DNA of 64,000 nucleotides, taken from NCBI GenBank assembly GCA_039621445.1, contig CP154954.1:36999703-37063702 (forward strand), given 5' to 3'. How positions within the stretch are numbered: position 1 is the stretch's first letter; every line of letters begins with the position of its first letter. The notes below the pieces were generated by a model. It was not told where the DNA came from. It ran no database searches and saw nothing but the letters and a program-made list of their open reading frames with translations. Origin of the DNA: Euglena gracilis. Its lineage: Eukaryota. This document shows, piece after piece, positions 1-64,000 of the stretch. A program made the translations under genes and the position numbers.

Positions 1-360
1 AAAGTGGGTGGGATCCCCCCTCCCCCACTCCCGGTCTTTTTTTTAAAAAAAAACCCCTGCCCCCAACCCCCAAATTGTGATTTATGACTCCCCCGAAGGC
101 AAAAAAATGCTGAGGAATCAAAAGGCAAAAATGTGCCAAAATTGTTGTGCTGAAAAAAAACAGGTGTGGGGTAGCCTGGCACTGAGGGGTTTTGGCAAAA
201 TCCCGTGAAATTGCCCAAAATATTTTGTTTTACCCCTCTGGTGCGCAAGTCAGGGGTATTTTTTGGGACGGCTTTTTTGGCCACACACCAAACCTCGACT
301 TATAACCCCCATCGCTTTGGACCGATGAAGAAAGTTAGTGGGGGTTTCAGAATTCCAAAA
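1..360. repeat. Dispersed repeat family (non-autonomous element-like); further copies at ~5120-5360 and ~5860-6125
   Basis: Similar blocks (CTCCCCCACTCCCGGTC...; GCTGAGGAATC...AATGTGCCAAAATT...GGCAAAATCCCGTGAAATT) recur; related inverted segments at ~820-900 vs 5030-5120 and ~4580-4645 vs 5360-5425. Confidence 0.7.
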
Positions 361-1956
361 ATGTCCAAAACAGCGGTCGTAGTATTTTTTTTATTTTTGT
401 TTGACGTGTGTTTGCCCCCCTCCCCCATCCGGCATTCTTGTGTTTCCGGAGGCGCTGATTTTGGGCCAAGCTTTTGTTTTGGCGCGGACGGAATTTTTTT
501 GTGTGGTGGGGTCGGGTCGTATCCCTCCCCTCAGCAGGCTTTCCCTTACAGCCCTGGGTTGGTTTGAGTCGGGGTCTGGGGCCGAGACCCCCCACCCCCT
601 GGGTCAGGGTTAGCTTAAGCCGGAGGGACCCAAGGGGGGGGGGTCCAGCCAGGCAGCAGCTCCCAGCTGGCCTGCAAACCCTCCTGGTATCGTCCAAAGA
701 AAGTTGGACCGGAAACAGGGGTTCAAAAACATGGCCGAAAAACTGCTGTTTTTGAAGCCCCCCACCCACCCACCCCCCGGGGGCCCAGGGGGGACGGGCA
801 ACTCACTCATTTTTCCCCGAAAATGGCCAAAGATCGCGAAAATGCTAAAAATATCACCTTTTTCAAAAACTTTCGGTGCCGAAAAGTATATCCAACCCCC
901 CCCCCCCAGGGTTGGATGGGAAGCCCTTCGGTCTTGAGGTAGGTGGTGGGGGGGTCCCGACCACCCCCCACCCCCCCCCGGGGCAAGGTGGTGGGGGGGG
1001 TCTGGACCACCCCCCCCCCCTAGACGTCCGGACCCCCACCCCCCTCCTTCACAGGTGCCAAAAATAGCAGAAAATTTTCTTCCGGTGCTGTGCGCCGGAA
1101 AATGAGCAAGAAACACCTCTTTTGCTGACTTTTGGCCATATTGCCCATTTTCTTTGATGTGTTCGTGTTTTCCCCCCCCCAAAAAAATGTTCAAAAGTTT
1201 CAAAAAACGAGCATTTTTGGATCGATTTTCAAAGAAAAATCAGGGATTTTTGACCGATTTCGACCCAATTTCCGGCCTTTTGCCCGTCCATGAAATGAAA
1301 ACTCCCCCCCCCCCCAGTTTCGAGGCACCCCCCCCCTCCGTGTCGGGAGGGGGGTCCGACCCACCCCCTCTCAAGGCTTCCCATCCAACCCTCCCCCCCC
1401 CCCCCCTGCCAAGGGGGGTCCAGCCGTGCCTGCATTTTTTCCAGCCAGGAGCTCCCAACCGGGCTGTGGACCCGCCCTCAGGGTCCGCTGGGGACTTTTC
1501 TAGGCAAGGGCCTAGAAAAGAAACCTCATACACTTGCATTTTCTCCCACATCCATCCCCCCATTCTCAGGTGACAGCCGAGAGGATGGCCATGTGTGGGT
1601 GTGGCACCCAGCTCTGCTGGCCATGGGGAGATGGATGGAATTACGTTGTTTTTATGACGGCGACAGCGGCACCATGCGATGCCCAGATGGCCTGGCCAGG
1701 TGGTGGGTGGTGAGGGTGCGGTGTGGTGCGGTATGGGTGTGGGGTGGGTGTTGTTTCCGAGTGCCAATGTGTGAGCAGAGTTTAAAAATCATTGATGGGA
1801 TTCAATCCCCCAACCCCAATCCCTCCGATTGAGTGATGCCCATTGATCACCTTGTTGTGGTCAATATGGCCCCCTCTGACGTTGCCTTTGGTTTTGGCTT
1901 TGATGGACCATCGCTGCTGACAGCCACCTGGGCCAGGGCTGGGCTTTTGGATTGCC

Positions 1957-2013
1957 TGTGTGTGCGTGTGTGTTGTGTGTGCGCGCGCGCGCGTGTGTGT
2001 GCATGTGCGTGTG

Positions 2014-2086
<73 letters not shown>
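1957..2086. repeat. (TG)n microsatellite
   Basis: Direct reading. Confidence 0.95.
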
Positions 2087-2087
<1 letters not shown>

Positions 2088-4132
2088 AAGTGGGTGGGTG
2101 GGTGGGTGAGTGGGGGGTATGGTTGGGTGGTCGTTGTGTGGTTGTGTGTGCACCAACAGCCCGCAAGGCCTTGTGGCAAGCGAGGAGATCCGCATCCACA
2201 ACGCAACACCACCAGGGCCTTTGGGGCGTTAAGTTGTTGTTTTGGGTCGTTGAGTTTTTGGTTCCCTGTTCCCCCCCATTGGCCAACAATGAGCACGCTA
2301 TTGAGTGGTTTTGTGGTGTTGCCAATGGGCCGAATTTCAAGGTGCTTGGGCATTCGGCCAAAGCATTTCCGGAACCCAAGGTTCCGGAAGTCACGGCTGT
2401 GCAGGAATCCCCGCAACCCCCTGGATGGGGGTCGACCCCATTTCCGGTGGCGCCAGTTTTTTGGGTCAAAATTTTCCTTCGTCGCCTTCGGAAGGAATTT
2501 CCTTTGGGCGGTGCCAAGGTGGGTGGGGGGGGGGGTCGATCCCCCATCAAGCCTTCCAGCACAGCCCTGCCAAAGTTCAGAAAAGCCCATTTTTGGCTTT
2601 TTTTGGCCGATGATTGTGGACCCCCCCCCCCAGGCAGAGCAGAACGGGAATCGGCCGAACAGCCAGGGTGGTGGGTGGGGGGGGGTCGACCCCCCCCACC
2701 CCCTGTTCCCGTATTTCCAGGAGCACCAATTTTTGGACCCGAAAAAAATTTTCCGGCGCCAGGTGTTTTTTTTTTGACCCATTTGGGACCCATGTGGGGG
2801 GGTCCCCCCAAAAGCCACCCAAAACCACCCAAAACCCCATTTTTTTCACACCTTCCAAAAATTCAACATTTTCTCAAAATGTTGATTTTGAGAAGTTTTT
2901 GAAGCAAAAAAATGCCGTTGAAAGTCCAAAAAATTTAAAAGAGAAAAAATGTCAGTAAAATTTGACTGTGCCAAAATTTGGTCCACTTTTTTTTGACCTT
3001 TGCTTTTCTCACCCCCCTCCTAAAAACTACCAATTTTCAACCCTGAAATTTTTGAGATTTTTTTTGTGAAAAAAGTGTGGCTTTCCATCAAAAATCATGT
3101 GTTTTGGGTTCATCATGTGTTTTTCTGGCCAAAATCCCCGTTTCCCAGAAATCAGTGAAAATGCTGTGGAGGGTGGGGGGGGTCGACCCCCCCACCAGGC
3201 TTTCCCGTTCTGCCCTGCCCCCAGGGCACCCCAAGCCCCCCCCCCCCCCCCCCCCGGTTGGTTGAATTCATCCTGATTGCCAATGCTTATGCCCCAAAGG
3301 TCCAAAAAACGTTGCTGTTGTCGTCGTCGTTGTTGTTGTTGCTGTTGCTGCTGTATCATAACGCCGCACGCATTTTTGTTAAAAAATGATAATACAAATA
3401 AAAATAAAAAGTGAAAGTTGATATAATCAACAAATGGTGAAAGGTATCTTCAATGTGAAATATTGTCTATTGTCCCAAACTTTGATCAGGAAAGTGCTGA
3501 ATTGAACCCTGTGTAATAAAGCAAGTGCGTGGAAGAAGTGTAATGTATTTTTGGAGGGTTCCGGGTTCTCAGGAAAGGCGTTGGCTCGATGCTTGAAAGT
3601 TTTGGGGAACCGCCAGCAACTTTTGCAACTTTTGCAATTTTTCCAGCTGGACACCAGGGTTTTTTTTGTCTTGGCCTCCTTGGGGGGGGGAGGGTGGGTT
3701 GGTCCAGCCGAGCCCCCCCCCTTCAGGGGGGGGGGGGGCTCGGCTCAGGGGGGGGGGGGGAGAAACTTTCCGGCGCCAGGGGTGGGTGGGCGGCCCCCGG
3801 GCTTTAAAAAAAACCCTGCTGGACACCACCGGAAGCTGCCCCACCGGAAAACCGTTCGCACTGCAAATTTGTCGCCACAGTTGCACACTGTCACAATTTT
3901 CTCTGTCCAAACAGAGGCGGAGCCTTTGCTTTTAGATCCATATTTTATCCCAAATGAGAGTTGGATCACCCCCCTGATTTTTGAGCTTTTTCTGTGGGTA
4001 TTCAAAAGTTTTTTGGTGTTGGTGCAAGCATTCAAGAAGGATGGGCGCTGGCTGGCCGTGCTGTTTTTAGAAGAATTTCATTTAAATTTGTATTGCACAG
4101 AATGCGGAGAGAGAGAGGGGGGATCAGCATAA

Positions 4133-4281
4133 CCCCCCCCCTAAATGACCCTATCAATATTGCTTCAGGACCCCCCAAAGGGTCATCTAGGGGGGGGTCA
4201 TTCAGGGGGATATTTTTCCCTTGGAAAATTTGTCTGCTAAATGACCCCCTAGATGACCCCCAGGGGTCATTTAGGGGGGGG
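4133..4281. mobile_element. Small palindromic MITE-like element
   Basis: Terminal inverted repeats CCCCCCCCTAAATGACCC / GGGTCATTTAGGGGGGGG with internal copies of the same motif. Confidence 0.55.
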
Positions 4282-6169
4282 TACCTCGAGTGAAAAAAAG
4301 GCTGAATCGTGAAACCCTGTAACCCAGCAACCCTGCGAATTTTGACCAGACCATGGCTGGGGGGTGAGTTTCGTCGGCCGACTAGGCCTGGTCGTCAGCT
4401 AGTCGGCGAGACGGGGTTGGCGTGGGGAAAGAGGTATTCGGCCTGCTAACGGGACAAGTTCGAAAACCCCCACTTTGAACAATTCCTGAGCAGAATTTGC
4501 GTGGTCACGCAGAAATTAGAAATGAATGGCCAATTTTGGGAAAGCGCCAAAGATAACACGAAAATCCGTTACCAACGGCAGCGCTTTGTTTCTCAAGGTA
4601 CAGAAAACCACTAACCCAACTGACCCCTCCCGGGCCTCAACCCGGGTTTCCCCAAGAAAAAAAACGGTGCTAACCCCCCCAAAAAAATGACAAAATCCCT
4701 CCCTTCCTGCTGTCAAAAAAAAATTCGGGCGACAACGCCCCAAAACCCCCCGAGCCTTTAATGCATCAAAGGCGCGGTGGCCACTCCAGGGAGTGGCCAC
4801 CGCCCCCCCCACCCCGCACCCCCTCAAATAACAAAATACTTTTTCTGGTAAAATTCTTTAGAGGGCTGCTTTTTTTCCTGAGGGGTCATTTTGACGTGGT
4901 TTTACTGGCCACCGAAAAGGTAAAAAATTTTGGCCCGCAACAAGGGGTTTTAAGTCTTGGACCGCTGGGGGGGGGTGGGGGGGGTCCGGCCGAGCCTCCC
5001 TCCCCTCACCCGGGATGGGGGGGGGGGGTGGTGGTGGGATATACTTTTCGGTGCGAAAGTTTTTGAAAAAAGGTGCCATGCTTAGCATTTTTCGCGACTT
5101 TTGGGCCATTTTGGGGGGTAAAGTGGGTAGGGTGCCCCCTCCCCCACTCCCGGTCTTTTTTTTTAAAAAAAAGAACCCCTGCCCCCAACCACCAAATTGT
5201 GGTTCATGACTCCCCCGAAGGCAAAAAAAAATGCTGAGGAATCTAAGGGCAAAAATGTGCCAAAATTACTGAAAAGAAAAACAGGTGTGGGGTGGCCTGG
5301 CACTGAGGAGTTTTGGCAAAAATCCCGTGAAATTGCCCAAAATATTTTGTTTTACCCCTCGAGTTGAGGCCCGGGTGGGGTCAGTTGGGTTTATGGTTTT
5401 TTGCCCCTTGAGAAACAAAACGACATTTTTGGAATTGTGAATACCCCCACTAACTTTCTTTTTCGGTCCAAAGCAGGGGTTATGAGTCGAGGTTTGGTGA
5501 GTGGCCTAGAAGGCCGTCTTAAAAAATACCCCTGACTGAACTGATGCTACTGAACTGACTGAAACGATGCCCAGTCCCCCCCCAAAAAATGGGAAAATCC
5601 CTTCCTTTTGGCAATAAGAATTTGGTCAAAATATCGCCGCCCCCCTGCACCCCCCAATTTTCATCAAAGGCGAGCTTAGTCGACCTGCGGCCTCCTCGGA
5701 GGGGGGGGTGGCCACCGCCCCCGCACCCTCAAAATCCTTTTGTGTTGGCAAATTCTTTGGAGGGGCTGCTTTTTTCTGAGGGGTCATTTTGACGGGTTTT
5801 CCTGGCCACCGCAAAGGTAAAAGTTTACCGGAACATGGCTGAAAACGAAAATTTTATCGAAAAAAAAGCTGAGGAATCAAAAGGCGAAAATGTGCCAAAA
5901 TTGCTGTGCCGAAAAAAAAATGTGTGGGGCAGCCTTGCGCTGAGGGGTTTTGGCAAAATCCCGTGAAATTACCCAAAATATATTGTTTTACCCCCCTGGA
6001 GCACAAGTCAGGGGTATTTTTTGGGACGGTTTTTTGGGCCACACACCAAACCTCGATTTATAACCCCCCCCCCCCCCCGCGCTTTGGACCAACAAATAAA
6101 ATTAGTGGGGATTCAGAATTCCAAAAATTTCCTTTTGTTTCTCTAGGGGGCGAAACACCGCACGGGCGA

Positions 6170-7380
6170 AAAAGGCATGGCCTCACAAGGTCTTTGTGCT
6201 TCGCCCTCGGTGCCCCGTCCTCCCTGGTCGGCTTGCCTCGAGGGAGCACGATAACCAAGCTGACCCACCCGGGCCTCAACTCGGGTTTACCCCTGAAACA
6301 AACAAAGTATGCTAAGCCCCCCAAAAATGACAAGATCCCTTCCTGATGGATAAAAAGGGTTGGAGGCTAACCCCAACCCTGACCCTGACCCTTCTTGTTG
6401 GGGAAAAAAAAGTTCGGGCAAAATATCGCCCCCCCCCCCCCCCCGCACCCCCAACCTTCAATTCATCAATTCACCATCTGCGGCCTCCTCGGGGCAGGGG
6501 GTGGCCACCCCCCCCCGCACCGCCTAAAATCCTTTTACGTTGGCAAAGTTCTTTGGACGGGCTGCTTTTTTTCTGAGGGGTCTGGCCACCGCAAAGGTGA
6601 AAAAGGAAAATTTGCCGGAACATGGCTGAAAAAAAGGAATTTTCCCTGCGAATTTTTGTATATTCACCACCTAGTCGGCGAACGTGACGGCTAGTAAACC
6701 CCCGAAATATAAAGCCCCCCCCCCCCCCGGCTTTGGACGGGATTTCAATGCCCCCAAGGGGGGCTTTATTGGGTGGGTAATCAACCTTTTTTGGCTGTCC
6801 CAGTGGCCTCAGGCGGCCATCATTTGCGGCCAAATACCAAATTTTATGCCAAATTTGCACTGTGTGCTTGCTATTTCCCTTAAAAAAAAAGTGTCAAATG
6901 TTATCCGAAATGGCGCAGTTCCTGTGAAAACAAATCCTGTATATACCCAAAAATTTCTTACGTTCTCCTGCACGGCAACATGATCTGACTCCAAATGGGG
7001 GGGTCTTTTTTTAGGCGGCAAAAACCAAACCCCCAAGGGGGGTCGTACTCCCTCAAGGCAAGCCGACCAGACAGGAAGGGACGCCGAGGGCGAAGCACAA
7101 AGACATTGCCGGCGAGCAAGGCATGGCCTCACAAGGGTAAAGTGCGGAGCCGGAGGTGCCCTTTACAATTGGGGTGCAGGCTTTATATTTTGGTGGATAC
7201 ATTACAGCTGGTGATTTGCCGAACTTGACTGACACGTCGGGCTCCGCACTTTGCCATTGAGAGGCCATGCCTTGCTCGCCGGCGGTTTGTTGTGATTGTT
7301 TGGTCCGCTGAGTTAGGGGGTCCCGCTTAGTGCCTTTTTTCGCCGGAGTTGGCTGATTCTTAACTTGTCCTTCGACACCC
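6170..7380. repeat. Stray DIRS terminal-repeat fragments (6183-6251 and 7044-7380)
   Basis: Copies of the ~65-bp GAGGGCGAAGCACAAAGAC terminal motif also seen at 7385-7453, 7678-7746, 27459-27526 and 27755-27823. Confidence 0.6.
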
Positions 7381-7766
7381 AGAATCGCACTCCCTCGAGG
7401 CAAGCCGACCAGGGAGGAAGGGACATCGAGGGCGAAGCACAAAGACCTTGTGACGCCATGTCTTGCTCGCCGGCGGTGTTGGGATTGTTTGGGTGCGCTG
7501 GGTTAGGAGTCTCTGCTTAGTGCCGCCTCGCCGGAGTTGGCTGACGATGCTGCTCCGACTTGGCGACGTGACTTCTTGCCCCTGGGGGGGGTCCTCCCCT
7601 CACCCTCCTCCTGGCCCCCATCTTCTGATCGAGGGAGTTTGAAGACAAATTTTCTTTTACAGGTAGGGGGGTCGGGCTCACAAGGTCTTTGTGCTTCGCC
7701 CTCGGTGACCCTTCCTCCCTGGTCGGTTTTCCGCGAGGGAGTACGAGACACCTTGGGCTCCGCACT

Positions 7767-8594
7767 TTACCCTTGTGAGGCCTGATTGTGCACTGGAATT
7801 AGGGGGGCCAGGGCACGTTCCAGGGCACCTTGGGCACCAAGTCTTTGATTGTGGGCTGTAAAAGCCTCCACCCCCCTCCACAGGCCAATCTCACAAACTT
7901 CTTGGGAGGAAAGGCCCAATTTTTTTAAACCAACTCCTGCCCATCTGGTGGAGCGGGCCCCCCACACCAGGGGGGTCACCCCGTGCTTGGCCAAAAAATC
8001 TTTTGCGATAGAAGCAACAGTGTCTGCACTTATGGCCCTGAAGGGGGGTTTTAATGAAATCAGAAGGGGGCCCCTAGGTCTGACGAATGAACGTGTAGCA
8101 GCCACATAAGACATCATTAGATGAAAGGGGCTTATTTGTGGACATTGGGGAATGGACACCACACTTTCCCACTTGTGAAACTTTTGGCCTTTACGTTTAA
8201 TTTTAAAGTAGGTTGCTCTACCCAAAACACTGGTGGTTCGTTTGACTTGTGCCAAGTCAGACGGTCGATATAAACAGAGAATTCGTGAGCAAAAAATCAG
8301 CTGGGTGCGCAATGTACAAATATCAGTGGGCATTGGGGCCTTGGCCAGCCCCAGCAGGATTGGGAGGGGACCCCAAAATGCCCCATACTTCTCCAGGTTT
8401 TGGTTCCAAAGCCTCTTGTAGGGGGTCAAAAGGGTGTGGAGTCTCAGCCCACCAAACCCAGGAATCAAAAGCATAGCACTGTATGCATTGCGGGCTTGGG
8501 CCTTTGAAAATTGGAACAGTTGAATTAAAGCGTCAGCCACTTGATCTGTAGTGGCTTCAGGGGGGGCACGCCCATGTGTTCCAAAATTACCCAC
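7767..8594 (-). pseudogene. DIRS tyrosine recombinase (degenerate)
   Basis: LYRPSDL (catalytic R), IKRKG, WGARSTR (HxxR decayed), IGLW; H at the expected catalytic Y position, where the 27238-27435 copy has Y. Confidence 0.8.
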
Positions 8595-8829
8595 GAAAGT
8601 GCAAAAGCACTCTGATAACGCTTTAAACTGGGGTTTCTCACCAGGAAATATTTAATGGTTTTAACCTGAATTTGTTTCCCCTCCAAGGCTTGCCTGAGCA
8701 AATCATGCAAAGCAGGGGCCACCTGGGGGGTGGCATTTGTTCCTCCCTGCAATTGATGAACATACCCCTGTAGGGGGTGATTTTCAGGCAGGGGGTCCCT
8801 GAAACTTTCATTTTCCTTAGTTGGGGGCA

Positions 8830-9075
8830 CATGTGGCTGAATCCCAGTAGGGGGTGACCATCAAAACTTTGGTCTGGGGGAAAATTTTCAACCTGGGCAC
8901 AAATTTTTGGATTATTGACCAGGGGGGGGTTGCATAAAGATCCGCCATGTTGTCCAGTGGACATTGTAGTGCATTTACTGCTGTGGCCTCCCAATGGGGC
9001 CACCTGGCCACAAAATTGGGCAGTTTTTGTTGCCTGGGGAGGCAAACAAATCTGGTTCCAGTTTTATGAAATTTT
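8830..9075 (-). pseudogene. DIRS Dam-like amino-methyltransferase (MT) domain, frameshifted
   Basis: LYATPPWSII (NPPW in the 25.7-kb copy) and VLMVTPYW; located after RNase H as in DIRS1-type elements. Confidence 0.75.
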
Positions 9076-9129
9076 GGAATTACTTTCTTAACCATTGAAA
9101 AAGTTGGGGGTCTAAAGAATAATCCCTCC

Positions 9130-9975
9130 TGTCCATTTCCCATCTGCTTATGGGGTCAGCTAGGCATTCCTTTGAAGGCACCCAGTTGACTTGGAGTTTT
9201 ACTTGGTGCTCCATGCACCATATGAAAAATGGTCTTAGCAGTTTGTTGAAGGGGTCCTTTCTCCCCCCCCCTTTGGTCAGGTAATAGTAGATTACCTGGT
9301 TGTCCACTGACAGGGACACTGTTTCCCCAGGTTTGCTCAAACTTTTCACAGTGTTTATTGCTGAACTGAGCTCCTTTACATTGATGTGTAAAATGGAGTC
9401 TTTTCTCCAAAATTTTGCACAATTTCTCCTGTGTGGGTGTCTAGCCCCCCCCCCAGGCATGGGTGCTCCTGTCTGATTGCAACCCTCTGGTTGCATTTTG
9501 GGGAAGGGTCTGCCTCCCCAGGGGTCTAGCTGAATTTTTATTTCCATTAATTTGGGTCTTGATGTCCTGGGAAATTGGGTGTTTTGAGTCCCAGGGGTCT
9601 GCGGACTTTGCCACCAAAAATTTTGTCAGGGCGTCTGTAAAAGCCCTTAAAAAGGGCAGGGCCATAAGGTTGCATCTTATTTGGCCCAAAATGGCAGCCA
9701 ATTGCCTTTTTGACATGTAATCTTTTTTCACGAGTTTTCCAAGCTCCTTTTTTATTGTTTTCACTTTCTGGGGGGGCACCTGCAGCTTTCCTTCCTGGAA
9801 GTTCAGTTGAAAAAACAGATGGGTTACCATTTGGGTGGGCTGGAGGGTGGACTTTTTCACATTGATTTTAAACCCAGAATCCAGCAAATCTTTGACAACT
9901 GTGTTCAGGTGATTTTGCAAAGTGTTTTGGGTGGTGGCCACCAGCAAAACGTCGTCCAGGTAAACAAACGCCTGG
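9130..9975 (-). pseudogene. DIRS RT C-terminus (YLDD) and RNase H
   Basis: AFVYLDDVLLVA at ~9935-9970; HINVKEL...VDNQ...WVPSKECLADPISR RNase H motifs. Confidence 0.85.
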
Positions 9976-11065
9976 TGACGACCTTTTGAGGTCGACCGCT
10001 GGGCGGCGGAGTTTTTCCCTTTTAGAAGGCCTTTTGAGGGCGGTTTTGCTCTAATTTTAAGGCTTTCTAAACATTTCCATTAAAATTCCCTCTCCTAGGG
10101 CGCCCGTGGTTTGGTTGTGCAAGGAGAGAGATTGAGTGATGCTAGGTATTCCCAAAGGGTGATTTTGGGTCTATTTAGCATAATTTTAAGCTTTTTATGC
10201 ATTTTTCCTTTGGTTTTAAGGGAAAATGTTGGATTTGGTGAGAGCGCTTGCAAGCGCTTGGAACAGAATTTTAAGAGATTGGCGCCTGAGTTCCTGAAGT
10301 TTTTGCAGGGGTTTGCAAAGCTCAATAATGATGGAATTCAGCATAATTTATCAAAATCAAGGGGGGAAACCTTGATTTTGACTTGGGTTGGTTGATTTTG
10401 ATGCAATGGGCAAGAATTTGGGATTTGAGAGCGCTTAGGAATCAGCGCACTCAATCCTAAATTTAACTGCCCATCAAGGGCATCAAAATCATTTTATTTT
10501 CACAGGGTTTTCCTCTTTACCTTTTACACCATTGTACTTGTTGTGGCAATTCAATTACAATCAAGTATTGGATTTACAATTGGAATTGCAAATGGAAGAT
10601 CAACAAAACAATCAGTCATTTGAAGAAGGTGAGGTTTGTCTTCCCCCCACCTCATCTGTGGGAAAAGGGGCAGGGGGGTGGGACTCCTCAACTCAGGCAA
10701 CCACAGGCCAATTTTCACCCCAAAACCCCCTTTTTGGCCCAGAAACTGTGAGAAATGACACCCAGGGGGGGGGTGTTGGCTCTCACTGGTTCAGCTGAGC
10801 AGGGAGGGGTTGAAACCCCAAAGGCACCCCCCTTGGAGATCCCAGTGACACCCCCCCCAGGGGTCGGGGAGGGTCCACTGGGAGGTTCCTCCTTGGAAAT
10901 GATGGCCCAGTTTCGGCCACAGGGGGGGCCAGAATGGGAAAAAATTTCCGACACAAGTCGGCTCGAGGAGCCAAAAAACGATCCTACGCCGGAAACTGGC
11001 CCGGGGCGGGGGTTTCCGCTTCACCCCAGTGCTGCCGGGGGACATGGCAGCACGGGTGTGAAACA
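9976..11065 (+). repeat. 5' LTR of element 1
   Basis: TGACGACC...GTGAAACA; only about five differences from the 3' LTR seen by eye. Confidence 0.95.
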
Positions 11066-14000
11066 TGGTAAGCAGAGGTTGATCCTTCAGCCTTCAGTCG
11101 GAAATTTTGGGTTAGAAATCCCTGCTCAGAATGTTTTCTTTGATGATCAGCCAATGGCCCAATCTCAGATGGCAAATCTGACGATTGGAGTTTCGGGGAA
11201 CAGGGATTTGGGACCGGAAACCAGTTTGGCTGAACTCAGAACCCCCACAGATATGGGACAGATGTTGGAATTTCAGGGTGGGGATGGCCAGGTTGTCATT
11301 TCCAACCAACCGTGTTTTCCAGAGCCTTTTTCAGGAGCTTTGCCTTTGCAAAATATGGGGTACGGTTTTGTGCTGCTGAGTTGCAACCTCTCCCAGACTT
11401 TTCATGGGTGCAAAATTTAGGGAATCTGCCATCATTACCCGCTTTTGCATTGCCTTTGCCTCCAGCTCAACCAGTTTCTTCGACACCAGCCCAAGAGCCG
11501 GTGGCACTTTTGCAGTTTTCCCAACCATCCCAGGTAGATGGGCTGGCGAAGGAAACGGCAGGTGCCTCGGCAGGGCAGGGGGGTGATAACCCCAGCCCAG
11601 TTTTCTTTGAAAAGCAAGCACAGGTCAATGTGCTGGGCTTAAACAATAGTAATAACTGGGACAGCAACGAACGGGTCAGAGCAGAAGTCGAGCAGGCAGA
11701 GGAAAACCCGAAGGACCAGCCCAGCTCTACTTCTGCTCGACGACCCCGAACACCAGCTTCATCACCAGGTAGTGATGAAGTTCAGCAAAAACGGCTGCAC
11801 CGTGAGGTTGATCACGGTCAGCCAGCAGCTGCTGCAGCCCCCCAGCCTCCTCATATTTTCATCGAGGGGGGTGAGGAGGAGGTCCAACCCCCAGCCTATG
11901 AAAGTTCTGAAGCCACCCCCAGGGGGGGTTCACAAAATCAGGGATTTGAAGACCCCTGGGGGCAATTTTTAGAAAGTAACAGAGACCTCCAGTTGACTGT
12001 GCAGCACCTGACTTTTCGGGTTTTGGCTCTGGAAAAAGCCAACGAAGAGTGGGTTCTGCAGCAGCAGCAGCAACAACCCCCCGCGGTCGACATCCACCTG
12101 GTGGAGCACATGGCTGCACGAATCGAAGAAACGGCCAGGGCTGACTGCCTCCATATTTTTGAACTTTTTGAGAAAAAATGTGAGGCCCAGGTGCAAATTT
12201 CTGTGCAAAAAATTGACGCACAGGCACTTGAACTTTTTGTCGGGCAGGAAAAAAGTTTTGAGGAAAAACTGGCCCAGCAGTTTTCTTCGAGCCGTGATCA
12301 GTTTTTGGCCCTGAGGCAGGAATTTTTACGAATTTTGGACAGCCTGCCACAGGAAATTTTTAAGCAGGTGCAAAATCAGGTGGCTGCCTTACCAATTAAG
12401 GATCTCGTGCTTGAAAATTTTCAGCGGTTTGCTGAGAATTTTAAAGCCGCCCAGCCAGCTCAGGGGGGGGAGGCAGAAACTCTCCAGGAGCTGGCCGTTG
12501 TCGCTGCCAAAATCGTTGAAGTTCAGGCTGACCTGGTATCGCTGCGTAGTACGGTACAGGGCCAGGCTCAGCAGCTCCAGCAGTTCGCTGATTATGTTCG
12601 CCAGCTGGGTGAGCAAAATTCAGCAATGAATACGGCCCTCCATGGTTTTGGTGGTGGTATTCAGAAACTGCACCAGAATATTTCAGATGAAGTAGGGAAA
12701 CGACACTCAGAAATGCAAAAACTGTTGACGGATTGTCAGCAGAATTTTCAGAGTGTTCATCAGCAGATTTTTTCCCAGGAGAAAAAATTTGGTGGGCTGG
12801 TGGAGGAATTAAGGCAGGGACTTGCAAAAGTTGGGGGGAACACTTTCGAGTTGCAGAAAGTGTTGCAGGATTTACAAAAAAATGGACCCATACACCCAAC
12901 TGCAGAACCGAGAGGAGTTTTGCAGAAAATTTCTGACATGTGGTGGCTGCGGCAGGGCAGCCAGCAGCCCCTACACCCAGTGGAGCTGCCACAGCCTGGG
13001 CAGCAGCTGGCCCAGCAGCCCGTCGTCCAGCTAGCCCAGCAGCCTGGCCAGCCAGCAGGCCAGTCGCAGCCTGCTCACGGGCTGCCAAGGGGGCTGGGCC
13101 TGCCGTCGGCTGGACAGCAGCAGCCCCTGGGGCAGCCTTCCCGCTCACTGGCCAGCACGGTGCCCAGTGCTGACCCAGCATTTTCAGGTCAGATTATTTC
13201 TCAAAATAAATCTGCAAGTTCAAACATTTCCCCTCCCTTAGTTATTGAGGGGGGATTTGTTTTGGAGGACACACAAGATACGGCAGTGGTTTCTTCTGTG
13301 TCATTGTGTGTCCCCCCACATAAGGCTCTATCGGCTGAATGGAGCTAAATTAAGTTACCCCACCATATTAGCCCAATTCCAGAACCGTTATGCCATGAGT
13401 AAGGGGCTGACGGCTCGGAAAATATGGCAGGAGGTAACCATGGTTAATGAAGGAAAAATTACCCGGGCTGATCTGCAAGAATTTTGGATTAAATTTTGCA
13501 GTGCCTGGCACCATGTTAAGGATGCCACAGCCGGGGAGGCTCGGAGATTATTTTTGGAAAGAATTCCTCCTTTTTTAAGCAAGTTTTGCATAGAAGAGGA
13601 GGATAACCGAGCCCGTAAACAACCCATTGTCAGGCTCACAGGGATACCAAATCCCACGGTGGATGGGATTAAAAGGAGTGTGAGCCAAATCACTGGGGGG
13701 ATTGATCCACGGAAAGTGGTTATCAAAAACCCTGGTGCCATTTGCCTTATTTATTTCAGTTCTTCGCAGGAGGCACTGAAATTAACAGCCGTAAATGGAA
13801 GGAAATTGCAGGGAATGGAAAATTTCCTCAACGCCGAATTGGTGGAACAACTAATGACCGTTGAGGAAATGTTTGCTTTTGCCGAAGGCAGGTTGGCTCT
13901 TCGGGAGAAGCAGGATTTGGCTTTGAATCAGCACCATTTTCCCAGATTATTCAGCAAATCGACAACAAAAGGCTCGGGGAAAATACAGGTGTTGGAAAAA

Positions 14001-14490
14001 GGCCAGACCCCCCCGGTGTCCCCAACATCCGTTTCAGCACCAGCGGCCGGGGAACAGGGTCACACCTCAAAATCTGCCCCACAGCCAGCTCCAAAGGGAG
14101 ATAAGGGGCCAGCCCAGCCAGCCCAGCGGGGCAGGTCCCCTTCTTCGTCTTCGCGGCCAGGTGCAGCTTCATGGTCGCGAACCCAAAGTCCAGCACCCCC
14201 AGCCCGGCAAGGCAAGGGGGGGGAAGACCTGGACCCCGCAGGCATCGGGTCGGGGCAGGTCGCCATACCCATGCTTCAACTGTGGGGAGGGTGGACATTA
14301 TTTTTATGAGTGTGATAAACCGCTGAGTGAGGCCCTTGCTAAATCTAAGGAATTTTGGCAAAATAATGGAAAAGGCAAGGGGCAGCCCAAGGGTAAAGGG
14401 CAGCCAGCCACTCAGCGAAATTCCTCAGGCAAGGGGGGTGCATGGTCAAAGGGGGGTGGGCCCACCTCTTCTCCCCCTGGGGCCCAATAG
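10592..14490 (+). CDS. gag: Gag of element 1, split over several frames: low-complexity and coiled-coil N-terminus, capsid-like region, RRM-like insert, CCHC knuckle
   Basis: Overlapping ORFs 10532-10798, 10755-11420, 11312-13348, 13245-14309, 14161-14490; CFNCGEGGHYFYEC knuckle; region similar to element 2 Gag (W..V..VNEGKIT...FW..F..AW..VK.AT..EA.RL). Confidence 0.75.
11066..11080 (+). promoter_or_regulatory. Primer-binding site, probably initiator tRNA-Met
   Basis: TGGTAAGCAGAGG immediately after the LTR-terminal CA. Confidence 0.75.
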
Positions 14491-14604
14491 GGGGGCCAGG
14501 GGCAGTTTGAGAAGGGGGGGGCTGCCCATGGCCGTGTCTCTCCCCCCTGTGAGGAAAACGGCGTAAATATTTCTGATTCAAAAAACTGGGCTGCACAGGA
14601 TTTT

Positions 14605-15420
14605 ATGGCTGATTCAGGGTGTGGTGAAAAACATTCTTTGCATCAGCCCCCCAGATTTTTGAATCGGACCCGATACTCCTGGAGGGAGGGAAAATGTTCA
14701 AGGGTTCCCATTTTGCATTCAAATCTGCCACAGCCCAACCCCCTACCATCAGCTCAGCGACCTCAGGCATTAGATTTATTCGCTGGCACAGGTTCGGTGG
14801 GGAAGCGGTTGGCAGAACGGGGGTATGAAGTTTTGTCAATTGAAAATGCTCCTTGGACGGACTTCCACCCCCACACAGACATTTTGACCTGGGACTACAG
14901 GCGATACCCGGTTGGATTTTTTGAGGTTATTGCCGCTAGTCCCCCCTGTAATATTTATTCCACGGCTTATAACCCCAGGCCAAGGGATTTCTCCCAGGCG
15001 GATGCCCTGGTGGAGAAAGCCCTGGAAATTATAAATTATTTTCAGCCAAAGTTGTGTTGGTTGGAGAACCCCCGCACTGGACTTTTGCGAAATAGGGAGG
15101 TGGTGAAAAACCTGCCCTATATCGACATTGATTATTGTCAGTTTTCAGATTGGGGTTATAAAAAGCCCACACGTTTCTGGTGCTGCCCAGCCATTTCACA
15201 ATTACGGTCGGTGTTGTGCGATGGCGAATCGTGTCCTAACCTGGTGATGGGGGACAATGGGCAGTTCCGTCACCGTAAATTGTTGGGGGGCAGAAAAATG
15301 AAGTTTACCCCCCGACAAAAAGGACGAATACCCCCCCTGGTGATTGATTATCTCCTAACTGCTGGGGATTTTCGGGGGGGGGCAGCCCAAAGAAATTTCC
15401 CAAAATTCTCAGGATTTTGA
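14605..15420 (+). CDS. C5-cytosine DNA methyltransferase (compact DNMT) between gag and protease
   Basis: Motif I DLFAGTG, motif IV ASPPC (catalytic PC), motif VI WLENP, motif VIII-like YKKPTRFW, motif X-like IPPLVIDYLL. Confidence 0.9.
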   Translation: MADSGCGEKHSLHQPPRFLNRTRYSWREGKCSRVPILHSNLPQPNPLPSAQRPQALDLFAGTGSVGKRLAERGYEVLSIENAPWTDFHPHTDILTWDYRRYPVGFFEVIAASPPCNIYSTAYNPRPRDFSQADALVEKALEIINYFQPKLCWLENPRTGLLRNREVVKNLPYIDIDYCQFSDWGYKKPTRFWCCPAISQLRSVLCDGESCPNLVMGDNGQFRHRKLLGGRKMKFTPRQKGRIPPLVIDYLLTAGDFRGGAAQRNFPKFSGF

Positions 15421-15451
15421 GGAATGGGAAATTCCAGACCGTTGTTGTCAT

Positions 15452-18400
15452 TTGGCCAACACCTTGAAGGTTAATCAGGTGTTGCCCATTGAAAACGAGC
15501 TGCAACTTTTGATGCTATCACAGACGTATCTCCCCAACGGAGATGCCAGGCAGCTCAGAGTTTTGGTTGACACGGGAGCCCAGGTGAACCTGGTGAAAAG
15601 GTCCATCGTCCCAAAACATTTGGCCAGGTCACCGCGAATGCCAATTCGGCTGGTGGCTGCCAACGGCCAATGTGTTTTGGGGGGCGACCAGTGTATTAAG
15701 TTGGAGTTGGGTTTTCAACGCAGGGGTACGGGGCAGGGGGGCACCCAGGCCTTGTACCTCGAAGGGGAATTCTACCTCGCGTATATTGAGGTAGATGCTA
15801 TATTATCATTTCCATGGTTAGCCGAACATGGTTTGGGTGTGTTCCCACACCATAAGGCTTTGGTTTTTGACAATCCTAATCTGACTTTCTTGTACGGGTG
15901 GGATACAAGAAATCAGAAACGGAAATCCCATAAGGGGAAGAAAAAACACAATTCACAAAAAAGAATTGGGGTTGTGGTTTCTGACTTCGGAGAATCCCCT
16001 GAAAACGCACCAACCACGGAGTCCCTTGAAAATGAAAAAGTGTGGTTGGACCTGCAAAAAATGAATTTGCACCTACCCTTGCAAGGCTTTGATATGCAAC
16101 CAAAATTCCTTGGTAAGAAGGAATTGCATACCATAGCCAAGCATCTCACCGAATCGCCAGCCGAGGACAAGGCAGTGAATGCCATAATCCAGGCTCGCGA
16201 CTCGGGTGAGAAGGAAGACCCCAGGGTGGTAGCATTTCGGGATAAAATTTTTCAGGATTTTGAAGGGGAGGTGTTGGGTACGGAGGTACCCCCTGACCCT
16301 CCCGTTCGGGGACCTTATGGTTACGCCCAGATTCCTCTGAAGGAGGGGGCTGTACCCACAAGGCAAAAACCTTTTGTCTTACATGGTGAAAGATTTGAAG
16401 CTCACAAAAAGGTCACACAGGAATGGTGGGACCGGAAATTTGTTGAGCGATTGCCCAAGGGAACAGTTTCGGAATGGCTGTCTGTAACATTTGTGGTGCC
16501 GAAAAAAGGAGGTGAATGGAGGGGAGTGGTAGACATGCGGGGGCCTAACAGTCAAACTAGGCGTGTGTCCTACCCCCTTCCCGTAATTGAAGACCTCCTG
16601 GTAAAACAAGGTGGAAACATGATGTTTTCCATCTTGGATTTACGGCAGGCTTTCCACCAACAGCCGTTGGACCCGGAAAGCCGGCCCATCACATGTTGTA
16701 GTACCCCCCTCGGTCTTTTTCAGTGGAGGGTTAATGTGATGGGTCTAACAAACGCAAGCCAGCAGTTTCAACAAATGATGGAGGATCGCCTCTTCCCAGT
16801 GGGGGACGTGGCTGATCCTTACATCGACGACATTTTGATTGGAACTCGAGTGGGTCCTGGTGAGGATTTACTCGCAGCACACGACAAGGATTTGCGAAGA
16901 GTCCTTGAAGTTTTACGAAAAGACAGATTTGTAGCTGACAAAAGAAAATGCCGTCTTTTCGTAAAAGAAGTTGAGTTTTGTGGCCATGTTCTGGGTGGTG
17001 GGGTGAGAAAACCATCCCCTGGAAAGCTAATGGCCATTGAAAAATGGGAGCTACCCCAAACAATCACGGGTTTACGTGCTTTTCTGGGGTTCACAAATTA
17101 TTACAGCTCCTATGTGAAGGATTACGCCCACATTGTCGCTTGCCTTCAAGATAAGCTCAAAGTTTCACGAGTGGACGGCAAGAAGGGTTCCAAGAAAAGG
17201 ATTTCTTGGGAGCCATCCGACATTGAGGCATTTGAAAAAATTAAATCACTGTTGTGCAGTGAATTAATTTTACAACACGTTAAGCCAGACAAACCATTTG
17301 TTTTAAGAGTGGATGCCAGCCAGTATGCGGTTGGTGCCACCCTTGAACAATTGGTTGGGGAGGATAGGGCTCCTACTCCTGAAGACGTACGGGCCAAGCG
17401 TACCGTGCCTGTCGCCTTCATGAGTAGGAAGCTAACGGGCAGCCAAAGAAACTGGGTACCTAGGGAACAGGAGACTTATGCCATAATCCTAGCCTTGCAA
17501 AAGTGGGAATCATGGATTGGGCTGCAGCCCGTCCTGGTTCTCACGGACCACAAGGCTCTAGAATCTTGGGCTAGAGAGGTTCTAGATACACCAAGTGGTC
17601 CCATTGGGAGAAGGGCTAGGTGGCATCAGATTTTATCAAAATTTGATTTATCGGTTGGGTATATCCCGGGGCGGGAGAATACCATAGCCGATTTGTTGTC
17701 AAGATGGGCTTACCCGGCCTCCCAAGCCTTGAAGGACATTTCAAGGCATGGGTCAGCCCTTGACACCGAGGAAATGAGGGAAATCATTCAAACAGAAAAA
17801 ATGGAGGAAGCCGAATGTATGTGGCTACGGTTGGTGGACCAACCAACCACAGCCAACACATACATTCGTGGAGTCACCACACGGGGTGGTGCTACCACGG
17901 GGTCCGGGGACGCGAGTGGACGGTGCACACGACCGGGGGATAGGAAGTCAGAACCACTTGGAGGAACAAAACCCCAGGGTTTGGGTTCAACCTCCACCCC
18001 CAAGGGAGAAAAAGGAAAACATGTTTCATTCTCAACTCGGGTTGACGAGTTTGGGAATGAGACAAGTCTTGTGGAGGAGGTCCAAGAGCCAAGGGGGGAG
18101 CATTTTCCTTTGACACCCACTTCTATACCAGTTTCGTCAACAACGCCAACCCCTGAACCTGCTGCTGCGGCTACCACTGAGGTACCTGGGGCAGACCGAG
18201 AATCACCTGTGTTGTCTTCAGGTGGTTTGAGTGGTGAGGGGGGGGAAGCCACTTCTACAACCGATTCCTCACCCATCCCCCCTGGTTCTGTGTGGGATTT
18301 ATCGTGGAAGGAGGAATATTTAAAATGTCCCCGTTGGTCACCAATTTTTCAGGCTACCCAGGATTCAAAGGTGCCGTGGCCTGAAAATATAAAGGTTTTT

Positions 18401-19762
18401 GGTGACAAAATGTTTTTCGAGGAGAGGCTTTGTGTGCCCAAATCTCTCCAAGAAAAACTCATTCGGGATCACCACTCATACCAAGGGCATGTGGGATTCC
18501 CAAGGCTATGGGAATGCATGTCCCTTAGGTATGATTGGGCTGATTCCTCACTCGCTCGAGATTTTGCTAAAGGAGTCATGGGCCTTTGTGGGACTTGCCA
18601 AGCGTGCCGAAGGCCGGCGAGTCTTAAGGGTTTAGTGGAATCTACACCCATACCCCCAGCCGTAATGTATTCGGTGGCCCTTGACATGTTTAGCATGCCT
18701 CTCGTGGAGTGGGAAGGGAATTCTTACGACTCCATGCTTGTGTGTGTGGATCGTCACTCCGGTTGGATAGTGGCGATCCCCCACCTAGCAAAAGGATTTA
18801 CGGGAGCCAAGGCAGCCAAGCAAATGCTGTTGCATGCTTGGCGACCTTTTGGCGTCCCTTCCATTATTACTTCCGATCTGGGCTCACATTTTGTCGCCGG
18901 TTGGTGGCAGACAATGTGTGCCTTGATGGGAATTAGGCAAGCCTACTCCCAGGCCTACCATCACCAGGCGAATGGTAGGGCGGAGAGGGCTGGCCAACAA
19001 ATAATGGAACGGCTCAAAAAAATTCAGGTTGAGGACAAGTTGAATTGGGTTGAAGCCCTCCCCCAAGCACTAGACCGTATTCATGATACGCCGGGGGAGA
19101 GTGGCCTGAGCCCATTTCAAATCTTGTTCGGTCGACACCGTTCATTGGGTGGTTTACCTTATGAACCGTTAAGGGATTGTGAAGATGCCAGATCATTTTT
19201 CTCTCGGCAAAGAGAAATTGATTTGGTAGTGGCTGGCAAAATGAATAATTTGCATGCCAAGCAATGTGCTCGGGCCAACCGTGGTTTAGACGGTTGGGAG
19301 CCATTGGAGGTGGGGAATCTGGTGTGGTTCCTGAGACCCCCCGATAGTGGCACGAAATTGGATTCCCGTTGGTTGGGCCCTTGCAAGGTTACCGCGAGGG
19401 AGGGAATTCATTCCTACCTGATTGAGGTTAAACCGGGCCATATTATGAAGGCCCATCGGAAGGCTTTGAAGGTGTATGTGGAGGACCCCACATCTGATAA
19501 GCCTATCCCCCTATTTTTCCACCGGCGGACGGTACCTGAGGCGGAAGGTGCCCCAGATACCTGGTTAGTGGATAAAATCCTAAACCACAAATTCGTTAAG
19601 GGAAAAATGTTTTTCTTAACGAAGTGGCAAGGGTTTGAGGAAGCGAATTGGGAACCGGTGGAACATTTTTTCCAGGAGTACAATAGCGACGTAATAGCGT
19701 ATTGCCTGGGAAAAGGGTTGCCGTTAGATGTCTCTAAGGATTTAAAGGCAACGGCAACCTGA
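15452..19762 (+). CDS. pol: Pol polyprotein of element 1: aspartic protease, RT, RNase H, integrase, chromodomain
   Basis: LVDTGA; LDLRQAFHQ and YIDD; VDAS, EQE, LTDH, ADLLSR; HHCC plus ALD/TSD/NGRAE; RWLGP; WLVDKIL...FLTKWQGF...WEP. Confidence 0.97.
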   Translation: MANTLKVNQVLPIENELQLLMLSQTYLPNGDARQLRVLVDTGAQVNLVKRSIVPKHLARSPRMPIRLVAANGQCVLGGDQCIKLELGFQRRGTGQGGTQALYLEGEFYLAYIEVDAILSFPWLAEHGLGVFPHHKALVFDNPNLTFLYGWDTRNQKRKSHKGKKKHNSQKRIGVVVSDFGESPENAPTTESLENEKVWLDLQKMNLHLPLQGFDMQPKFLGKKELHTIAKHLTESPAEDKAVNAIIQARDSGEKEDPRVVAFRDKIFQDFEGEVLGTEVPPDPPVRGPYGYAQIPLKEGAVPTRQKPFVLHGERFEAHKKVTQEWWDRKFVERLPKGTVSEWLSVTFVVPKKGGEWRGVVDMRGPNSQTRRVSYPLPVIEDLLVKQGGNMMFSILDLRQAFHQQPLDPESRPITCCSTPLGLFQWRVNVMGLTNASQQFQQMMEDRLFPVGDVADPYIDDILIGTRVGPGEDLLAAHDKDLRRVLEVLRKDRFVADKRKCRLFVKEVEFCGHVLGGGVRKPSPGKLMAIEKWELPQTITGLRAFLGFTNYYSSYVKDYAHIVACLQDKLKVSRVDGKKGSKKRISWEPSDIEAFEKIKSLLCSELILQHVKPDKPFVLRVDASQYAVGATLEQLVGEDRAPTPEDVRAKRTVPVAFMSRKLTGSQRNWVPREQETYAIILALQKWESWIGLQPVLVLTDHKALESWAREVLDTPSGPIGRRARWHQILSKFDLSVGYIPGRENTIADLLSRWAYPASQALKDISRHGSALDTEEMREIIQTEKMEEAECMWLRLVDQPTTANTYIRGVTTRGGATTGSGDASGRCTRPGDRKSEPLGGTKPQGLGSTSTPKGEKGKHVSFSTRVDEFGNETSLVEEVQEPRGEHFPLTPTSIPVSSTTPTPEPAAAATTEVPGADRESPVLSSGGLSGEGGEATSTTDSSPIPPGSVWDLSWKEEYLKCPRWSPIFQATQDSKVPWPENIKVFGDKMFFEERLCVPKSLQEKLIRDHHSYQGHVGFPRLWECMSLRYDWADSSLARDFAKGVMGLCGTCQACRRPASLKGLVESTPIPPAVMYSVALDMFSMPLVEWEGNSYDSMLVCVDRHSGWIVAIPHLAKGFTGAKAAKQMLLHAWRPFGVPSIITSDLGSHFVAGWWQTMCALMGIRQAYSQAYHHQANGRAERAGQQIMERLKKIQVEDKLNWVEALPQALDRIHDTPGESGLSPFQILFGRHRSLGGLPYEPLRDCEDARSFFSRQREIDLVVAGKMNNLHAKQCARANRGLDGWEPLEVGNLVWFLRPPDSGTKLDSRWLGPCKVTAREGIHSYLIEVKPGHIMKAHRKALKVYVEDPTSDKPIPLFFHRRTVPEAEGAPDTWLVDKILNHKFVKGKMFFLTKWQGFEEANWEPVEHFFQEYNSDVIAYCLGKGLPLDVSKDLKATAT

Positions 19763-19828
19763 AAAAGGGGGAAAGGGAGGTGAAAAAGGACCTGGAGTGG
19801 TTGCCTGGGGAGGGGGAGGTCCCACTCC

Positions 19829-20599
19829 ATGCCCCTTCACAGATGCAGGTGGACGTGCCAACGGAAAACCCCACAAAACCCACAGAGGGAGGAGGCGGGC
19901 CGGCCCCCTAGGAGGGAGGAGGAGGAGGAGGTCACCCCAGAACTGGAAAAGGCACTTCAGAAAAATGATGGGGGCAGTGCTTCTTCGTCATTTTTTGAGT
20001 TTTTATTTCCAGAACTCATCCATCAACCCTGTCCGGGTTTGGATGGGGTTCAAGCAACCGAAGGATTTTCGGATGCTTGGGACGCTATTTTTCGATATGC
20101 CCCTGAACCCCCGAGAACGGAAGTTCAGGTGGTTATCGAAAGTTTATATCCGGACATCCGAACGGCTAGGGAGAAACTAGCCGGGGATCCGTATTTTATT
20201 GTTTTGATGGGTGGAGAAGGACAATTACCATTTCATCCAACCCCGGATGGGGGCGGGATGAATTTGCCAACATCAAAAGGCAAAGCCCGCATCGTCAAGC
20301 GAATTGTCGATGTGGATGGTTTTGCTTATGTGGCCATAAATGGATGGGTGCCGGTTTGGTTCCCATCCCGTGTACCCGATTGGATTGAAGTGATGGGGGA
20401 AAGTTCTCGGTGGCAAAACCACTGGAGGTGGGTCCGAGGATTTTACCTCGAGCAAGCACAAAGGTCCCATGTGCTTGTTCATTTCCCAAATGCGGACATG
20501 GTGTGGGTCCATGTTGCATTATGGAAGGAACTCCGAGTCGAACGGTACCTCGATCTGTGGTCGGAGGAGGCCGATCTCCTCAACGGGTACATCTGTTAA
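19829..20599 (+). CDS. Extra ORF of unknown function downstream of pol (256 aa)
   Basis: Open frame with ordinary globular-protein composition in its C-terminal ~200 aa, inside the element; no recognised motif. Confidence 0.5.
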   Translation: MPLHRCRWTCQRKTPQNPQREEAGRPPRREEEEEVTPELEKALQKNDGGSASSSFFEFLFPELIHQPCPGLDGVQATEGFSDAWDAIFRYAPEPPRTEVQVVIESLYPDIRTAREKLAGDPYFIVLMGGEGQLPFHPTPDGGGMNLPTSKGKARIVKRIVDVDGFAYVAINGWVPVWFPSRVPDWIEVMGESSRWQNHWRWVRGFYLEQAQRSHVLVHFPNADMVWVHVALWKELRVERYLDLWSEEADLLNGYIC

Positions 20600-21359
20600 T
20601 CTCACTCCTGGTTTGGAGTGAGAGAAGGGTAGGGAAGGGCCACGGTCTGCTCATCGGTACAGCCGAGCAGAACCCTTTTGTAAATAAAGGACGGGGGGGG
20701 AGGATTTCCCCCCTGCCACCTTTTGGTGGCGAGCTGGGCAAGATGGATGCCCATATGCCCAGCAAGCCAGGGCAAGGGAAGGTGGAAAGGGAAGGAAATT
20801 GTGCGGCAGTACACCCGCACATCCAAGCGAAGGGCGGAAGATGCACCGACAGCAAAGAAGCCCAAAAGCAACCCCGAACCCAAGCCCCCAGCTCAGCCCG
20901 CCTCCAAGTCCTCCGGCCCCCGCCGTGGGCTCCCAAGCCCATACCTTACAAGGGGATCGGCAAGGGAGGACGGAGGAGTGGCAGTGGAAACAAAACCCCC
21001 CAAGCTGCAATCATTGCTGCCACACGCATCAACCACCGTACCCCCCCAAACCGTACCCATACCCCCACCGCAGCCCTACCCCTGGTGGTATTAATATCTT
21101 TGCATGGCATTGGATATATATGGGATATTACAACTGCCTGCCTCCTCGCTTACTCAGGACGGAACCTAGAGCCGGGACTCTGAGTTGGACGAGTTGAAGA
21201 CGGATTCTCAATTATTATTCGAAGTGGAACCACGACGAGCGGTGGACAGGCCGAAAGTGTAACCTGACCACACTCGAACGTCACATTGCGCCCACAGTCA
21301 TGAAAGAGGAATCTGTGTTTTTCATTTCTCCCCTCTCACGGGTCGGTGGCACGCGTGGG

Positions 21360-21930
21360 GGGGGGTCCCTTTCTCAATCGGTTTGATTGGCTATTTTATC
21401 GTACCCCCCTTTGGGCAAGTGAGGCCCGAAAGGTCGGCTTGATCGGGGGGGGGGGGCGTGTTTTTTTGACCTGGGGGGGGTGGGGGGGGCAAGCAAGCCT
21501 TTGGGGGGGGGGGCTGGCCCAGGTGGCGGGGGGGGGGGGGGGGGGGGGGGCAAGGCATGGGGGGGGGGGGGGGGGGCCAAGGCCCCGGGGGGGGGGGGGG
21601 GCAAGGTGCAAGGGGAAATGGGGGGGGGGGGGGTTCAAGCCCCGGGGGGGGGGCAAGGCAAGGCCGGGGGGGGGGGCCAACCCTCGGGGGGGGGGGGCAA
21701 GTCAAGCCCACCTCTCGGGGGGGGGGGGGGGGCGGGGGCAAAAGCGGGGGGGGGGGGGGGCAAGTCAAGCCCACCTCTCGCGGGGGGGGGGGGACAGCTC
21801 GGGGGGGGGGGGGCAAGTCAGGGGGGGGGGCTAGGTCGGGGGGGGGGGGGGGGGGGGCAAGTCAAGCCCACCTCTCGCGGGGGGGGCAAACTTTTCCCCA
21901 AGGCCTTCCCCTCGGGGGGGGGGGGGGGGG
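21360..21930 (+). repeat. G-tract-rich tandem array in the 3' UTR of element 1
   Basis: GGGCAAG cores between long G runs; GCAAGTCAAGCCCACCTCTCG occurs three times. Confidence 0.85.
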
Positions 21931-22277
21931 GTGTTTTCTTTTTTCACCAAAAGGATTTTTGGTGATAATGGGCCCCCCCGTCCCTTTCCGGGTGGGAATA
22001 CCGTGGGGGGGGGCTGATTTTTATCCATTCAAGAAAGGATTTTTTTGAGTGGTGTTGGGCCCCCATTTCCTTTCACGGTGGTGAGAACCGTGGGGGGGGG
22101 CTCGGTGTGGTGGAACGGGATCTATGGGTTATAGATTCCTCCTCACCGTTACGCCACCACCTATACACGTTGCCGAACAATGTTATCGCAATTGCGTTGC
22201 AAAAATTCAAAGTGTCTTTCATTCCCACCCCAAGGAAAGCGAGAAGGAGAGGGGGTGAAACCCCCGACTTTCGTCGC

Positions 22278-22288
22278 AAGGGGGGGAG
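22278..22288 (+). promoter_or_regulatory. Polypurine tract of element 1
   Basis: AAGGGGGGGAG abutting the 3' LTR. Confidence 0.85.
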
Positions 22289-23380
22289 TGACGACCTTTT
22301 GAGGTCGACCGCCGGGCGGCGGAGTTTTTCCCTTTTAGAAGGCCTTTTGAGGGCGGTTTTGCTCTAATTTTAAGGCTTTCTAAACATTTCCATTAAAATT
22401 CCCTCTCCTAGGGCGCCCGTGGTTTGGTTGTGCAAGGAGAGAGATTGAGTGATGCTAGGTATTCCCAAAGGGTGATTTTGGGTCTATTTAGCATAATTTT
22501 AAGCTTTTTATGCATTTTTCCTTTGGTTTTAAGGGAAAATGTTGGATTTGGTGAGAGCGCTTGCAAGCGCTTGGAACAGAATTTTAAGAGATTGGCGCCT
22601 GAGTTCCTGAAGTTTTTGCAGGGGTTTGCAAAGCTCAATAATGATGGAATTCAGCATAATTTATCAAAATCAAGGGGGGAAACCTTGATTTTGACTTGGG
22701 TTGGTTGATTTTGATGCAATGGGCAAGAATTTGGGATTTGAGAGCGCTTAGGAATCAGCGCACTCAATTCTAAATTTAACTGCCCATCAAGGGCATCAAA
22801 ATCATTTTATTTTCACAGGGTTTTCCTCTTTACCTTTTACACCATTGTACTTGTTGTGGCAATTCAATTACAATCAAGTATTGGATTTACAATTGGTATT
22901 GCAAATGGAAGATCAACAAAACAATCAGTCATTTGAAGAAGGTGAGGTTTGTCTTCCCCCCACCTCATCTGTGGGAAAAGGGGCAGGGGGGTGGGACTCC
23001 TCAACTCAGGCAACCACAGGCCAATTTTCACCCCAAAACCCCCTTTTTGGCCCAGAAACTGTGAGAAATGACACCCAGGGGGGGGGGGTGTTGGCTCTCA
23101 CTGGTTCAGCTGAGCAGGGAGGGGTTGAAACCCCAAAGGCACCCCCCTTGGAGATCCCAGTGACACCCCCCTCAGGGGTCGGGGAGGGTCCACTGGGAGG
23201 TTCCTCCTTGGAAATGATGGCCCAGTTTCGGCCACAGGGGGGGCCAGAATGGGAAAAAATTTCCGACACAAGTCGGCTCGAGGAGCCAAAAAACGATCCT
23301 ACGCCGGAAACTGGCCCGGGGCGGGGGTTTCCGCTTCACCCCAGTGCTGCCGGGGGACATGGCAGCACGGGTGTGAAACA
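22289..23380 (+). repeat. 3' LTR of element 1
   Basis: Direct repeat of 9976-11065. Confidence 0.95.
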
Positions 23381-24675
23381 CTGGATGCCCCCTTTTGTCC
23401 AGAGCTTTTCGAAAGTTTTCATAACTGACATGAAAATTTGGGGCATTACACTTAGCCCAAAGCAGCCTGTTTGAAATTACCAGGTCTACCCCCCACCTGA
23501 TGTCTCAAAAATGGCCTTAGGCCTGGACTTACTGGAATTTGAAAGTAGGCTTCCTTGAGGTCTATTTTTGCTGCCCAGTGGCCTTTTTCAAAAACTGGAA
23601 AAATGTCCTGGATATGATCCAGCTTGAAAGGTTTTACTTGAAATTGCTGATTGATTTCTCTGCAATCTCTGACCATTCTCCACTTGGTTGTTCCCCCCTC
23701 TGGTTTTGAAATTAAAAACCATGGGATCAAATGCTGGGTTTCTGATTTTTCGTAATCCAACAGAGTTTTTTCTGCCTGGTTTAAGTACAGGTTGGCTCTG
23801 GGTTTTGGATGGGTGGACAATTTTGGGGGGATTTACCCAGGGGGGTTGCATTCCATTTTTCATCAATTAACATGTTGCTGGGGGCGGCATTTTTTGTGTA
23901 CCATTTTAGACTCTTCTGAAGTCACTGGTACAGGGGGTTGTCTCCCCATTTTTCCTCCATGGAATGTATTCTCCCAACTAGATGATTTTCTGGGTGCTGG
24001 GTGGGGGGGTTGGACATTGCACGCCTCGTGCCCCTGCGGATTGAGCACTCTCTAAAGGTGGCTGGGGGGGGTGTGCATGCTCTGCTCACAGAGTTTTCTT
24101 ATCCTCCACTTTGTCATTGGTGTTGTCGATTGACATACCATAGGGGCCCTTCTTGGGTCTCCCCCTTGCTTAGGCTTGCCCCTGCCATGGGTATTGATAA
24201 AGAAAGTTGAGGGGGGTGGCCCCCTTGTCCTCCACTGCCCCTGTGGGGGCATCCTCCTGGGACTGCCACAGTACATTAAAGCCCCCTGATGGCGGACAGC
24301 CTTTTAGCTTCTGGGGCTTCACCCCTTCTGATATTTGATGGCCCCAGTGGTCTTGAATTTTTTGATGTTGTTGATGATAATTCTTGCCCCACTGGCCCTC
24401 TTGAAATTTTGACAGTCCCCATTTACTTCTCTTTGACCTTTTGCTCCATGCCCACTGAAAATCTTGGGGGGCCTCTGGGGGCCAATCCTTTTCCCCTGGT
24501 AGGGTTTGTGATGAAGAAATGGTTGGGGGGTCGTTGTGGACCTGTCCTGCCCCTGCCACTGGGCATCTGTTTGTAGAATAGGCCACCCTGGCCTTGGTAT
24601 TGTTGGCCACCGTGGCCTTTGTTCCATCGGCCACCATGGCCATTGCTGTTGTGGCCTCCGTGGGGGAAAAGGGCC
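23381..24675 (-). pseudogene. DIRS 5' part (ORF1 tail and RT N-terminus), continuation of 7385-9975
   Basis: KWRMVRDCREIN, WAAKIDLKEAYFQI; joins the 9975 side in frame once the LTR element and one TSD are removed. Confidence 0.85.
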
Positions 24676-24680
24676 TGTAC

Positions 24681-27600
24681 GACATTTTACTCGTGGCCCC
24701 AACACAAAACATCTTACAAAATCACCTGAACACAGTGGTCAGGGATTAAATCAAATCAGGATTCAAAATCAATCTGAAAAAGTCCACCCTGCAGCCCACC
24801 CAAATAGTAAATCATCTTGGATTTCAACTAAATTTCCAAGCGGGAAAATTACAGGTGCCTCAGAAAATAAAAACAGTAAAAAGGAGCTGGGAAAAATGAT
24901 GAAAAAAGATTACATGTCAAAAAGGCAACTTGCTGCCATTTTGGGCCAAATCAGATGCAATATAATGGCCTTGCCCTTTCTAAGGGCCTTTACGGATGCC
25001 CTGGCAAATTTTTGGTGGAAAATTTCACAGCCCCATGGGACTCAAAACACCCCATTTTCCAAAGAATAAAGGATCAATTAAGAGAAGTAAAAATTCTGCT
25101 GGACACCTGGGGGGCAGACCCTTTCCCCAAAGTGCAACCAGGGAGTTGCAGTCAGACAGCAGTACCCATGCCTGGGGGGGGGTGGACGTTAGAACAGGCA
25201 AAATTGTGAAAGAATGAGGGAAAGCTCCATTTTGAACATAAATGTCAAAGAAAAAAGTGCAGCAATAAGCACAGTTCAAAGCCTCAGCCAGCCAGGGGAA
25301 ACTGTGCCCCTATCCGTGGACAATCAAGTAATTTACTATTACTTAACAAAAGGGGGGGGGGGCAGAAAAGACCGCTTCAATTACATGCTAAGACCCTTCT
25401 TCAAATGGTGCCTGGAGCACAACATAAACCTGCAAGTGAAGTGGGTCCCCTCAAAGTAATGCCTGGCAGACCACATAAGCAGATGGGAAATGTACAGGGG
25501 GGATTATTCACTGGATCCCCAACTTTTTCAATGGCTGAGCCAGCAGTTCAAAAATTACATCACCCTGAAAACAGACCTTTTTGCCTCACCGGGCAACAAA
25601 AAACTGCCACAATTTGTGGCCAGGTGGCCCCACCCGGGAACCACAGCAGTAGACGCATTACAGTGTCCACTGGACAACTTGGAGGATCTTTACGCAAACC
25701 CCCCCTGGTCTATAATCCAAAAATTTCTTCCCAGGTGAAAAATGCTTCCACAGGCCAAAGTTTTGATGGTCACCCCCTACTGGGATTCAGCCACATGGTG
25801 GCCCCAGTTAAAAAAGTGAAATTTCCAGGGACACCCTGCCTGAAAATTACCCCCTACATGGACATGTTCACCAAATGCAGGGGGAAAAAATGCCCCCCCC
25901 AGGTGCCCCCTGCCTTGCATGATTTGCTCAGGCAAATTCTGGAGGGGAAACAAATACAAAATACAACCACTAAATATTTCCTGGGAATAAACCCCAGTTT
26001 ACAGCGTCATGAAAGCCCTTTTAGGCTGTTATGGGTGATTTTGGACAATCCCCCCCCCCCCCGAAGCCACCACTGACCAAGTGGTTGACGCTTTAATTCA
26101 ACCGTTCCAATTTTCAAAGGCCCAAGCACGCAATTCATACAGTGCTATGCTTTTGCTCCATGGCTTTGGGTGGCGTAAGTGCCATGTAGGTACCTTATAA
26201 AGGAGTTTGGTACCAAAACCTGGAGAAATATGGTGCATTCTGGGATCCCCTCCCAATCCTCCTGGGGCTGGCACAGTCCCCCCTTGCCCTCTCATATGTG
26301 TACATTGCGTACACAACTCATTTTCTGTTCACGCATCCTCTGTTTTACAGATCATCTGATTTAACACAGCTTGAACAAGGTATTGGGGTAACTGGGATAT
26401 GGACCTCCGTGGCCCTTGCCGTAGTGGAATTACAGCTGTTTTGGCTTTTCTGTCCTTCGGGTTTCTCTGACCACTGTCTGCCTAAGTCTGTGGCTGTCAC
26501 TGGGTGGGTTTTTAGAAACTTTTTCAGGGAGGGATGGGACAGCTACGGATCGCCACGGTTGCACCGCGTCATGAGGTCGTCCAGCTGCAGCGGCAGGCAG
26601 TTCTTGTTGTTCAGCGGTGCTCTTCGTGTTGGTAATTGCATTTTTCATCGAAGTCTTTAATGTGTCAACGAATTCTGACTACGAGCGTGACCTTCTGGCT
26701 AATTTTATTGACTTCACTATTCGAAATTCACTTGTCAAGGCTCTTGAAATGTAGTTTTTCCAGTGTTGGAAAAAGGCCACTGGGCAGCAAAAATAGACCC
26801 ACAGCTTTTCGAATGTGTTCATTACTGACATAAAAATTTGGGGCATTGGATTCAGGCCAAAAAAGCCTGCCTGGAATTCCCAGGTCTGCCCCCCACCTGA
26901 TGTCTTACTAAGGGCCATAGGGCCTGGCTCACTGGGATGTGGAAGTAAGCATCCTTTAGGTCCAAAGAACCACCAGTGTGTTGGGGGGGGTGCTCCCTAC
27001 ATCAAAATCAAACGTAAAGGTCAAAAGTTCATAAGTGGGAGAGAGTTGTCTCTATTCCTCGGGTCCCCAAACCAGTCCGTTTCATTTGACGATGTCTTAT
27101 ATGGCAGCAACACGTTTCTTTGTGAAAACTGAGGCCTTTTAATTGCGTTAAAACCCCCCTATAAAGCCATTGAGGCAGATACCATTGCTTCTATAAACAA
27201 ATTTTTTTTTGGCCCAGCATGGGGTCCCCCCCAGGTTTTGGGACTCCTCTCCACCAGAGGGGCAGGGGTTGGTTTACGCAAAAAATTTGGCCTTTCTGCA
27301 CAAGAAGTTTGTAAAATTGGTCAGTGGAAGGGAGTGGAGGCTTTCACAGCCCCCTATCAAAGACTTGGTGCCCAAGGTGCTTTGGAGAATGCCCTGGCCC
27401 CCCTTTTTTCAGTGCACAATCTGGCCTCTCAATGACAAAGTGTGGAGCCCGAGGTGTCTCGTACTCCGTCGACGCAAACCGACCAGGGAGGAAGAGGCAC
27501 CGAGGGCGAAGCACAAAGACCTGTGAGCCTGACCCCCCCACCAGTATAAGAAAATTTGTCTTCAAACGCCCTCGATCAGAAGATGGGGGCAAGGGAGGGG

Positions 27601-27823
27601 GAGGTGGGGGGGACACCCCAGTGAAAAAGGCAGCGCCATGGTCGCCACGTCGGAGACAATGCCGCCGACTCTGGCGAAAAAAGGCACTAAGCGGGACTTC
27701 CTAACCCAGCGCACCAAACAATCACAACAAATCGCCGGCGAGCAAGGCATGGCCTCACAATATCTTTGTGCTTCGCCGTCGGTGTCCCTTCCTCCCTGGT
27801 CGGCTTGCCTCGAGGGAGTACGA
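24681..27823 (+). mobile_element. Second, rearranged copy of the same DIRS family in opposite orientation (RT C-terminus, RH, MT, YR, terminal inverted repeats)
   Basis: Homologous to 7385-9950; TDLFASPGN...LYANPPW at ~25570-25710; YR pieces at ~25920-26365 and ~26960-27435; minus-strand fragments intercalated at ~26370-26960. Confidence 0.8.
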
Positions 27824-28239
27824 TTTAGGGGGGTTTAGCAGTCGGCGAACTGGACCCGTCAGCACATTGCTGTGGGTGCTTTGCCGACAAGGCGGAAGAC
27901 TGCCCACTGTCCCCCTCCCACCCAACCCCGTCCCACAGACCAGCTACGGACCCCCCCCTTCAGTGTACCGTTTGTGGCCCCACCGTGCCCGAAAGTAAAA
28001 TCGCTGAAGATATTTTGTTGAATGATCTATTAAAGGAATTTTTTGGGGGATGTTCTTCAAAAATTGACTGCTTTTTCTCAGTGAAAAGGCTGTCTGTTTC
28101 CCCCACCACGTGGTCAATAAGAAAGTATTTTTGAGCCCAGGAACACCACTTTTGGTGGGGCACTTAGGAAATTGTCCGCCTCCCGTGGGGGGTCAGCGCA
28201 CCCAAAAAGCCCGAATAATCGAGTCATTGGCGGTTTTCT

Positions 28240-28645
28240 CCCCAAAACCCCCCAGGACCCCCCCCAGGACCCCAGCAGCACCCCCAGGACCCCCCCCCCC
28301 AGAACCTCCGCAGGACCCCCCCAGAACCACCCCAGGACCCCCCCAGGGGGGACCCCCCAGGACCCCCCAAAACCCACTGGGGGGCGGTACCAACATGACC
28401 CAGTGACCGGGAGTTCCGGGGCCTTTAGCTCCCGCTACCGGGTGGGGCTCCCGCCCCCCCCGGACCCCCTGGGCTTCAAAACAACCACATCGCGTGCTGA
28501 AAAAAATTGCCAAAAAGTTGCGGGACACCCCAGGAACCCCAGGACCCCCCAGAACCCTTCCAGGAACCCCCAGGGCACCCAAGGCCCCCCAGGACCCCCC
28601 AGGACCCCCCAGGACCCCCCAGGAGCCCACCCAGGACCCCCCAGT
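28240..28645. repeat. CAGGACCCCC(C) minisatellite blocks
   Basis: Tandem 10-11-bp units at ~28245-28370 and ~28525-28645. Confidence 0.8.
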
Positions 28646-29013
28646 GGAAAACTCTTTTGGGCACAATACTTTCCTGTGTTTGTAATGTAATTTTGTTTTT
28701 CCATTTCTGTTATTGTTGTTTCTAGATGTTTAAAAATGTCATCTAGAAAATTGAATCGGCGTGGACACCAAAGTTCCGCCACGAACCATTCCTTGGCCAA
28801 CCATGTTCTCTCCCTGTATACGTATACATATACGTTTACATACACATATACATACACACATGTGTGTATAAACACGCACACATGTATCCTTTTTTTTCTT
28901 TTGACCCCATTTCCTCAGCACTTCCCCATTACGGGACCTAACCCTCTGCACAGGCTGTTGTTTGTGTGCGTGTGTGTGCCACGGTCCAGTCTTACTGATT
29001 TTCGCGCCGGCAG

Positions 29014-31310
29014 TTGGCTGACATTGCCCTGACGTCAAAAGTGACAAATTTGAAAAAAACCAAGATGAACCCCCAAAACGCAGTGGACACAATGACTGAT
29101 TATGACAACTTGCTGCAGAAGCTCATCAGCGACACCCTGGTCTTCGAGGCATCCTGGTCAAGATTCATGTTCGACTTGGAGGCCCTGCAGCATTTAATGG
29201 ACACACCGCGAGATAAAATCTTATTTCTGTTGGCAGCTGGCAGCCGCTTTCAAGGCACTGGGTGGAACACGGTTCGAGCATCAAAGAAGGTACACGAATT
29301 GACAGGCTGTGCATCGGTGAAGAGATCTATTAAAACCTTCAGAGAATTTTGGTTAGACACCATTGCCGTTGTCACCGATGTCGAAATTGCAGCCATCGAA
29401 CTGATTCCAGATTTCGCAGGTGTGGCCTTCACCCTGGCAGCCCAAGTGCTGCAACAGAACAACCACCCACCCCCAGATGCCCTGGCAGACCGCTGCAATT
29501 GGACGAGACAGAGGAAGAGGAGAACGTACACTTCCCCTGGGAAGACCTGGAGACCTCACTACCCTGGTGATAACAAAATCGACGTTCGTCGTCTCTTGGA
29601 GGCCCACCCAAAGTTCAATAACCCGCCAGCTCGTGCGACCGGGAATCAGCTCGTGGGCGACGCACGGAAGAAGCAGGACCAGTTCCTGAAGAGCGTCAGC
29701 ACCAGTTTGCTACACGCACTGCGAGTCTACAGGTACGTCTGGGTGCACCCCGTCTCCAACGACAACTTTGGCAGTACCTCAGCGAGCTCTTATTCAAAAT
29801 TCAACAGGAACGACGTGAACTGGCTGTCCTGGGGATTACACGAAGACAAGGCGGTGGTGCTGCAGAGCTTTTGTCTGCCGAGGACAACGTAAGGAATTTC
29901 AGAGTGGAGGTTTCTATCCAGAGGATAATTATGGAGTCGAGACACCATTTTTCACAAAATGGTAGGTTTTCTTCTATCCCTCAGCCGTACTCCTTTCCTC
30001 CGCAGGAACCAGCAGCACCTGCAAGCCTGGTGGCATCAGGTAGGGCAGAGGAAAGTCAAGTCCCAAAGGAGGTTTTCGAGGAGGCTTCAGAAGTTTCTGG
30101 AGACGCGGCTCAAGGTCGAGGCTAGATACCAGCAGCAAAGGAGCTTGAACAAAGGGCGAAGGTACCCTCTCCCCCACCCCTGCCCCACTTTGGGGGTCCA
30201 AGGACAAAGGAGGCCAGTTTGGTCAAGGCGACACCTGTGTTCCCCGTGATGACCCAATGTCTGTCACCCCCATGTATTTGAATTACCTGAACTCGCCTCA
30301 CTCTCTGAGCCTCCCAGGGGCAGACCCTTTGGTAGGCCTCCCTCCATTCCAAGGCCGAGGGAATGTCTTCTTTGGTGAGAAAAACATGCCCCCACCTTCG
30401 TGCTAAAGTTGATAAAAGTGGGGGTGGAACCTCACTACCCCAAGCTGGATCTAAGCTGCAAGGTGCACAGAAACACCCCAGCGGAAATAAGCCAGGCTCT
30501 AAAAGTCATGCACGAGTATGTAGAGGTGGGGGCAGCAAAGGAGGTAACCTGGGAGGGAACAAAAATTTTGGTTCCCTGGTTTGTAATTCAAAAGCTGGAG
30601 TCCAATGGAAAAGAAGAAACTGAGGCTTGTCTCAGACTCCTGAACCATAAATCAAGTTCTGCAACCCACCAAATTCAACCTGGAACACTGGGGGGACATT
30701 TTCCCCCAGTTGGAGAAGGGGATGTGGGCAGCCAAGGTGGACTTAAAAAATGCATACTTCCACCTGGAACTTTCAGCAGCACTAAAAATTTACATTCGAA
30801 TGCTAATTGGAGAGGAACTTTTTCAGATGGAGGGTGCTTGTTTTGGCCTAAGTACCCAACCTTATCTCAGGATGGAGGTAATGAACGTTTTCCTGAAAAA
30901 GTGGAGGAAGCATGGGCTTCAGATTTTCGTCTATTTGGACTACGTTTTTCTGGTGGCAAGGTCAGAAAAGTTGGCCCAAAAACACATGGCCCTGGCCCTA
31001 AAAGACCAACGGGACAGTGTGATGGGCATCAACTGGGAAAAATCAGAAGTCAACCCCAGCAAACACTTAGGCTTTTTTCTGGACCTTCAGTAAGGTGTTT
31101 TCCAAGTCCCCACGGGGAAGTTAAAGGCCATCAGGAAGGAGCTAGGAAAATTTTTAGCTCAGCCAGAAATATCCTTCAGAAAAGCTGCACCAATTTTAGG
31201 GCAAGTAAGAAGTTTTTTAACTGACCTGCCTCAGGGCTTTTACGGATCTCCTAGTGCAATTTTCAGACCAACGCCTTCAGCAAGGTTAAGGTCACAAGTT
31301 ACCTTGAAAC
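29014..31310 (+). pseudogene. Truncated DIRS-like element of a different family (ORF1 candidate 29014-29892; RT ~30400-31250)
   Basis: MWAAKVDLKNAYFHL, GACFGLS, FVYLDYV (decayed YLDD), INWEKS...HLGF; no RH or YR seen. Confidence 0.7.
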
Positions 31311-31686
31311 AAAGGCGGCGCCGGGGGGGGGGGGGGCTCTTTTGCAATCGGCACCTTTTCCGCCGCCCGACCCCGGGCCTCCTGTTTGGCGCCCTTCGGC
31401 TTCGCCTTGGGTTTTGCCTTTGCCTTGGACTTTGATTTCCCACCCATTGGCAGGAAACTTCCACTTCAACCCTTCAAAATTCAACCACAGCACAAAACTC
31501 AAATCTCCAAATCCTCAGTCAGTCCCATGATCCAGATATAAGCCAGGGGGCCACGACCCATGGTCCCAGCAATCAATTCATGAGGTTTGACTGTACAGAA
31601 AAAAACTAAACTTACAATGCGTAGCGTGCACATTATCTGGCGCAGCTAAATTCATCTGAAAGGTAGGGACATGTCCAATGCCACAC

Positions 31687-32522
31687 TGTCGGCCGCCGGC
31701 TTTCGCCGGCAGCCAAAAATTGCCAGAAGGTGCAAATTACAAAGTCGCGGGTAACAGCCAATCAGTTAAAAAAACCCGCGACTTAAATTGGAAGCGGGTC
31801 AAATTTCGAAGCGCCTTCGAATTTGTTTTTTTTTTCACAGAACTTGAGGGGTTTTCCCCAATATTTGGCAAGAAGGAATACTATTGTATCGAATTTGGCA
31901 ATTGGACTTTGATTTGGAGTGGCAAGTTGAGTTTCATTGTTGGTCATTGATTCATTGAAGTCAATTGAATTGAAGGAACCTTTAACACCACCGCCCACCC
32001 TCCTATGTCTTCACCTTCGCCTCCGCTTTCACCCCCGACGACCGCTCCTTGCCCCAAGGTTTGCACATTCCATACATTCACATTTCACAGTTTTCGGTTT
32101 CAAGTGTCTTCTCATTCAAGTTTCAGAGTTTCAGAAATCAAGTTTCTTTCAGTTTTTGACTTCAAGAGTTTCAAGCTCCAGTGGGTTGGTTTTGCTCACA
32201 AGGTGTGCAAGGGAGAGAGAGAGAGAAAAGTGAGATTTGCAAGCAAAAAGGCAGATCTTTCGATTTTAAGCAAAATTTCGGAAACCGTTCAAAAAACGAT
32301 CCTACGCACCGGCTGGGGTTGGGGAAACCACCTGGGTGAAAAAAAAAGGGGTTGACTTGAGCCCACCAACCCCCGGAGAAAGCGCAGGCCCCACCCCGGA
32401 AACACCACCCCCCCTGTCGGTGGTCCTCCCCACCGGCGAGGACCCCCCGGGGCCCTCCGCCCGAAGGGACTCGGCGGTCGCGGGGGCGACCGGCGGCCCG
32501 GGGGTGGCGGACCCGGTGAACA
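31687..32522 (+). repeat. 5' LTR of element 2
   Basis: TGTCGGCC...GGTGAACA. Confidence 0.95.
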
Positions 32523-35500
32523 TGGTTAGCAGAGGTTGGCTCACTGACTTCGTCAGTGAGGATTTTTCAGATCCGGTGAACATGGTAAGCAGAGGCAGTT
32601 TCACTGACTCTGTCTCTGAAAATTTTTCAGAAACGGTCAACTCGGTCACAGAGGATTGTTCTGTTGGCTGTGTCAGCAGAATGGTACACGAGAGCAGTTT
32701 GACCAACCCAGTTGTCCGTGAATTTTCAGAAGAATCTGCAGAAATCTGCTTGTTTTCAGATCATTCTGTCCGAGTTTCAGATTGTGGTGAAAATTTTCTG
32801 AGATCTGTGGCAGAAATCTATTTGCAGAACGAAAAGGAAACTGAGTTTTCTGCAGCCCAGTTTTCAGAATCTGTGGCATCATTGCAAATCGTGACGGAAT
32901 CTGTGGCAGAAAACAATTTTCAGGCTGCAGAAACTTTATCGTCTTCAGAATCTTCAGAAACGACACAGGAATTAGAATCTGATGCTGATTCTGGGAGGGG
33001 GTCAATTACATGCATAAGGCCCATCACGGTGGCAGGGCCAGAAAATTTTCAGCTGGTTCCACTGCACAGCAGTGATGAGGAACCAGACCCCCCAGCTTAC
33101 GAAAGTGAAACAGAGGAAGAAAAACAGGCTGAAAACGCAATAATTCAGGAAATGGTTACGCAAAGAATGAAAGCTGCTGGCATGTGGCCAGTAAATTTTT
33201 CAGGTTTTCAGCAAATTTCTGTGTCGTCACGAGACAGCAGCCCAGGGCCAGAACAAAAAATGTTGTGTTTAACAGCCCAGCCTGAACCATTGCTGTTAAC
33301 ACAGAGTTCAGAAACGCAGTCAGCACAGCCAGCTGCAGCCCAGCTGCAGGTTTTTCAGCCAGCCCAGCCGTTTTCGGCTGAGATGTCTGTCCCAGCCCAG
33401 ATGCCTGGACAGGTTTTTCACCCAGCCCAGCAGTTTTCGGCTGGGTCATCTGTCTCAGCAATCATGGGGCCAGCCCAGATGACTTCACAGGTTTTTCAGC
33501 CAGCCCAGCAGTTTTCGGCTGGGTCATCTGTTCCAGCAATCATGGGGCCAGCCGAGATGACTTCACAGGTTTTTCAGCCAGCCCAGCAGTTTTCGGCTGG
33601 GTCATCTGTCTCAGCAATCATGGGGCCAGCCCAGATGTGTGGGCAGGTTTTTCAGCCAGCGTTAACAATGTCTTCAAACACTGGCCCAGCCCAGGTTTTT
33701 CGACCAATTCAGCCAGATGTTTCACAGACCCAGCCACAAAATTTACAGCCAAATACCAGTTTTTCTGCAGAAACTGGGTCCGAAAACCCTGAAAATCAGC
33801 ATGATGTGGAAATGGAATCGGGCTATGGCCAATCTGATGATGATTGGAACAACTGGGGTGAAGAAATCAGTTGCAAAATTGAATGTTTACTTGGCAGGCT
33901 TTTGGTGCAGGAAGGAAAAAATCCTGAAAAAACGGCTGAAAATCTGGTGGGGGAGGCAGAAAACAGGCTAAATCGGGCATTGGCCATGTCACATGGGCAG
34001 ACATTGAATCTGGTCAATGAGGCATTGGGCATGCATGATAAGCGAATGGCTGATCACATTGCCATGGTGAAACGTGAAATTCAGGCTGAACTGAGTGCAT
34101 CTGTGAACGACTTGCTTTTGCAGTTTCAGCAAAATGGTGAAATGGTGCAAAATCTGGCCCAATGCCAAAGGCATTTGTTGAGTGTGGAAATGGAACGGCA
34201 GTTTGCTGAAAAAGTTAAGAAAGTGGAGGATGGAGTAAACACGTTTTTTGAGGCCCAGGTTGAGGGGTTGAGAAAAAATGAGAGGGATTTTTCTCAGAAG
34301 CTGTCGTTTTTGGAAAAATATGTGGGGGAGATGCACATGGTGGTGCAACAAGTGGGGGAGAAGGAAAAACAGCAGCAAATTGCTGTTAATCAGGTCAAAT
34401 CTGCAGTCGGTGAGCTAAGCTCTGGTCTGGAGGGACGCTTTGGGATCATTTTTCAGCAATGCAAAGGTTTGGGGGAGACTGAGTGTGCCAAATTTCAGGC
34501 GCAGGCCGAGAAATTGAAGGAATTTTCACAGTCCCTGGAGCGAGAGAGCAAAGCTCTGAATGATCGTTTAGGGAGGTTAGAGAATTTTCTGGGTCGGAAA
34601 GATTTTCCCATTGAAAAAGTCTGTGACCTGATTAACAAGAGTGAGGAAACAATTCGGTTGGAGGTGAAAAGGGATTTGGGGCTGCAAACGAGAAAGAATT
34701 TGGAGGTCATTATCAGTGAAATGTTGCAGGAAAGGTTGAGGCTGAGTGAAAGGGAGGGGCAGTTTGAGAAAGTTCGGGCTGAAATGGTAAATTCGATGAA
34801 ACAGCAGGTTGGAGTTTTACTGCAACAGCAGTGCGTTGAACTTCGAAGAGAACAGCAGGAGCGGAAAAAATTGCAACAAAAGCTGGATTTATTTCAGGCT
34901 GAGTTTTTGGTGATGGAAATTCAGCAAGCTGAATCTGCCAAATCTGCGACAGTGGATCTGACGAAGGAAACGAGAGAAAAATCAGCTGGAAACCCAGAAA
35001 TCGAAGAGTTTGATCTTTTTGGTTACAACGATTTACCTGTGATCGAGAAAAATCTGGTTGAAATTGAAGGCTATGAATACGCTGAACCAGGGTCACATGC
35101 GACACATGTCAGGCAGGTTTGTGCACGACCTGTGGGGGCAGTCCCTGCAGGTGCAGGGCTGGTTTCATCGAATGCAGTGGCAACACAACAATTGATGAAA
35201 AACCTGGTAGCTCCAAATTTTTCTGGACAGCCAAAAGACTGGTCGTCCTTTGTGCGGGATTGGGATCAATATTTCAGGACGTTGGTCATTTTGCAAAATG
35301 GACATATGTCTGATTCACTCAAGCTTCAGTTTTTTGCAATGACGCTGGACGACACAAATAAAAAGGAATTGCAAGTCCGACTGGAATTGAACGGAAAAAC
35401 ATCTTTCGAGGAGGAATTTGACAGGCTTGAAGGGAAATATGCTGGAACTCAATCCGAGTGTGCCAGAAAAAAATGGTATGATGTGAACCTCGTGAACCAA

Positions 35501-36478
35501 GGGAAAATTACCGTACAGGAATGGCGAGATTTTGTCATAAATTTCAGAATAGCCTGGAGACAGGTGAAAAGCGCCACTGACGATGAGGCAGAAAGACTGG
35601 TCAAGGGAAAACTGCCAAATTTCATTTTGCATTGGGTCGCCGATGAGGAGGAAAGGAAATCAACGTGTGGACCGAAAGTCAAAATGTACCCTGGAGTGCC
35701 TGCAACCGAGGAAAACATTATTTGTGCTGTGGAACGTGTCACTGGGGAAAAGCCCTGCAAGGTTTCGAAAGTTTCACCGCTGGAGTTCGAAGTCTTTTTG
35801 CCCAACACTACGATTTGCGACAAACTGAAAGAGGTCAGTGGGAAACCAATCACAGGCACGGATAAAAGGATCAAAATTGTGGAGAAACAGCCAAAAATGG
35901 GAGTTGAAGAAATTTTCCGTTTTGTTGAGCGAAAATTGTCATCCAGGGATTCTCAAGACATGATACACAGTTCCAGGGAGCCAAATGCATTTGGAAACCG
36001 GAGGGCCAGGTCTGCTAAGGCAGATCGGCTCAAGGGGTCCAGGACACCCTCCTCAACACGGTCAGCAAAGGGGGGCGAAACAGTGGCAAAACCGTCCGTT
36101 GGAAAATCACATTCACAGGTGGCAGCTCCTGCGACCAATGCAAACGTGAACCCCCCCGTGCAAAATCCAGTGCCAGTGGTTCGATCACAGTCATTACCAC
36201 CCCCCCAGCGATGTCAATTTGGCAATGGGGGGGGATGGAGAAATGATTCTAGGTGGAATTCCAATGCCAATGCCAATTTTCAGGGAAATCAGTGGTGGCA
36301 CTCAAATCAACAGATTTTTGATTCACAGTCTGGTGGTGGCAAAGGCAAAGGCAAAGGCAAGGGCAAAGGAAACAATTCTTGGGGGAAAGGAAACAATGGA
36401 AATGACTGGTCTAGGGGAAAGGGCCAGGATGGTGGAAAAGGCAAAGGAAAAGGAAGGGGGAAAGGAAACCGATGCTAG
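32336..36478 (+). CDS. gag: Gag of element 2 (1380-codon ORF): acidic/repeat N-terminus, long coiled coil, capsid-like domain, RRM-like insert, GKG-rich tail
   Basis: APNFSGQPKDWSSFVRDW capsid-type motif; 78-bp tandem repeats at ~33350-33660; position between PBS and pol. Confidence 0.85.
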   Translation: MKKKGVDLSPPTPGESAGPTPETPPPLSVVLPTGEDPPGPSARRDSAVAGATGGPGVADPVNMVSRGWLTDFVSEDFSDPVNMVSRGSFTDSVSENFSETVNSVTEDCSVGCVSRMVHESSLTNPVVREFSEESAEICLFSDHSVRVSDCGENFLRSVAEIYLQNEKETEFSAAQFSESVASLQIVTESVAENNFQAAETLSSSESSETTQELESDADSGRGSITCIRPITVAGPENFQLVPLHSSDEEPDPPAYESETEEEKQAENAIIQEMVTQRMKAAGMWPVNFSGFQQISVSSRDSSPGPEQKMLCLTAQPEPLLLTQSSETQSAQPAAAQLQVFQPAQPFSAEMSVPAQMPGQVFHPAQQFSAGSSVSAIMGPAQMTSQVFQPAQQFSAGSSVPAIMGPAEMTSQVFQPAQQFSAGSSVSAIMGPAQMCGQVFQPALTMSSNTGPAQVFRPIQPDVSQTQPQNLQPNTSFSAETGSENPENQHDVEMESGYGQSDDDWNNWGEEISCKIECLLGRLLVQEGKNPEKTAENLVGEAENRLNRALAMSHGQTLNLVNEALGMHDKRMADHIAMVKREIQAELSASVNDLLLQFQQNGEMVQNLAQCQRHLLSVEMERQFAEKVKKVEDGVNTFFEAQVEGLRKNERDFSQKLSFLEKYVGEMHMVVQQVGEKEKQQQIAVNQVKSAVGELSSGLEGRFGIIFQQCKGLGETECAKFQAQAEKLKEFSQSLERESKALNDRLGRLENFLGRKDFPIEKVCDLINKSEETIRLEVKRDLGLQTRKNLEVIISEMLQERLRLSEREGQFEKVRAEMVNSMKQQVGVLLQQQCVELRREQQERKKLQQKLDLFQAEFLVMEIQQAESAKSATVDLTKETREKSAGNPEIEEFDLFGYNDLPVIEKNLVEIEGYEYAEPGSHATHVRQVCARPVGAVPAGAGLVSSNAVATQQLMKNLVAPNFSGQPKDWSSFVRDWDQYFRTLVILQNGHMSDSLKLQFFAMTLDDTNKKELQVRLELNGKTSFEEEFDRLEGKYAGTQSECARKKWYDVNLVNQGKITVQEWRDFVINFRIAWRQVKSATDDEAERLVKGKLPNFILHWVADEEERKSTCGPKVKMYPGVPATEENIICAVERVTGEKPCKVSKVSPLEFEVFLPNTTICDKLKEVSGKPITGTDKRIKIVEKQPKMGVEEIFRFVERKLSSRDSQDMIHSSREPNAFGNRRARSAKADRLKGSRTPSSTRSAKGGETVAKPSVGKSHSQVAAPATNANVNPPVQNPVPVVRSQSLPPPQRCQFGNGGGWRNDSRWNSNANANFQGNQWWHSNQQIFDSQSGGGKGKGKGKGKGNNSWGKGNNGNDWSRGKGQDGGKGKGKGRGKGNRC
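32523..32595 (+). promoter_or_regulatory. PBS (TGGTTAGCAGAGG) with a second copy 60 bp downstream (TGGTAAGCAGAGG)
   Basis: Both follow CCGGTGAACA; the second is identical to the PBS core of element 1. Confidence 0.75.
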
Positions 36479-36496
36479 GACAGCCGGGGTGGACCG

Positions 36497-37888
36497 TTGG
36501 GGGCGGGAGCCGCCCCGGGCTCGCATACCCAGCCCCACACAAAGACATACGCAAATCCCAGGTGGCAAGAAAACTCTCGTGCGAGTGAAACCACGATGAA
36601 AAATCTGCCATCCCAGGAGAGCTCTGGACAAGGTGTGTCCAGTGTGTCGGGTGTGTGTGTGCGTGACGTGCAAATCTGTGACTCGTCCCAAATCTGTAAA
36701 AAATCAGATCCCATAAGGGATCGTGCACAGCCTTCCGTAAAGAAAAGAGCTTTAGACCTTTTTTGCGGTAAAGGCTCGGTTGGGGATTGCCTGAGAGAGC
36801 AGGGGTTTAAGGTTGTGTCAGTGGACATAAACCCCAGATTTAACCCAACCCACTGTGCAAATATTTTGGAGTGGAGATATTGCAGGTACCCCCCCGGATA
36901 TTTTCAGATCATCGCTGCGGGGGTGCCCTGTACAGAATATAGCTTGGCCAAAACGTTGGGAGTCAGAAATTTGGAGGGGGCAGATCGGCTGGTCAAAAAA
37001 ACTTTGGAGATTGTCGAATATTTCAAACCAAAGTTGTGGTGGATTGAAAATCCCCGTCATGGACTTTTACGCAAAAGACCTTGTGTTCAAAATCTGACTT
37101 TTGTCCATGTTGATTATTGTCAATTTTCAGATTGGGGATATCAAAAACCCACCCGAATCTGGGGGAGCGAAAATCTGAGCAAGCTACAAAACAAACTTTG
37201 TGATGGCCAGACCTTCCCGAATTTGATTCCTGGGGGGAGGAGTCACCGAGAAAAGTTGGGAGGATATGGAATGACAGTTGGCACCCAGAAAAAATGGAGG
37301 ATGCCCAAACAACTGGTGGAGTATTTGTTAACCGTGTTGGAACGAAAAAGCGGATATCGTAGGGAGGATTATGCTGTTAGGAAAGTTTGTATGGAGGAAA
37401 TTGAGAAGGAATTTCGGGTTAAGGCGGAACGGGATTGTTTTGCAACCAGCCAAAATGCCAGGTGTGAAAAGTTTTACGGGGAGGATGATGATGCCATGAA
37501 AAAGGATTGGGGGGCGGACGAAACGTTGTGGATGAACCCCCCCTGGACTTTGTGGCCTGAGGTGGCTGAAAAATTGCAAAATTCCAATTGTATTTGCCCA
37601 GACTGGAATAGGAGGTGGGTGAAAAATCTGGTGGCTATGGCTGTCAAAAAGATTTATTTTCCCAAGGGGACAAAGTTGTTTGAGGCTGATGGGAGGATTT
37701 TGAGGGGTACCCGTTGGGGGCTGTGGGCCTTGTTGATTGATAGAAGGCAACCCTCCCAGGGGGGGGGCAGCCCCAGGGAAGAAAAAATTGGTGCGGCTGA
37801 AAAAAAGAATGTTGAGGGGGACAAAAACTCGGGGAGGATCGAAGAAACTCGGGGAGGACAGACAACTTCTGTTAAAAACCCAGATTAA
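36497..37888 (+). CDS. Fused C5-cytosine methyltransferase (~36745-37330) and NPPW amino-methyltransferase (~37355-37745)
   Basis: DLFCGKG, SVD, AGVPC, WIENP, YQKPTRIW, MPKQLVEYLL; then RDCFATSQNARC...DAMKKDW...LWMNPPW...ICPDW. Confidence 0.88.
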   Translation: MGAGAAPGSHTQPHTKTYANPRWQENSRASETTMKNLPSQESSGQGVSSVSGVCVRDVQICDSSQICKKSDPIRDRAQPSVKKRALDLFCGKGSVGDCLREQGFKVVSVDINPRFNPTHCANILEWRYCRYPPGYFQIIAAGVPCTEYSLAKTLGVRNLEGADRLVKKTLEIVEYFKPKLWWIENPRHGLLRKRPCVQNLTFVHVDYCQFSDWGYQKPTRIWGSENLSKLQNKLCDGQTFPNLIPGGRSHREKLGGYGMTVGTQKKWRMPKQLVEYLLTVLERKSGYRREDYAVRKVCMEEIEKEFRVKAERDCFATSQNARCEKFYGEDDDAMKKDWGADETLWMNPPWTLWPEVAEKLQNSNCICPDWNRRWVKNLVAMAVKKIYFPKGTKLFEADGRILRGTRWGLWALLIDRRQPSQGGGSPREEKIGAAEKKNVEGDKNSGRIEETRGGQTTSVKNPD

Positions 37889-40800
37889 GTTGGCAAATGG
37901 GGAGGAAAAAACGGCCAGAATTTTGATTGATACGGTGGCTGAAGCAAACCTCATTCGACAAGGGTTGATAGGGGACCACCTAATGTATCCTGCTAAGGAC
38001 CCGTTAAGGTTTGAAACTGCCAATGGGCAAACTTTGGCGGGGGGGGAGCAGATGTGCAAAGGTGAAAATGATCCTTCAACAAAATTGGAATGAGGAAAGG
38101 GAAATTGAGAGTGTGGAATATGAGGTTGAATTTTATGAGGCAAACATCAAAGTTGATGCAATTCTTTCTTATCCATGGTTGGCAGAAGCAAAACTGGGAA
38201 TTTTTCCACACCACAAGGCGTTGGTGAAAGACAGCCCCGACCTGATTTTTTTGCGGGGTGTTGAAAGACGGAGGGGTCCGCAAAAATTCAGGGATGACAC
38301 AAATTTTTCAGTGGACAATGTGACTGTGGCGGACGGGTCTTCGTTTGGGTTGCAAAAACTTGGTCTTTGTTTGCCTTTAGAAGGGTTGGACCAGGAATTG
38401 CAATTTTTGAGCGATGAGGACCTGGGGGAGGTTGCCACAAATTTGGAGGGAAGTGACCCCCCAGTGCAAGTTATCAACCGAATGATAATTGCAAGGGAGG
38501 GGGAGGACAAAAAAGAGGAGGAACGGGTTGTAAATTTGAGGGAACAAGTTTTGGAAGATTACAGGGGGACGGTATTTCGGTCATCGCCATTTCCAGACCC
38601 CCCCGAAAGAGGACAATATGGTTATGCATACATACCGCTGAAGGAGGGGGCAAAACCAACCAGACAGAAGCCTTTTTTCATGCACGGTGAGAGGAAAGAG
38701 GCACTTGAAAAACTCACCCAAGACTGGCTTGACAAAAAATACATTGAGCCAGCCACAGCCAAAAATTCAGAATGGCCGTCCCAGACTTTTCCAGTTCCAA
38801 AAAAATCCAACGATTTTCCTTGGAGGGGGGTGGTGGACCTCAGGAGCCCAAACAGCCAAACAAGGCGATGCAACTACCCCCTACACAAAATTGAAGACAT
38901 TTTGGTCAAACATGGTGCAAACCAAATGTTTTCGATCATCGATTTGAAGCAAGCTTTTCATCAACAACCCCTACACCCAGAAAGTCGACCCATAACGTGT
39001 TGTTTCAACCCCAAAGGGATTTTTCAGTGGAGGGTGAATGTAATGGGTTTGACAAATGCCCCCCAGCAATTTCAGCAAATGATCGATGACCGTTTGACAC
39101 CAGTAAGGGATATCGCCACAGGGTACATAGACGACATAATGGTGGGGACAACGGTCGGGGAAGGGGAGGACCTGGTGGGGGCACACGAAAAAGATTTGAG
39201 GAGGGTGTTGGAGGTGCTCAAAACGGAACTTTTGGTGGCTGATGAATTCAAAGCCAAACTTTTTGTGGAGGAGGTTGAATTTTGTGGACAAATTTTAGGA
39301 AACGGGACTAGGAGTCCTGCACCGGGAAAGTTACGAGCGATCGAAAAGTGGGAGGTTCCAAAAACAATTACGGCTTTAAGAGCCTTTTTGGGATTCACAA
39401 ATTATTACAATGCATACATTCACATGTATGCGGAAGTAGCTGCCCGGCTGCAAGACAAATTGAAAGTCCCCAGGGAGGTGGGAAAGAAAGGAAGTCGAAA
39501 GCCTGTGGAATTTGATGGGGAGGATTTAAAAGCTTTTGAGGAGCTGAAAAAAAGATTGTGTTCGGGCCTAATGTTTCAACGGGTAGACCCAGATAAACCC
39601 TTTGTGCTAAGGGTTGATGCCAGTGGGTACGCCGTGGGGGCAACGTTAGAGCAAATGAAGGAGGGGGGAGGAAGACCCACAGCCCAGGATGTGATTGAGA
39701 AAAAACTGTGCCAGTGGCTTTTATGTCTCGAAAATTGACCGAGGGGCAAAGAAAATGGACCCCCAGGGAGTTGGAGACGTACGCCATAATTTTGGCACTA
39801 CAAAAATGGGAGAGTTGGATTGGATTGCAACCCGTTTTGGTTTTAACCGACCACCAAAGTTTGGAGTCTTGGACAAGGGAGGTCTTAGACACCCCCAGTG
39901 GTCCGGTTGGGAGGAGGGCGAGATGGCATCAAATTTTCTGCAAGTATGACTTGACGGTGGGATATATCCCAGGTAAAGAAAATACCATAGCCGATATCCT
40001 TAGTCGGTGGGCATACCCAGCTTCACAGGCCCCAATTTTATCCGGGAGGAAAAAGAAGAGGAGAAACAGTGTTTGGAGATAAGAATCAAAAACCAGCCCA
40101 ATTTACGTAATGCCTGGATACGGGGGGTGACAACCCGTAGTGGCAAAAACGTAACACCCGAGGAGGAAAAAGGAGAGTGCACAAGGAGGGGAACCGAGGG
40201 TGGGGTAGACCCAGGAGGAAAAGACACCCCTGTGGACACCCACTCACAAGGGCCCAGGAAAGAAAAGAAACGAGTTCATTTTTGGGATGAGAAAGTGGGG
40301 GGGGGAGACGACCCCTGTCCCGGAGACGGCTGAAAGTTCGAGGGGGGACACTCGTATGGAAGTGGGGGACGCCCTGCCAAGTACGACCCCTAAGGATATT
40401 AAGCCCGTATGGGAGCGTGATTGGGGGGAAGCATATTCCCGATGCCCCACATGGAAAGAAAAATGGGAGGCTACCAAAGGTGGTTCAGTTTGGCCCAAAA
40501 GCTATAAAGTCTTGAACGGTCAACTGTTTTTTGGGGAAAAGTTGTGTGTGCCTGAAAGTTTCCAACCCTTGGTGATTCAAGAAAATCACGAGTTTCTGGG
40601 GCACGTTGGCCCTGAAAAAGTTTGAAAACACATGACAATCCGTTTTGTTTGGGCTGATGAAAAGGCTGCAAAGCAACTCAACCAAAATTGCAGCAAAAAT
40701 TGTTCCACATGCCAAGCGAGTGTGAGGGGGGAGAGTTTGAAAGGACCGATCGAGTCCACACCCATACCCCCTGCACTAATGACAAGTGTTGCCATCGATT

Positions 40801-41887
40801 TGTTTCGGATGCCAAGGGTTTTACACGATGGGGGGGAGTATGACACCCTAGCCCTTTGTGTGGATAGGCATTCGGGTTGGATTGTGGGGGTTGCATGCAA
40901 GGACAAGGGATTAACCGGTGCCAAGTTGGCTAAGGAAATGGTGAAAAATCAGTGGAGGCCTTTTGGGGTTCCCTCGGTCGCAAGTGACCAAGGGAGCCAT
41001 TTCACAAGCACTTGGTGGAAAAACATGTGTGCGCTTTTGGGGATTAGGCAAGCGTATTCCCAAGCATACCACCACCAAGCAAACGGGAGGGTTGAGAGAG
41101 CCGGACAACAGGTAATGGAGGTGTTGAGAAAATTGTATGTGGAGGAAAAAATTAATTGGGTTGAAGCTTTACCCCAAGTTTTGGACCGAATTCATGACGT
41201 AAAAGGTGAAAGTGGATTGAGCCCATGAAATTGGGACTGTAAGAGAAAGGCCATTGGCAGGGGTACCCTACCAACCACCCAAAGAATGTGAGGATTCGGT
41301 GGAGTTTTTCCGAAGGATGCAAGACATTGATGGGAGGGTGGCTAGGATACTCAACAAAAAGCATGAGGAGGAGGTGGCAAGGATAAATAAGGGGAGGAAA
41401 GAAATGGAACCCCTAAAGGTGGGGACGACGGTTTGGTATAGGAGACCGACCCGAGGGGTCGGGTGAGAAGCTTGACTCTAGGTGGGTGGGACCTGGGGTC
41501 GTGAAGGGTAGAGAAGGGGAACGGAGTTATGTAATTGAGATGAAATCTGGGGTGGAGACAAAAGCTCATAGGAGATTTTTGAAGGAGTATCGGGAACCCC
41601 AAGTGGAAGGTAAGGGGGTGCCTCTTTTTTACTATAAACGGACCGAAAAAGAAGAAGAGGCATTACCTGATGAGTGGGAGGTTGAAAAAATTCTAAGGCA
41701 CCGAAAAGGAAAAGATGGAAAATGGGAATTTTTGACCAAGTGGGTCGGATATGAGGACGGGGAGGAGACTTGGGAACCGGCAGGAAATTTCATTCACCGT
41801 TTCAGTGGGGAGTTTGTGAGGTATTGTCGTGAGAAAAAAGTGAAAATGGACATAATGTCCGAACTTAAAATTGACGGTGGGCCGTAG
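37770..41887 (+). pseudogene. pol: Pol of element 2 (PR-RT-RH-IN-chromodomain), frameshifted and with stops
   Basis: ILIDTVA (DTG altered), YIDD, VDAS, LTDH, HHCC/DDE integrase motifs, WEVEKIL...FLTKWVGY...TWEP; split over ORFs starting at 37737, 38011, 39708, 40007, 40287, 40632, 41254, 41486. Confidence 0.93.
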
Positions 41888-42312
41888 GCTCTAAGGTGAG
41901 CCATAAGGCCCTGTCAAAGGCTCTACGGCGAGCCAAGTGGGAAGGCAAAGTGCTGTTTTTAACCGAACACCAAAATTCAAAAGCCGGCTTTGCACGTCCG
42001 TGTGGGTGTTTGTGCGCACATGCGCACGGGAGTGTGAAAGGAAGAATGTACAAAGGCAAGCATTTGAGAATGTGAGAATGGAGAAAGATAGAAAAAGGCC
42101 CTGCAAGGGGGCCGGGGCACCACAGTATATTCGCTGCACGTTCGCTATATTGCCGTCCGCTGTCTCCCTTCCCTTCCTCTACCTTACCCCGCTGCCCTTA
42201 CACCTTACCCCACATTGCCGTCACGTCCCATATGGTGGTGTTGTAAGGATTCCTTTTCAAAGCATCGGATATGTGGATGATGTGGTTGGGAGTCCATGGT
42301 CACATAATGAGC

Positions 42313-42700
42313 CCCCCCATCGGTTTGACAAATATCCCCCCGGCCCGAGGAGGGGGGGGGGCGTTTGCTTTTTGGACAAAAAGCCCCCCGCCCCGAGGGG
42401 GGGGGGGGGGCGTTTGAATTTTTAAAAAATCCCCCGGCCCGAGGAGGGGGGGGGGGCGTTTGATTTTTGGATAAAAACCCCCCCGGCCCGAGGAGGGGGG
42501 GGGCGCTTGAGCTTTTGGACAAAAATACCTTTGGCCCGAGGAGGGGGGGGCCAACCGAATTTTTACCAAAAATCCCCCGACGCGAAGGGGGGGGGGGCGC
42601 CAACCGAATTTTTACCAAAAAATCCCCCAACCCGTTGGAAGGGGGGGGCAGAACTTGGTGAAGACCCTCATACCACCCGTGAGAAGCGGGGGGGGGGGCA
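42313..42700 (+). repeat. ~47-bp tandem repeat array in the 3' UTR of element 2
   Basis: About seven units of AAAANCCCCCCGGCCCGAGGAG(n)CGTTTGNTTTTT. Confidence 0.85.
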
Positions 42701-42916
42701 GCCTAATATTCATTGGTTGGTGAACCAAGTCTTTCCCAAAGGTTTGAAGGCACTTGAAAGCCATAGTCCCTGAAGTTTGTTTCGCATTTGTTGATTCAAG
42801 GGAGAAGGGGTGTGGGACATAGGTTTTGTATGAAAGAGTGCCGAATGGTGGATTTCCCCCCCCGTTGTTGAGGAACGGGGGGGGGGGACGAATTTTTGGT
42901 GTCCGACTAAGGTCGC

Positions 42917-42927
42917 AAGGGAGAGGG
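42917..42927 (+). promoter_or_regulatory. Polypurine tract of element 2
   Basis: AAGGGAGAGGG abutting the 3' LTR. Confidence 0.85.
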
Positions 42928-43767
42928 TGTCGGCCGCCGGCTTTCGCCGGCAGCCAAAAAAATGCCAGAAGGTGCAAATTACAAAGTCGCGGGTAACAGC
43001 CAATCAGTTAAAAAAACCCGCGACTTAAATTGGAAGCGGGTCAAATTTCGAAGCGCCTTCGAATTTGTTTTTTTTCACAGAACTTGAGGTGTTTTCCCCA
43101 ATATTTGGCAAGAAGGAATACTATTGTATTGAATTTGGCAATTGGACTTTGATTTGGAGTGGCAAGTTGAGTTTCATTGTTGGTCATTGATTCATTGAAG
43201 TCAATTGAATTGAAGGAACCTTTAACACCACCGCCCACCCTCCTATATCTTCACCTTCGCCTCCGCTTTCACCCCCGACGACCACTCCTTGCCCCAAGGT
43301 TTGCACATTCCATACATTCACATTTCACAGTTTTCGGTTTCAAGTGTCTTCTCATTAAAGTTTCAGAGTTTCAGAAATCAAGTTTCTTTCAGTTTTTGAC
43401 TTCAAAAGTTTCAAGCTCCAGTGGGTTGGTTTTGCTCACAAGGTGTGCAAGGGAGAGAGAGAGAGAGAGAAAAGTGAGATTTGCAAGCAAAATGGCAGAT
43501 TTTTCGATTTTAAGCAAAATTTCGGAAACCGTTCAAAAAACGATCCTACGCACCGGCTGGGGTTGGGGAAACCACCTGGGTGAAAAAAGGGGTTGACTTG
43601 AGCCCACCAACTCCCGGAGAAAGCGCAGGCCCCACCCCGGAAACACCCCCCCCCCCCCCTGTCGGTGGTCCTCCCCACCGGCGAGGACCCCCCGGGGCCC
43701 TCGGCCCGAAGGGACTCGGCGGTCGCGGGGGCGACCGGCGGCCCGGGGGTGGCGGACCCGGTGAACA
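42928..43767 (+). repeat. 3' LTR of element 2
   Basis: Direct repeat of 31687-32522. Confidence 0.95.
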
Positions 43768-46676
43768 ACACTCTTCTTCTTCTTATTCTTCCTCTTCTTT
43801 CGTCTTCGTCTCTTCCTCGTTTTTTCTCCTTCGTTTTTCTCCTTGTTCCCCTTCTTGGAGAGGACATGAATGCCGTGGTGTCTGTGGCGTCACAAACACA
43901 CATAATTCTCGGAAAATGCTGCCAAAAAGACCCAGTCACCTCCACACTCCCAAGGAAAAAGTTTGGCCTCCTGCAAGGAAGGTTCTGTTTCTTGTTTTTT
44001 TGGAAAACTTGAAAACCCCGTTATAAAAAAGTAAACGATATTTGGCAAAAACTGCCTTCCACAAAATCAAAAAAGCACTTAATGCTGAATTAATCTGACC
44101 GAAATGCCTCAAAATCTCAGAAAAAAACATAATCTGGACAGCTGCCAGCCAGCCCCCCCACCACCCTGACGCTGTGGATCTGCCAAATCTGCCGCGATCT
44201 AAAGGCAATAGAACTGGGTTTATAGTTAAAAGAATTTGAAACTCCCGTTTTGGATTTTTCTAAGGAGGGGAAATGTTCCAAAAATGCCAGATAAATTATT
44301 TTTCCCGGTTGTCTGTTTTGTGCCGAGATTTGGTCATAACATTTTTGCTTCGACAGAAAAAAATTTGGACGTGCATTTTTCAAATGTCTGACAACGTTTT
44401 CGATGGCCATATTACACCTGTTCACCTAATCAAGCGCTCGTCGCCGTTCATCCACGTTATTCTAGGGGAAGATGTGGTGTTGTGAGCTTCAAGTGTTGGG
44501 TGGGTTGGGTTGCGAAACCGTTCACACCAGGCAGACCGTGGCGGCCGTCCTGGTTCTCCGGATGCGGCGAAGTCTAGTCCCCCAGGGGACGTCCTTGCCC
44601 TGCATACCACCGACATTGGGCGGGGCCACTTCAGAGGCAGTGAGTCTCTGGGGTGTGGAAGCAAGAGCAATGGGAGATTGTTGTCTGAAGGCACTGGGAA
44701 GGTGATTTTTTTTGTTTCCACCTTCCACACCCTTGTAAGAATGTCAAAATACTTCACTTATGTTCTGCCCCATGTATGGAGCAATTCATGTTGAGTTGGC
44801 GGACCGGCCGCTGCTGCTGTTTTATATATAGCGAACTGCACAGCGAATTCAGCAACCGTCCAACTGTTTTCACTGATGAAGGCCCCCGCTTTCTTACCTA
44901 TGTTTCAATCTGAAATTGTCTTTGGAGAAAGCAAATACAAGAAGGAAAATTACAAGCGCTGCAGCCAAAGTGGAGAAGCAATCAAAGGTTTCAAACCAAA
45001 AAGAAGTTCAGCTTTATAACAAAAGATTGGGTATTTATTTATATATTTGGGCTGCTGCTGGCACAGAGAAGCAGTACAAGTAAAAAGGTGTTGGTGCTGT
45101 GGTACAAGCATTTATTGGAGGGTCTCCAACCAGGCCTTTTCCTAAATACCCCTACCATCCGAAGGGAGGCCAAGCCGGAATCCCCTCCAACCCAGTCCCC
45201 AAAAAGGAGGGCGTTAGGTTCCCAGAAGAAATCCTATGTGGGAAGGGGAGTATCTCGAATCTACCCCGCTCCCCAGAGCCCATCGTGCCGACCCCAAACC
45301 CCGCCTGCACCCTCCGGAGTGAAAGCTTGGCAAAAAAATTATTTTCCAGGAAGATGGTAGTAGACGTTCTTAACAGAACAAAATTTCCTGGGAGCAAACC
45401 ACACAGACAAGATGGATCCGGCTCCCACGGATCCCCTCTCCCCAGAGCCCATCGCGCCGACACCTCACCAGGCCGGCACACCCTCACGGACCTCCAGGAA
45501 TGAAAGCTGGGCAAAAACTTTATCCTTCGGGAAACTGTTGCTGAGTTGTTACAGCCCCTGGTTCAGGGGATCGAAACTAAAAAGCGCATCGCAAATAGGA
45601 AGCGAAGGTTATGAAAATGCACTCTCAACCAAAGTGGCACAAAAATAAAACAAAAAAGTGAAAAAACACCAAATTGCAGAAAAATCATTTAACACCTCCC
45701 CACTTTTCCACTGGAGAAACTGTGCTGGGCTCTGCTGCAAAATTTGTTTCATTTGTGTAAAATTAAGCACTCTGTTGTCCAAAAAGCAAAAAAATGGCAA
45801 AAAGCAGAAATAACTAAAAAAAAAACAAAAATTTCCACAATAGAAAGACACAAAGAAACTGTGAAAAATTCGTTTTTTTAGAAAAAAACACATTTTTTTA
45901 GAAAAATAGAACTATGCCAAATAGGCACCCACAATTTCACCTCACAAGGCCATTGAAAAAAAATGCCTGGGTCATTGCGACTGGGCCCCTGTGTACCAGG
46001 CAGCCGTAAGGCCATGGTACTGTGTATGTAGGTATAAGCCTACGGCCAGATATAGCTCTGAGCCCCATACACAGTACTATGCTAGGTGGTATTCCTACAG
46101 ATGGCCAACGGCCTGAATTAGGAATACCAAAGCCTAATTCTGGTTCTCCTCTCCACAGGTGGTATTCTTTGCTTTTCATTTTGACTTTGCAAGACTTGAT
46201 CACCAAGTCTCATTTTTCACATTTGAAGTCCTGAAAGGACATTTGTCACTTTGTCTGGTCCGTAGCCCATAGGGCTCCTCCCCTGCCTTGTGCTCTGCCT
46301 CTTAATTGGGGAAAAGGGCAAACAACTTTTATATTATTCTTTTCATTTTTCTGTTACTCCAACTTTTTTTTTTTTTTTTCTAAAGGGTGAAAGCGAGGAA
46401 AGGTTGGACGTACACTTGGTAGCAGTTTAGGTTTTTCGATCCTTTTGACCGCAAACGGTCGTGTGGTGCCCCGCCTATAGGCGACCACAGACACTACAAG
46501 CCGTTTCCGGCCAAAGCCGTACGCACGGACACGTCCTCTGACGGTTCGCAGTATACGCTGCTTCAAACCTCAGAGTTCGGGTCTCTGCTTACTTTTTATA
46601 CTATTCCCTCTTTTTGCACTTGTTCCTGCATTTTATCCCACAATCTACACTTGGTTTTTGCGTTTTTGCCTTAAAA

Positions 46677-49600
46677 ATGCAGAGCACAACTCCCATCGAC
46701 TACGCTGCATTGATTGGGTCACTTCGAGGACTTGAACCTGCAGCACCATTGACCAGCTCTATTGAGCATTCACAACCCCATCGGGGTAATCAAGCATTGA
46801 TCCATTCCAAAGGTAATCCTCCTTCCCCGCGTGCGTCACACCTATCGGTGTCTGTGTCGAGTTATCCTCCCCCCGCCCAATGGGCATCCCCACACCTATC
46901 GGTGTCAAGCTCTATAGAGCAACCCCATGCCCAACAGGCAGAACCCCTTTTGTTGGAAAGCCGATCGGCTAACACCCATTCCCCCCAGCAAGATCTCGCA
47001 CTGGTGCCGATAGGCACATTTGTCTCTGAGGCGGATACGCCACGGCAAATTTTTGCTGAGGGTGGGTTAGAAACACCATGTTTCTTTCAGCCCCCCCCCT
47101 ATGCATCCCCCCACAAGTCCGATTGGACAATTGCCCGCACCACCCGATACGGGTTCTTTCCATGCATTACCATGGCACCCGGAGATGCGTTTAACGGTTC
47201 CCGCTTATACAAGCCCCTCCGAGTCCATGAGCAGTGATGCGGAAGAGTTGGAAAATATTTCCCCTCAACCCATCACCGTGATTCAGCGCATAGTCGCAAA
47301 TCTTCCAGTGGACCACCCGCTAACGCGGCAAATTTCCCATGTCCACACTTGTGTAGCGGATTGCGCTATGACACTTAACAAGGTTCTGGATTTTGATGAG
47401 AACAACCAAAAGGTTGTAGAGCACAAGCTCAATTACCTTTGGAGTTATGTGCGTGATGTTGGTCAATATTGCCAAACAAACTTTCAATCCACCAATGTGG
47501 ACCTAGCAACCTTGCGACAAGGTTTGTACACACATTTGCAGGCATATTTGCCACAACACTTCCAAAAAGTGAGTGAAGCCATGTGTGAAACACAATCCCG
47601 CAATGATGCGATTTTCTCCAACATGCAACATAGTTTGCAAGCTTTGTCCCATCAATTGGAGCCAATTACGGCAATTTTTCCACAATTGCAGCAAAAGTTG
47701 CATGAGCCCCCCATCAAAAATCCCGATTTGGGACAATTTATTACAATGGAGCAATTCTCCACCCTTGCAACCGCATTTCAGGAAGCGCAACAGCGCATTT
47801 TCCAGTTGAGCGGTGATTCCGCGAATTTTACCCACTTTTCTGCCCAAGCCCATGAAAGTTTTGCCCCCGCACGTATGTGCAACAATTGGAGGAAAGACTT
47901 TCCCGATTGGAGCAGAAATCTTGCCATTGTGGTGAGATTCCCGCTGAAATTGCAAGTTTTCACACCCAAATCGCGCATATCGCGAGTAGGATTGAGAATT
48001 TGCAGCAACAGTGGCGAAATGACACAATGGAATTCCGAACCGCAATCGCGGATTTGCAAAACCGCAATGCAGCAACCCGTGCACCAACACCGGATATTAG
48101 TGGACTCAAAGCCACCATGTCCGACTTGCACAAACAGTTACAACAGGATGTTGGTAACATTGAAGCCTCATTGGCTAAGTTACACACCCGCTATGCGGAA
48201 GTAGCTGGTAGGATCCCGGATGTTACCGGCATTCAAACCGCGACAGCGGATTTGCACAAACGCATGCAAGAAATGAGCACAAAAATGCTTCAGGTGCAAT
48301 CACCACCCCAAGGCACATTGCCGTTACCAACACCTACCCCCACACTCCCAAAAACACACTTGGACAAGATTTGCGCTGAAATGCGCGCGGAAAATCACCA
48401 AATCATGCAAGGATTTTGTGACAGTCTCATGAACACCGAGAAAACGGTGAAGCAGGATGTCACAAAACTGCACAATGACATTACCGCGCTATCCGCGCAA
48501 GTTTCTGTCTTGATGGAACAGCGAATGGCTGAAAAAGTCAAAAGTCCGCATTCGGACTACCCCACCAAGCCATCTCCACAATTGGAGGCCATTTCCAGTG
48601 CGATGCGCACTTTGGTGACAAGAGTACAAGAATTGGACACTGGGTTTGGTGCAATTTCGCACGATTTTCAGTCAATTTCTGACAAAATCCCGCTTTTGGA
48701 TGAACTATCCTCATACCGTAGGCGGATTAAGCGTTTGCAGGAGGATGTGGGTCGGATAACCGACAATTGGCAGGTTGTTGACCATTTGGAGCAAAGTGTG
48801 CATGAATTTGCAACAAATTTGGACCAAATTCACGCACAACTGCGATCCATCCACCAAAATCCGCAATCGGGTATGGTTGGCACACTTGCCGCATCTTCCA
48901 GCTTCAAAAGCGCTATTCGCGCACCAATTCCCGAGTCCACAGGCACATTGCCACCAAATCGCGTTTCTGCTCATGCGGTGGTTCCCCCACTAGCATTACC
49001 AGTCCCAATGGACGAGTTTTCGGATGATGAGTCGGGTTTTCAAGCAAAAACCAGACCTACCCCCCTCTTAAATAAAGAGATTCGGGAATCCGAACTTATT
49101 CGTGGTATGATCCACACCCCTACACCGGGTATTGGTCACACCTCCCAAATTCGCTTAGTAGCACCAATGGTGCAACCACGTGATACCTCACCCCCACATG
49201 CGCAACCGCATCACCATTCGCGCAATCGCGATTCCCCTAATTTGCATGGTACCTATTGTACACTAAGTGGTATGTTCCATGCGCAATCGCAGAATAACCC
49301 GAACAATACCCTTGGTGCAACCACCGGAGTACCTGCACATAGTGTGATTTCGCGCCCGGGCCCACGCCCCTGGAATACCACCGAAGGGCCACGGGTTTCT
49401 CAGAAAGATTTCAAAGGCACCATCGCGATAGCGAACAAGGTGAAGCCCCAATGGGACGGTGACCCCACCACGTGGAAACAATTTTTCCGCGATTGGGAAT
49501 ATTACTGGGATTTGAAGGGACCCACCCAAGATGACAACCCGGAGGTAATCAAGATGGAATTCATCGATTGCCTCCCCAGGGATGAAAAAGAACGCGCCAG

Positions 49601-50824
49601 ACAATTGGTCATTGGCAGGCGCATTTCTTTTGAAGAATTGGTTGAGCAATATGCTTCCTCATGCTCCAGTTTGGTTTCCAGAATCAGTCTGGAAAACAAA
49701 TGGCGGCAATTCACCCGCCCAGACCGCAAATGGAAGTCGATAGACTTGTGGTACTCCAAGTGGCTTGCATTAGCAGCCGAAGTTGATGAGTTAGGGGAAA
49801 AGCAAATCAAAGAACAATTTGATGCGGTATTACTGCGCTACATCCCCAAACTCATCAAGGAAATTCACCGCGAGGAACTCGCGGGACACATTTTGACTCT
49901 CGATGAGAGATGGAATTATATTTCCAAACAAATGAAGTTATCACAACTTCTGGGACAGATTGAATCGGCATATCACCACCACCCTACCGCGGGTGTACCC
50001 ACCGGTTCAGTCTATGCAGTCCAAAGGACTACCTCCCCAAAATCACCAAAATCACCCTCCAGTGATTCCAAAACGCGCTATCCGCGCTCAAACCCTAAAC
50101 CCCGACACGGGAATCCAAACCGCGCTATTCGCGCTCTTCTGACCAAGTTTCGGACAAAGTGTGTTTCTTGTGTAATCAACCGGGACATATGTCTCGCGAA
50201 TGTCCAAACCCCCAAGCGCGAAAGCGCAGTAAGAGCCCCCGAGGATCCCTCACTTCCTGGAGTTCGCGTTCCTCACGATCTGCGCATTCGGAGCGGTCGG
50301 GATACCGATCGGGTGATGGAAGACCGCGTTCCCGTTCACACCACCGCAATAGCGGACGTGGTTTCAAACCGCGAGGTCGGTCCCCCCGTCCCCCCACCCG
50401 CAATCGGGATGCCAATCGCGATTCTTCGCGATCTCGGTCGCGAAGTGGGTCATCCTCTTCGCGATCCGACCGCGGTCGAGCGGATATCCGCTCCCCGCGT
50501 CGCCATGATGCCAAAAGGCAATCGCAATCGCGAACCCGTTGTTCCCTTTGTGGGTCTAAAGACCACCATTCATCCAAGTGCCCCCGTTCCCGCTCTCCCC
50601 GCCCTAGCCATGGTCGTCGCCATTCCAATCGCGGTTCTGCCAATAGGCAGCGGGTTGGTTTCAAAATATCCTCTATCGAGGAAAAACACCTGGCTTCGGG
50701 CAGGGAGGGGGATGAGAGCACCGAGGATGAGTTGGTGGAAGACAGGAATGCCATTCGCGCGATACGCGCAATTTACTCTAGGAAGTCCACCATAGGCCAA
50801 AAGGCCGACTCCGATATGGAGTAG
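46677..50824 (+). pseudogene. gag: Gag of element 3 (frameshifted): coiled coil, capsid-like domain, two CCHC knuckles separated by an RS-rich tract
   Basis: PQWDGDPTTWKQFFRDW; CFLCNQPGHMSREC and CSLCGSKDHHSSKC. Confidence 0.8.
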
Positions 50825-50869
50825 GGGAGCCCGAGGTCTGAGGGCACGGACCTCTGGGCTGATGGACAG

Positions 50870-53158
50870 ATGGAGGTAGGAACTGATCACCCCTGCCCCC
50901 CCTGCCCATCGGTCTTTTTGGTCGGTACCCGGAAAATTTTCGGGTCCCCCACTCCCCGCGCCAAATTTTTGCTTGGAATGTTGAGCAAAGTAAGCCAAGG
51001 GTCATGGAACAGTTGGCGCAACAACAATTTTACACCCAACCCTTCGCTTTGCGTACCCCCCATGGAACTTTTGGTCCAAGCGAAAATCAAAACTCAAAGT
51101 TTCTGTGCACAAGCCAAAATTTTAGTCGACACAGGGTGTCGAATCCCCCTTCTTTTCCGCAAAGGACTTATACCCACCCCCCTCTTGGTTCATGCCAAGA
51201 ATCCCATCAAAATTATGACCGCTGACAACAGCCCCATGTGCGGTGGTGACTTGGGATGCATTTTGGACATAGTCCTCCCCATTATCCCGAAGCACCACAC
51301 ACAACCCCCACAATTCCAAAATTTTCTGGGTACTTGGGCATTCGAGGCGAATATCGCCGGGTCAGATGTCATACTCAGTTTTCCGTTCCTCCGGCAACAC
51401 CGATTGGTGGTGGATTGTCCTTCGCACGGTTTGCGCACTACCCCCCGCACACACACCACACCCCCGAACTTGTTCCCCATGACATCCCCCAGGATGTCCC
51501 CCCGCATTTCCACAACGTTTTCCACAACCGAAAACACCGTTTCCTACCCTAGGGGTAAAGAGAAAGCTGCCCCCCTACCCACCGCACTTTTACCGCTCGT
51601 TTCCCATGCGGTAGGGAAAGCCAGTAGCTTAACCCCGCACGTTTCGCTGGGTTCCCAGGCGAAAGCCCAAAGGCCTGAAGAAATTTCGGTGTCGAGTAGC
51701 CGCCCAGCTGCACAACTTTTACGCTTTCCACCAGGTGTGTCGAGTTCAGACACCCCTGTACACCCCCCAGCAGCTACCCCAACCGACACCAACTTATGCA
51801 CTGACACCCACACAAACGCGCACCACATGCACCACCCCTCCTACCAATGCGCTCACTGTCGGAGAATTTCCGCTTACCATGATTTTGATTGTGGATGTCT
51901 AGTTGAAACTTCCAAACTAATCCGATTGGATCCCGCAACCGGGAATTTTTCCCCCCCTACACCTGGTAGTGATACCTATACACCTGGTACGGATTTAATA
52001 GATAACCAAAAGGTACACAGCCTTGATACCATGGGTGATACACCCATCAGCACACTTGGTAATTATGCACAGCTCACAAATCCACTTGGCAGTTTTTCGC
52101 AATTCGCGAAAGTGAATCGAGCACTACAGTGCAAAGGCATAGCCTCCCTCTTCGGATTCGCGCATAGCGCTCCCTATGCGCCTATGGCGCTCTCCAACAC
52201 CCCCGCGCATATCGCGCTTCCCGCACATAGTGCGAATTCCGCGCATATCGCGCTCGCCGCACATAGTGCGAATCCCGCGCATATCGCGCATTCCGCGCTA
52301 TCGCGCATCACCGATGATTGGGTATATGCCCAACCCACCCATGTCCCCCCTGGAATGAGTCCTATGGACATGTATGTGGATGATTCACAATTTCGTTGTT
52401 CTGTGTTACAGCGTGTTCCCCCCCTTCAGGATGTTGAGCGGATCTCCAAGTACACCAAGGATACCTGGAATGCTTTTCAATTTGGTCAATATCGAATTTT
52501 GAAACATTGGTTTTCAAAAATCGCCGATATGGCGGATTCTTTTGATTTGACCTTGGAAATTGATGCATTCTCCTCCAACGCGCATTCGCGATTACCGCGA
52601 CATTGGTCGCAACATTCTAATGCTTTTGATAAGTTTTGGGGAGACACTATCCTATGGATGCATCCCCCCCTGAAACTTATCCCGCTTGTTGTAGATAAAA
52701 TTTTCCAGGATCAAGCGCGAGGCGCATTACTTGTTCCTGTGAATCCCGAAGCGGAATGGTTTCTAAATTTGACTTATGTCACATTTTATTGGTGGGACCT
52801 ACCAAATGATGTTCCTCTATTCGAGGATTTCCGTGGAGTGGTATTACCACCTTTTCAAGAAATCATTTTCCGTGTTTGTTTCTTTGATGCTTTTCATGTT
52901 TCTCAATCTCCACCGCTGAATGTAAGTGTGTTGGATCATACCGACTATGTGGGAGCCGATATGGCTTTTGTGCATAATGCCGATAGGCATCCCAGTTCGG
53001 AATCCCCTGTGGTCGATATGATCCATAAACAGGTTTCCGCTGTCATTGAAAGTGCAGGACAGCATCCAAAATCAGCAGAACTCTGTACGCGCATCAGTCG
53101 CGAATTTTCTGGTGTTTTGGAAAACCCTGTTTATCCGCGGACCTTTTGGCGTTTGTAA
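50870..53158 (+). CDS. Pol N-terminal part of element 3: aspartic protease, long linker, amino-methyltransferase-like domain (~52480-52890)
   Basis: ILVDTGC...DVILSFPFL; EIDAFSSNAHSRLPRHWS...NAFDKFW...LWMHPPL...GALLVP...WF. Confidence 0.8.
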   Translation: MEVGTDHPCPPCPSVFLVGTRKIFGSPTPRAKFLLGMLSKVSQGSWNSWRNNNFTPNPSLCVPPMELLVQAKIKTQSFCAQAKILVDTGCRIPLLFRKGLIPTPLLVHAKNPIKIMTADNSPMCGGDLGCILDIVLPIIPKHHTQPPQFQNFLGTWAFEANIAGSDVILSFPFLRQHRLVVDCPSHGLRTTPRTHTTPPNLFPMTSPRMSPRISTTFSTTENTVSYPRGKEKAAPLPTALLPLVSHAVGKASSLTPHVSLGSQAKAQRPEEISVSSSRPAAQLLRFPPGVSSSDTPVHPPAATPTDTNLCTDTHTNAHHMHHPSYQCAHCRRISAYHDFDCGCLVETSKLIRLDPATGNFSPPTPGSDTYTPGTDLIDNQKVHSLDTMGDTPISTLGNYAQLTNPLGSFSQFAKVNRALQCKGIASLFGFAHSAPYAPMALSNTPAHIALPAHSANSAHIALAAHSANPAHIAHSALSRITDDWVYAQPTHVPPGMSPMDMYVDDSQFRCSVLQRVPPLQDVERISKYTKDTWNAFQFGQYRILKHWFSKIADMADSFDLTLEIDAFSSNAHSRLPRHWSQHSNAFDKFWGDTILWMHPPLKLIPLVVDKIFQDQARGALLVPVNPEAEWFLNLTYVTFYWWDLPNDVPLFEDFRGVVLPPFQEIIFRVCFFDAFHVSQSPPLNVSVLDHTDYVGADMAFVHNADRHPSSESPVVDMIHKQVSAVIESAGQHPKSAELCTRISREFSGVLENPVYPRTFWRL

Positions 53159-54200
53159 GATTGAGCTTAAGGAAGGTGCAAAGCCAATGCATCGGAAATT
53201 TTTCCGTTGTTCCGGAGAAAGAGAGATAGCTCTCAATGAAATGATTGAAAAGCTCATAGAGCGGAAGTGGATCATCCCTTCCAAGAGTGAATGGACCTCC
53301 CAAGCAGGTCAGAAAAAGTGGAGGCTGGTACTGGATTATCGGTACTTAAACTCACAGACTAAGGATGACCCATTCCCGTTACCTCTAATAGAGGACCTTA
53401 TCACAAAACAAGCGGATAACCGCTTGTGGTCAATTTTCGACCTGGAGGATGGTTTCCACCAAAGGTATCTGGATCCCGATTCGCAAGCCTATACAGCTTT
53501 TGTAACATCCAAAGGTGTTTACCAATGGACGGTTTTACCAATGGGTGTTAAGAATGGACCAGCAATGTTTCAGCGCATGATCCAATGGGTCTTACGGGAT
53601 TTACCGTTTGCGCTGGTATACATTGATGATGTTTTGGTTGGTACCCCCCCTCCTTCAGCGAATACACACGAGAATATTCTCGACATTCACTATCGTGATG
53701 TTCGCGCGGTATTAGCCGCATTTCTCAAACACAGACTTTTTGTCAAAGGTGCCAAAATGCACTTATTTCGCGAAACGATAAAGTTTTGCGGTCACATTCT
53801 CAATAATGGCCAACGCCGAGCGGCGCCTAGCAAACTAGAGGCCATTAAGAAATGGACACCTGAGGTCATCAAGACCATCACCCATTTGAAAGGATTTTTG
53901 GGATTAGCCCAATATTACGCGATTTACATGAAAGATTTCGCGAAAATCGCGGTACCTCTATCGAGGCAACTCAAAAATCGCGCACCCGAAAATACCAAAG
54001 TCAAATGGGACGCAGATATGCGTGAAGCTCTAGAGAGCATTAAAAAGCTAATGCTTGAAAATGTCGTACTCGACATCGCGGATCCCTACAAGCCTTATGT
54101 GCTAGAAGTCGATAGCAGCGATTATGCTGTAGGCGGAGTTCTAAGCCAGCATAACGCGGCTAACGAATTACGCCCTGTAGCATTCTTCAGTAGAAAGCTC
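53100..54200 (+). pseudogene. pol: RT and partial RNase H of element 3
   Basis: KWRLVLDYRYLN, FDLEDGFHQ, LPMGVKNGP, YIDD, VDSSDYAVGGVLSQ. Confidence 0.92.
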
Positions 54201-56369
54201 GCTCCATTTGGGGGGTTGGTGTGTGTCATTCCTTCCCTGCCACCAAGAAATTGTCCCCCAACTCCCATCTACGCCAGGGCAAATGCAGCAAATGGCAGAG
54301 AGGAGCACACCTCTGCCCCCAGCACCCACACCTGTGCTGCCGCCTGCCTCTGCCGCCGCCGACACCGCTCCTGGCAGCCGCTGCTGCCATCTGGCACCCA
54401 CGCCAAACCCAACCTCAGCAAATGGAATGGCCACCTTATTAAACCTCATTAGCCAAAACACTCGACCTTTCCATCCCTGGGTTTGTGTGCGTTTCCATGT
54501 CTGGGGTGTCCTGTCCCAGACTGGGGGGGGGGTTGGGGCTTTCTCCGGTTGGGGCCAGAGGTGGTTTCTGGGAGCGGCAGTGTTCTGGGTTTGCCCCGGC
54601 CCAGTGCTGGCCGCCACCAAGCATCAGCACCCCATGGGGGCATATGAGTCAGTGGGATCAGGACACACGCAACAGCCAGGCGCCTATAGTCCAGCAGATG
54701 GCCATTGCAGGTGTGCAGCCGCGGACCCGATTGGTCCAAGAATCAGGGCAGGACCACAACAGGCCCAGGGCAGAGGTTGCATAACACATGAGTTTTGCAG
54801 ATGGCAAGAGCACAGGAGTTCCAAGCAAAGCAGGCGAAGCACAATGGGGGAGCACGTTAGACAGCCCCAGCGAGCTGCAGCACCAAAGCAAAGGGGCAGC
54901 AAGACAGCAAAAAGAGGCCTGGTCGGCTTGTGCGGTCTACGGAGGAAAGAGGTCGAGGGCAGTCGAAGGATGGCGGCAAGGGGGCCCAAATGGCCAAAGC
55001 ACCGACCTGGCCATGAGCAACCATCACACCGGTTCTCACCGAACCCTTTTCCCGTCCCCTGCTGGCCTCCGACTATAAGTGCCTGGCGGGGTCATCATGT
55101 GCCTGGTGGCGGCCGCACATGGGCCGGCGGGACCCCGTGCTCTGCGGTTCCGGGGGGAAAAATACAACAGGCAGCCAAAAGCGTTCATTTTCCTGGGCCT
55201 CTGGCACAATTCTGTGCCAGGGGGCCTGCCGTGCACTGCCGGCCACGGCTTTGCACAGGTTTTTTTTCAGCCGCCCTCACAAAATGCAACCGCAAGCGCC
55301 TAATCGGACGTACAGTGCCTGTCATCCACGTTCATCCCGGGGGGGGGGGGGGGCAAGCAGTGGTGGTGGGACCGGCATTTCTGGGGGGTGGGGGGGGGGG
55401 GGTTGTGGGTTGGGTTGCGAAACCATCCGCACCACCCAAAGCGGTGGCCAGGCAGACCGCCGCGGCGGCGCTGGCCTCCTTCCCCGCCGCACTGCCGGCC
55501 CGCCGCGCCGTCCCGGTGCTCCGGCGGCGAAGTCTGGTCTGGGGCGCAGCTTCCTCGCCCTGCACACCAATGAGGGGGGGGATTGGGGGAGGGGGGCAGT
55601 GAGCAGCCTGGGGTGTCTCGTCCGCTGCCCAGAAAACACTTCTCATAAATCAACGAAGCGCTGGCTGGCTCCCCTTGAGGGGGGTTCCAGGCAGGCTTCT
55701 GCTTAAGGCCCCCAGGGGTCCACCGGCATTTTGCGGAGACATCGGATAAAGCCACCAGCCAGAGCTAGACCCTCCCCCTCTGGGGGGTCCGGGGGACTCA
55801 CCCGGACAATATTTCCTTTGGCACTGTGCACCAATAGCAGCCAAAGTTATTCAAAAATCCCTGCAATAAAAACAATGTGCGTCCAAAAAAACCACGCACG
55901 CAAAATCCATGCACAATGAACAAATATGAATTCACACCCAGAGAGAAAATCTGAGTGGTTGGAAGCCAGTGCTAGAATACCTTGCTGAAGCGGAAAGCGC
56001 ACACCTGCACACAGGCCAGGCAGGGGTTTTTTTTTTAAGACCGGGGGGGAGGGGGGTCACCCCCAACCACTTTCCCCAAAAATGGCCAAAAAATGATGCA
56101 AAACGCCCAAAATACCAGCCCTGGGGGGGGCTCGCTTCCTGCTGATGCAGCAGCACACACCTGGCAACGAGCGGACCGGTGAGCAGATGGACGTGGGAGG
56201 TGGTCAGAGCGCATCCCGTCCCCGCTCCTTCGCTTGCCCCCGCTCCTGCGCCGCCTGGCCGCCGCTGCCTCCCGTCAGTGCCCTCCCCCAGCTCACACAA
56301 ACAGCGCAAACTCCACAACAAACTGTGTTGCCTGCTCTGCATGTGCTGTGTTCCTCGCACTTTCTGTGA

Positions 56370-56890
56370 GTGCACATGCGTGTGTGCGTGTGCGTGTGCA
56401 TATGCGTGTGTGTGTGTGTGTGTGTGTGTGCGTGCGTGCGCGCAAGTGCATGCGTGTGCGCGCGCGTGTGTGCGTGGATGCAAGCTTTCTAAAAAAACAG
56501 ACTCAGCTTTGTTCCGATTTTGCATTATCAAGCAGGGGAAACAACAACGCGACCAATTCACAAAAAAACTGTCAACCACAAGCTATTTTGTGGTAGTGCG
56601 GGGCACTGGGCTGGAAGCGAGGAGGTGGGTGTTGGCGATGGCCACCTTCCTCTTCCATTGTCTCCCTCTCCTTCTCTGATCATTCCCTTTTCCTTCTTCT
56701 CTGATCATTCTTTCTTCCTTCTTCTCCTTCCTCCTTCGTATTCCATCGCCTGCTTCCTTCTTCTTGCTCCTTCTTCTTTTTCCCCTTCCTTCTTATTTCT
56801 TCTTATTCCTCTCCTTTCCTCTTCTTCCTATTCCTCCTCCTTTTTCATTCTTCTTTTTTCCTTCATTTTCCTCCTCCTTCTCCTCCTTGG
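56370..56890. repeat. (TG/CG)n microsatellite (~56370-56475) and CT-rich low-complexity tract (~56645-56890)
   Basis: Direct reading. Confidence 0.85.
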
Positions 56891-59800
56891 AGAGTACCTG
56901 AATGCCAAGAGGTGTGGGGAGTGACAACCACATAAAATTCTTGGCAAAAACACAGCATGCAAAAAAAAACACAAAAAAAAGTCAAAAATTTGCCACTCAG
57001 GTGGGGGATACAGCTGCTCAACACCCCGAATTGTAAAATTTTGACAATTTTCAACTGTTAACCAGGGCACGGGGCGTGATTTTCAGGCCAAGATCTGTTT
57101 CCTCACTTACGAAACAGTGGGGTTTTTGGGGATGGGGAACCCAGCTGACCTGGTCCCGGGGGCTGGTGGCGCTCTTTGGCAACCCCATTTCCTGGCATTG
57201 AGGCAATCCGGCCCCGAAAGTCACGCCCCCACGCCCCCCCATGCCCCCCCCCCCTGATAAACACCAAAAAATTGTGAGAATTTTGCTATTTGGGGGGGTT
57301 GAGCAGCACTGGTTCTGGTATTAATGGGATCATTGAGGGGTTTTTCTTAAAATTTTGTTATTCGGGGGTGGGAATACAGCTGCTCTAAACCCCCCGAATT
57401 GCAAAATTTTGACAATCGGGCCGTGGGGGCGTGATTTTCAAGGCCAGATTGAATGCAGGAAATGTGGGGTGCCAAAAAGCGCCACCAGCCCCCGGGACCT
57501 GTTCCTTCACAAACCAAAATTTTTGACACTGTCGTTTGGGGGGGGGGGGCGGTCATGCAGCGAACAATCGCCCCCGAGACGGGGTGGGGGGGGTCATACA
57601 ATTTTTTACCGACCCCCGGGAGGGGGGGGAGGGGGGGGTCACTCCACTTTTTGAAAAACCAGTCAGTCACTTTTTTTTTGGGAAGCCAGTCAGTCACTAC
57701 CCCCCCTCCCCCCCGGGGGGGTCAGCCACTCAGAAAAACGGCCGATTTCCAGTCACTTTGGGCCATTTTAGGCCAAAAAAATTTTCCCGACGCCTTTGGC
57801 GCCGGGGTCACTCAAGCCACTTTTGCCCACCCCTGGCCGACCCCCCCCCCACCCAAAACCAGTCAGTCACTCTGAAAAAACCAGTCAGTCTGATATTCAT
57901 GGGGTTTTGGGGGGTGGGGAACCCAGCTGACCTGGTCCCGGGGGCTGGTGGCCCTCTTGGCACCCACCATTTCCTGGCATTGGGGTAATCTGGCCAACCC
58001 CCCGAATTGCAAAATTTGGACAATTTTCAGCTGTTGAAGGGGGGCGGGGGGCGTGCTTTTCAAAGCCAGATTGAATGCCAAGAAATGCGGGGTGCCAAAA
58101 CGTGCCACCAGCCCCCGGACTGGGTCCCTGACACTAACCCTAACCCTGTTCCTTCACGAACCAAAAACCCTGCCGCTTTGGCCCTGCCGTTTGAGGGGGA
58201 GGGGTGGCGGTCGCACAGATGGTCCCAAATTACACAAAAAAAGGGCAAACTTTTGCGATTGTGGGGTGGTGACCAGCAGCGGCTCAGGTGATTCTGGGGT
58301 TTTTGGGGGGTGGGGAGCCCAGCTGACCTGGTCCCGGGGGCTGGTGGGACGCTTTGGCACACCCCATTTCCTGGCATTGAGGCAATCTGGCCGCGAATAT
58401 CACGCCCCCACGCCCTCCCCCCTCCGGTTAACACCCAAAAATTGTGAGAAATGTGCTATTTGGGGGGGTTGAGCAGCAGTGGTTCTGATATTCATGGGGT
58501 TTTTGGGGGGTGGGGAGCCCAGCTGACCTGGTCCCGGGGGCTGGTGGGACGCTTTGGCACACCCCATTTCCTGGCATTGAGGCAATCTGGCCCCGAAAAT
58601 CACGCCCCCACGCCCGTCCCCCTCTGGTTAACACCCAAAAATTGTGAAAATTTGGCTATTTGGGGGGGTTGAGCAGCAGTGGTTCTGATATTCATGGGGT
58701 TTTTGGGGGGTGGGGAGCCCAGCTGACCTGGTCCCGGGGGCTGGTCGGACGCTTTGGCACCCCCCAAATTCCTGGCATTGAGGCAATCTGGCCCCCAACA
58801 CCACGCCCCCCCCCCCCCGATTCGCCCAAAAAAAAAATTGCCAAAAATTTTGGTATTTGGGGGGTGTTTTCAGCAGTGGTTTTGATTTTCATGGGTTTTT
58901 GGGGGGTGGGGAACCCAGCTGACCTGGTCCCGGGGGCTGGTCGCACGTTTTGGCCCCCCCCAATTCCTGGCATTGAGGCAATCTGGTCCCGAAAACCACG
59001 CCCCCCCCCCCCGCCCTTCGGTGCCGATTTATACCAAAAAAAAATTGCCAAAATTTTGCCATTGTGGGGAGTTTTCAGCAGTGGTTTCAATTACTGTGTG
59101 GTTTTTGGGGGTGGGGAACCCAGCTGACCTGGTCCCGGGGGCTGGTTGCACGTTTTGGCACCCCCCAATTCCTGGCATTGAGGCAATCTGGTCCTTGAAA
59201 CCACGCCCCCCCCCCCCTCCCCCCCCATTTTTTCCAAAAAAATGGCAAAACTTTTGCAATTGTGGGGTGTTCACCAGCAGTGGTTTTAGTTATTGTGGGG
59301 TTTTGGGGGTGGGGAACCCAGCTGACCTGGTCCCGGGGGCTGGTCGCACGTTTTGGCACCCCCCAATTCCTGGCATTGAGCCAATCTGGCCCCGAAATCA
59401 CGCCCCCACGCCCCCCCCCCCCCCCCTAACGCCCAAAGATTGTGAAGATTTTGCTATTTGGGGGGTGTTTTCAGCAGTGGTGCTGATATTCATGGGTTTT
59501 TGGGGGGTGGGGAACCCAGCTGACCTGGTCCCAGGGGCCGGTCGCACGTTTTGGCACCCCCCAATTCCTGGCATTGAGGCAATCTGGTCCCGAGAACCAC
59601 GCCCCCCCCCCCTTCCGCCCCGATTTATACCAAAAAATTGCCAAAACTTTTGCAATTGTGGGGTGTTTTCAGCAGTGGTTTCAATTACTGTGTGGTTTTT
59701 GGTGGTGGGGAACCCAGCTGACCTGGTCCCGGGGGCTGGTTGCACGTTTTGGCACCCCCCAATTCCTGGCATTGAGGCAATCTGGTCCCGAGAACCCCCC

Positions 59801-61323
59801 CCCCCCCCCCCTTCCGCCCCGATTTATACCAAAAAATTGCCAAAACTTTTGCAATTGTGGGGTGTTTTCAGCAGTGGTTTCAATTACTGTGTGGTTTTTG
59901 GGGGTGGGGAACCCAGCTGACCTGGTCCCGGGGGCTGGTCGCACGTTTTGGCCCCCCCAATTCCTGGCATTGAGGCAATCTGGTCCTTGAAACCACGCCC
60001 CCCCCCCCTTCCGCCCCGACTTATACCAAAAAAATGCCAAAAATTTGCTATTGTGGGGTGTTCACCAGCAGTGGTTTTAGTTATTGTGGGGTTTTTGGGG
60101 GTGGGGAACCCAGCTGACCTGGTCCCGGGGGCTGGTCGCACGTTTTGGCACCCCCCAATTCCTGGCATTGAGGCAATCTGGCCCCGAAAATCACGCCCCC
60201 ACGCCCCCCCCCCCCCCGATTAACGCCCAAAGATTGTGAAGATTTTGCTATTTGGGGGGTGTTGAGCAGCAGTGGTGCTGATATTCATGGGTTTTTGGGG
60301 GGTGGGGAACCCAGCTGACCTGGTCCCGGGGGCCGGTGGGACGTTTTGGCGCAACCCGTTACCTGGCATTGAGGCAATCTGGCCCCGAAAATCACGCCCC
60401 CACACGCCCCCCCCCCCCGATTAGCACCCAAAAATTGTGAAAATTTTGCTATTTGGGGGGGGTGTTGAGCAGCAGTGGTTCTGATATTCATGGGGGTTTT
60501 GGGGGGTGGGGAACCCAGCTGACCTGGTCCCGGGGGCCGGTCGCACGTTTTGGCACCCCCCAATTCCTGGCATTGAGGCAATCTGGTCCCGAAAATCACG
60601 CCCCCACGCCCCCCCCTATTAGCACCCAAAAATTGTGAAAATTTTGCTATTTGGGGGGTGTTGAGCAGCAGTGGTGCTGATATTCATGGGGCTTTTGGGG
60701 GGTGGGGAACCCAGCTGACCTGGTCCCGGGGGCCGGTGGGACATTTTGGCACACCCCATGCCCCGATTGATTCAAAAAAATGTCAAATTTTGGGGGGATA
60801 CAGCGCTGCTCAACCCCCCCCCCCGAATTGCAAAATTTTGACAATTCTCATGATCATCATTTCTTCTTGCACTGCTGGATCTGCAGATTCTGGGTTTTTG
60901 GAAGCAAATCTCACATGCATCGGGTGGGGAACCAGTGACTGGTCCCGGGGGATGGGGAGTGGACTCGCGGCGGAAATTGTCTGTTAGCGTTCCACGGCAT
61001 GCATGAATGATGGTCCAAAATTAAAAACAAAAAAAAAGGCAAACTTTTGCGATTGTGGGGTGGTGACCAGCAGCGGCTCAGCAGATTCTGGGGTTTTTGG
61101 GGGGTGGGGAACCCAGCTGACCTGGTCCCGGGGGCTGGTGGGACGTTTTGGGGTACTTGTCTGTTAGTCGATCCACGGCAGTGCATCAAGTCTGTTAGTC
61201 GATCCACACCTATTTTTGGCCTACTCCTATTTTTGGCCTACTTTGGGTCACTGAGGGACAGGGAAAGCACAAAACAGGGTCAGAAGATACGGCTGGTGTC
61301 GGCACAGGCTCTCCAGAGTTAGG

Positions 61324-61558
61324 GGTACTTGTTCGGTAAAGCACCGCCAGTGAAATTTCTCTAAGTCGGAATTTTTAGGGTTATTGAAGGAGTAGGGTTA
61401 GGTGCGCACATGCCCATTTTGCGCTACATGGACATGTTGCGCAACATGGCCATGTAGCGCAAAATGGCCTTGTGCGCACCTAACCCTACTCCTTCAATTA
61501 ACCCCATGATAACCGACTTAGAGAAATTTCACTGGCGGTCCCTTACCGAACAAGTACC
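61324..61558. mobile_element. Near-perfect 235-bp palindromic MITE nested in the previous element
   Basis: TIR GGTACTTGTTCGGTAA; exact 8-bp TSD GAGTTAGG. Confidence 0.9.
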
Positions 61559-61758
61559 GAGTTAGGGTTAGGTTTAGGGTTAGGGCAATGTGACCATAAC
61601 CCTAGCCCTTTCCCTAACCCTATCCCTAACCCTATTTTTGGCCCTCTTTGGGTAACTAATGGACAGGGAAAGCACAAAACAGGGTCAGAAGATACGGCTG
61701 GTGTCGGCACAGAGAGGGTTGTCTAGAGAGTAAGGGTTAGGGTCACGGTTTAGGGTTA

Positions 61759-61947
61759 CCCCCCCTCCCCTAGTCGTACGACCGGGTTCCTGCAACCTGT
61801 GACCGGGGGGGGGGGGGTGGTCGTAACACCCCCATAACCTGCAACCTGTGACCGGGGGAGGTGGTCATAACACCCCCATGACCTGCAACCTGTGGCTGGG
61901 GGGTGGTCGTAAATGAGGGGTGGTCGTACGACTAGGGGGGGGGGGGG
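61759..61947. mobile_element. Second nested MITE
   Basis: TIR C-run + TAGTCGTACGACC; TTA on both sides; three internal CCTGCAACCTGTG repeats. Confidence 0.7.
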
Positions 61948-62724
61948 TTACGGTTAGGGTTTTGGGTTTTGGGTAAGGGTTACGGTTAGGGTTAGGGTTT
62001 ACCTAAACCAAAACCCAACCCTAAACCCAAACCCGAACCCAGAACCCTAACCCTAAATAAACCCTGACCCTGACCCTGACCCTAACTCTCTAGACCCTGT
62101 GTCGACACCAGCCGTATCTTCTGACCCTGTTATGTGCTTTCCAGTGACCTAAAATACATCAGTGACCCAAAGTAGGCCAAAATAGGTGTGGATCGACCTG
62201 TTTTGCCGTGGATCGACTAACAGACAAGTACCCGTTTTGACACACAGCATGCCCCAATTGATTCAAAAAAATGTCAGATTTTGGGGGGGGGGATACAGCG
62301 CTGCTCAACCCCCCGAATTGCAAAATATTGAAAATTTTCAGCTGTTGAAAGGGGGGCGGGAGGCGTGGTTTTCAAAGCCAGATTGAATGCCAAGAAATGC
62401 GGGGTGCCAAAACGTGCCACCATCCCCCGGACTGGGTCTCTGACACTAACCCTGACCCTGTTCCTTCACGAACCAGAAACCCTGCCTTTTGACCCGTCAC
62501 ACAGATGGTCCCAAATTACACAAAGGCAAACTTTTGCGATTGTGGGGTGGTGACCAGCAGTGGCTCGGCTGATTCTGGGGTTTAGGGGGGTGGGGAACCC
62601 AGCTGACCTGGTCCCGGGGGCTGGTGGGGCGTTCTGGCGCACCCCATTTCCTGGCATTGAGGCAATCTGGCCCCGAAAATCACGCCGCCATGCCCCCCCC
62701 CCCCGATTGACGCCCAAAATTGTA

Positions 62725-62828
62725 CCTCCCCCTCCCCAAGCCCAATGAACACTAAGGTGACAATCTAGACGGTCCGAACACCCCCTGTTCATTGGGCAAG
62801 GGTGTTCATTAGGCATGGGGGGGGGAGG
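62725..62828. mobile_element. 104-bp MITE flanked by TA
   Basis: TIR CCTCCCCC...CCCAATGAACAC / GTGTTCATTAGG...GGGGGAGG. Confidence 0.6.
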
Positions 62829-64000
62829 TAAGCATTTTGCTGGTGAGAGACATCACCTTCATAACAATCGTCGTCTGAATCTGCGTCATCGCCTTGCAGA
62901 TATTCAATTGTTTCGAAATCAGGTTTCGTCCGAAGCATGGTGATTGCTCAATCTCAATGAATCATCATTTCTTGCAATGGATCTGCAGAAGGTGCGGAAG
63001 CAGCGTCACATGCATAGGGTGTGGTTTGGACCAGTGGCGGAACACCACATTTTCGGTTGCCAAATTGACCGAACCCAAGGTATGGAAAAAATTTTCCAAA
63101 AATCAGGCATTCCTACTGCTGAAAATTGGATTTCACACCAAATTGAGAACCTGCTGGAAAAAAAGACCCCCCCCCCAAGTAACCGCTAAAGCGGGGAATG
63201 AGTGATTAACCATGGTTAACACGGTTAAAACGGACAGAGATGGTTAACCAAACTTCTCACGCAAAACCCACATCATTTGATGAAAAACATTTCCTCATTG
63301 GACAAATGTTGGGCCGAAATAGCAAAATACTGACGGGGGTATTTGAGAGGTGCCTGATGGGGCACAATCCGCAGGCACCAAGGCCAGCTGGGTTCCCCGC
63401 CCCCCAGACACACGCCCCCCCCCTTCCGCCCCGATTTATACCAAAAAATTGCCAAAACTTTTGCAATTGTGGGGTGTTTTCAGCAGTGGTTTCAATTATT
63501 GTGGGGTTTTGGGGGTGGGGAACCCAGCTGACCTGGTCCCTGGTCGCACGTTTTGGCCCCCCCCCAATTCCTGGCATTGAGCCAATCTGGCCCCGAAAAT
63601 CACGCCCCCACGCCCCCCCCCCCCGATTAACGCCCAAAGATTGTGAAGATTTTGCTATTTGGGGGGTGTTGAGCAGCAGTGGTGCTGATATTCATGGGTT
63701 TTTGGGGGGTGGGGAACCCAGCTGACCTGGTCCCAGGGGCCGGTCGCACGTTTTGGCACCCCCCAATTCCTGGCATTGAGGCAATCTGGTCACGAGGAAA
63801 CCGCCCCCCCCCCCCCCCTTCCGCCCCGATTTATACCAAAAAATTGCCAAAACTTTTGCAATTGTGGGGTGTTTTCAGCAGTGGTTTCAGTTATTATGGG
63901 GTTTTTGGGGGTGGGGAACCCAGCTGACCTGGTCCCAGGGGCCGGTCGCACGTTTTGGCACCCCCCAATTCCTGGCATTGAGGCAATCTGGTCCCGAGAA

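Follow-up and report, generated by a model that had tools for sequence, protein, structure and literature searches.

Methyltransferase-like domains at different positions in nested retrotransposons of three lineages within one 64-kb locus

Results

Five nested retrotransposons with methyltransferase-like domains

The window, by which we mean the whole 64-kb stretch of DNA analysed here, contained five nested retrotransposons of three lineages, each with its own DNA-methyltransferase-like domain: the DIRS-type elements DIRS-A and DIRS-B, the chromovirus-type Ty3/gypsy elements E1 and E2, and E3, a gypsy element more distant than these two. The four architectures of the original prediction (DIRS RT-RH-MT-YR and those of E1, E2 and E3) were all found where it had placed them, and its claim that every judgeable element carries a methyltransferase (MTase) held for 5 of 5; a sixth, DIRS-like RT fragment was too short to judge. 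Frameshifts or stops disrupted all copies in the window, with the exception of the E1 pol ORF.

The DIRS copies showed the canonical DIRS1-type order of RT (YLDD), RH, methyltransferase domain (MT) and YR:

7383–9975 (−), DIRS-A 3′ part, decayed, several frame breaks
9444–9974 (−), C-terminal half of the DIRS-A RT
9083–9625 (−), DIRS-A RH
8820–9166 (−), DIRS-A Dam-like MT, tetrapeptide TPPW
7770–8651 (−), DIRS-A tyrosine recombinase (YR) ORF
23381–23832 (−), continuation of DIRS-A beyond E1, whose insertion splits the element
23455–23832 (−), ORF with the N-terminal half of the DIRS-A RT (RVT_1 profile 2–97)
24674–27825 (+), DIRS-B: C-terminal part of RT, RH, MT and YR
25460–25816 (+), DIRS-B Dam-like MT, NPPW, one in-frame stop
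25974–27432 (+), DIRS-B YR
30617–31231 (+), third DIRS-like RT fragment, just 5′ of the E2 5′ LTR

DIRS-B was 80% identical to DIRS-A at the nucleotide level and contained about 590 bp (26368–26960) extra compared with it. The YR ORF of DIRS-A had no Pfam match and scored 0.98 against eukaryotic Phage_integrase clusters (Atlas). The third RT fragment had ~45% protein identity to the DIRS-A RT, and a search for an accompanying RH, MT or YR found none. As far as the consulted parts of the literature describe them, MT-bearing DIRS1-like elements (Poulter and Goodwin 2005 via PMC4738411; PMC3266345) likewise have the order RT-RH-MT-YR, with YR replacing integrase, and have the D-x-F-A-S ... NPPW pattern in common with the window MT domains; compared with them, both window copies are decayed and 5′-truncated or rearranged.

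E1 had the order Gag-TAG-C5-PR-RT-RH-IN-chromo and contained no Dam-like sequence:

9976–23380 (+), E1, complete chromovirus-type Ty3/gypsy element, PBS after the 5′ LTR and PPT before the 3′ LTR
9976–11065 and 22289–23380 (+), LTRs, TG..CA ends, 99.45% identical
9972–9975 and 23381–23384, 4-bp target-site duplication CTGG
11234–14487 (+), gag region spread over three reading frames
14488–14490 (+), in-frame TAG at the gag/C5-ORF junction
14746–15390 (+), compact C5 domain: DLFAGTGS, PPC, ENP, motif X-like IPPLVIDYLL
15359–19762 (+), pol ORF
about 15479–15841 (+), PR, DTG
about 16496–16990 (+), RT
about 17207–17644 (+), RH
about 18434–18961 (+), IN
about 19565–19663 (+), chromodomain

Besides a 704-aa coiled-coil ORF, the gag region contained a capsid-like part (13317–14051) and a CCHC knuckle near 14269–14319. 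E1 is young and of very high copy number: at least half of its sampled words were present in 19 runs, 5627 contigs from one DNA run aligned to it with a summed depth near 1e5, contigs from four runs spanned the C5-pol junction, and among the contigs aligned on E1 some other copies were free of the frame breaks seen in the window copy.

E2 had the same order, except that a Dam-like domain intervened between C5 and PR:

31687–43767 (+), E2, complete chromovirus-type Ty3/gypsy element, PBS and PPT present
31687–32522 and 42928–43767 (+), LTRs, 96.9% identical; duplication ACAC
32270–36475 (+), gag ORF, 1402 codons stop to stop
36476–36478 (+), in-frame TAG at the gag/C5-Dam-ORF junction
36731–37354 (+), compact C5 domain, 48% identity with its E1 counterpart
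37364–37768 (+), Dam-like domain of N6-adenine-methyltransferase fold, DCFATS ... NPPW
37863–41869 (+), PR to chromodomain region, several frame breaks
37863–38066 (+), PR, DTV in the window copy
38026–40031 (+), RT-RH
40407–41448 (+), IN
about 41675–41791 (+), chromodomain

Its gag carried a long N-terminal extension with a coiled coil and 78-bp tandem repeats, followed by a capsid-like part (aa 976–1278) homologous to the gag of E1 and E3, and C5 and Dam formed a single ORF in frame with gag past the TAG. The pol regions of E1 and E2 were only about 54% identical, yet the C5 position was common to both.

E3 had the order Gag-TAG-PR-[Dam-like]-RT-RH; no LTR pair was detectable, and homology ended at about 54203:

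46542–54203 (+), E3, Ty3/gypsy, truncated inside RH
47856–50795 (+), coiled-coil gag
50099–50821 (+), CCHC ORF
50822–50824 (+), TAG
about 51053–51412 (+), PR, DTG
52445–52924 (+), Dam-like domain, HPPL (PF05869 E 1.2e-3, under the Pfam cut-off)
53133–54203 (+), RT-RH

Our best explanation, to which we assign as a whole a probability of roughly 0.75, is that the window is a retrotransposon nest in a CpG-depleted eukaryotic genome, in which three retroelement lineages, which we call unrelated, each carry a long-held methyltransferase module inside pol, and in which E1 and E2 are sister chromoviruses whose C5 domain immediately follows the gag-pol TAG and precedes the protease.

The C5 module

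The AF2 model of the C5 domain had pLDDT > 90 across residues 10–210, and the best Foldseek matches listed were all C5 DNA MTases (M.HaeIII, DNMT1, DIM2, DNMT3 and M.HhaI; E about 3e-8 to 3e-7). The domain matched PHROG DNA-MTase families at E 1e-10 to 2e-11, with Pfam scores at or under the gathering cut-off of 22 (E1, 20.5; E2, 22.5), and the PC, E-x-P and further residues were at least 90% conserved in 94 aligned sequences. The predicted structure identifies this domain as a C5 DNA methyltransferase fold with PC and ENP motifs. In the C5 tree, a branch marked 99* split the E2 group (C5 then Dam) from the group containing E1, and the downstream Dam appeared as one state change; C5, RT and RH occupied one ORF in L004. 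The nearest non-retroelement relatives found for this compact (about 210 aa) module were standalone genes on dsDNA-virus contigs, relatives that are novel here.

C5 methyltransferases encoded within retrotransposons, as in E1 and E2, were reported from dinoflagellates and streptophytes by de Mendoza et al. 2018 (PMC5890265). According to the portions available of a later preprint (Fernandez-Moreno et al., bioRxiv 2026 (May), 10.64898/2026.05.21.726589) and of PMC12344493, which name the LTR element differently, the DNMTs in those cases are of DNMT3 type or orphans, carried by DIRS, LINE and an LTR element, and differ from the compact ~210-aa type of E1 and E2.

The Dam-like domains

The common motif order predicted for the amino-MTase domains was seen in the alignment as D-x-F-A/S ... 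D/N-A ... (N/H/T)PP(W/L), with NPPW in E2 and DIRS-B, and the catalytic Asn missing from E3 (HPPL) and DIRS-A (TPPW). The E2 domain matched PF05869 at E 2.4e-10 (40.8 bits, cut-off 28.1), and a Dam profile search returned 3002 proteins at E<=1e-3, of which 261 reached E<=1e-10. In the PR-Dam-RT clade of E3 the fourth catalytic-motif residue was aliphatic, NPP[I/V/L], in 9 of 11 rows, a feature that is novel here.

The E2 model (pLDDT 92.5) had an amino-MTase Rossmann fold, and its predicted nearest solved fold, also novel here, is that of PCIF1, the RNA cap adenosine methyltransferase. The catalytic motif of PCIF1 is of NPPF type. This likeness feeds the strongest alternative, which we regard as somewhat unlikely, that the function of the Dam-like domains is not DNA adenine methylation and that they are instead PCIF1-like, RNA-acting or merely RNA-binding, or catalytically inert; a PCIF1-like enzyme would have as candidate targets the capped element transcript or, in the replication intermediate, the RNA strand. 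The top five Foldseek matches of the E2 model were all PCIF1/CAPAM (E 1e-3 to 6e-3, TMq 0.51–0.58), and PCIF1 also came first in an independent all-against-representatives structure search (Z 9.6, rmsd 3.1, 128 aligned), ahead of T4 Dam and EcoDam (Z 7.6) and M.TaqI (7.2), although 9.6 only modestly exceeds the 7–8 usual for models without a clear match, and a solved PF05869 structure for comparison may not exist. Pfam PCIF1_WW weakly matched DIRS-B (E 0.003) and P0240, and D-x-F-A-S/T stands in place of the glycine-rich SAM loop. The best-scoring families in Pfam, NCBIfam and PHROGs were instead phage N6-adenine DNA MTases. The domain is only about 135 aa long and lacks the helical cap-binding and WW parts of PCIF1. 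NPP[W/F/Y] was kept in 126 of 168 aligned Dam-like domains, which speaks against general inactivity. Published evidence, as given in the parts of these sources consulted, is also divided: Iyer et al. 2016 (PMC4738411) placed DIRS1 MT domains within the PCIF1 clade as probably inactive, and in the 2026 preprint eukaryotic DAMs did not raise 6mA in Dam-deficient E. coli, whereas 6mA was enriched on DAM-LTR insertions.

Separate ancestry of the Dam modules

As predicted, the position of the Dam-like domain varied: the DIRS elements had it after RH, E2 between C5 and PR, and E3 between PR and RT. Further orders, Dam-C5 and RT-RH-Dam-IN, occurred among database relatives; the 92 relatives of the E2 ORF included 14 with PF05869, and of 50 scanned proteins, 7 had Dam upstream of RT and 3 had it downstream of RT or RH. 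In the unrooted Dam tree, each window domain clustered with database proteins sharing its own architecture. AU tests on a 43-row set, with pairs chosen after the first tree was known, rejected each of the sister pairings E2+E3 (p 5e-6), E2+DIRS-B (p 2e-9) and E3+DIRS-B (p 9e-5). Together these sequence comparisons firmly indicate separate ancestry for the three Dam lineages of the window. The repeated capture or exchange proposed originally was therefore borne out as far as the varied Dam positions reveal real modularity, but it did not take place among the elements of this locus. Given these rejections and the grouping by architecture, the exchange is old, the co-resident DIRS, which had been suggested as donor for the gypsy elements, is not the donor, and the nesting at 9976, proposed to have helped, was uninvolved, being an ordinary insertion of the Dam-less E1 into the DIRS-A RT. 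The direction from DIRS to gypsy is a conclusion of the preprint, whose available text gives at least four DIRS-to-LTR transfers; it is unreadable from our unrooted trees.

A recent capture or swap among co-resident elements, for instance from DIRS into gypsy via nested insertions, is accordingly very improbable. E1 does lie inside the DIRS-A RT, the motif order is common to the Dam-like domains, and the consulted part of the preprint raises recent exchange or nested insertions in one host as possibilities; the AU rejections and clustering by architecture count against it, as do the low Dam identities (E2 versus E3, 31% over 62 aa; DIRS-B versus E2, 23%) and the lack of Dam in the nested element itself. 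Least credible of all is that the architectures are chimeras of nested insertion or misassembly, with MTase ORFs from other inserted sequences, an artefact against which the preprint cautions, in the part consulted, for one host and for which this region offers abundant nested, decayed elements, since the E1 and E2 C5 ORFs are in frame with gag over a single TAG, C5 and Dam share one ORF in E2, the LTRs and target-site duplications of both are clean, C5 keeps its position despite the pol divergence, the C5-pol junction is spanned in four runs, and the same orders recur on independent metagenome contigs and proteins.

The gag-pol junction and a proposed working

In all three gypsy elements gag and pol met at one in-frame TAG, with G as the next base. 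Gammaretroviruses such as MLV express Gag-UAG-Pol by readthrough, and the junctions of E1, E2 and E3 are of this type; the likeness lies in the sequence arrangement, with no pseudoknot or significant structure shown. Because hairpins 3′ of the TAGs had no folding advantage over shuffled sequence (z 0.69, −0.39 and −1.64), we infer readthrough from this arrangement only. We tentatively propose a working whose correctness as a whole we put below even odds. Readthrough would yield the MTase domains solely as part of Gag-Pol, so that the particle would receive a small quantity of them along with RT and IN. There, the nucleic acid of the element itself, be it cDNA, RNA-DNA hybrid or RNA, could be their substrate. 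Acting around reverse transcription and integration, they might thus establish the epigenetic state of each new copy.

Relation to described elements

Methyltransferase-bearing retrotransposons are real and striking, but on the evidence of the available part of the preprint they are already described in other genomes, as DAM-LTRs and as 'EpiLTRs' (DAM+DNMT+chromodomain). That part contains no mention of a Dam-less, C5-only sister like E1, of MTases lying downstream of the gag TAG and upstream of the protease, of the aliphatic NPP[I/V/L] clade or of virus-borne relatives of the C5 module, and the main text leaves the domain order of the second EpiLTR type unstated. By the preprint's definitions as available, E2 fits an EpiLTR in domain content, being a Ty3/gypsy element with Dam-like (adenine), C5 (cytosine) and chromodomain parts, and E3, a gypsy element with a Dam-like domain, is a DAM-LTR. 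As in the genomes treated there, DAM-bearing DIRS elements co-reside, and the history of Dam is incongruent with that of RT.

Architecture of the methyltransferase-bearing retroelements

The window had the composition of eukaryotic, repeat-rich DNA (GC 51%, CpG observed/expected 0.55), and self-comparison combined with domain scans resolved its content into five retroelements and one fragment. Neither Rfam nor tRNA scans gave a match in the window, and no host gene was found among 50 further ORFs. The elements, three of the Ty3/gypsy kind (E1 to E3) and the decayed DIRS-type copies DIRS-A and DIRS-B, together with the fragment, were located as follows.

9976-23380: E1, complete chromovirus-type Ty3/gypsy element; LTRs of 1.09 kb, 99.45% identical, with TG..CA ends
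31687-43767: E2, complete element of the same group as E1; LTRs 96.9% identical, duplication ACAC, PBS and polypurine tract
46542 to ~54203: E3, more distant gypsy element; RT-RH 39% identical to E1
C-terminal half (YLDD) ending at 9974, N-terminal half at 23455-23832, minus strand: RT halves of DIRS-A; the N-terminal half covers RVT_1 profile positions 2-97
24674-27825, plus strand: DIRS-B, 80% nucleotide identity to DIRS-A
30617-31231: DIRS-like RT fragment, third copy

The chromovirus pol order PR-RT-RH-IN-chromodomain was present in both E1 and E2 (RVT_1, RT_RNaseH, Integrase_H2C2, rve), with the chromodomain detected weakly in E1 (E 2.9e-3) but clearly in E2 (E 7e-11), and the two pol proteins were ~54% identical. 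E1 was flanked by the 4-bp duplication CTGG and carried a PBS behind the 5′ LTR, and a polypurine tract preceded its 3′ LTR; the PBS, directly after the 5′ LTR, was nearly identical in E1 (11066-11082, TGGTAAGCAGAGGTTGA) and E2 (32523-32539, TGGTTAGCAGAGGTTGG). No LTR pair was detectable for E3, which ended inside RNase H. The protease motif read DTG in E1 and E3 and DTV in the E2 copy.

Gag was closed in each gypsy element by one in-frame TAG with a G behind it (at 14488 in E1, 36476 in E2 and 50822 in E3), and the next ORF continued in the same frame. Stem-loops 3′ of the three TAGs folded no better than shuffles. A sense-codon reading of TAG was rejected because long ORFs lacked internal TAG and one pol-side ORF terminated at TAG. 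The gag regions were unusually long, reaching 1402 codons in E2 (32270-36475; the others at 11234-13348 in E1 and 47856-50795 in E3), with homology across the three elements limited to the last ~300 aa; that of E2 carried a ~970-aa N-terminal extension in which coiled-coil stretches occur alongside 78-bp tandem repeats (33392-33660).

Downstream of the TAG, E1 carried a compact C5 DNA-methyltransferase domain (C5; 14746-15390) and then a 1467-codon ORF encoding PR, RT, RH, IN and chromodomain; a Dam-like domain, that is, a PF05869-type adenine-methyltransferase-like domain, was absent from E1 even at E 10. A single ORF of E2 joined C5 (36731-37354) to a Dam-like domain (37364-37768; PF05869 E 2.4e-10), followed by PR, RT-RH, IN and chromodomain. 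In E3 the order was PR, Dam-like domain (52445-52924; PF05869 E 1.2e-3, phrog_111 E 4.4e-4) and RT-RH. Three-frame translations of the DIRS copies gave the order RT-RH-MT-YR, with YR replacing the DDE integrase; the YR ORF had no Pfam match, and its score of 0.98 against eukaryotic Phage_integrase clusters in the Atlas is a lead. No RH, MT or YR was found with the RT fragment at 30617-31231. DIRS1-like elements are marked by inverted terminal repeats, or by split direct repeats plus an internal complementary region; in these copies, both truncated or rearranged, what could be seen was limited to small inverted pieces and one repeat of 164 bp (23399-23562 and 26799-26962). Also, ~590 bp of DIRS-B (26368-26960) were missing from DIRS-A; this stretch held an inverted fragment of the RT N-terminus (26858-26980, minus strand) and the 164 bp directly repeated at 23399-23562, and may be what is left of terminal or internal repeats of the DIRS element, or may stem from a rearrangement.

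Domain scans, ORF reading and translations thus recovered every architecture named in the original prediction, and the Dam motif order that it claimed was seen in an alignment of the four Dam-like stretches of the window, which together confirmed the underlying observation. Its further statement, that each element complete enough to judge carries a methyltransferase (MTase), held with an MTase-like domain in 5/5. CpG observed/expected differed among the elements (E3 0.92, E2 0.59, E1 0.51, DIRS copies 0.31-0.39); as a side observation with one element per kind, E3, with its degenerate Dam-like domain, was the sole element having neither a C5 domain nor strong CpG depletion.

The C5 domain and its virus-borne relatives

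We asked of the C5 and Dam-like domains whether they are real METHYLTRANSFERASE folds. Pfam scores for C5 (PF00145) lay around the gathering cut-off of 22 (E1 20.5 bits, E2 22.5), and PHROG DNA-methyltransferase families gave E values of 1e-10 to 2e-11. With the E2 ORF as query, 92 relatives were found, every one in a metagenome or run assembly, the best being 57-71% identical. Among solved structures, no sequence match to this ORF was significant (best E 0.088). The AlphaFold model of C5 exceeded pLDDT 90 over residues 10-210, and its best Foldseek matches listed were all C5 DNA MTases, namely M.HaeIII, DNMT1, DIM2, DNMT3 and M.HhaI (E ~3e-8 to 3e-7). The motifs read DLFCGKGS, VPC and ENP in E2 and DLFAGTGS, PPC and ENP in E1; we take motif I to be F-x-G-x-G, motif IV Pro-Cys and motif VI the E-N-V type. 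Across a 94-row alignment Pro-Cys (motif IV), E-x-P (motif VI) and further C5 residues were at least 90% conserved. Three cysteines, C135, C162 and C167 (query numbering), were likewise at least 90% conserved between motifs VIII and X (E2 ORF residues ~215-250), and this region could be a metal-binding target-recognition insert.

In a tree of 71 C5 rows, consisting of the 69 C5-covering sequences among 99 blastp matches plus E1 and E2, a branch with a value of 99* placed all rows with a downstream Dam on one side and E1 with 16 rows lacking it on the other, such that one change of state suffices for the downstream Dam (38 rows too short to judge are uncounted). Dam lay upstream of C5 in seven proteins.

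A C5-motif scan of metagenome contigs, in which 98 of 101 matches were confirmed, left 80 loci, and contig content was looked at for 15 of them. Five loci (L001-L005; GC 48-56%, 42-53% identical) had a retroelement-like appearance, one of them (L004) joining C5, RT and RH in one ORF. Nine loci had GC 32-37% and densely packed ORFs, which lay on one strand in most of the nine, with the C5 homologue as a standalone gene of ~210-300 aa. Among these nine, Capsid_N, a double-jelly-roll capsid family, was found on L008, L016 and L039, and a D5-type primase on L059 and L080; on L009 (GC 52%) the C5 homologue adjoined an NCLDV-type major capsid protein. Several of these contigs bore additional methyltransferases, FkbM-type on L008 and Methyltransf_24 plus N6_N4_Mtase on L039. 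When the 53 of 80 loci that passed a coverage filter were brought into a 76-row tree, a 99* branch set 28 rows of retroelement type, E1 and E2 among them, apart from 48 standalone-type rows; GC was below 42% in 44 of these 48, and the check for hallmark virus genes covered six loci only. The nearest Atlas clusters to C5 were short, virus-labelled C5 clusters (score 0.89-0.90, a lead only). A limited literature search found no paper tying LTR-borne C5 to virus-borne homologues.

Motifs and fold of the Dam-like domain

Against a PF05869 gathering cut-off of 28.1 bits, the Dam-like domain scored 40.8 in E2, 19.0 in E3 and 16.5 in DIRS-B; that of E2 reached 38.1 with NCBIfam TIGR01712 (cut-off 97). 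The four aligned stretches read DCFATS ... DDAM ... NPPW in E2, DAFSS ... SNAF ... HPPL in E3, DLFAS ... VDAL ... NPPW in DIRS-B and ... VNAL ... TPPW in DIRS-A. The catalytic tetrapeptide (D/N)PP(Y/F/W) therefore fits E2 and DIRS-B and fits neither DIRS-A nor E3, and scanning the window for it revealed no additional intact Dam-like site. A profile of the four stretches, run against 1.84 billion representatives, matched 3002 proteins at E<=1e-3, of which 261 reached E<=1e-10. When 164 database proteins were aligned with the four window stretches, 126 of the 168 domains had W, F or Y after NPP, a motif census that argues against general inactivity.

The Dam part of a first model of the E2 C5-Dam region had pLDDT <50 past residue 306. 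Refolded alone with a deeper alignment of 80 relatives, the domain reached pLDDT 92.5, and its top five Foldseek matches were all PCIF1/CAPAM, a cap-specific adenosine methyltransferase (E between 1e-3 and 6e-3, with none reaching E<=0.001). In VIA-align, PCIF1 ranked first of 48,161 chains (Z 9.6, rmsd 3.1, 128 residues aligned), followed by other RNA adenine methyltransferases (Z 8-9), T4 Dam and EcoDam (Z 7.6) and M.TaqI (7.2). The models point to a fold affinity of the E2 domain to PCIF1 with a modest lead, since the tool itself notes that best Z values of 7-8 are common. On PCIF1 affinity these fold searches agree with Iyer et al. 2016 (PMC4738411), who put the DIRS1 domain in that clade and considered it inactive.

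Separate histories of the Dam-like domains

Domain order was read by a Pfam scan that took the 50 longest among the 150 profile matches listed. Among these 50, Dam lay upstream of RT in seven and RT or RH upstream of Dam, the DIRS-like order, in three, with one case each of RT-RH-Dam-IN and of Dam then C5. In a quick IQ-TREE tree of 126 domains (131 columns, unrooted, many forks unresolved), every window domain sat with its own architecture. The E2 domain fell among C5-Dam proteins, its nearest relative (P0006) being 69% identical; the E3 domain belonged to an 11-row clade (96*) that included a Dam-before-RT protein; and those of the DIRS copies fell in 4-row (98*) and 6-row (95*) clades with RT-before-Dam proteins. 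The fourth motif residue was aliphatic in 9 of the 11 rows of the E3 clade (NPPI, NPPV, NPPL and variants), E3 itself having HPPL. AU tests on 43 rows, with the subset and the pairs picked after the first Dam tree had been seen, rejected the sister pairs E2+E3 (p 5e-6), E2+DIRS-B (p 2e-9) and E3+DIRS-B (p 9e-5). Since the trees are unrooted, the direction of transfer cannot be read from them.

The proposal that MTases were captured or exchanged among these co-resident elements is partly supported: repeated modular acquisition is real, though of old date and specific to each lineage, and exchange within the locus is contradicted by the own-architecture clades and the AU tests. Nesting had been thought to help such capture at 9976, where E1 is inserted within the RT of the minus-strand DIRS element; it is incidental, the nested E1 being devoid of Dam-like sequence.

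Relation to described elements and possible substrates

A methyltransferase domain has long been known in DIRS1-type elements (cited in PMC4738411), and DNMTs borne by retrotransposons have been on record since 2018 (PMC5890265). A May 2026 preprint (10.64898/2026.05.21.726589) reports 10,030 DAM proteins in eukaryotes, most of them encoded by retrotransposons, and at least four occasions on which Ty3/gypsy LTR elements received the domain from DIRS-like elements. It also reports EpiLTRs, which combine DAM, DNMT and chromodomain, from two hosts that are protists or algae; DAM-LTR copies had more 6mA, domains expressed in E. coli did not raise 6mA, and the EpiLTR DNMT clade is reported as sister to DNMT4. 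E2, with DAM, DNMT and chromodomain inside one LTR pair, fits the EpiLTR definition given there, and E3 and the DIRS copies belong to the DAM-bearing kinds that it describes. This kind of element has thus been described, and the window is a further instance with added detail: by sequence, a C5-bearing sister family that lacks Dam, the location of MTases after the gag TAG and ahead of the protease, virus-borne C5 relatives and an aliphatic-motif clade; by modelling, a predicted PCIF1-like fold of the adenine module.

On a bolder joint reading, chromoviruses would have swapped C5 with protist dsDNA viruses of a polinton-like or giant-virus-like kind that have double-jelly-roll capsids, and the Dam-like domain would be a minimal PCIF1-type enzyme that marks, inside the particle, the element's own RNA or RNA-DNA replication intermediate and not chromosomal DNA. 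We give this joint reading about one chance in five. An RNA-marking enzyme, if real, would account for the negative bacterial DNA assays, and on the joint reading the current picture of "prokaryotic DAM plus eukaryotic DNMT" would overlook that both modules have a history and a use linked to viruses or to RNA.

DNA-modifying enzymes carried by retrotransposons challenge the view of methylation as purely a host weapon against them. Three MTase-bearing lineages adjoin in this locus, one family being young and present in very many copies, and the host would be a good system in which to ask whether enzymes encoded by the elements determine how new insertions are methylated. Given that the phenomenon is already in the 2026 preprint, the finding confirms and extends it and opens no new field; the link of C5 to dsDNA viruses, the PCIF1-like adenine fold and the altered-motif clade sharpen the question and suggest substrates.

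Copies of E1 elsewhere and remaining sequence of the window

At least half of the sampled E1-interior words were recovered in nineteen public runs, among which 16 studies were represented. From one DNA run, 5627 contigs mapped to E1 with a summed depth near 1e5, which indicates a very high abundance of the E1 family in that organism. The window copy of E1 had frame breaks within gag and between the C5 and pol ORFs that were not common to all copies among the mapped contigs; we read them as private damage, not programmed frameshifts. Contigs of a leaf-litter metatranscriptome matched parts of E1 at 90-99% identity, from which no bearing on habitat or expression is taken.

ORFs open in several frames at ~1833-2902 reflect low-complexity sequence. 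Following the E3 truncation point, a 473-codon open frame (54181-55602, GC 59%) had no family match, and with its Gly/Ala/Pro-rich translation is probably non-coding. An 8-bp tandem unit recurred in two mutually related stretches (1991-2155 and 56341-56503), and the right end of the window (57114-64000) consisted of ~198-bp satellite arrays with up to 17 copies per family, at 60-100% identity to a reference copy.

Follow-up and report, generated by a model that had tools for sequence, protein, structure and literature searches.

The 64,000-nucleotide stretch of Euglena gracilis DNA analysed here (assembly GCA_039621445.1, contig CP154954.1, positions 36,999,703 to 37,063,702), referred to below as the window, contains two LTR retrotransposons, E1 and E2, which both carry a compact C5-cytosine methyltransferase (DNMT) domain. 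The features of E1, in window positions, are as follows.

9976-23380, plus strand: E1, chromodomain Ty3/gypsy LTR element
9972-9975, second copy 23381-23384, plus strand: target-site duplication CTGG, 4 bp
9976-11065, plus strand: 5' LTR, TG...CA, by blastn against the 3' LTR
11066-11082, plus strand: primer-binding site TGGTAAGCAGAGGTTGA
11234-13345, plus strand: ORF1 of 704 codons, an N-terminal extension of Gag that is Q-rich and coiled-coil, with weak coiled-coil Pfam matches only
13242-14216, plus strand: capsid-like part of Gag in frame 3, with 33% identity to residues 950-1146 of E2 ORF1
14216-14223, plus strand: G8 run with the gag frame change of the E1 copy, of varying length among the copies compared
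14272-14313, plus strand: Gag nucleocapsid zinc knuckle CFNCGEGGHYFYEC, frame 1, zf-CCHC 17.6 bits, under the cutoff of 20.8
14488-14490, plus strand: gag stop TAG, in frame with the downstream DNMT ORF, candidate readthrough site
14491-14742, plus strand: spacer of 84 codons from the gag stop to the DNMT, matching no Pfam family
14743 to about 15380, plus strand: DNMT domain
15374-15382, plus strand: G9 run at which DNMT (frame 1) and Pol (frame 2) are split, a single frame in relatives
15359-19762, plus strand: Pol, open frame
15569-15577, plus strand: protease DTG
about 16496-16990, plus strand: RT, RVT_1 66.7 bits
about 17207-17644, plus strand: RNase H, RT_RNaseH 84.8 bits
about 18434-18961, plus strand: integrase, rve 36.2 bits
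about 19565-19663, plus strand: chromodomain, Chromo 17.9 bits, under the cutoff of 25.1 (E2: 42.3 bits)
21473-21850, plus strand: poly-G-rich tandem repeats of the 3' untranslated part
22275-22288, plus strand: polypurine tract CGCAAGGGGGGGAG
22289-23380, plus strand: 3' LTR

Structure and age of E1

E1 exhibits the features of a chromovirus, namely TG..CA LTRs, a target-site duplication, a primer-binding site and a polypurine tract, together with the order protease (PR), RT, RNase H, integrase (IN) and chromodomain. The blastn comparison showed that the two LTRs are 99.45% identical over 1091 columns, with 4 substitutions and one 2-nt indel in a G-run, in agreement with the initial annotation, which had counted about five differing sites. 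Because the LTRs are this similar and the target duplication CTGG is present, the recent insertion proposed there is supported. The compact DNMT was also correctly placed between gag and protease, its ORF (14491-15420) lying between the zinc knuckle and the DTG. The Pol frame is open as described, but its length is 1467 codons from stop to stop instead of 1436 aa. The element had further been called nearly intact, which did not hold, since the frames shift at the two G-runs (14216-14223 and 15374-15382) and at the junction 13320/13321. In contigs of all four sequencing runs the copies of E1 diverge at 13320/13321, with loose ends on both sides, and in contigs of all four runs the length of the 15374-15382 run varies. 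With its reading frames interrupted, the E1 copy as read in the window is unable to make a Gag-Pol fusion. No match to Dam (PF05869) was obtained in any forward E1 ORF scanned.

The methyltransferase domain

The DNMT-bearing ORF extends from 14491 to 15420 under the standard code, and the ATG at 14605, where the initial annotation began, is its first. The domain itself, about 212 aa, contains motifs I, IV, VI and VIII, a target-recognition stretch and a motif X-like RIP, located as follows.

14779-14793, plus strand: motif I, FAGTG
14938-14949, plus strand: motif IV, SPPC
15061-15072, plus strand: motif VI, LENP
15130-15180, plus strand: DYCQFSDWGYKKPTRFW motif
15217-15240, plus strand: CDGESCPN of the target-recognition stretch
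15322-15336, plus strand: GRIPP, motif X-like RIP

The domain represents a distinct short C5-methyltransferase family, characterized by motifs I, IV (PC) and VI (ENP) and a K-x-TR-x-W form of motif VIII. The Pfam model PF00145 (cutoff 22 bits) gave 20.5 bits for E1, under the cutoff, and 22.5 bits for E2, over it; both alignments cover only profile positions 3-117 (approximately) of 324, and the scores range from 19 to 27 bits across the 17 family members scanned. The C-terminal half, in which the variant K-x-T-R-x-W and the RIP motif are conserved, was aligned by no profile. Matches were obtained with PHROG 757 (E 1.1e-10), PHROG 363 (E 1.7e-10) and the PADLOC type II C5-MTase models (E 3e-8), and the E1 domain fits the PHROG 757/363-like family by profile, length, ENP and YC...K-x-T-x-W, although it is not a free-standing gene. 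Among solved structures, the matches to DNMT1, DNMT2, HhaI and HaeIII do not fall below E 6e-4 and are confined to about 57 residues of motifs IV-VI; the best match is DNMT1 at 6e-4, DNMT2 and tRNA m5C38 enzymes follow at E 0.04-0.07 in the profile search, and no DNMT3 chain was found at E<=1 in the sequence and profile searches of solved structures. A database search matched the domain to 2491 of 1.84 billion representatives, and at E<=1e-3 the homologues comprise 212 of near-equal length and 31 longer ones, so that the domain is far beyond chance. The target-recognition stretch of the family is 47 residues long with conserved Cys/Cys/His, and a Cys/Cys/Cys/His set in the domain, made up of the DYC Cys, the two Cys of the target-recognition stretch and the His, is proposed as a putative zinc site.

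The second element and conservation of the domain

A homologous domain was found in E2, whose features are given below.

31687-32522, plus strand: 5' LTR; 3' LTR at 42928-43767, 96.9% identical, target duplication ACAC
32525-36478, plus strand: ORF1/Gag, 1317 codons, closed by TAG at 36476-36478, the following ORF being in the same frame
36731-37372, plus strand: C5-methyltransferase domain, 218 aa, 46.3% identical to the E1 DNMT (E 1e-61)
37391-37750, plus strand: Dam-type N6-adenine methyltransferase domain, NPPW at 37535-37546 intact, PF05869 40.8 bits, cutoff 28.1
38008-41884, plus strand: Pol remnants in several frames, with RT, RNase H, integrase and chromodomain

E2 is older than E1, and its DNMT occupies the position matching that of the E1 DNMT, with a spacer from the gag stop that is likewise 84 codons long. 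The LTRs of the two elements are unrelated (an 18-nt match only), their Gags are 33% identical over 202 aa, and TGGTTAGCAGAGGTTGG stands in E2 at the position equivalent to the primer-binding site of E1. Between the Dam domain of E2 and that of P0157, a relative, identity is 47%.

The initial annotation had concluded from these two elements that the domain is inherited and maintained, and the wider comparison supported it. PC and ENP, whose loss in most copies would have argued against function, are largely kept across the retroelement clade: among its 96 rows PC is kept in 93, ENP in 88 (with ETP in a further 7) and K-TR-W in 86. The F-G-G of motif I is kept in 75 of these rows, its F and first G in nearly all of them, and in the target-recognition stretch the first Cys is present in 96/96, the second in 94/96 and the His in 96/96. 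In E2 the second Cys is replaced (CDGQTFPN), and the E1 copy has a private Cys at 15057, adjoining ENP, in place of the Trp found in P0136 and the other copies. The DNMT is conserved about as well as the protease and integrase. Identity to E1 ranges from 45 to 85% for the DNMT and from 36 to 79% for the protease, and the DNMT equals or exceeds the protease in 10/10 full-length relatives. Of 132 variant sites 40 are listed, few and partly private to the E1 copy; in this set the DNMT has 3 synonymous and 4 non-synonymous changes and PR-RT has 11 and 4.

Viral and phage relatives

The nearest stand-alone relatives, at 40-45% identity, are located on contigs of IMG/VR that also carry hallmark genes of virophages, PLVs or NCLDVs. 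In the IMG/VR pattern scan, 257 of 301 matches encode a relative, and PC is kept in 50/51 of the IMG/VR rows. At least one hallmark gene was detected by tblastn in 55 of the 80 loci kept; a capsid homologue of a Capsid_N-positive ORF is present in 35 of the 80, a Sputnik-type capsid in 5 and an A32 ATPase in 22. Pfam matches on these loci include the Sputnik MCP (250 bits), V18/19, Pox_A32, D5_N/PriCT_2 and the RNR small chain, and the viral relatives often adjoin other DNA methyltransferases (N6_N4_Mtase, D12 class). When 185,579 prokaryote genomes were scanned for the pattern, 6 loci were obtained from 3 MAGs, and 3 of these loci adjoin a Pox_A32-type ATPase. Six loci also came from the metagenome scan, where identity did not exceed 53%. 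The earlier suggestion of a viral or bacterial orphan enzyme rather than DNMT1/3 is therefore sustained for viruses, with relatives at 40-45% identity, and the bacterial half, with its 6 loci in 3 MAGs, is the weaker one.

Stand-alone enzymes of virophages, PLVs and giant viruses (L008, L002, L034, L012) resemble the E1 domain in whole-domain identity, length, motifs and Cys/Cys/His, whereas each is a gene of its own in a dsDNA virus, about 200-240 codons long and not fused to Pol, and they fall outside the retroelement clade in both trees. The phage and archaeal-virus enzymes (PHROG 757/363, Bacillus phage JBP901 gp140, Haloferax tailed virus 1 gp60) share the compact layout, ENP and YC..G..K-x-T-x-W, but they are only 27-35% identical to the E1 DNMT and have no aligned first Cys and His. 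The trees were built from retroelement, viral and phage rows, with the canonical eukaryotic DNMT1-6 left out. The quick tree (149 rows) gave a retroelement clade of 89 rows with support 97. The careful LG+C20 tree of 74 rows placed 36/36 of the sampled Pol-linked DNMTs in one clade (84/89), and the viral and retroelement rows were split from the 3 phage rows, the outgroup, at 98/99. The clade of 36 was present in 86% of 200 bootstrap trees, and with P0254 added its support was 98/87. As the base of the careful tree is not settled among the viral groups, it is parsimony that gives the direction of transfer: phages and eukaryotic viruses have the stand-alone form. The evidence points to a methylase lineage probably common to virophages, polinton-like viruses, giant viruses and retroelements.

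Fusion to Pol and the gag stop

In the relatives Pol begins with the DNMT, which is therefore not a separate gene; P0136 (82% identity), P0137 and P0145 encode DNMT-PR-RT in a single frame. All of the 65 Pol-linked relatives match Ty3/gypsy Pol, and in them, as here, the DNMT is either joined to Pol or lies beside it. The DNMT lies before the protease in 37, between PR and RT in 17 and between RNase H and IN in 1, and was unplaced in 10, while a Dam domain is also carried by 14 of the 65. The domains have been shuffled in a modular way among these relatives.

An in-frame gag stop is present in E1, E2, L085 and L088 (TAG) and in L087 (TGA), that is, in 3 of the 4 informative metagenome loci, the upstream ORF of L086 having only 25 codons. 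In E1, E2, L085, L087 and L088 the upstream ORF of the same frame either is open to the contig edge or has Gag features. TAG is absent from the 1467 and 309 open codons of E1, thus it is not simply a sense codon there. In retroviruses of the gammaretrovirus type, Gag-Pol is made through readthrough of an in-frame gag UAG. E1, E2 and the three relatives are similar in having an in-frame stop between gag and Pol, but differ in that no stimulatory structure is supported in E1 or E2, and the likeness is known here from sequence. The RNA fold in the 80 nt after both TAGs was no better than in shuffled sequences (z +0.69 and -0.39, for pseudoknot-free folds). A G/purine-rich stretch follows the in-frame gag stop in E1, E2 and three relatives, and in an alignment of the stop context of five sequences only E1 and L088 resemble each other. 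In view of the missing fold signal, it is solely from the conserved in-frame arrangement that we infer expression of the DNMT by readthrough of the gag stop. Translation may also re-initiate at the ATG at 14605.

A proposed mechanism

Taken together, E1 is a recently inserted Ty3/gypsy chromovirus. Its methylase, of virus type, was probably acquired in a single capture, travels with Gag-Pol and would act on the DNA newly made by the element itself. The layout of the E1 family would be Gag (coiled-coil extension, capsid and zinc knuckle), TAG, a spacer of 84 residues, DNMT, PR, RT, RNase H, IN and chromodomain. A stand-alone viral methyltransferase gene would have been captured a single time by an LTR element and then relocated within Pol, accompanied by Dam in some elements and not in others. 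Since the DNMT would be made only upon readthrough of the gag stop, it would enter the particle as a part of Gag-Pol, from which the protease would release it. The released enzyme may methylate cytosines in a short motif, either on the DNA just made by reverse transcription or on the fresh insertion, and new copies would therefore arrive already marked with 5mC.

A wider reading is offered only tentatively. An unnamed chromovirus lineage of many uncultured eukaryotes may derive from one capture of a virophage or polinton-like-virus C5-methylase, packaged within Gag-Pol by readthrough and methylating the element's own cDNA before or at integration, as epigenetic camouflage or self-taming; the DNMT of the published Euglena EpiLTRs might then be the same viral enzyme and not a relative of DNMT4. 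If so, the methylases of retrotransposons would be tied to the traffic between endogenous virophages or PLVs and the retroelements that insert into them, and new insertions would be born with the silencing mark of the host.

Other explanations were considered against the same observations. The methylase might act in trans and keep its role from the donor virus, marking host or co-resident viral DNA or protecting against a restriction-like nuclease. Its nearest relatives are solo enzymes of virophage, PLV and NCLDV contigs, often located by other DNA methyltransferases, many relatives, like E2, carry Dam alongside the DNMT, and viral solo methyltransferases are discussed as counter-defence or inter-virus competition in the consulted part of the work on Chrysochromulina parva virus (PMC6459981). 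However, because the enzyme is fused to Pol downstream of the gag stop, its expression and location are bound to the particle, and the Pfam scan revealed no nuclease partner in E1 or E2. We consider a role in trans unlikely, although the observations are compatible with action in cis or in trans. It appears improbable that the domain is instead a host-derived, DNMT4-like enzyme, short and fast-evolving, which merely looks viral, the viral genes having been acquired secondarily from retroelements. The placement of EpiLTR DNMTs as sister to DNMT4 in the part of the preprint consulted (10.64898/2026.05.21.726589), the EpiLTR domain set of E2 and the unsettled base of our tree would agree with such an origin. 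On the other hand, the viral stand-alone genes are 40-45% identical with all motifs in common, phage enzymes share the compact layout and the YC..G..K-x-T-x-W signature, and the canonical enzymes of known structure match no better than E 6e-4, along a stretch of about 57 residues, with PF00145 at just 19-27 bits.

We regard it as highly improbable that the DNMT is a neutral or decaying cargo and the E1 copy simply dead. The three frame interruptions and the private W-to-C change beside ENP in E1, the lost Cys and broken Pol of E2, and the statement in the accessible part of de Mendoza et al. (PMC5890265) that DNMT carriage is not required for retrotransposon activity in Symbiodinium could be read in this way, but PC and ENP persist (93/96 and 88/96) in clade members that are only 45-60% identical, and the DNMT, at least as conserved as the protease in all ten comparisons, has been retained across at least three positions in Pol. 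Methylation of RNA, either the genomic RNA of the element or its tRNA primer, by a DNMT2-like activity is scarcely credible: the enzyme would be packaged with genomic RNA, and DNMT2 and tRNA m5C38 enzymes were matched at E 0.04-0.07, yet these matches are no better than those to DNA methyltransferases (DNMT1, 6e-4) and the close relatives all belong to dsDNA viruses and phages.

Relation to published retrotransposon methylases

Retrotransposons with DNA methylases of their own are rare, and whether a mobile element can write the epigenetic state of its new copies is an open question. Fernandez-Moreno et al. (2026 preprint, 10.64898/2026.05.21.726589), in the part of the text consulted, described EpiLTRs, LTR retrotransposons with DAM, DNMT and chromodomain, from Euglena gracilis and Cymbomonas tetramitiformis, with the Cymbomonas DNMT at the 3' end of Pol. 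E2 has this domain set because it also carries a Dam domain, and E1 is without Dam. E2, with three epigenetic modules on a Ty3/gypsy backbone, the 14 of 65 relatives with Dam and the modular shuffling thus resemble the EpiLTRs as outlined there, whereas E1 and its nearest relatives lack Dam and the DNMT is at the 3' end of Pol in 0/65 relatives. The EpiLTR DNMTs were placed near DNMT4, in a tree that held representative eukaryotic families according to the methods text, whereas compact viral methyltransferases are nearest here, the two results being compared by description only. If the EpiLTR DNMTs belong to the same family, their stated affinity to DNMT4 would need revisiting.

According to the accessible part of de Mendoza et al. 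2018 (PMC5890265), KnitGypsy-Dnmt3 and SymbioDIRS-Dnmt3 carry DNMT3-type enzymes of eukaryotic origin in the Pol ORF, and these enzymes are under purifying selection and were proposed to methylate retrotranscribed DNA. Location within the Pol ORF is common to these and to E1, but the E1 DNMT has no DNMT3 match at E<=1 in solved structures, is about 210 residues long and lies before the protease. The same part of that work describes SymbioLINE-Dnmt, an orphan DNMT that dinoflagellate LINEs carry in ORF1 and that, it was suggested, may have come from a virus. It resembles the E1 enzyme in being an orphan non-DNMT1/3 methylase on a retroelement and is set apart by architecture, a LINE with the DNMT in ORF1 and the endonuclease-RT in ORF2 versus an LTR chromovirus with the DNMT in Pol. 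As far as their texts were available, the Ectocarpus TE paper (PMC12477816) concerns an N4/N6 methyltransferase of DNA transposons, the opinion of Morozov et al. (PMC6338049) cites the 2018 work only, and Sarre et al. 2025 (PMC12344493) report 'orphan' DNMTs of viral origin and no such LTR element.

Methylase cargo of this general kind has therefore already been reported, and the novelty claimed initially is reduced by the DAM plus DNMT chromodomain elements of the preprint, at least as they are described there. What this locus adds is a form of chromovirus that carries the DNMT alone and has it at the head of Pol; in the literature searched we found no paper describing a compact DNMT of viral type before the protease of a chromovirus. 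A methylase lineage shared with DNA viruses would point to gene flow between DNA viruses and retroelements in protist mobilomes. The 65 Pol-linked relatives, with three positions in Pol and with or without Dam, make the function testable by comparison and expression.

Composition of the window

The 50 ORFs scanned outside E1 and E2 contained TE domains only and no host gene, and searches of the window for tRNAs and Rfam families found none. One sequencing run, a leaf-litter metatranscriptome, contains a 0.14 share of the sequence words, which is evidence of neither habitat nor expression. The CpG observed/expected ratio is about 0.5 across the window, 0.51-0.59 in E1 and E2, 0.40-0.64 in their flanks and 0.86 in a third element. 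CpG depletion is alike inside and outside E1 and E2, so these ratios give no sign, or footprint, of self-methylation; the host genome appears to be CpG-methylated.

Structure of the methyltransferase-bearing elements

Two elements of the window, a young chromodomain Ty3/gypsy LTR element (E1, 9976-23380) and an older one (E2, 31687-43767), encode its only two matches to a compact C5-cytosine methyltransferase (DNMT). E2 and a third LTR-type element also hold Dam-type N6-adenine methylase (Dam) or Dam-like sequence.

Features of the three LTR-type elements
9976-11065 and 22289-23380, +: E1 LTRs, TG start, CA end, flanked by a CTGG duplication
E1 N-terminal ORF: Q-rich coiled-coil, 704 codons, then the capsid-like Gag part
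14216-14223: G8 run, E1 frame change between capsid part and zinc knuckle
14272-14313: CCHC zinc knuckle of E1 Gag
14488-14490: E1 gag stop, TAG, then an 84-codon spacer and the DNMT
14491-15420, +: E1 DNMT ORF, 309 open codons, standard code
14743 to about 15380, +: E1 DNMT domain, ORF residues 85-297
15374-15382: G9 run, E1 frame change between DNMT and Pol
E1 Pol frame, after the DNMT: 1467 codons, protease (DTG), RT, RNase H, integrase, chromodomain
31687-32522 and 42928-43767, +: E2 LTRs, 96.9% identical, ACAC duplication
36731-37372, +: E2 DNMT, 46.3% identical to E1 DNMT over 218 residues (E 1e-61)
about 47856-55600: third LTR-type element, 979-codon coiled-coil Gag extension, two zinc knuckles at 50099-50821
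50825-53155: 777-codon ORF of the third element, weak Dam-like stretch, HPPL replacing NPPW
53022-54449: RT-RNase H of the third element, 39% identical to E1

The E1 layout and the near-identity of its LTRs bear out the initial annotation, which had placed a DNMT between gag and protease in a young chromodomain element; over 1091 columns the two LTRs are set apart by four substitutions and a single G run whose length differs by 2 nt. The primer-binding site comes directly after the 5' LTR and the polypurine tract just before the 3' LTR; within the 3' untranslated part, tandem repeats of G12-G19 blocks occupy 21473-21850. Judged by its homologues, the DNMT domain is certainly real, with 212 near-length and 31 longer ones at E<=1e-3, and 2491 matches, 154 of them at <1e-30, among 1.84 billion cluster representatives. 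It contains FAGTG (motif I), SPPC (IV), LENP (VI), GRIPP and a variant motif VIII, DYCQFSDWGYKKPTRFW, with CDGESCPN lying in a 47-residue stretch. The Pfam DNA_methylase model reached 20.5 bits (cutoff 22) over the N-terminal half only, and matches were obtained with the phage DNA methyltransferase families PHROG 757 and 363 (E~1e-10) and with PADLOC type II C5-MTase models (E 3e-8).

E2 indeed carries the homologous DNMT at the same position, as had been noticed, although no more than an 18-nt match connects the LTRs of the two elements and their Gags show 33% identity over 202 residues. Between the Pols identity is 46-55%, with E2 Pol broken across several frames. Immediately 3' of the E2 DNMT lies a Dam domain (PF05869, 40.8 bits, cutoff 28.1) with NPPW intact, sharing 47% identity with the Dam portion of the homologue P0157; a scan of the E1 forward ORFs found no Dam. 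The Dam-like stretch of the third element scored 19 bits with PF05869 and was 31% identical to E2 Dam (pairwise E 1e-9), and the window search found no DNMT in that element.

Family layouts and proposed origin of the domain

The relatives are gene calls on short contigs. Among 290 homologues matching E1 DNMT, 65 also match E1 Pol, 23 the E2 Dam region and 14 both. Pfam analysis of 16 long members gave three layouts, DNMT-(PR)-RT-RH-IN-chromo, DNMT-Dam-... and (PR)-Dam-DNMT-RT-.... In the 65 Pol-linked relatives the DNMT lies ahead of the protease (37/65), between protease and RT (17/65) or, at a third position within Pol seen in P0165, between RNase H and integrase (1/65), with 10/65 unplaced and none after the chromodomain. 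The module has been shuffled, because the quick tree implies four changes of protease/DNMT order and five of Dam presence.

This quick tree (LG+G) comprised the 149 rows that remained of 190 after thinning at 72% identity, with 54 homologues lacking a full-length domain omitted, and the careful tree (LG+C20) 74 rows, namely 30 random and chosen Pol-linked, 23 IMG/VR, 12 short and 3 phage; both were built without canonical eukaryotic DNMTs. This phylogeny with phage and eukaryotic-virus MTases, which covers the viral part of a check proposed in the initial annotation, put the Pol-linked DNMTs in one clade and the viral genes outside it. In the quick tree all Pol-, Dam- or extension-bearing rows and 10 short ones formed one 89-row clade (SH-aLRT 97), and 36/36 IMG/VR rows fell outside. 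In the careful tree the 36 retroelement rows formed one clade (84/89; 98/87 with the short protein P0254), which was recovered in 86% of the 200 bootstrap trees. Viral and retroelement rows together split from the phages at 98/99, whereas the branching of the viral groups relative to one another and to the retroelement clade is not firm. A single capture of the DNMT by retroelements is thus supported, since the Pol-linked rows form one clade, and a direction from virus to retroelement would rest on the stand-alone form being common to phages and eukaryotic viruses.

Below about 175 bits the homologues are complete 200-240-residue proteins of the DNMT domain alone, and 257 viral contigs, out of 301 pattern matches in IMG/VR, encode such stand-alone enzymes. 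Their neighbours include a Sputnik-type virophage major capsid protein (250 bits), a penton protein, a Pox_A32 packaging ATPase, a D5-type primase-helicase, an NCLDV-type Capsid_N protein, the ribonucleotide reductase small chain and other DNA MTases, and two of the contigs bear giant-virus MAG names. When 80 IMG/VR loci were kept and searched by tblastn with hallmark proteins, 55 had at least one hallmark gene (capsid homologue 35, A32 ATPase 22, virophage capsid genes 5). One viral contig (L001:2358-3785, -) also encodes another DNA-modification gene, a TET-associated glycosyltransferase (PF20691, E 4e-9). Bacillus phage JBP901 gp140 and gp60 of the archaeal virus HFTV1 share the layout and signature of E1 DNMT at 27-35% identity. 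Scanning 185,579 prokaryote genomes for pattern matches yielded six loci in three MAGs, four contigs coming from one MAG; three loci (L091, L093, L096) adjoin a Pox_A32-type ATPase, and these contigs resemble virophage or PLV sequences that were binned wrongly. Solved canonical C5-MTases match the family profile only marginally (DNMT1 E 6e-4 over 57 residues, DNMT2 0.04-0.07, HaeIII 0.11, HhaI 0.37), and sequence and profile searches found no DNMT3 among solved structures at E<=1. The earlier suggestion of a viral or bacterial orphan type rather than DNMT1/3 therefore holds for its viral half, with virophage, PLV and NCLDV kin, its bacterial half being the weaker one.

Comparison with described systems

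The retroelement-borne DNMTs described by de Mendoza et al. 2018 (PMC5890265) are DNMT3-type domains in DIRS and Gypsy elements and, in dinoflagellate LINEs, an orphan type. The preprint of Fernandez-Moreno et al. 2026 (10.64898/2026.05.21.726589) describes EpiLTRs, chromodomain LTR elements with DAM and DNMT, from Euglena gracilis and Cymbomonas tetramitiformis, and reports their DNMTs as sister to DNMT4; its screen took DAM as the starting point, at an E-value cutoff of 1e-5. Judged by domain content E2 has this set, and its DNMT may or may not belong to the same family as theirs, whereas E1 is a DNMT-only form. DNMT-only elements fell outside the screen design, and most members of the present family, with PF00145 E-values of 5e-6 to 9e-4, would fail its cutoff. 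The literature searched yielded no account of a chromovirus with a compact DNMT of viral type in front of its protease.

Conservation, and proposed expression and function

Loss of PC and ENP in most copies would argue against function; of 96 retroelement-clade rows, 93 have PC, 88 ENP (7 more have ETP) and 86 K-TR-W. In the short recognition stretch the first Cys is kept in 96/96, the second in 94/96 and the His in 96/96, and of 51 IMG/VR rows 50-51 retain these residues; along with the DYC Cys, they may form a small zinc site. E1 DNMT is 45-85% identical to ten long relatives, never below the protease (36-79%), near the integrase and lower than RT and RNase H. Domain order, single clade, conserved catalytic set and viral kinship are thereby established at the level of sequence.

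A TAG closes the gag frame of both E1 and E2; beyond it the DNMT ORF follows in phase, and 84 of its codons precede the domain. An in-frame stop also precedes the DNMT in three of the four metagenome relatives reaching upstream (L085 TAG, L088 TAG, L087 TGA; L089 begins within the domain and is not among the four), where the same-frame upstream ORF is open as far as the contig edge; that of the fourth, L086, has 25 codons only. Reassignment of TAG is unlikely because TAG is absent from the 309 and 1467 open codons of E1, and we infer that DNMT-Pol is expressed through readthrough of the gag stop. RNA folding energies at the E1 and E2 gag stops gave no support for readthrough (z +0.69 and -0.39), and in a five-sequence alignment the sequence after the stop was common to E1 and L088 only. 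Through readthrough, a minority of translation events would give Gag-DNMT-Pol; the DNMT would be packaged, freed by protease cleavage, and might then methylate a short motif on new double-stranded cDNA or a fresh insertion. The main rival explanation is that the enzyme acts in trans, its target being DNA of the host or of viruses. CpG observed/expected is about 0.5 in the window, which suggests a CpG-methylating host; it is alike inside and outside E1 and E2 and is therefore uninformative on the element's own enzyme.

State of the E1 copy

E1 is less intact than the "nearly intact" reading had it. Contigs from four public runs, of three organisms (A, B and C), were aligned to 13000-16500; the family is abundant, run X1 alone giving 3340 contigs. 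The contigs differ in length at precisely the G8 and G9 runs, the G9 difference affecting every contig in three of the public runs and some in the fourth. At 13320/13321, the first E1 frame change, contigs from all four runs diverge on either side, so between ORF1 and the capsid part other copies carry sequence that differs from, or adds to, that of E1. The copy also has a private Cys at 15057 beside ENP, where other copies and P0136 have Trp. The G-run lengths are either true mutations or assembly homopolymer errors, and contigs of a multi-copy family are compatible with either. The view of the DNMT as a gene apart from Pol likewise fails, as its closest protein relatives (P0136, 82% identical; P0137; P0145) read DNMT, protease and RT in one frame.

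Surrounding sequence

The window is a nest of retroelements, and a scan of 50 ORFs outside E1 and E2 found no recognisable host gene. RT fragments adjoin E1 (9444-10079, -) and E2 (30644-31090, +), and a 157-nt direct repeat pair (154-310 and 5912-6068, 92% identical, 5.8 kb apart) possibly represents the LTRs of another element. The third element has a CpG observed/expected of 0.86 versus about 0.5 elsewhere in the window. Throughout the window GG/CC dinucleotides are over-represented (1.4-1.7) and TA is depleted (0.35-0.6). Many copies of a ~198-bp satellite unit (60-100% identity to reference copies) occupy 57200-64000.
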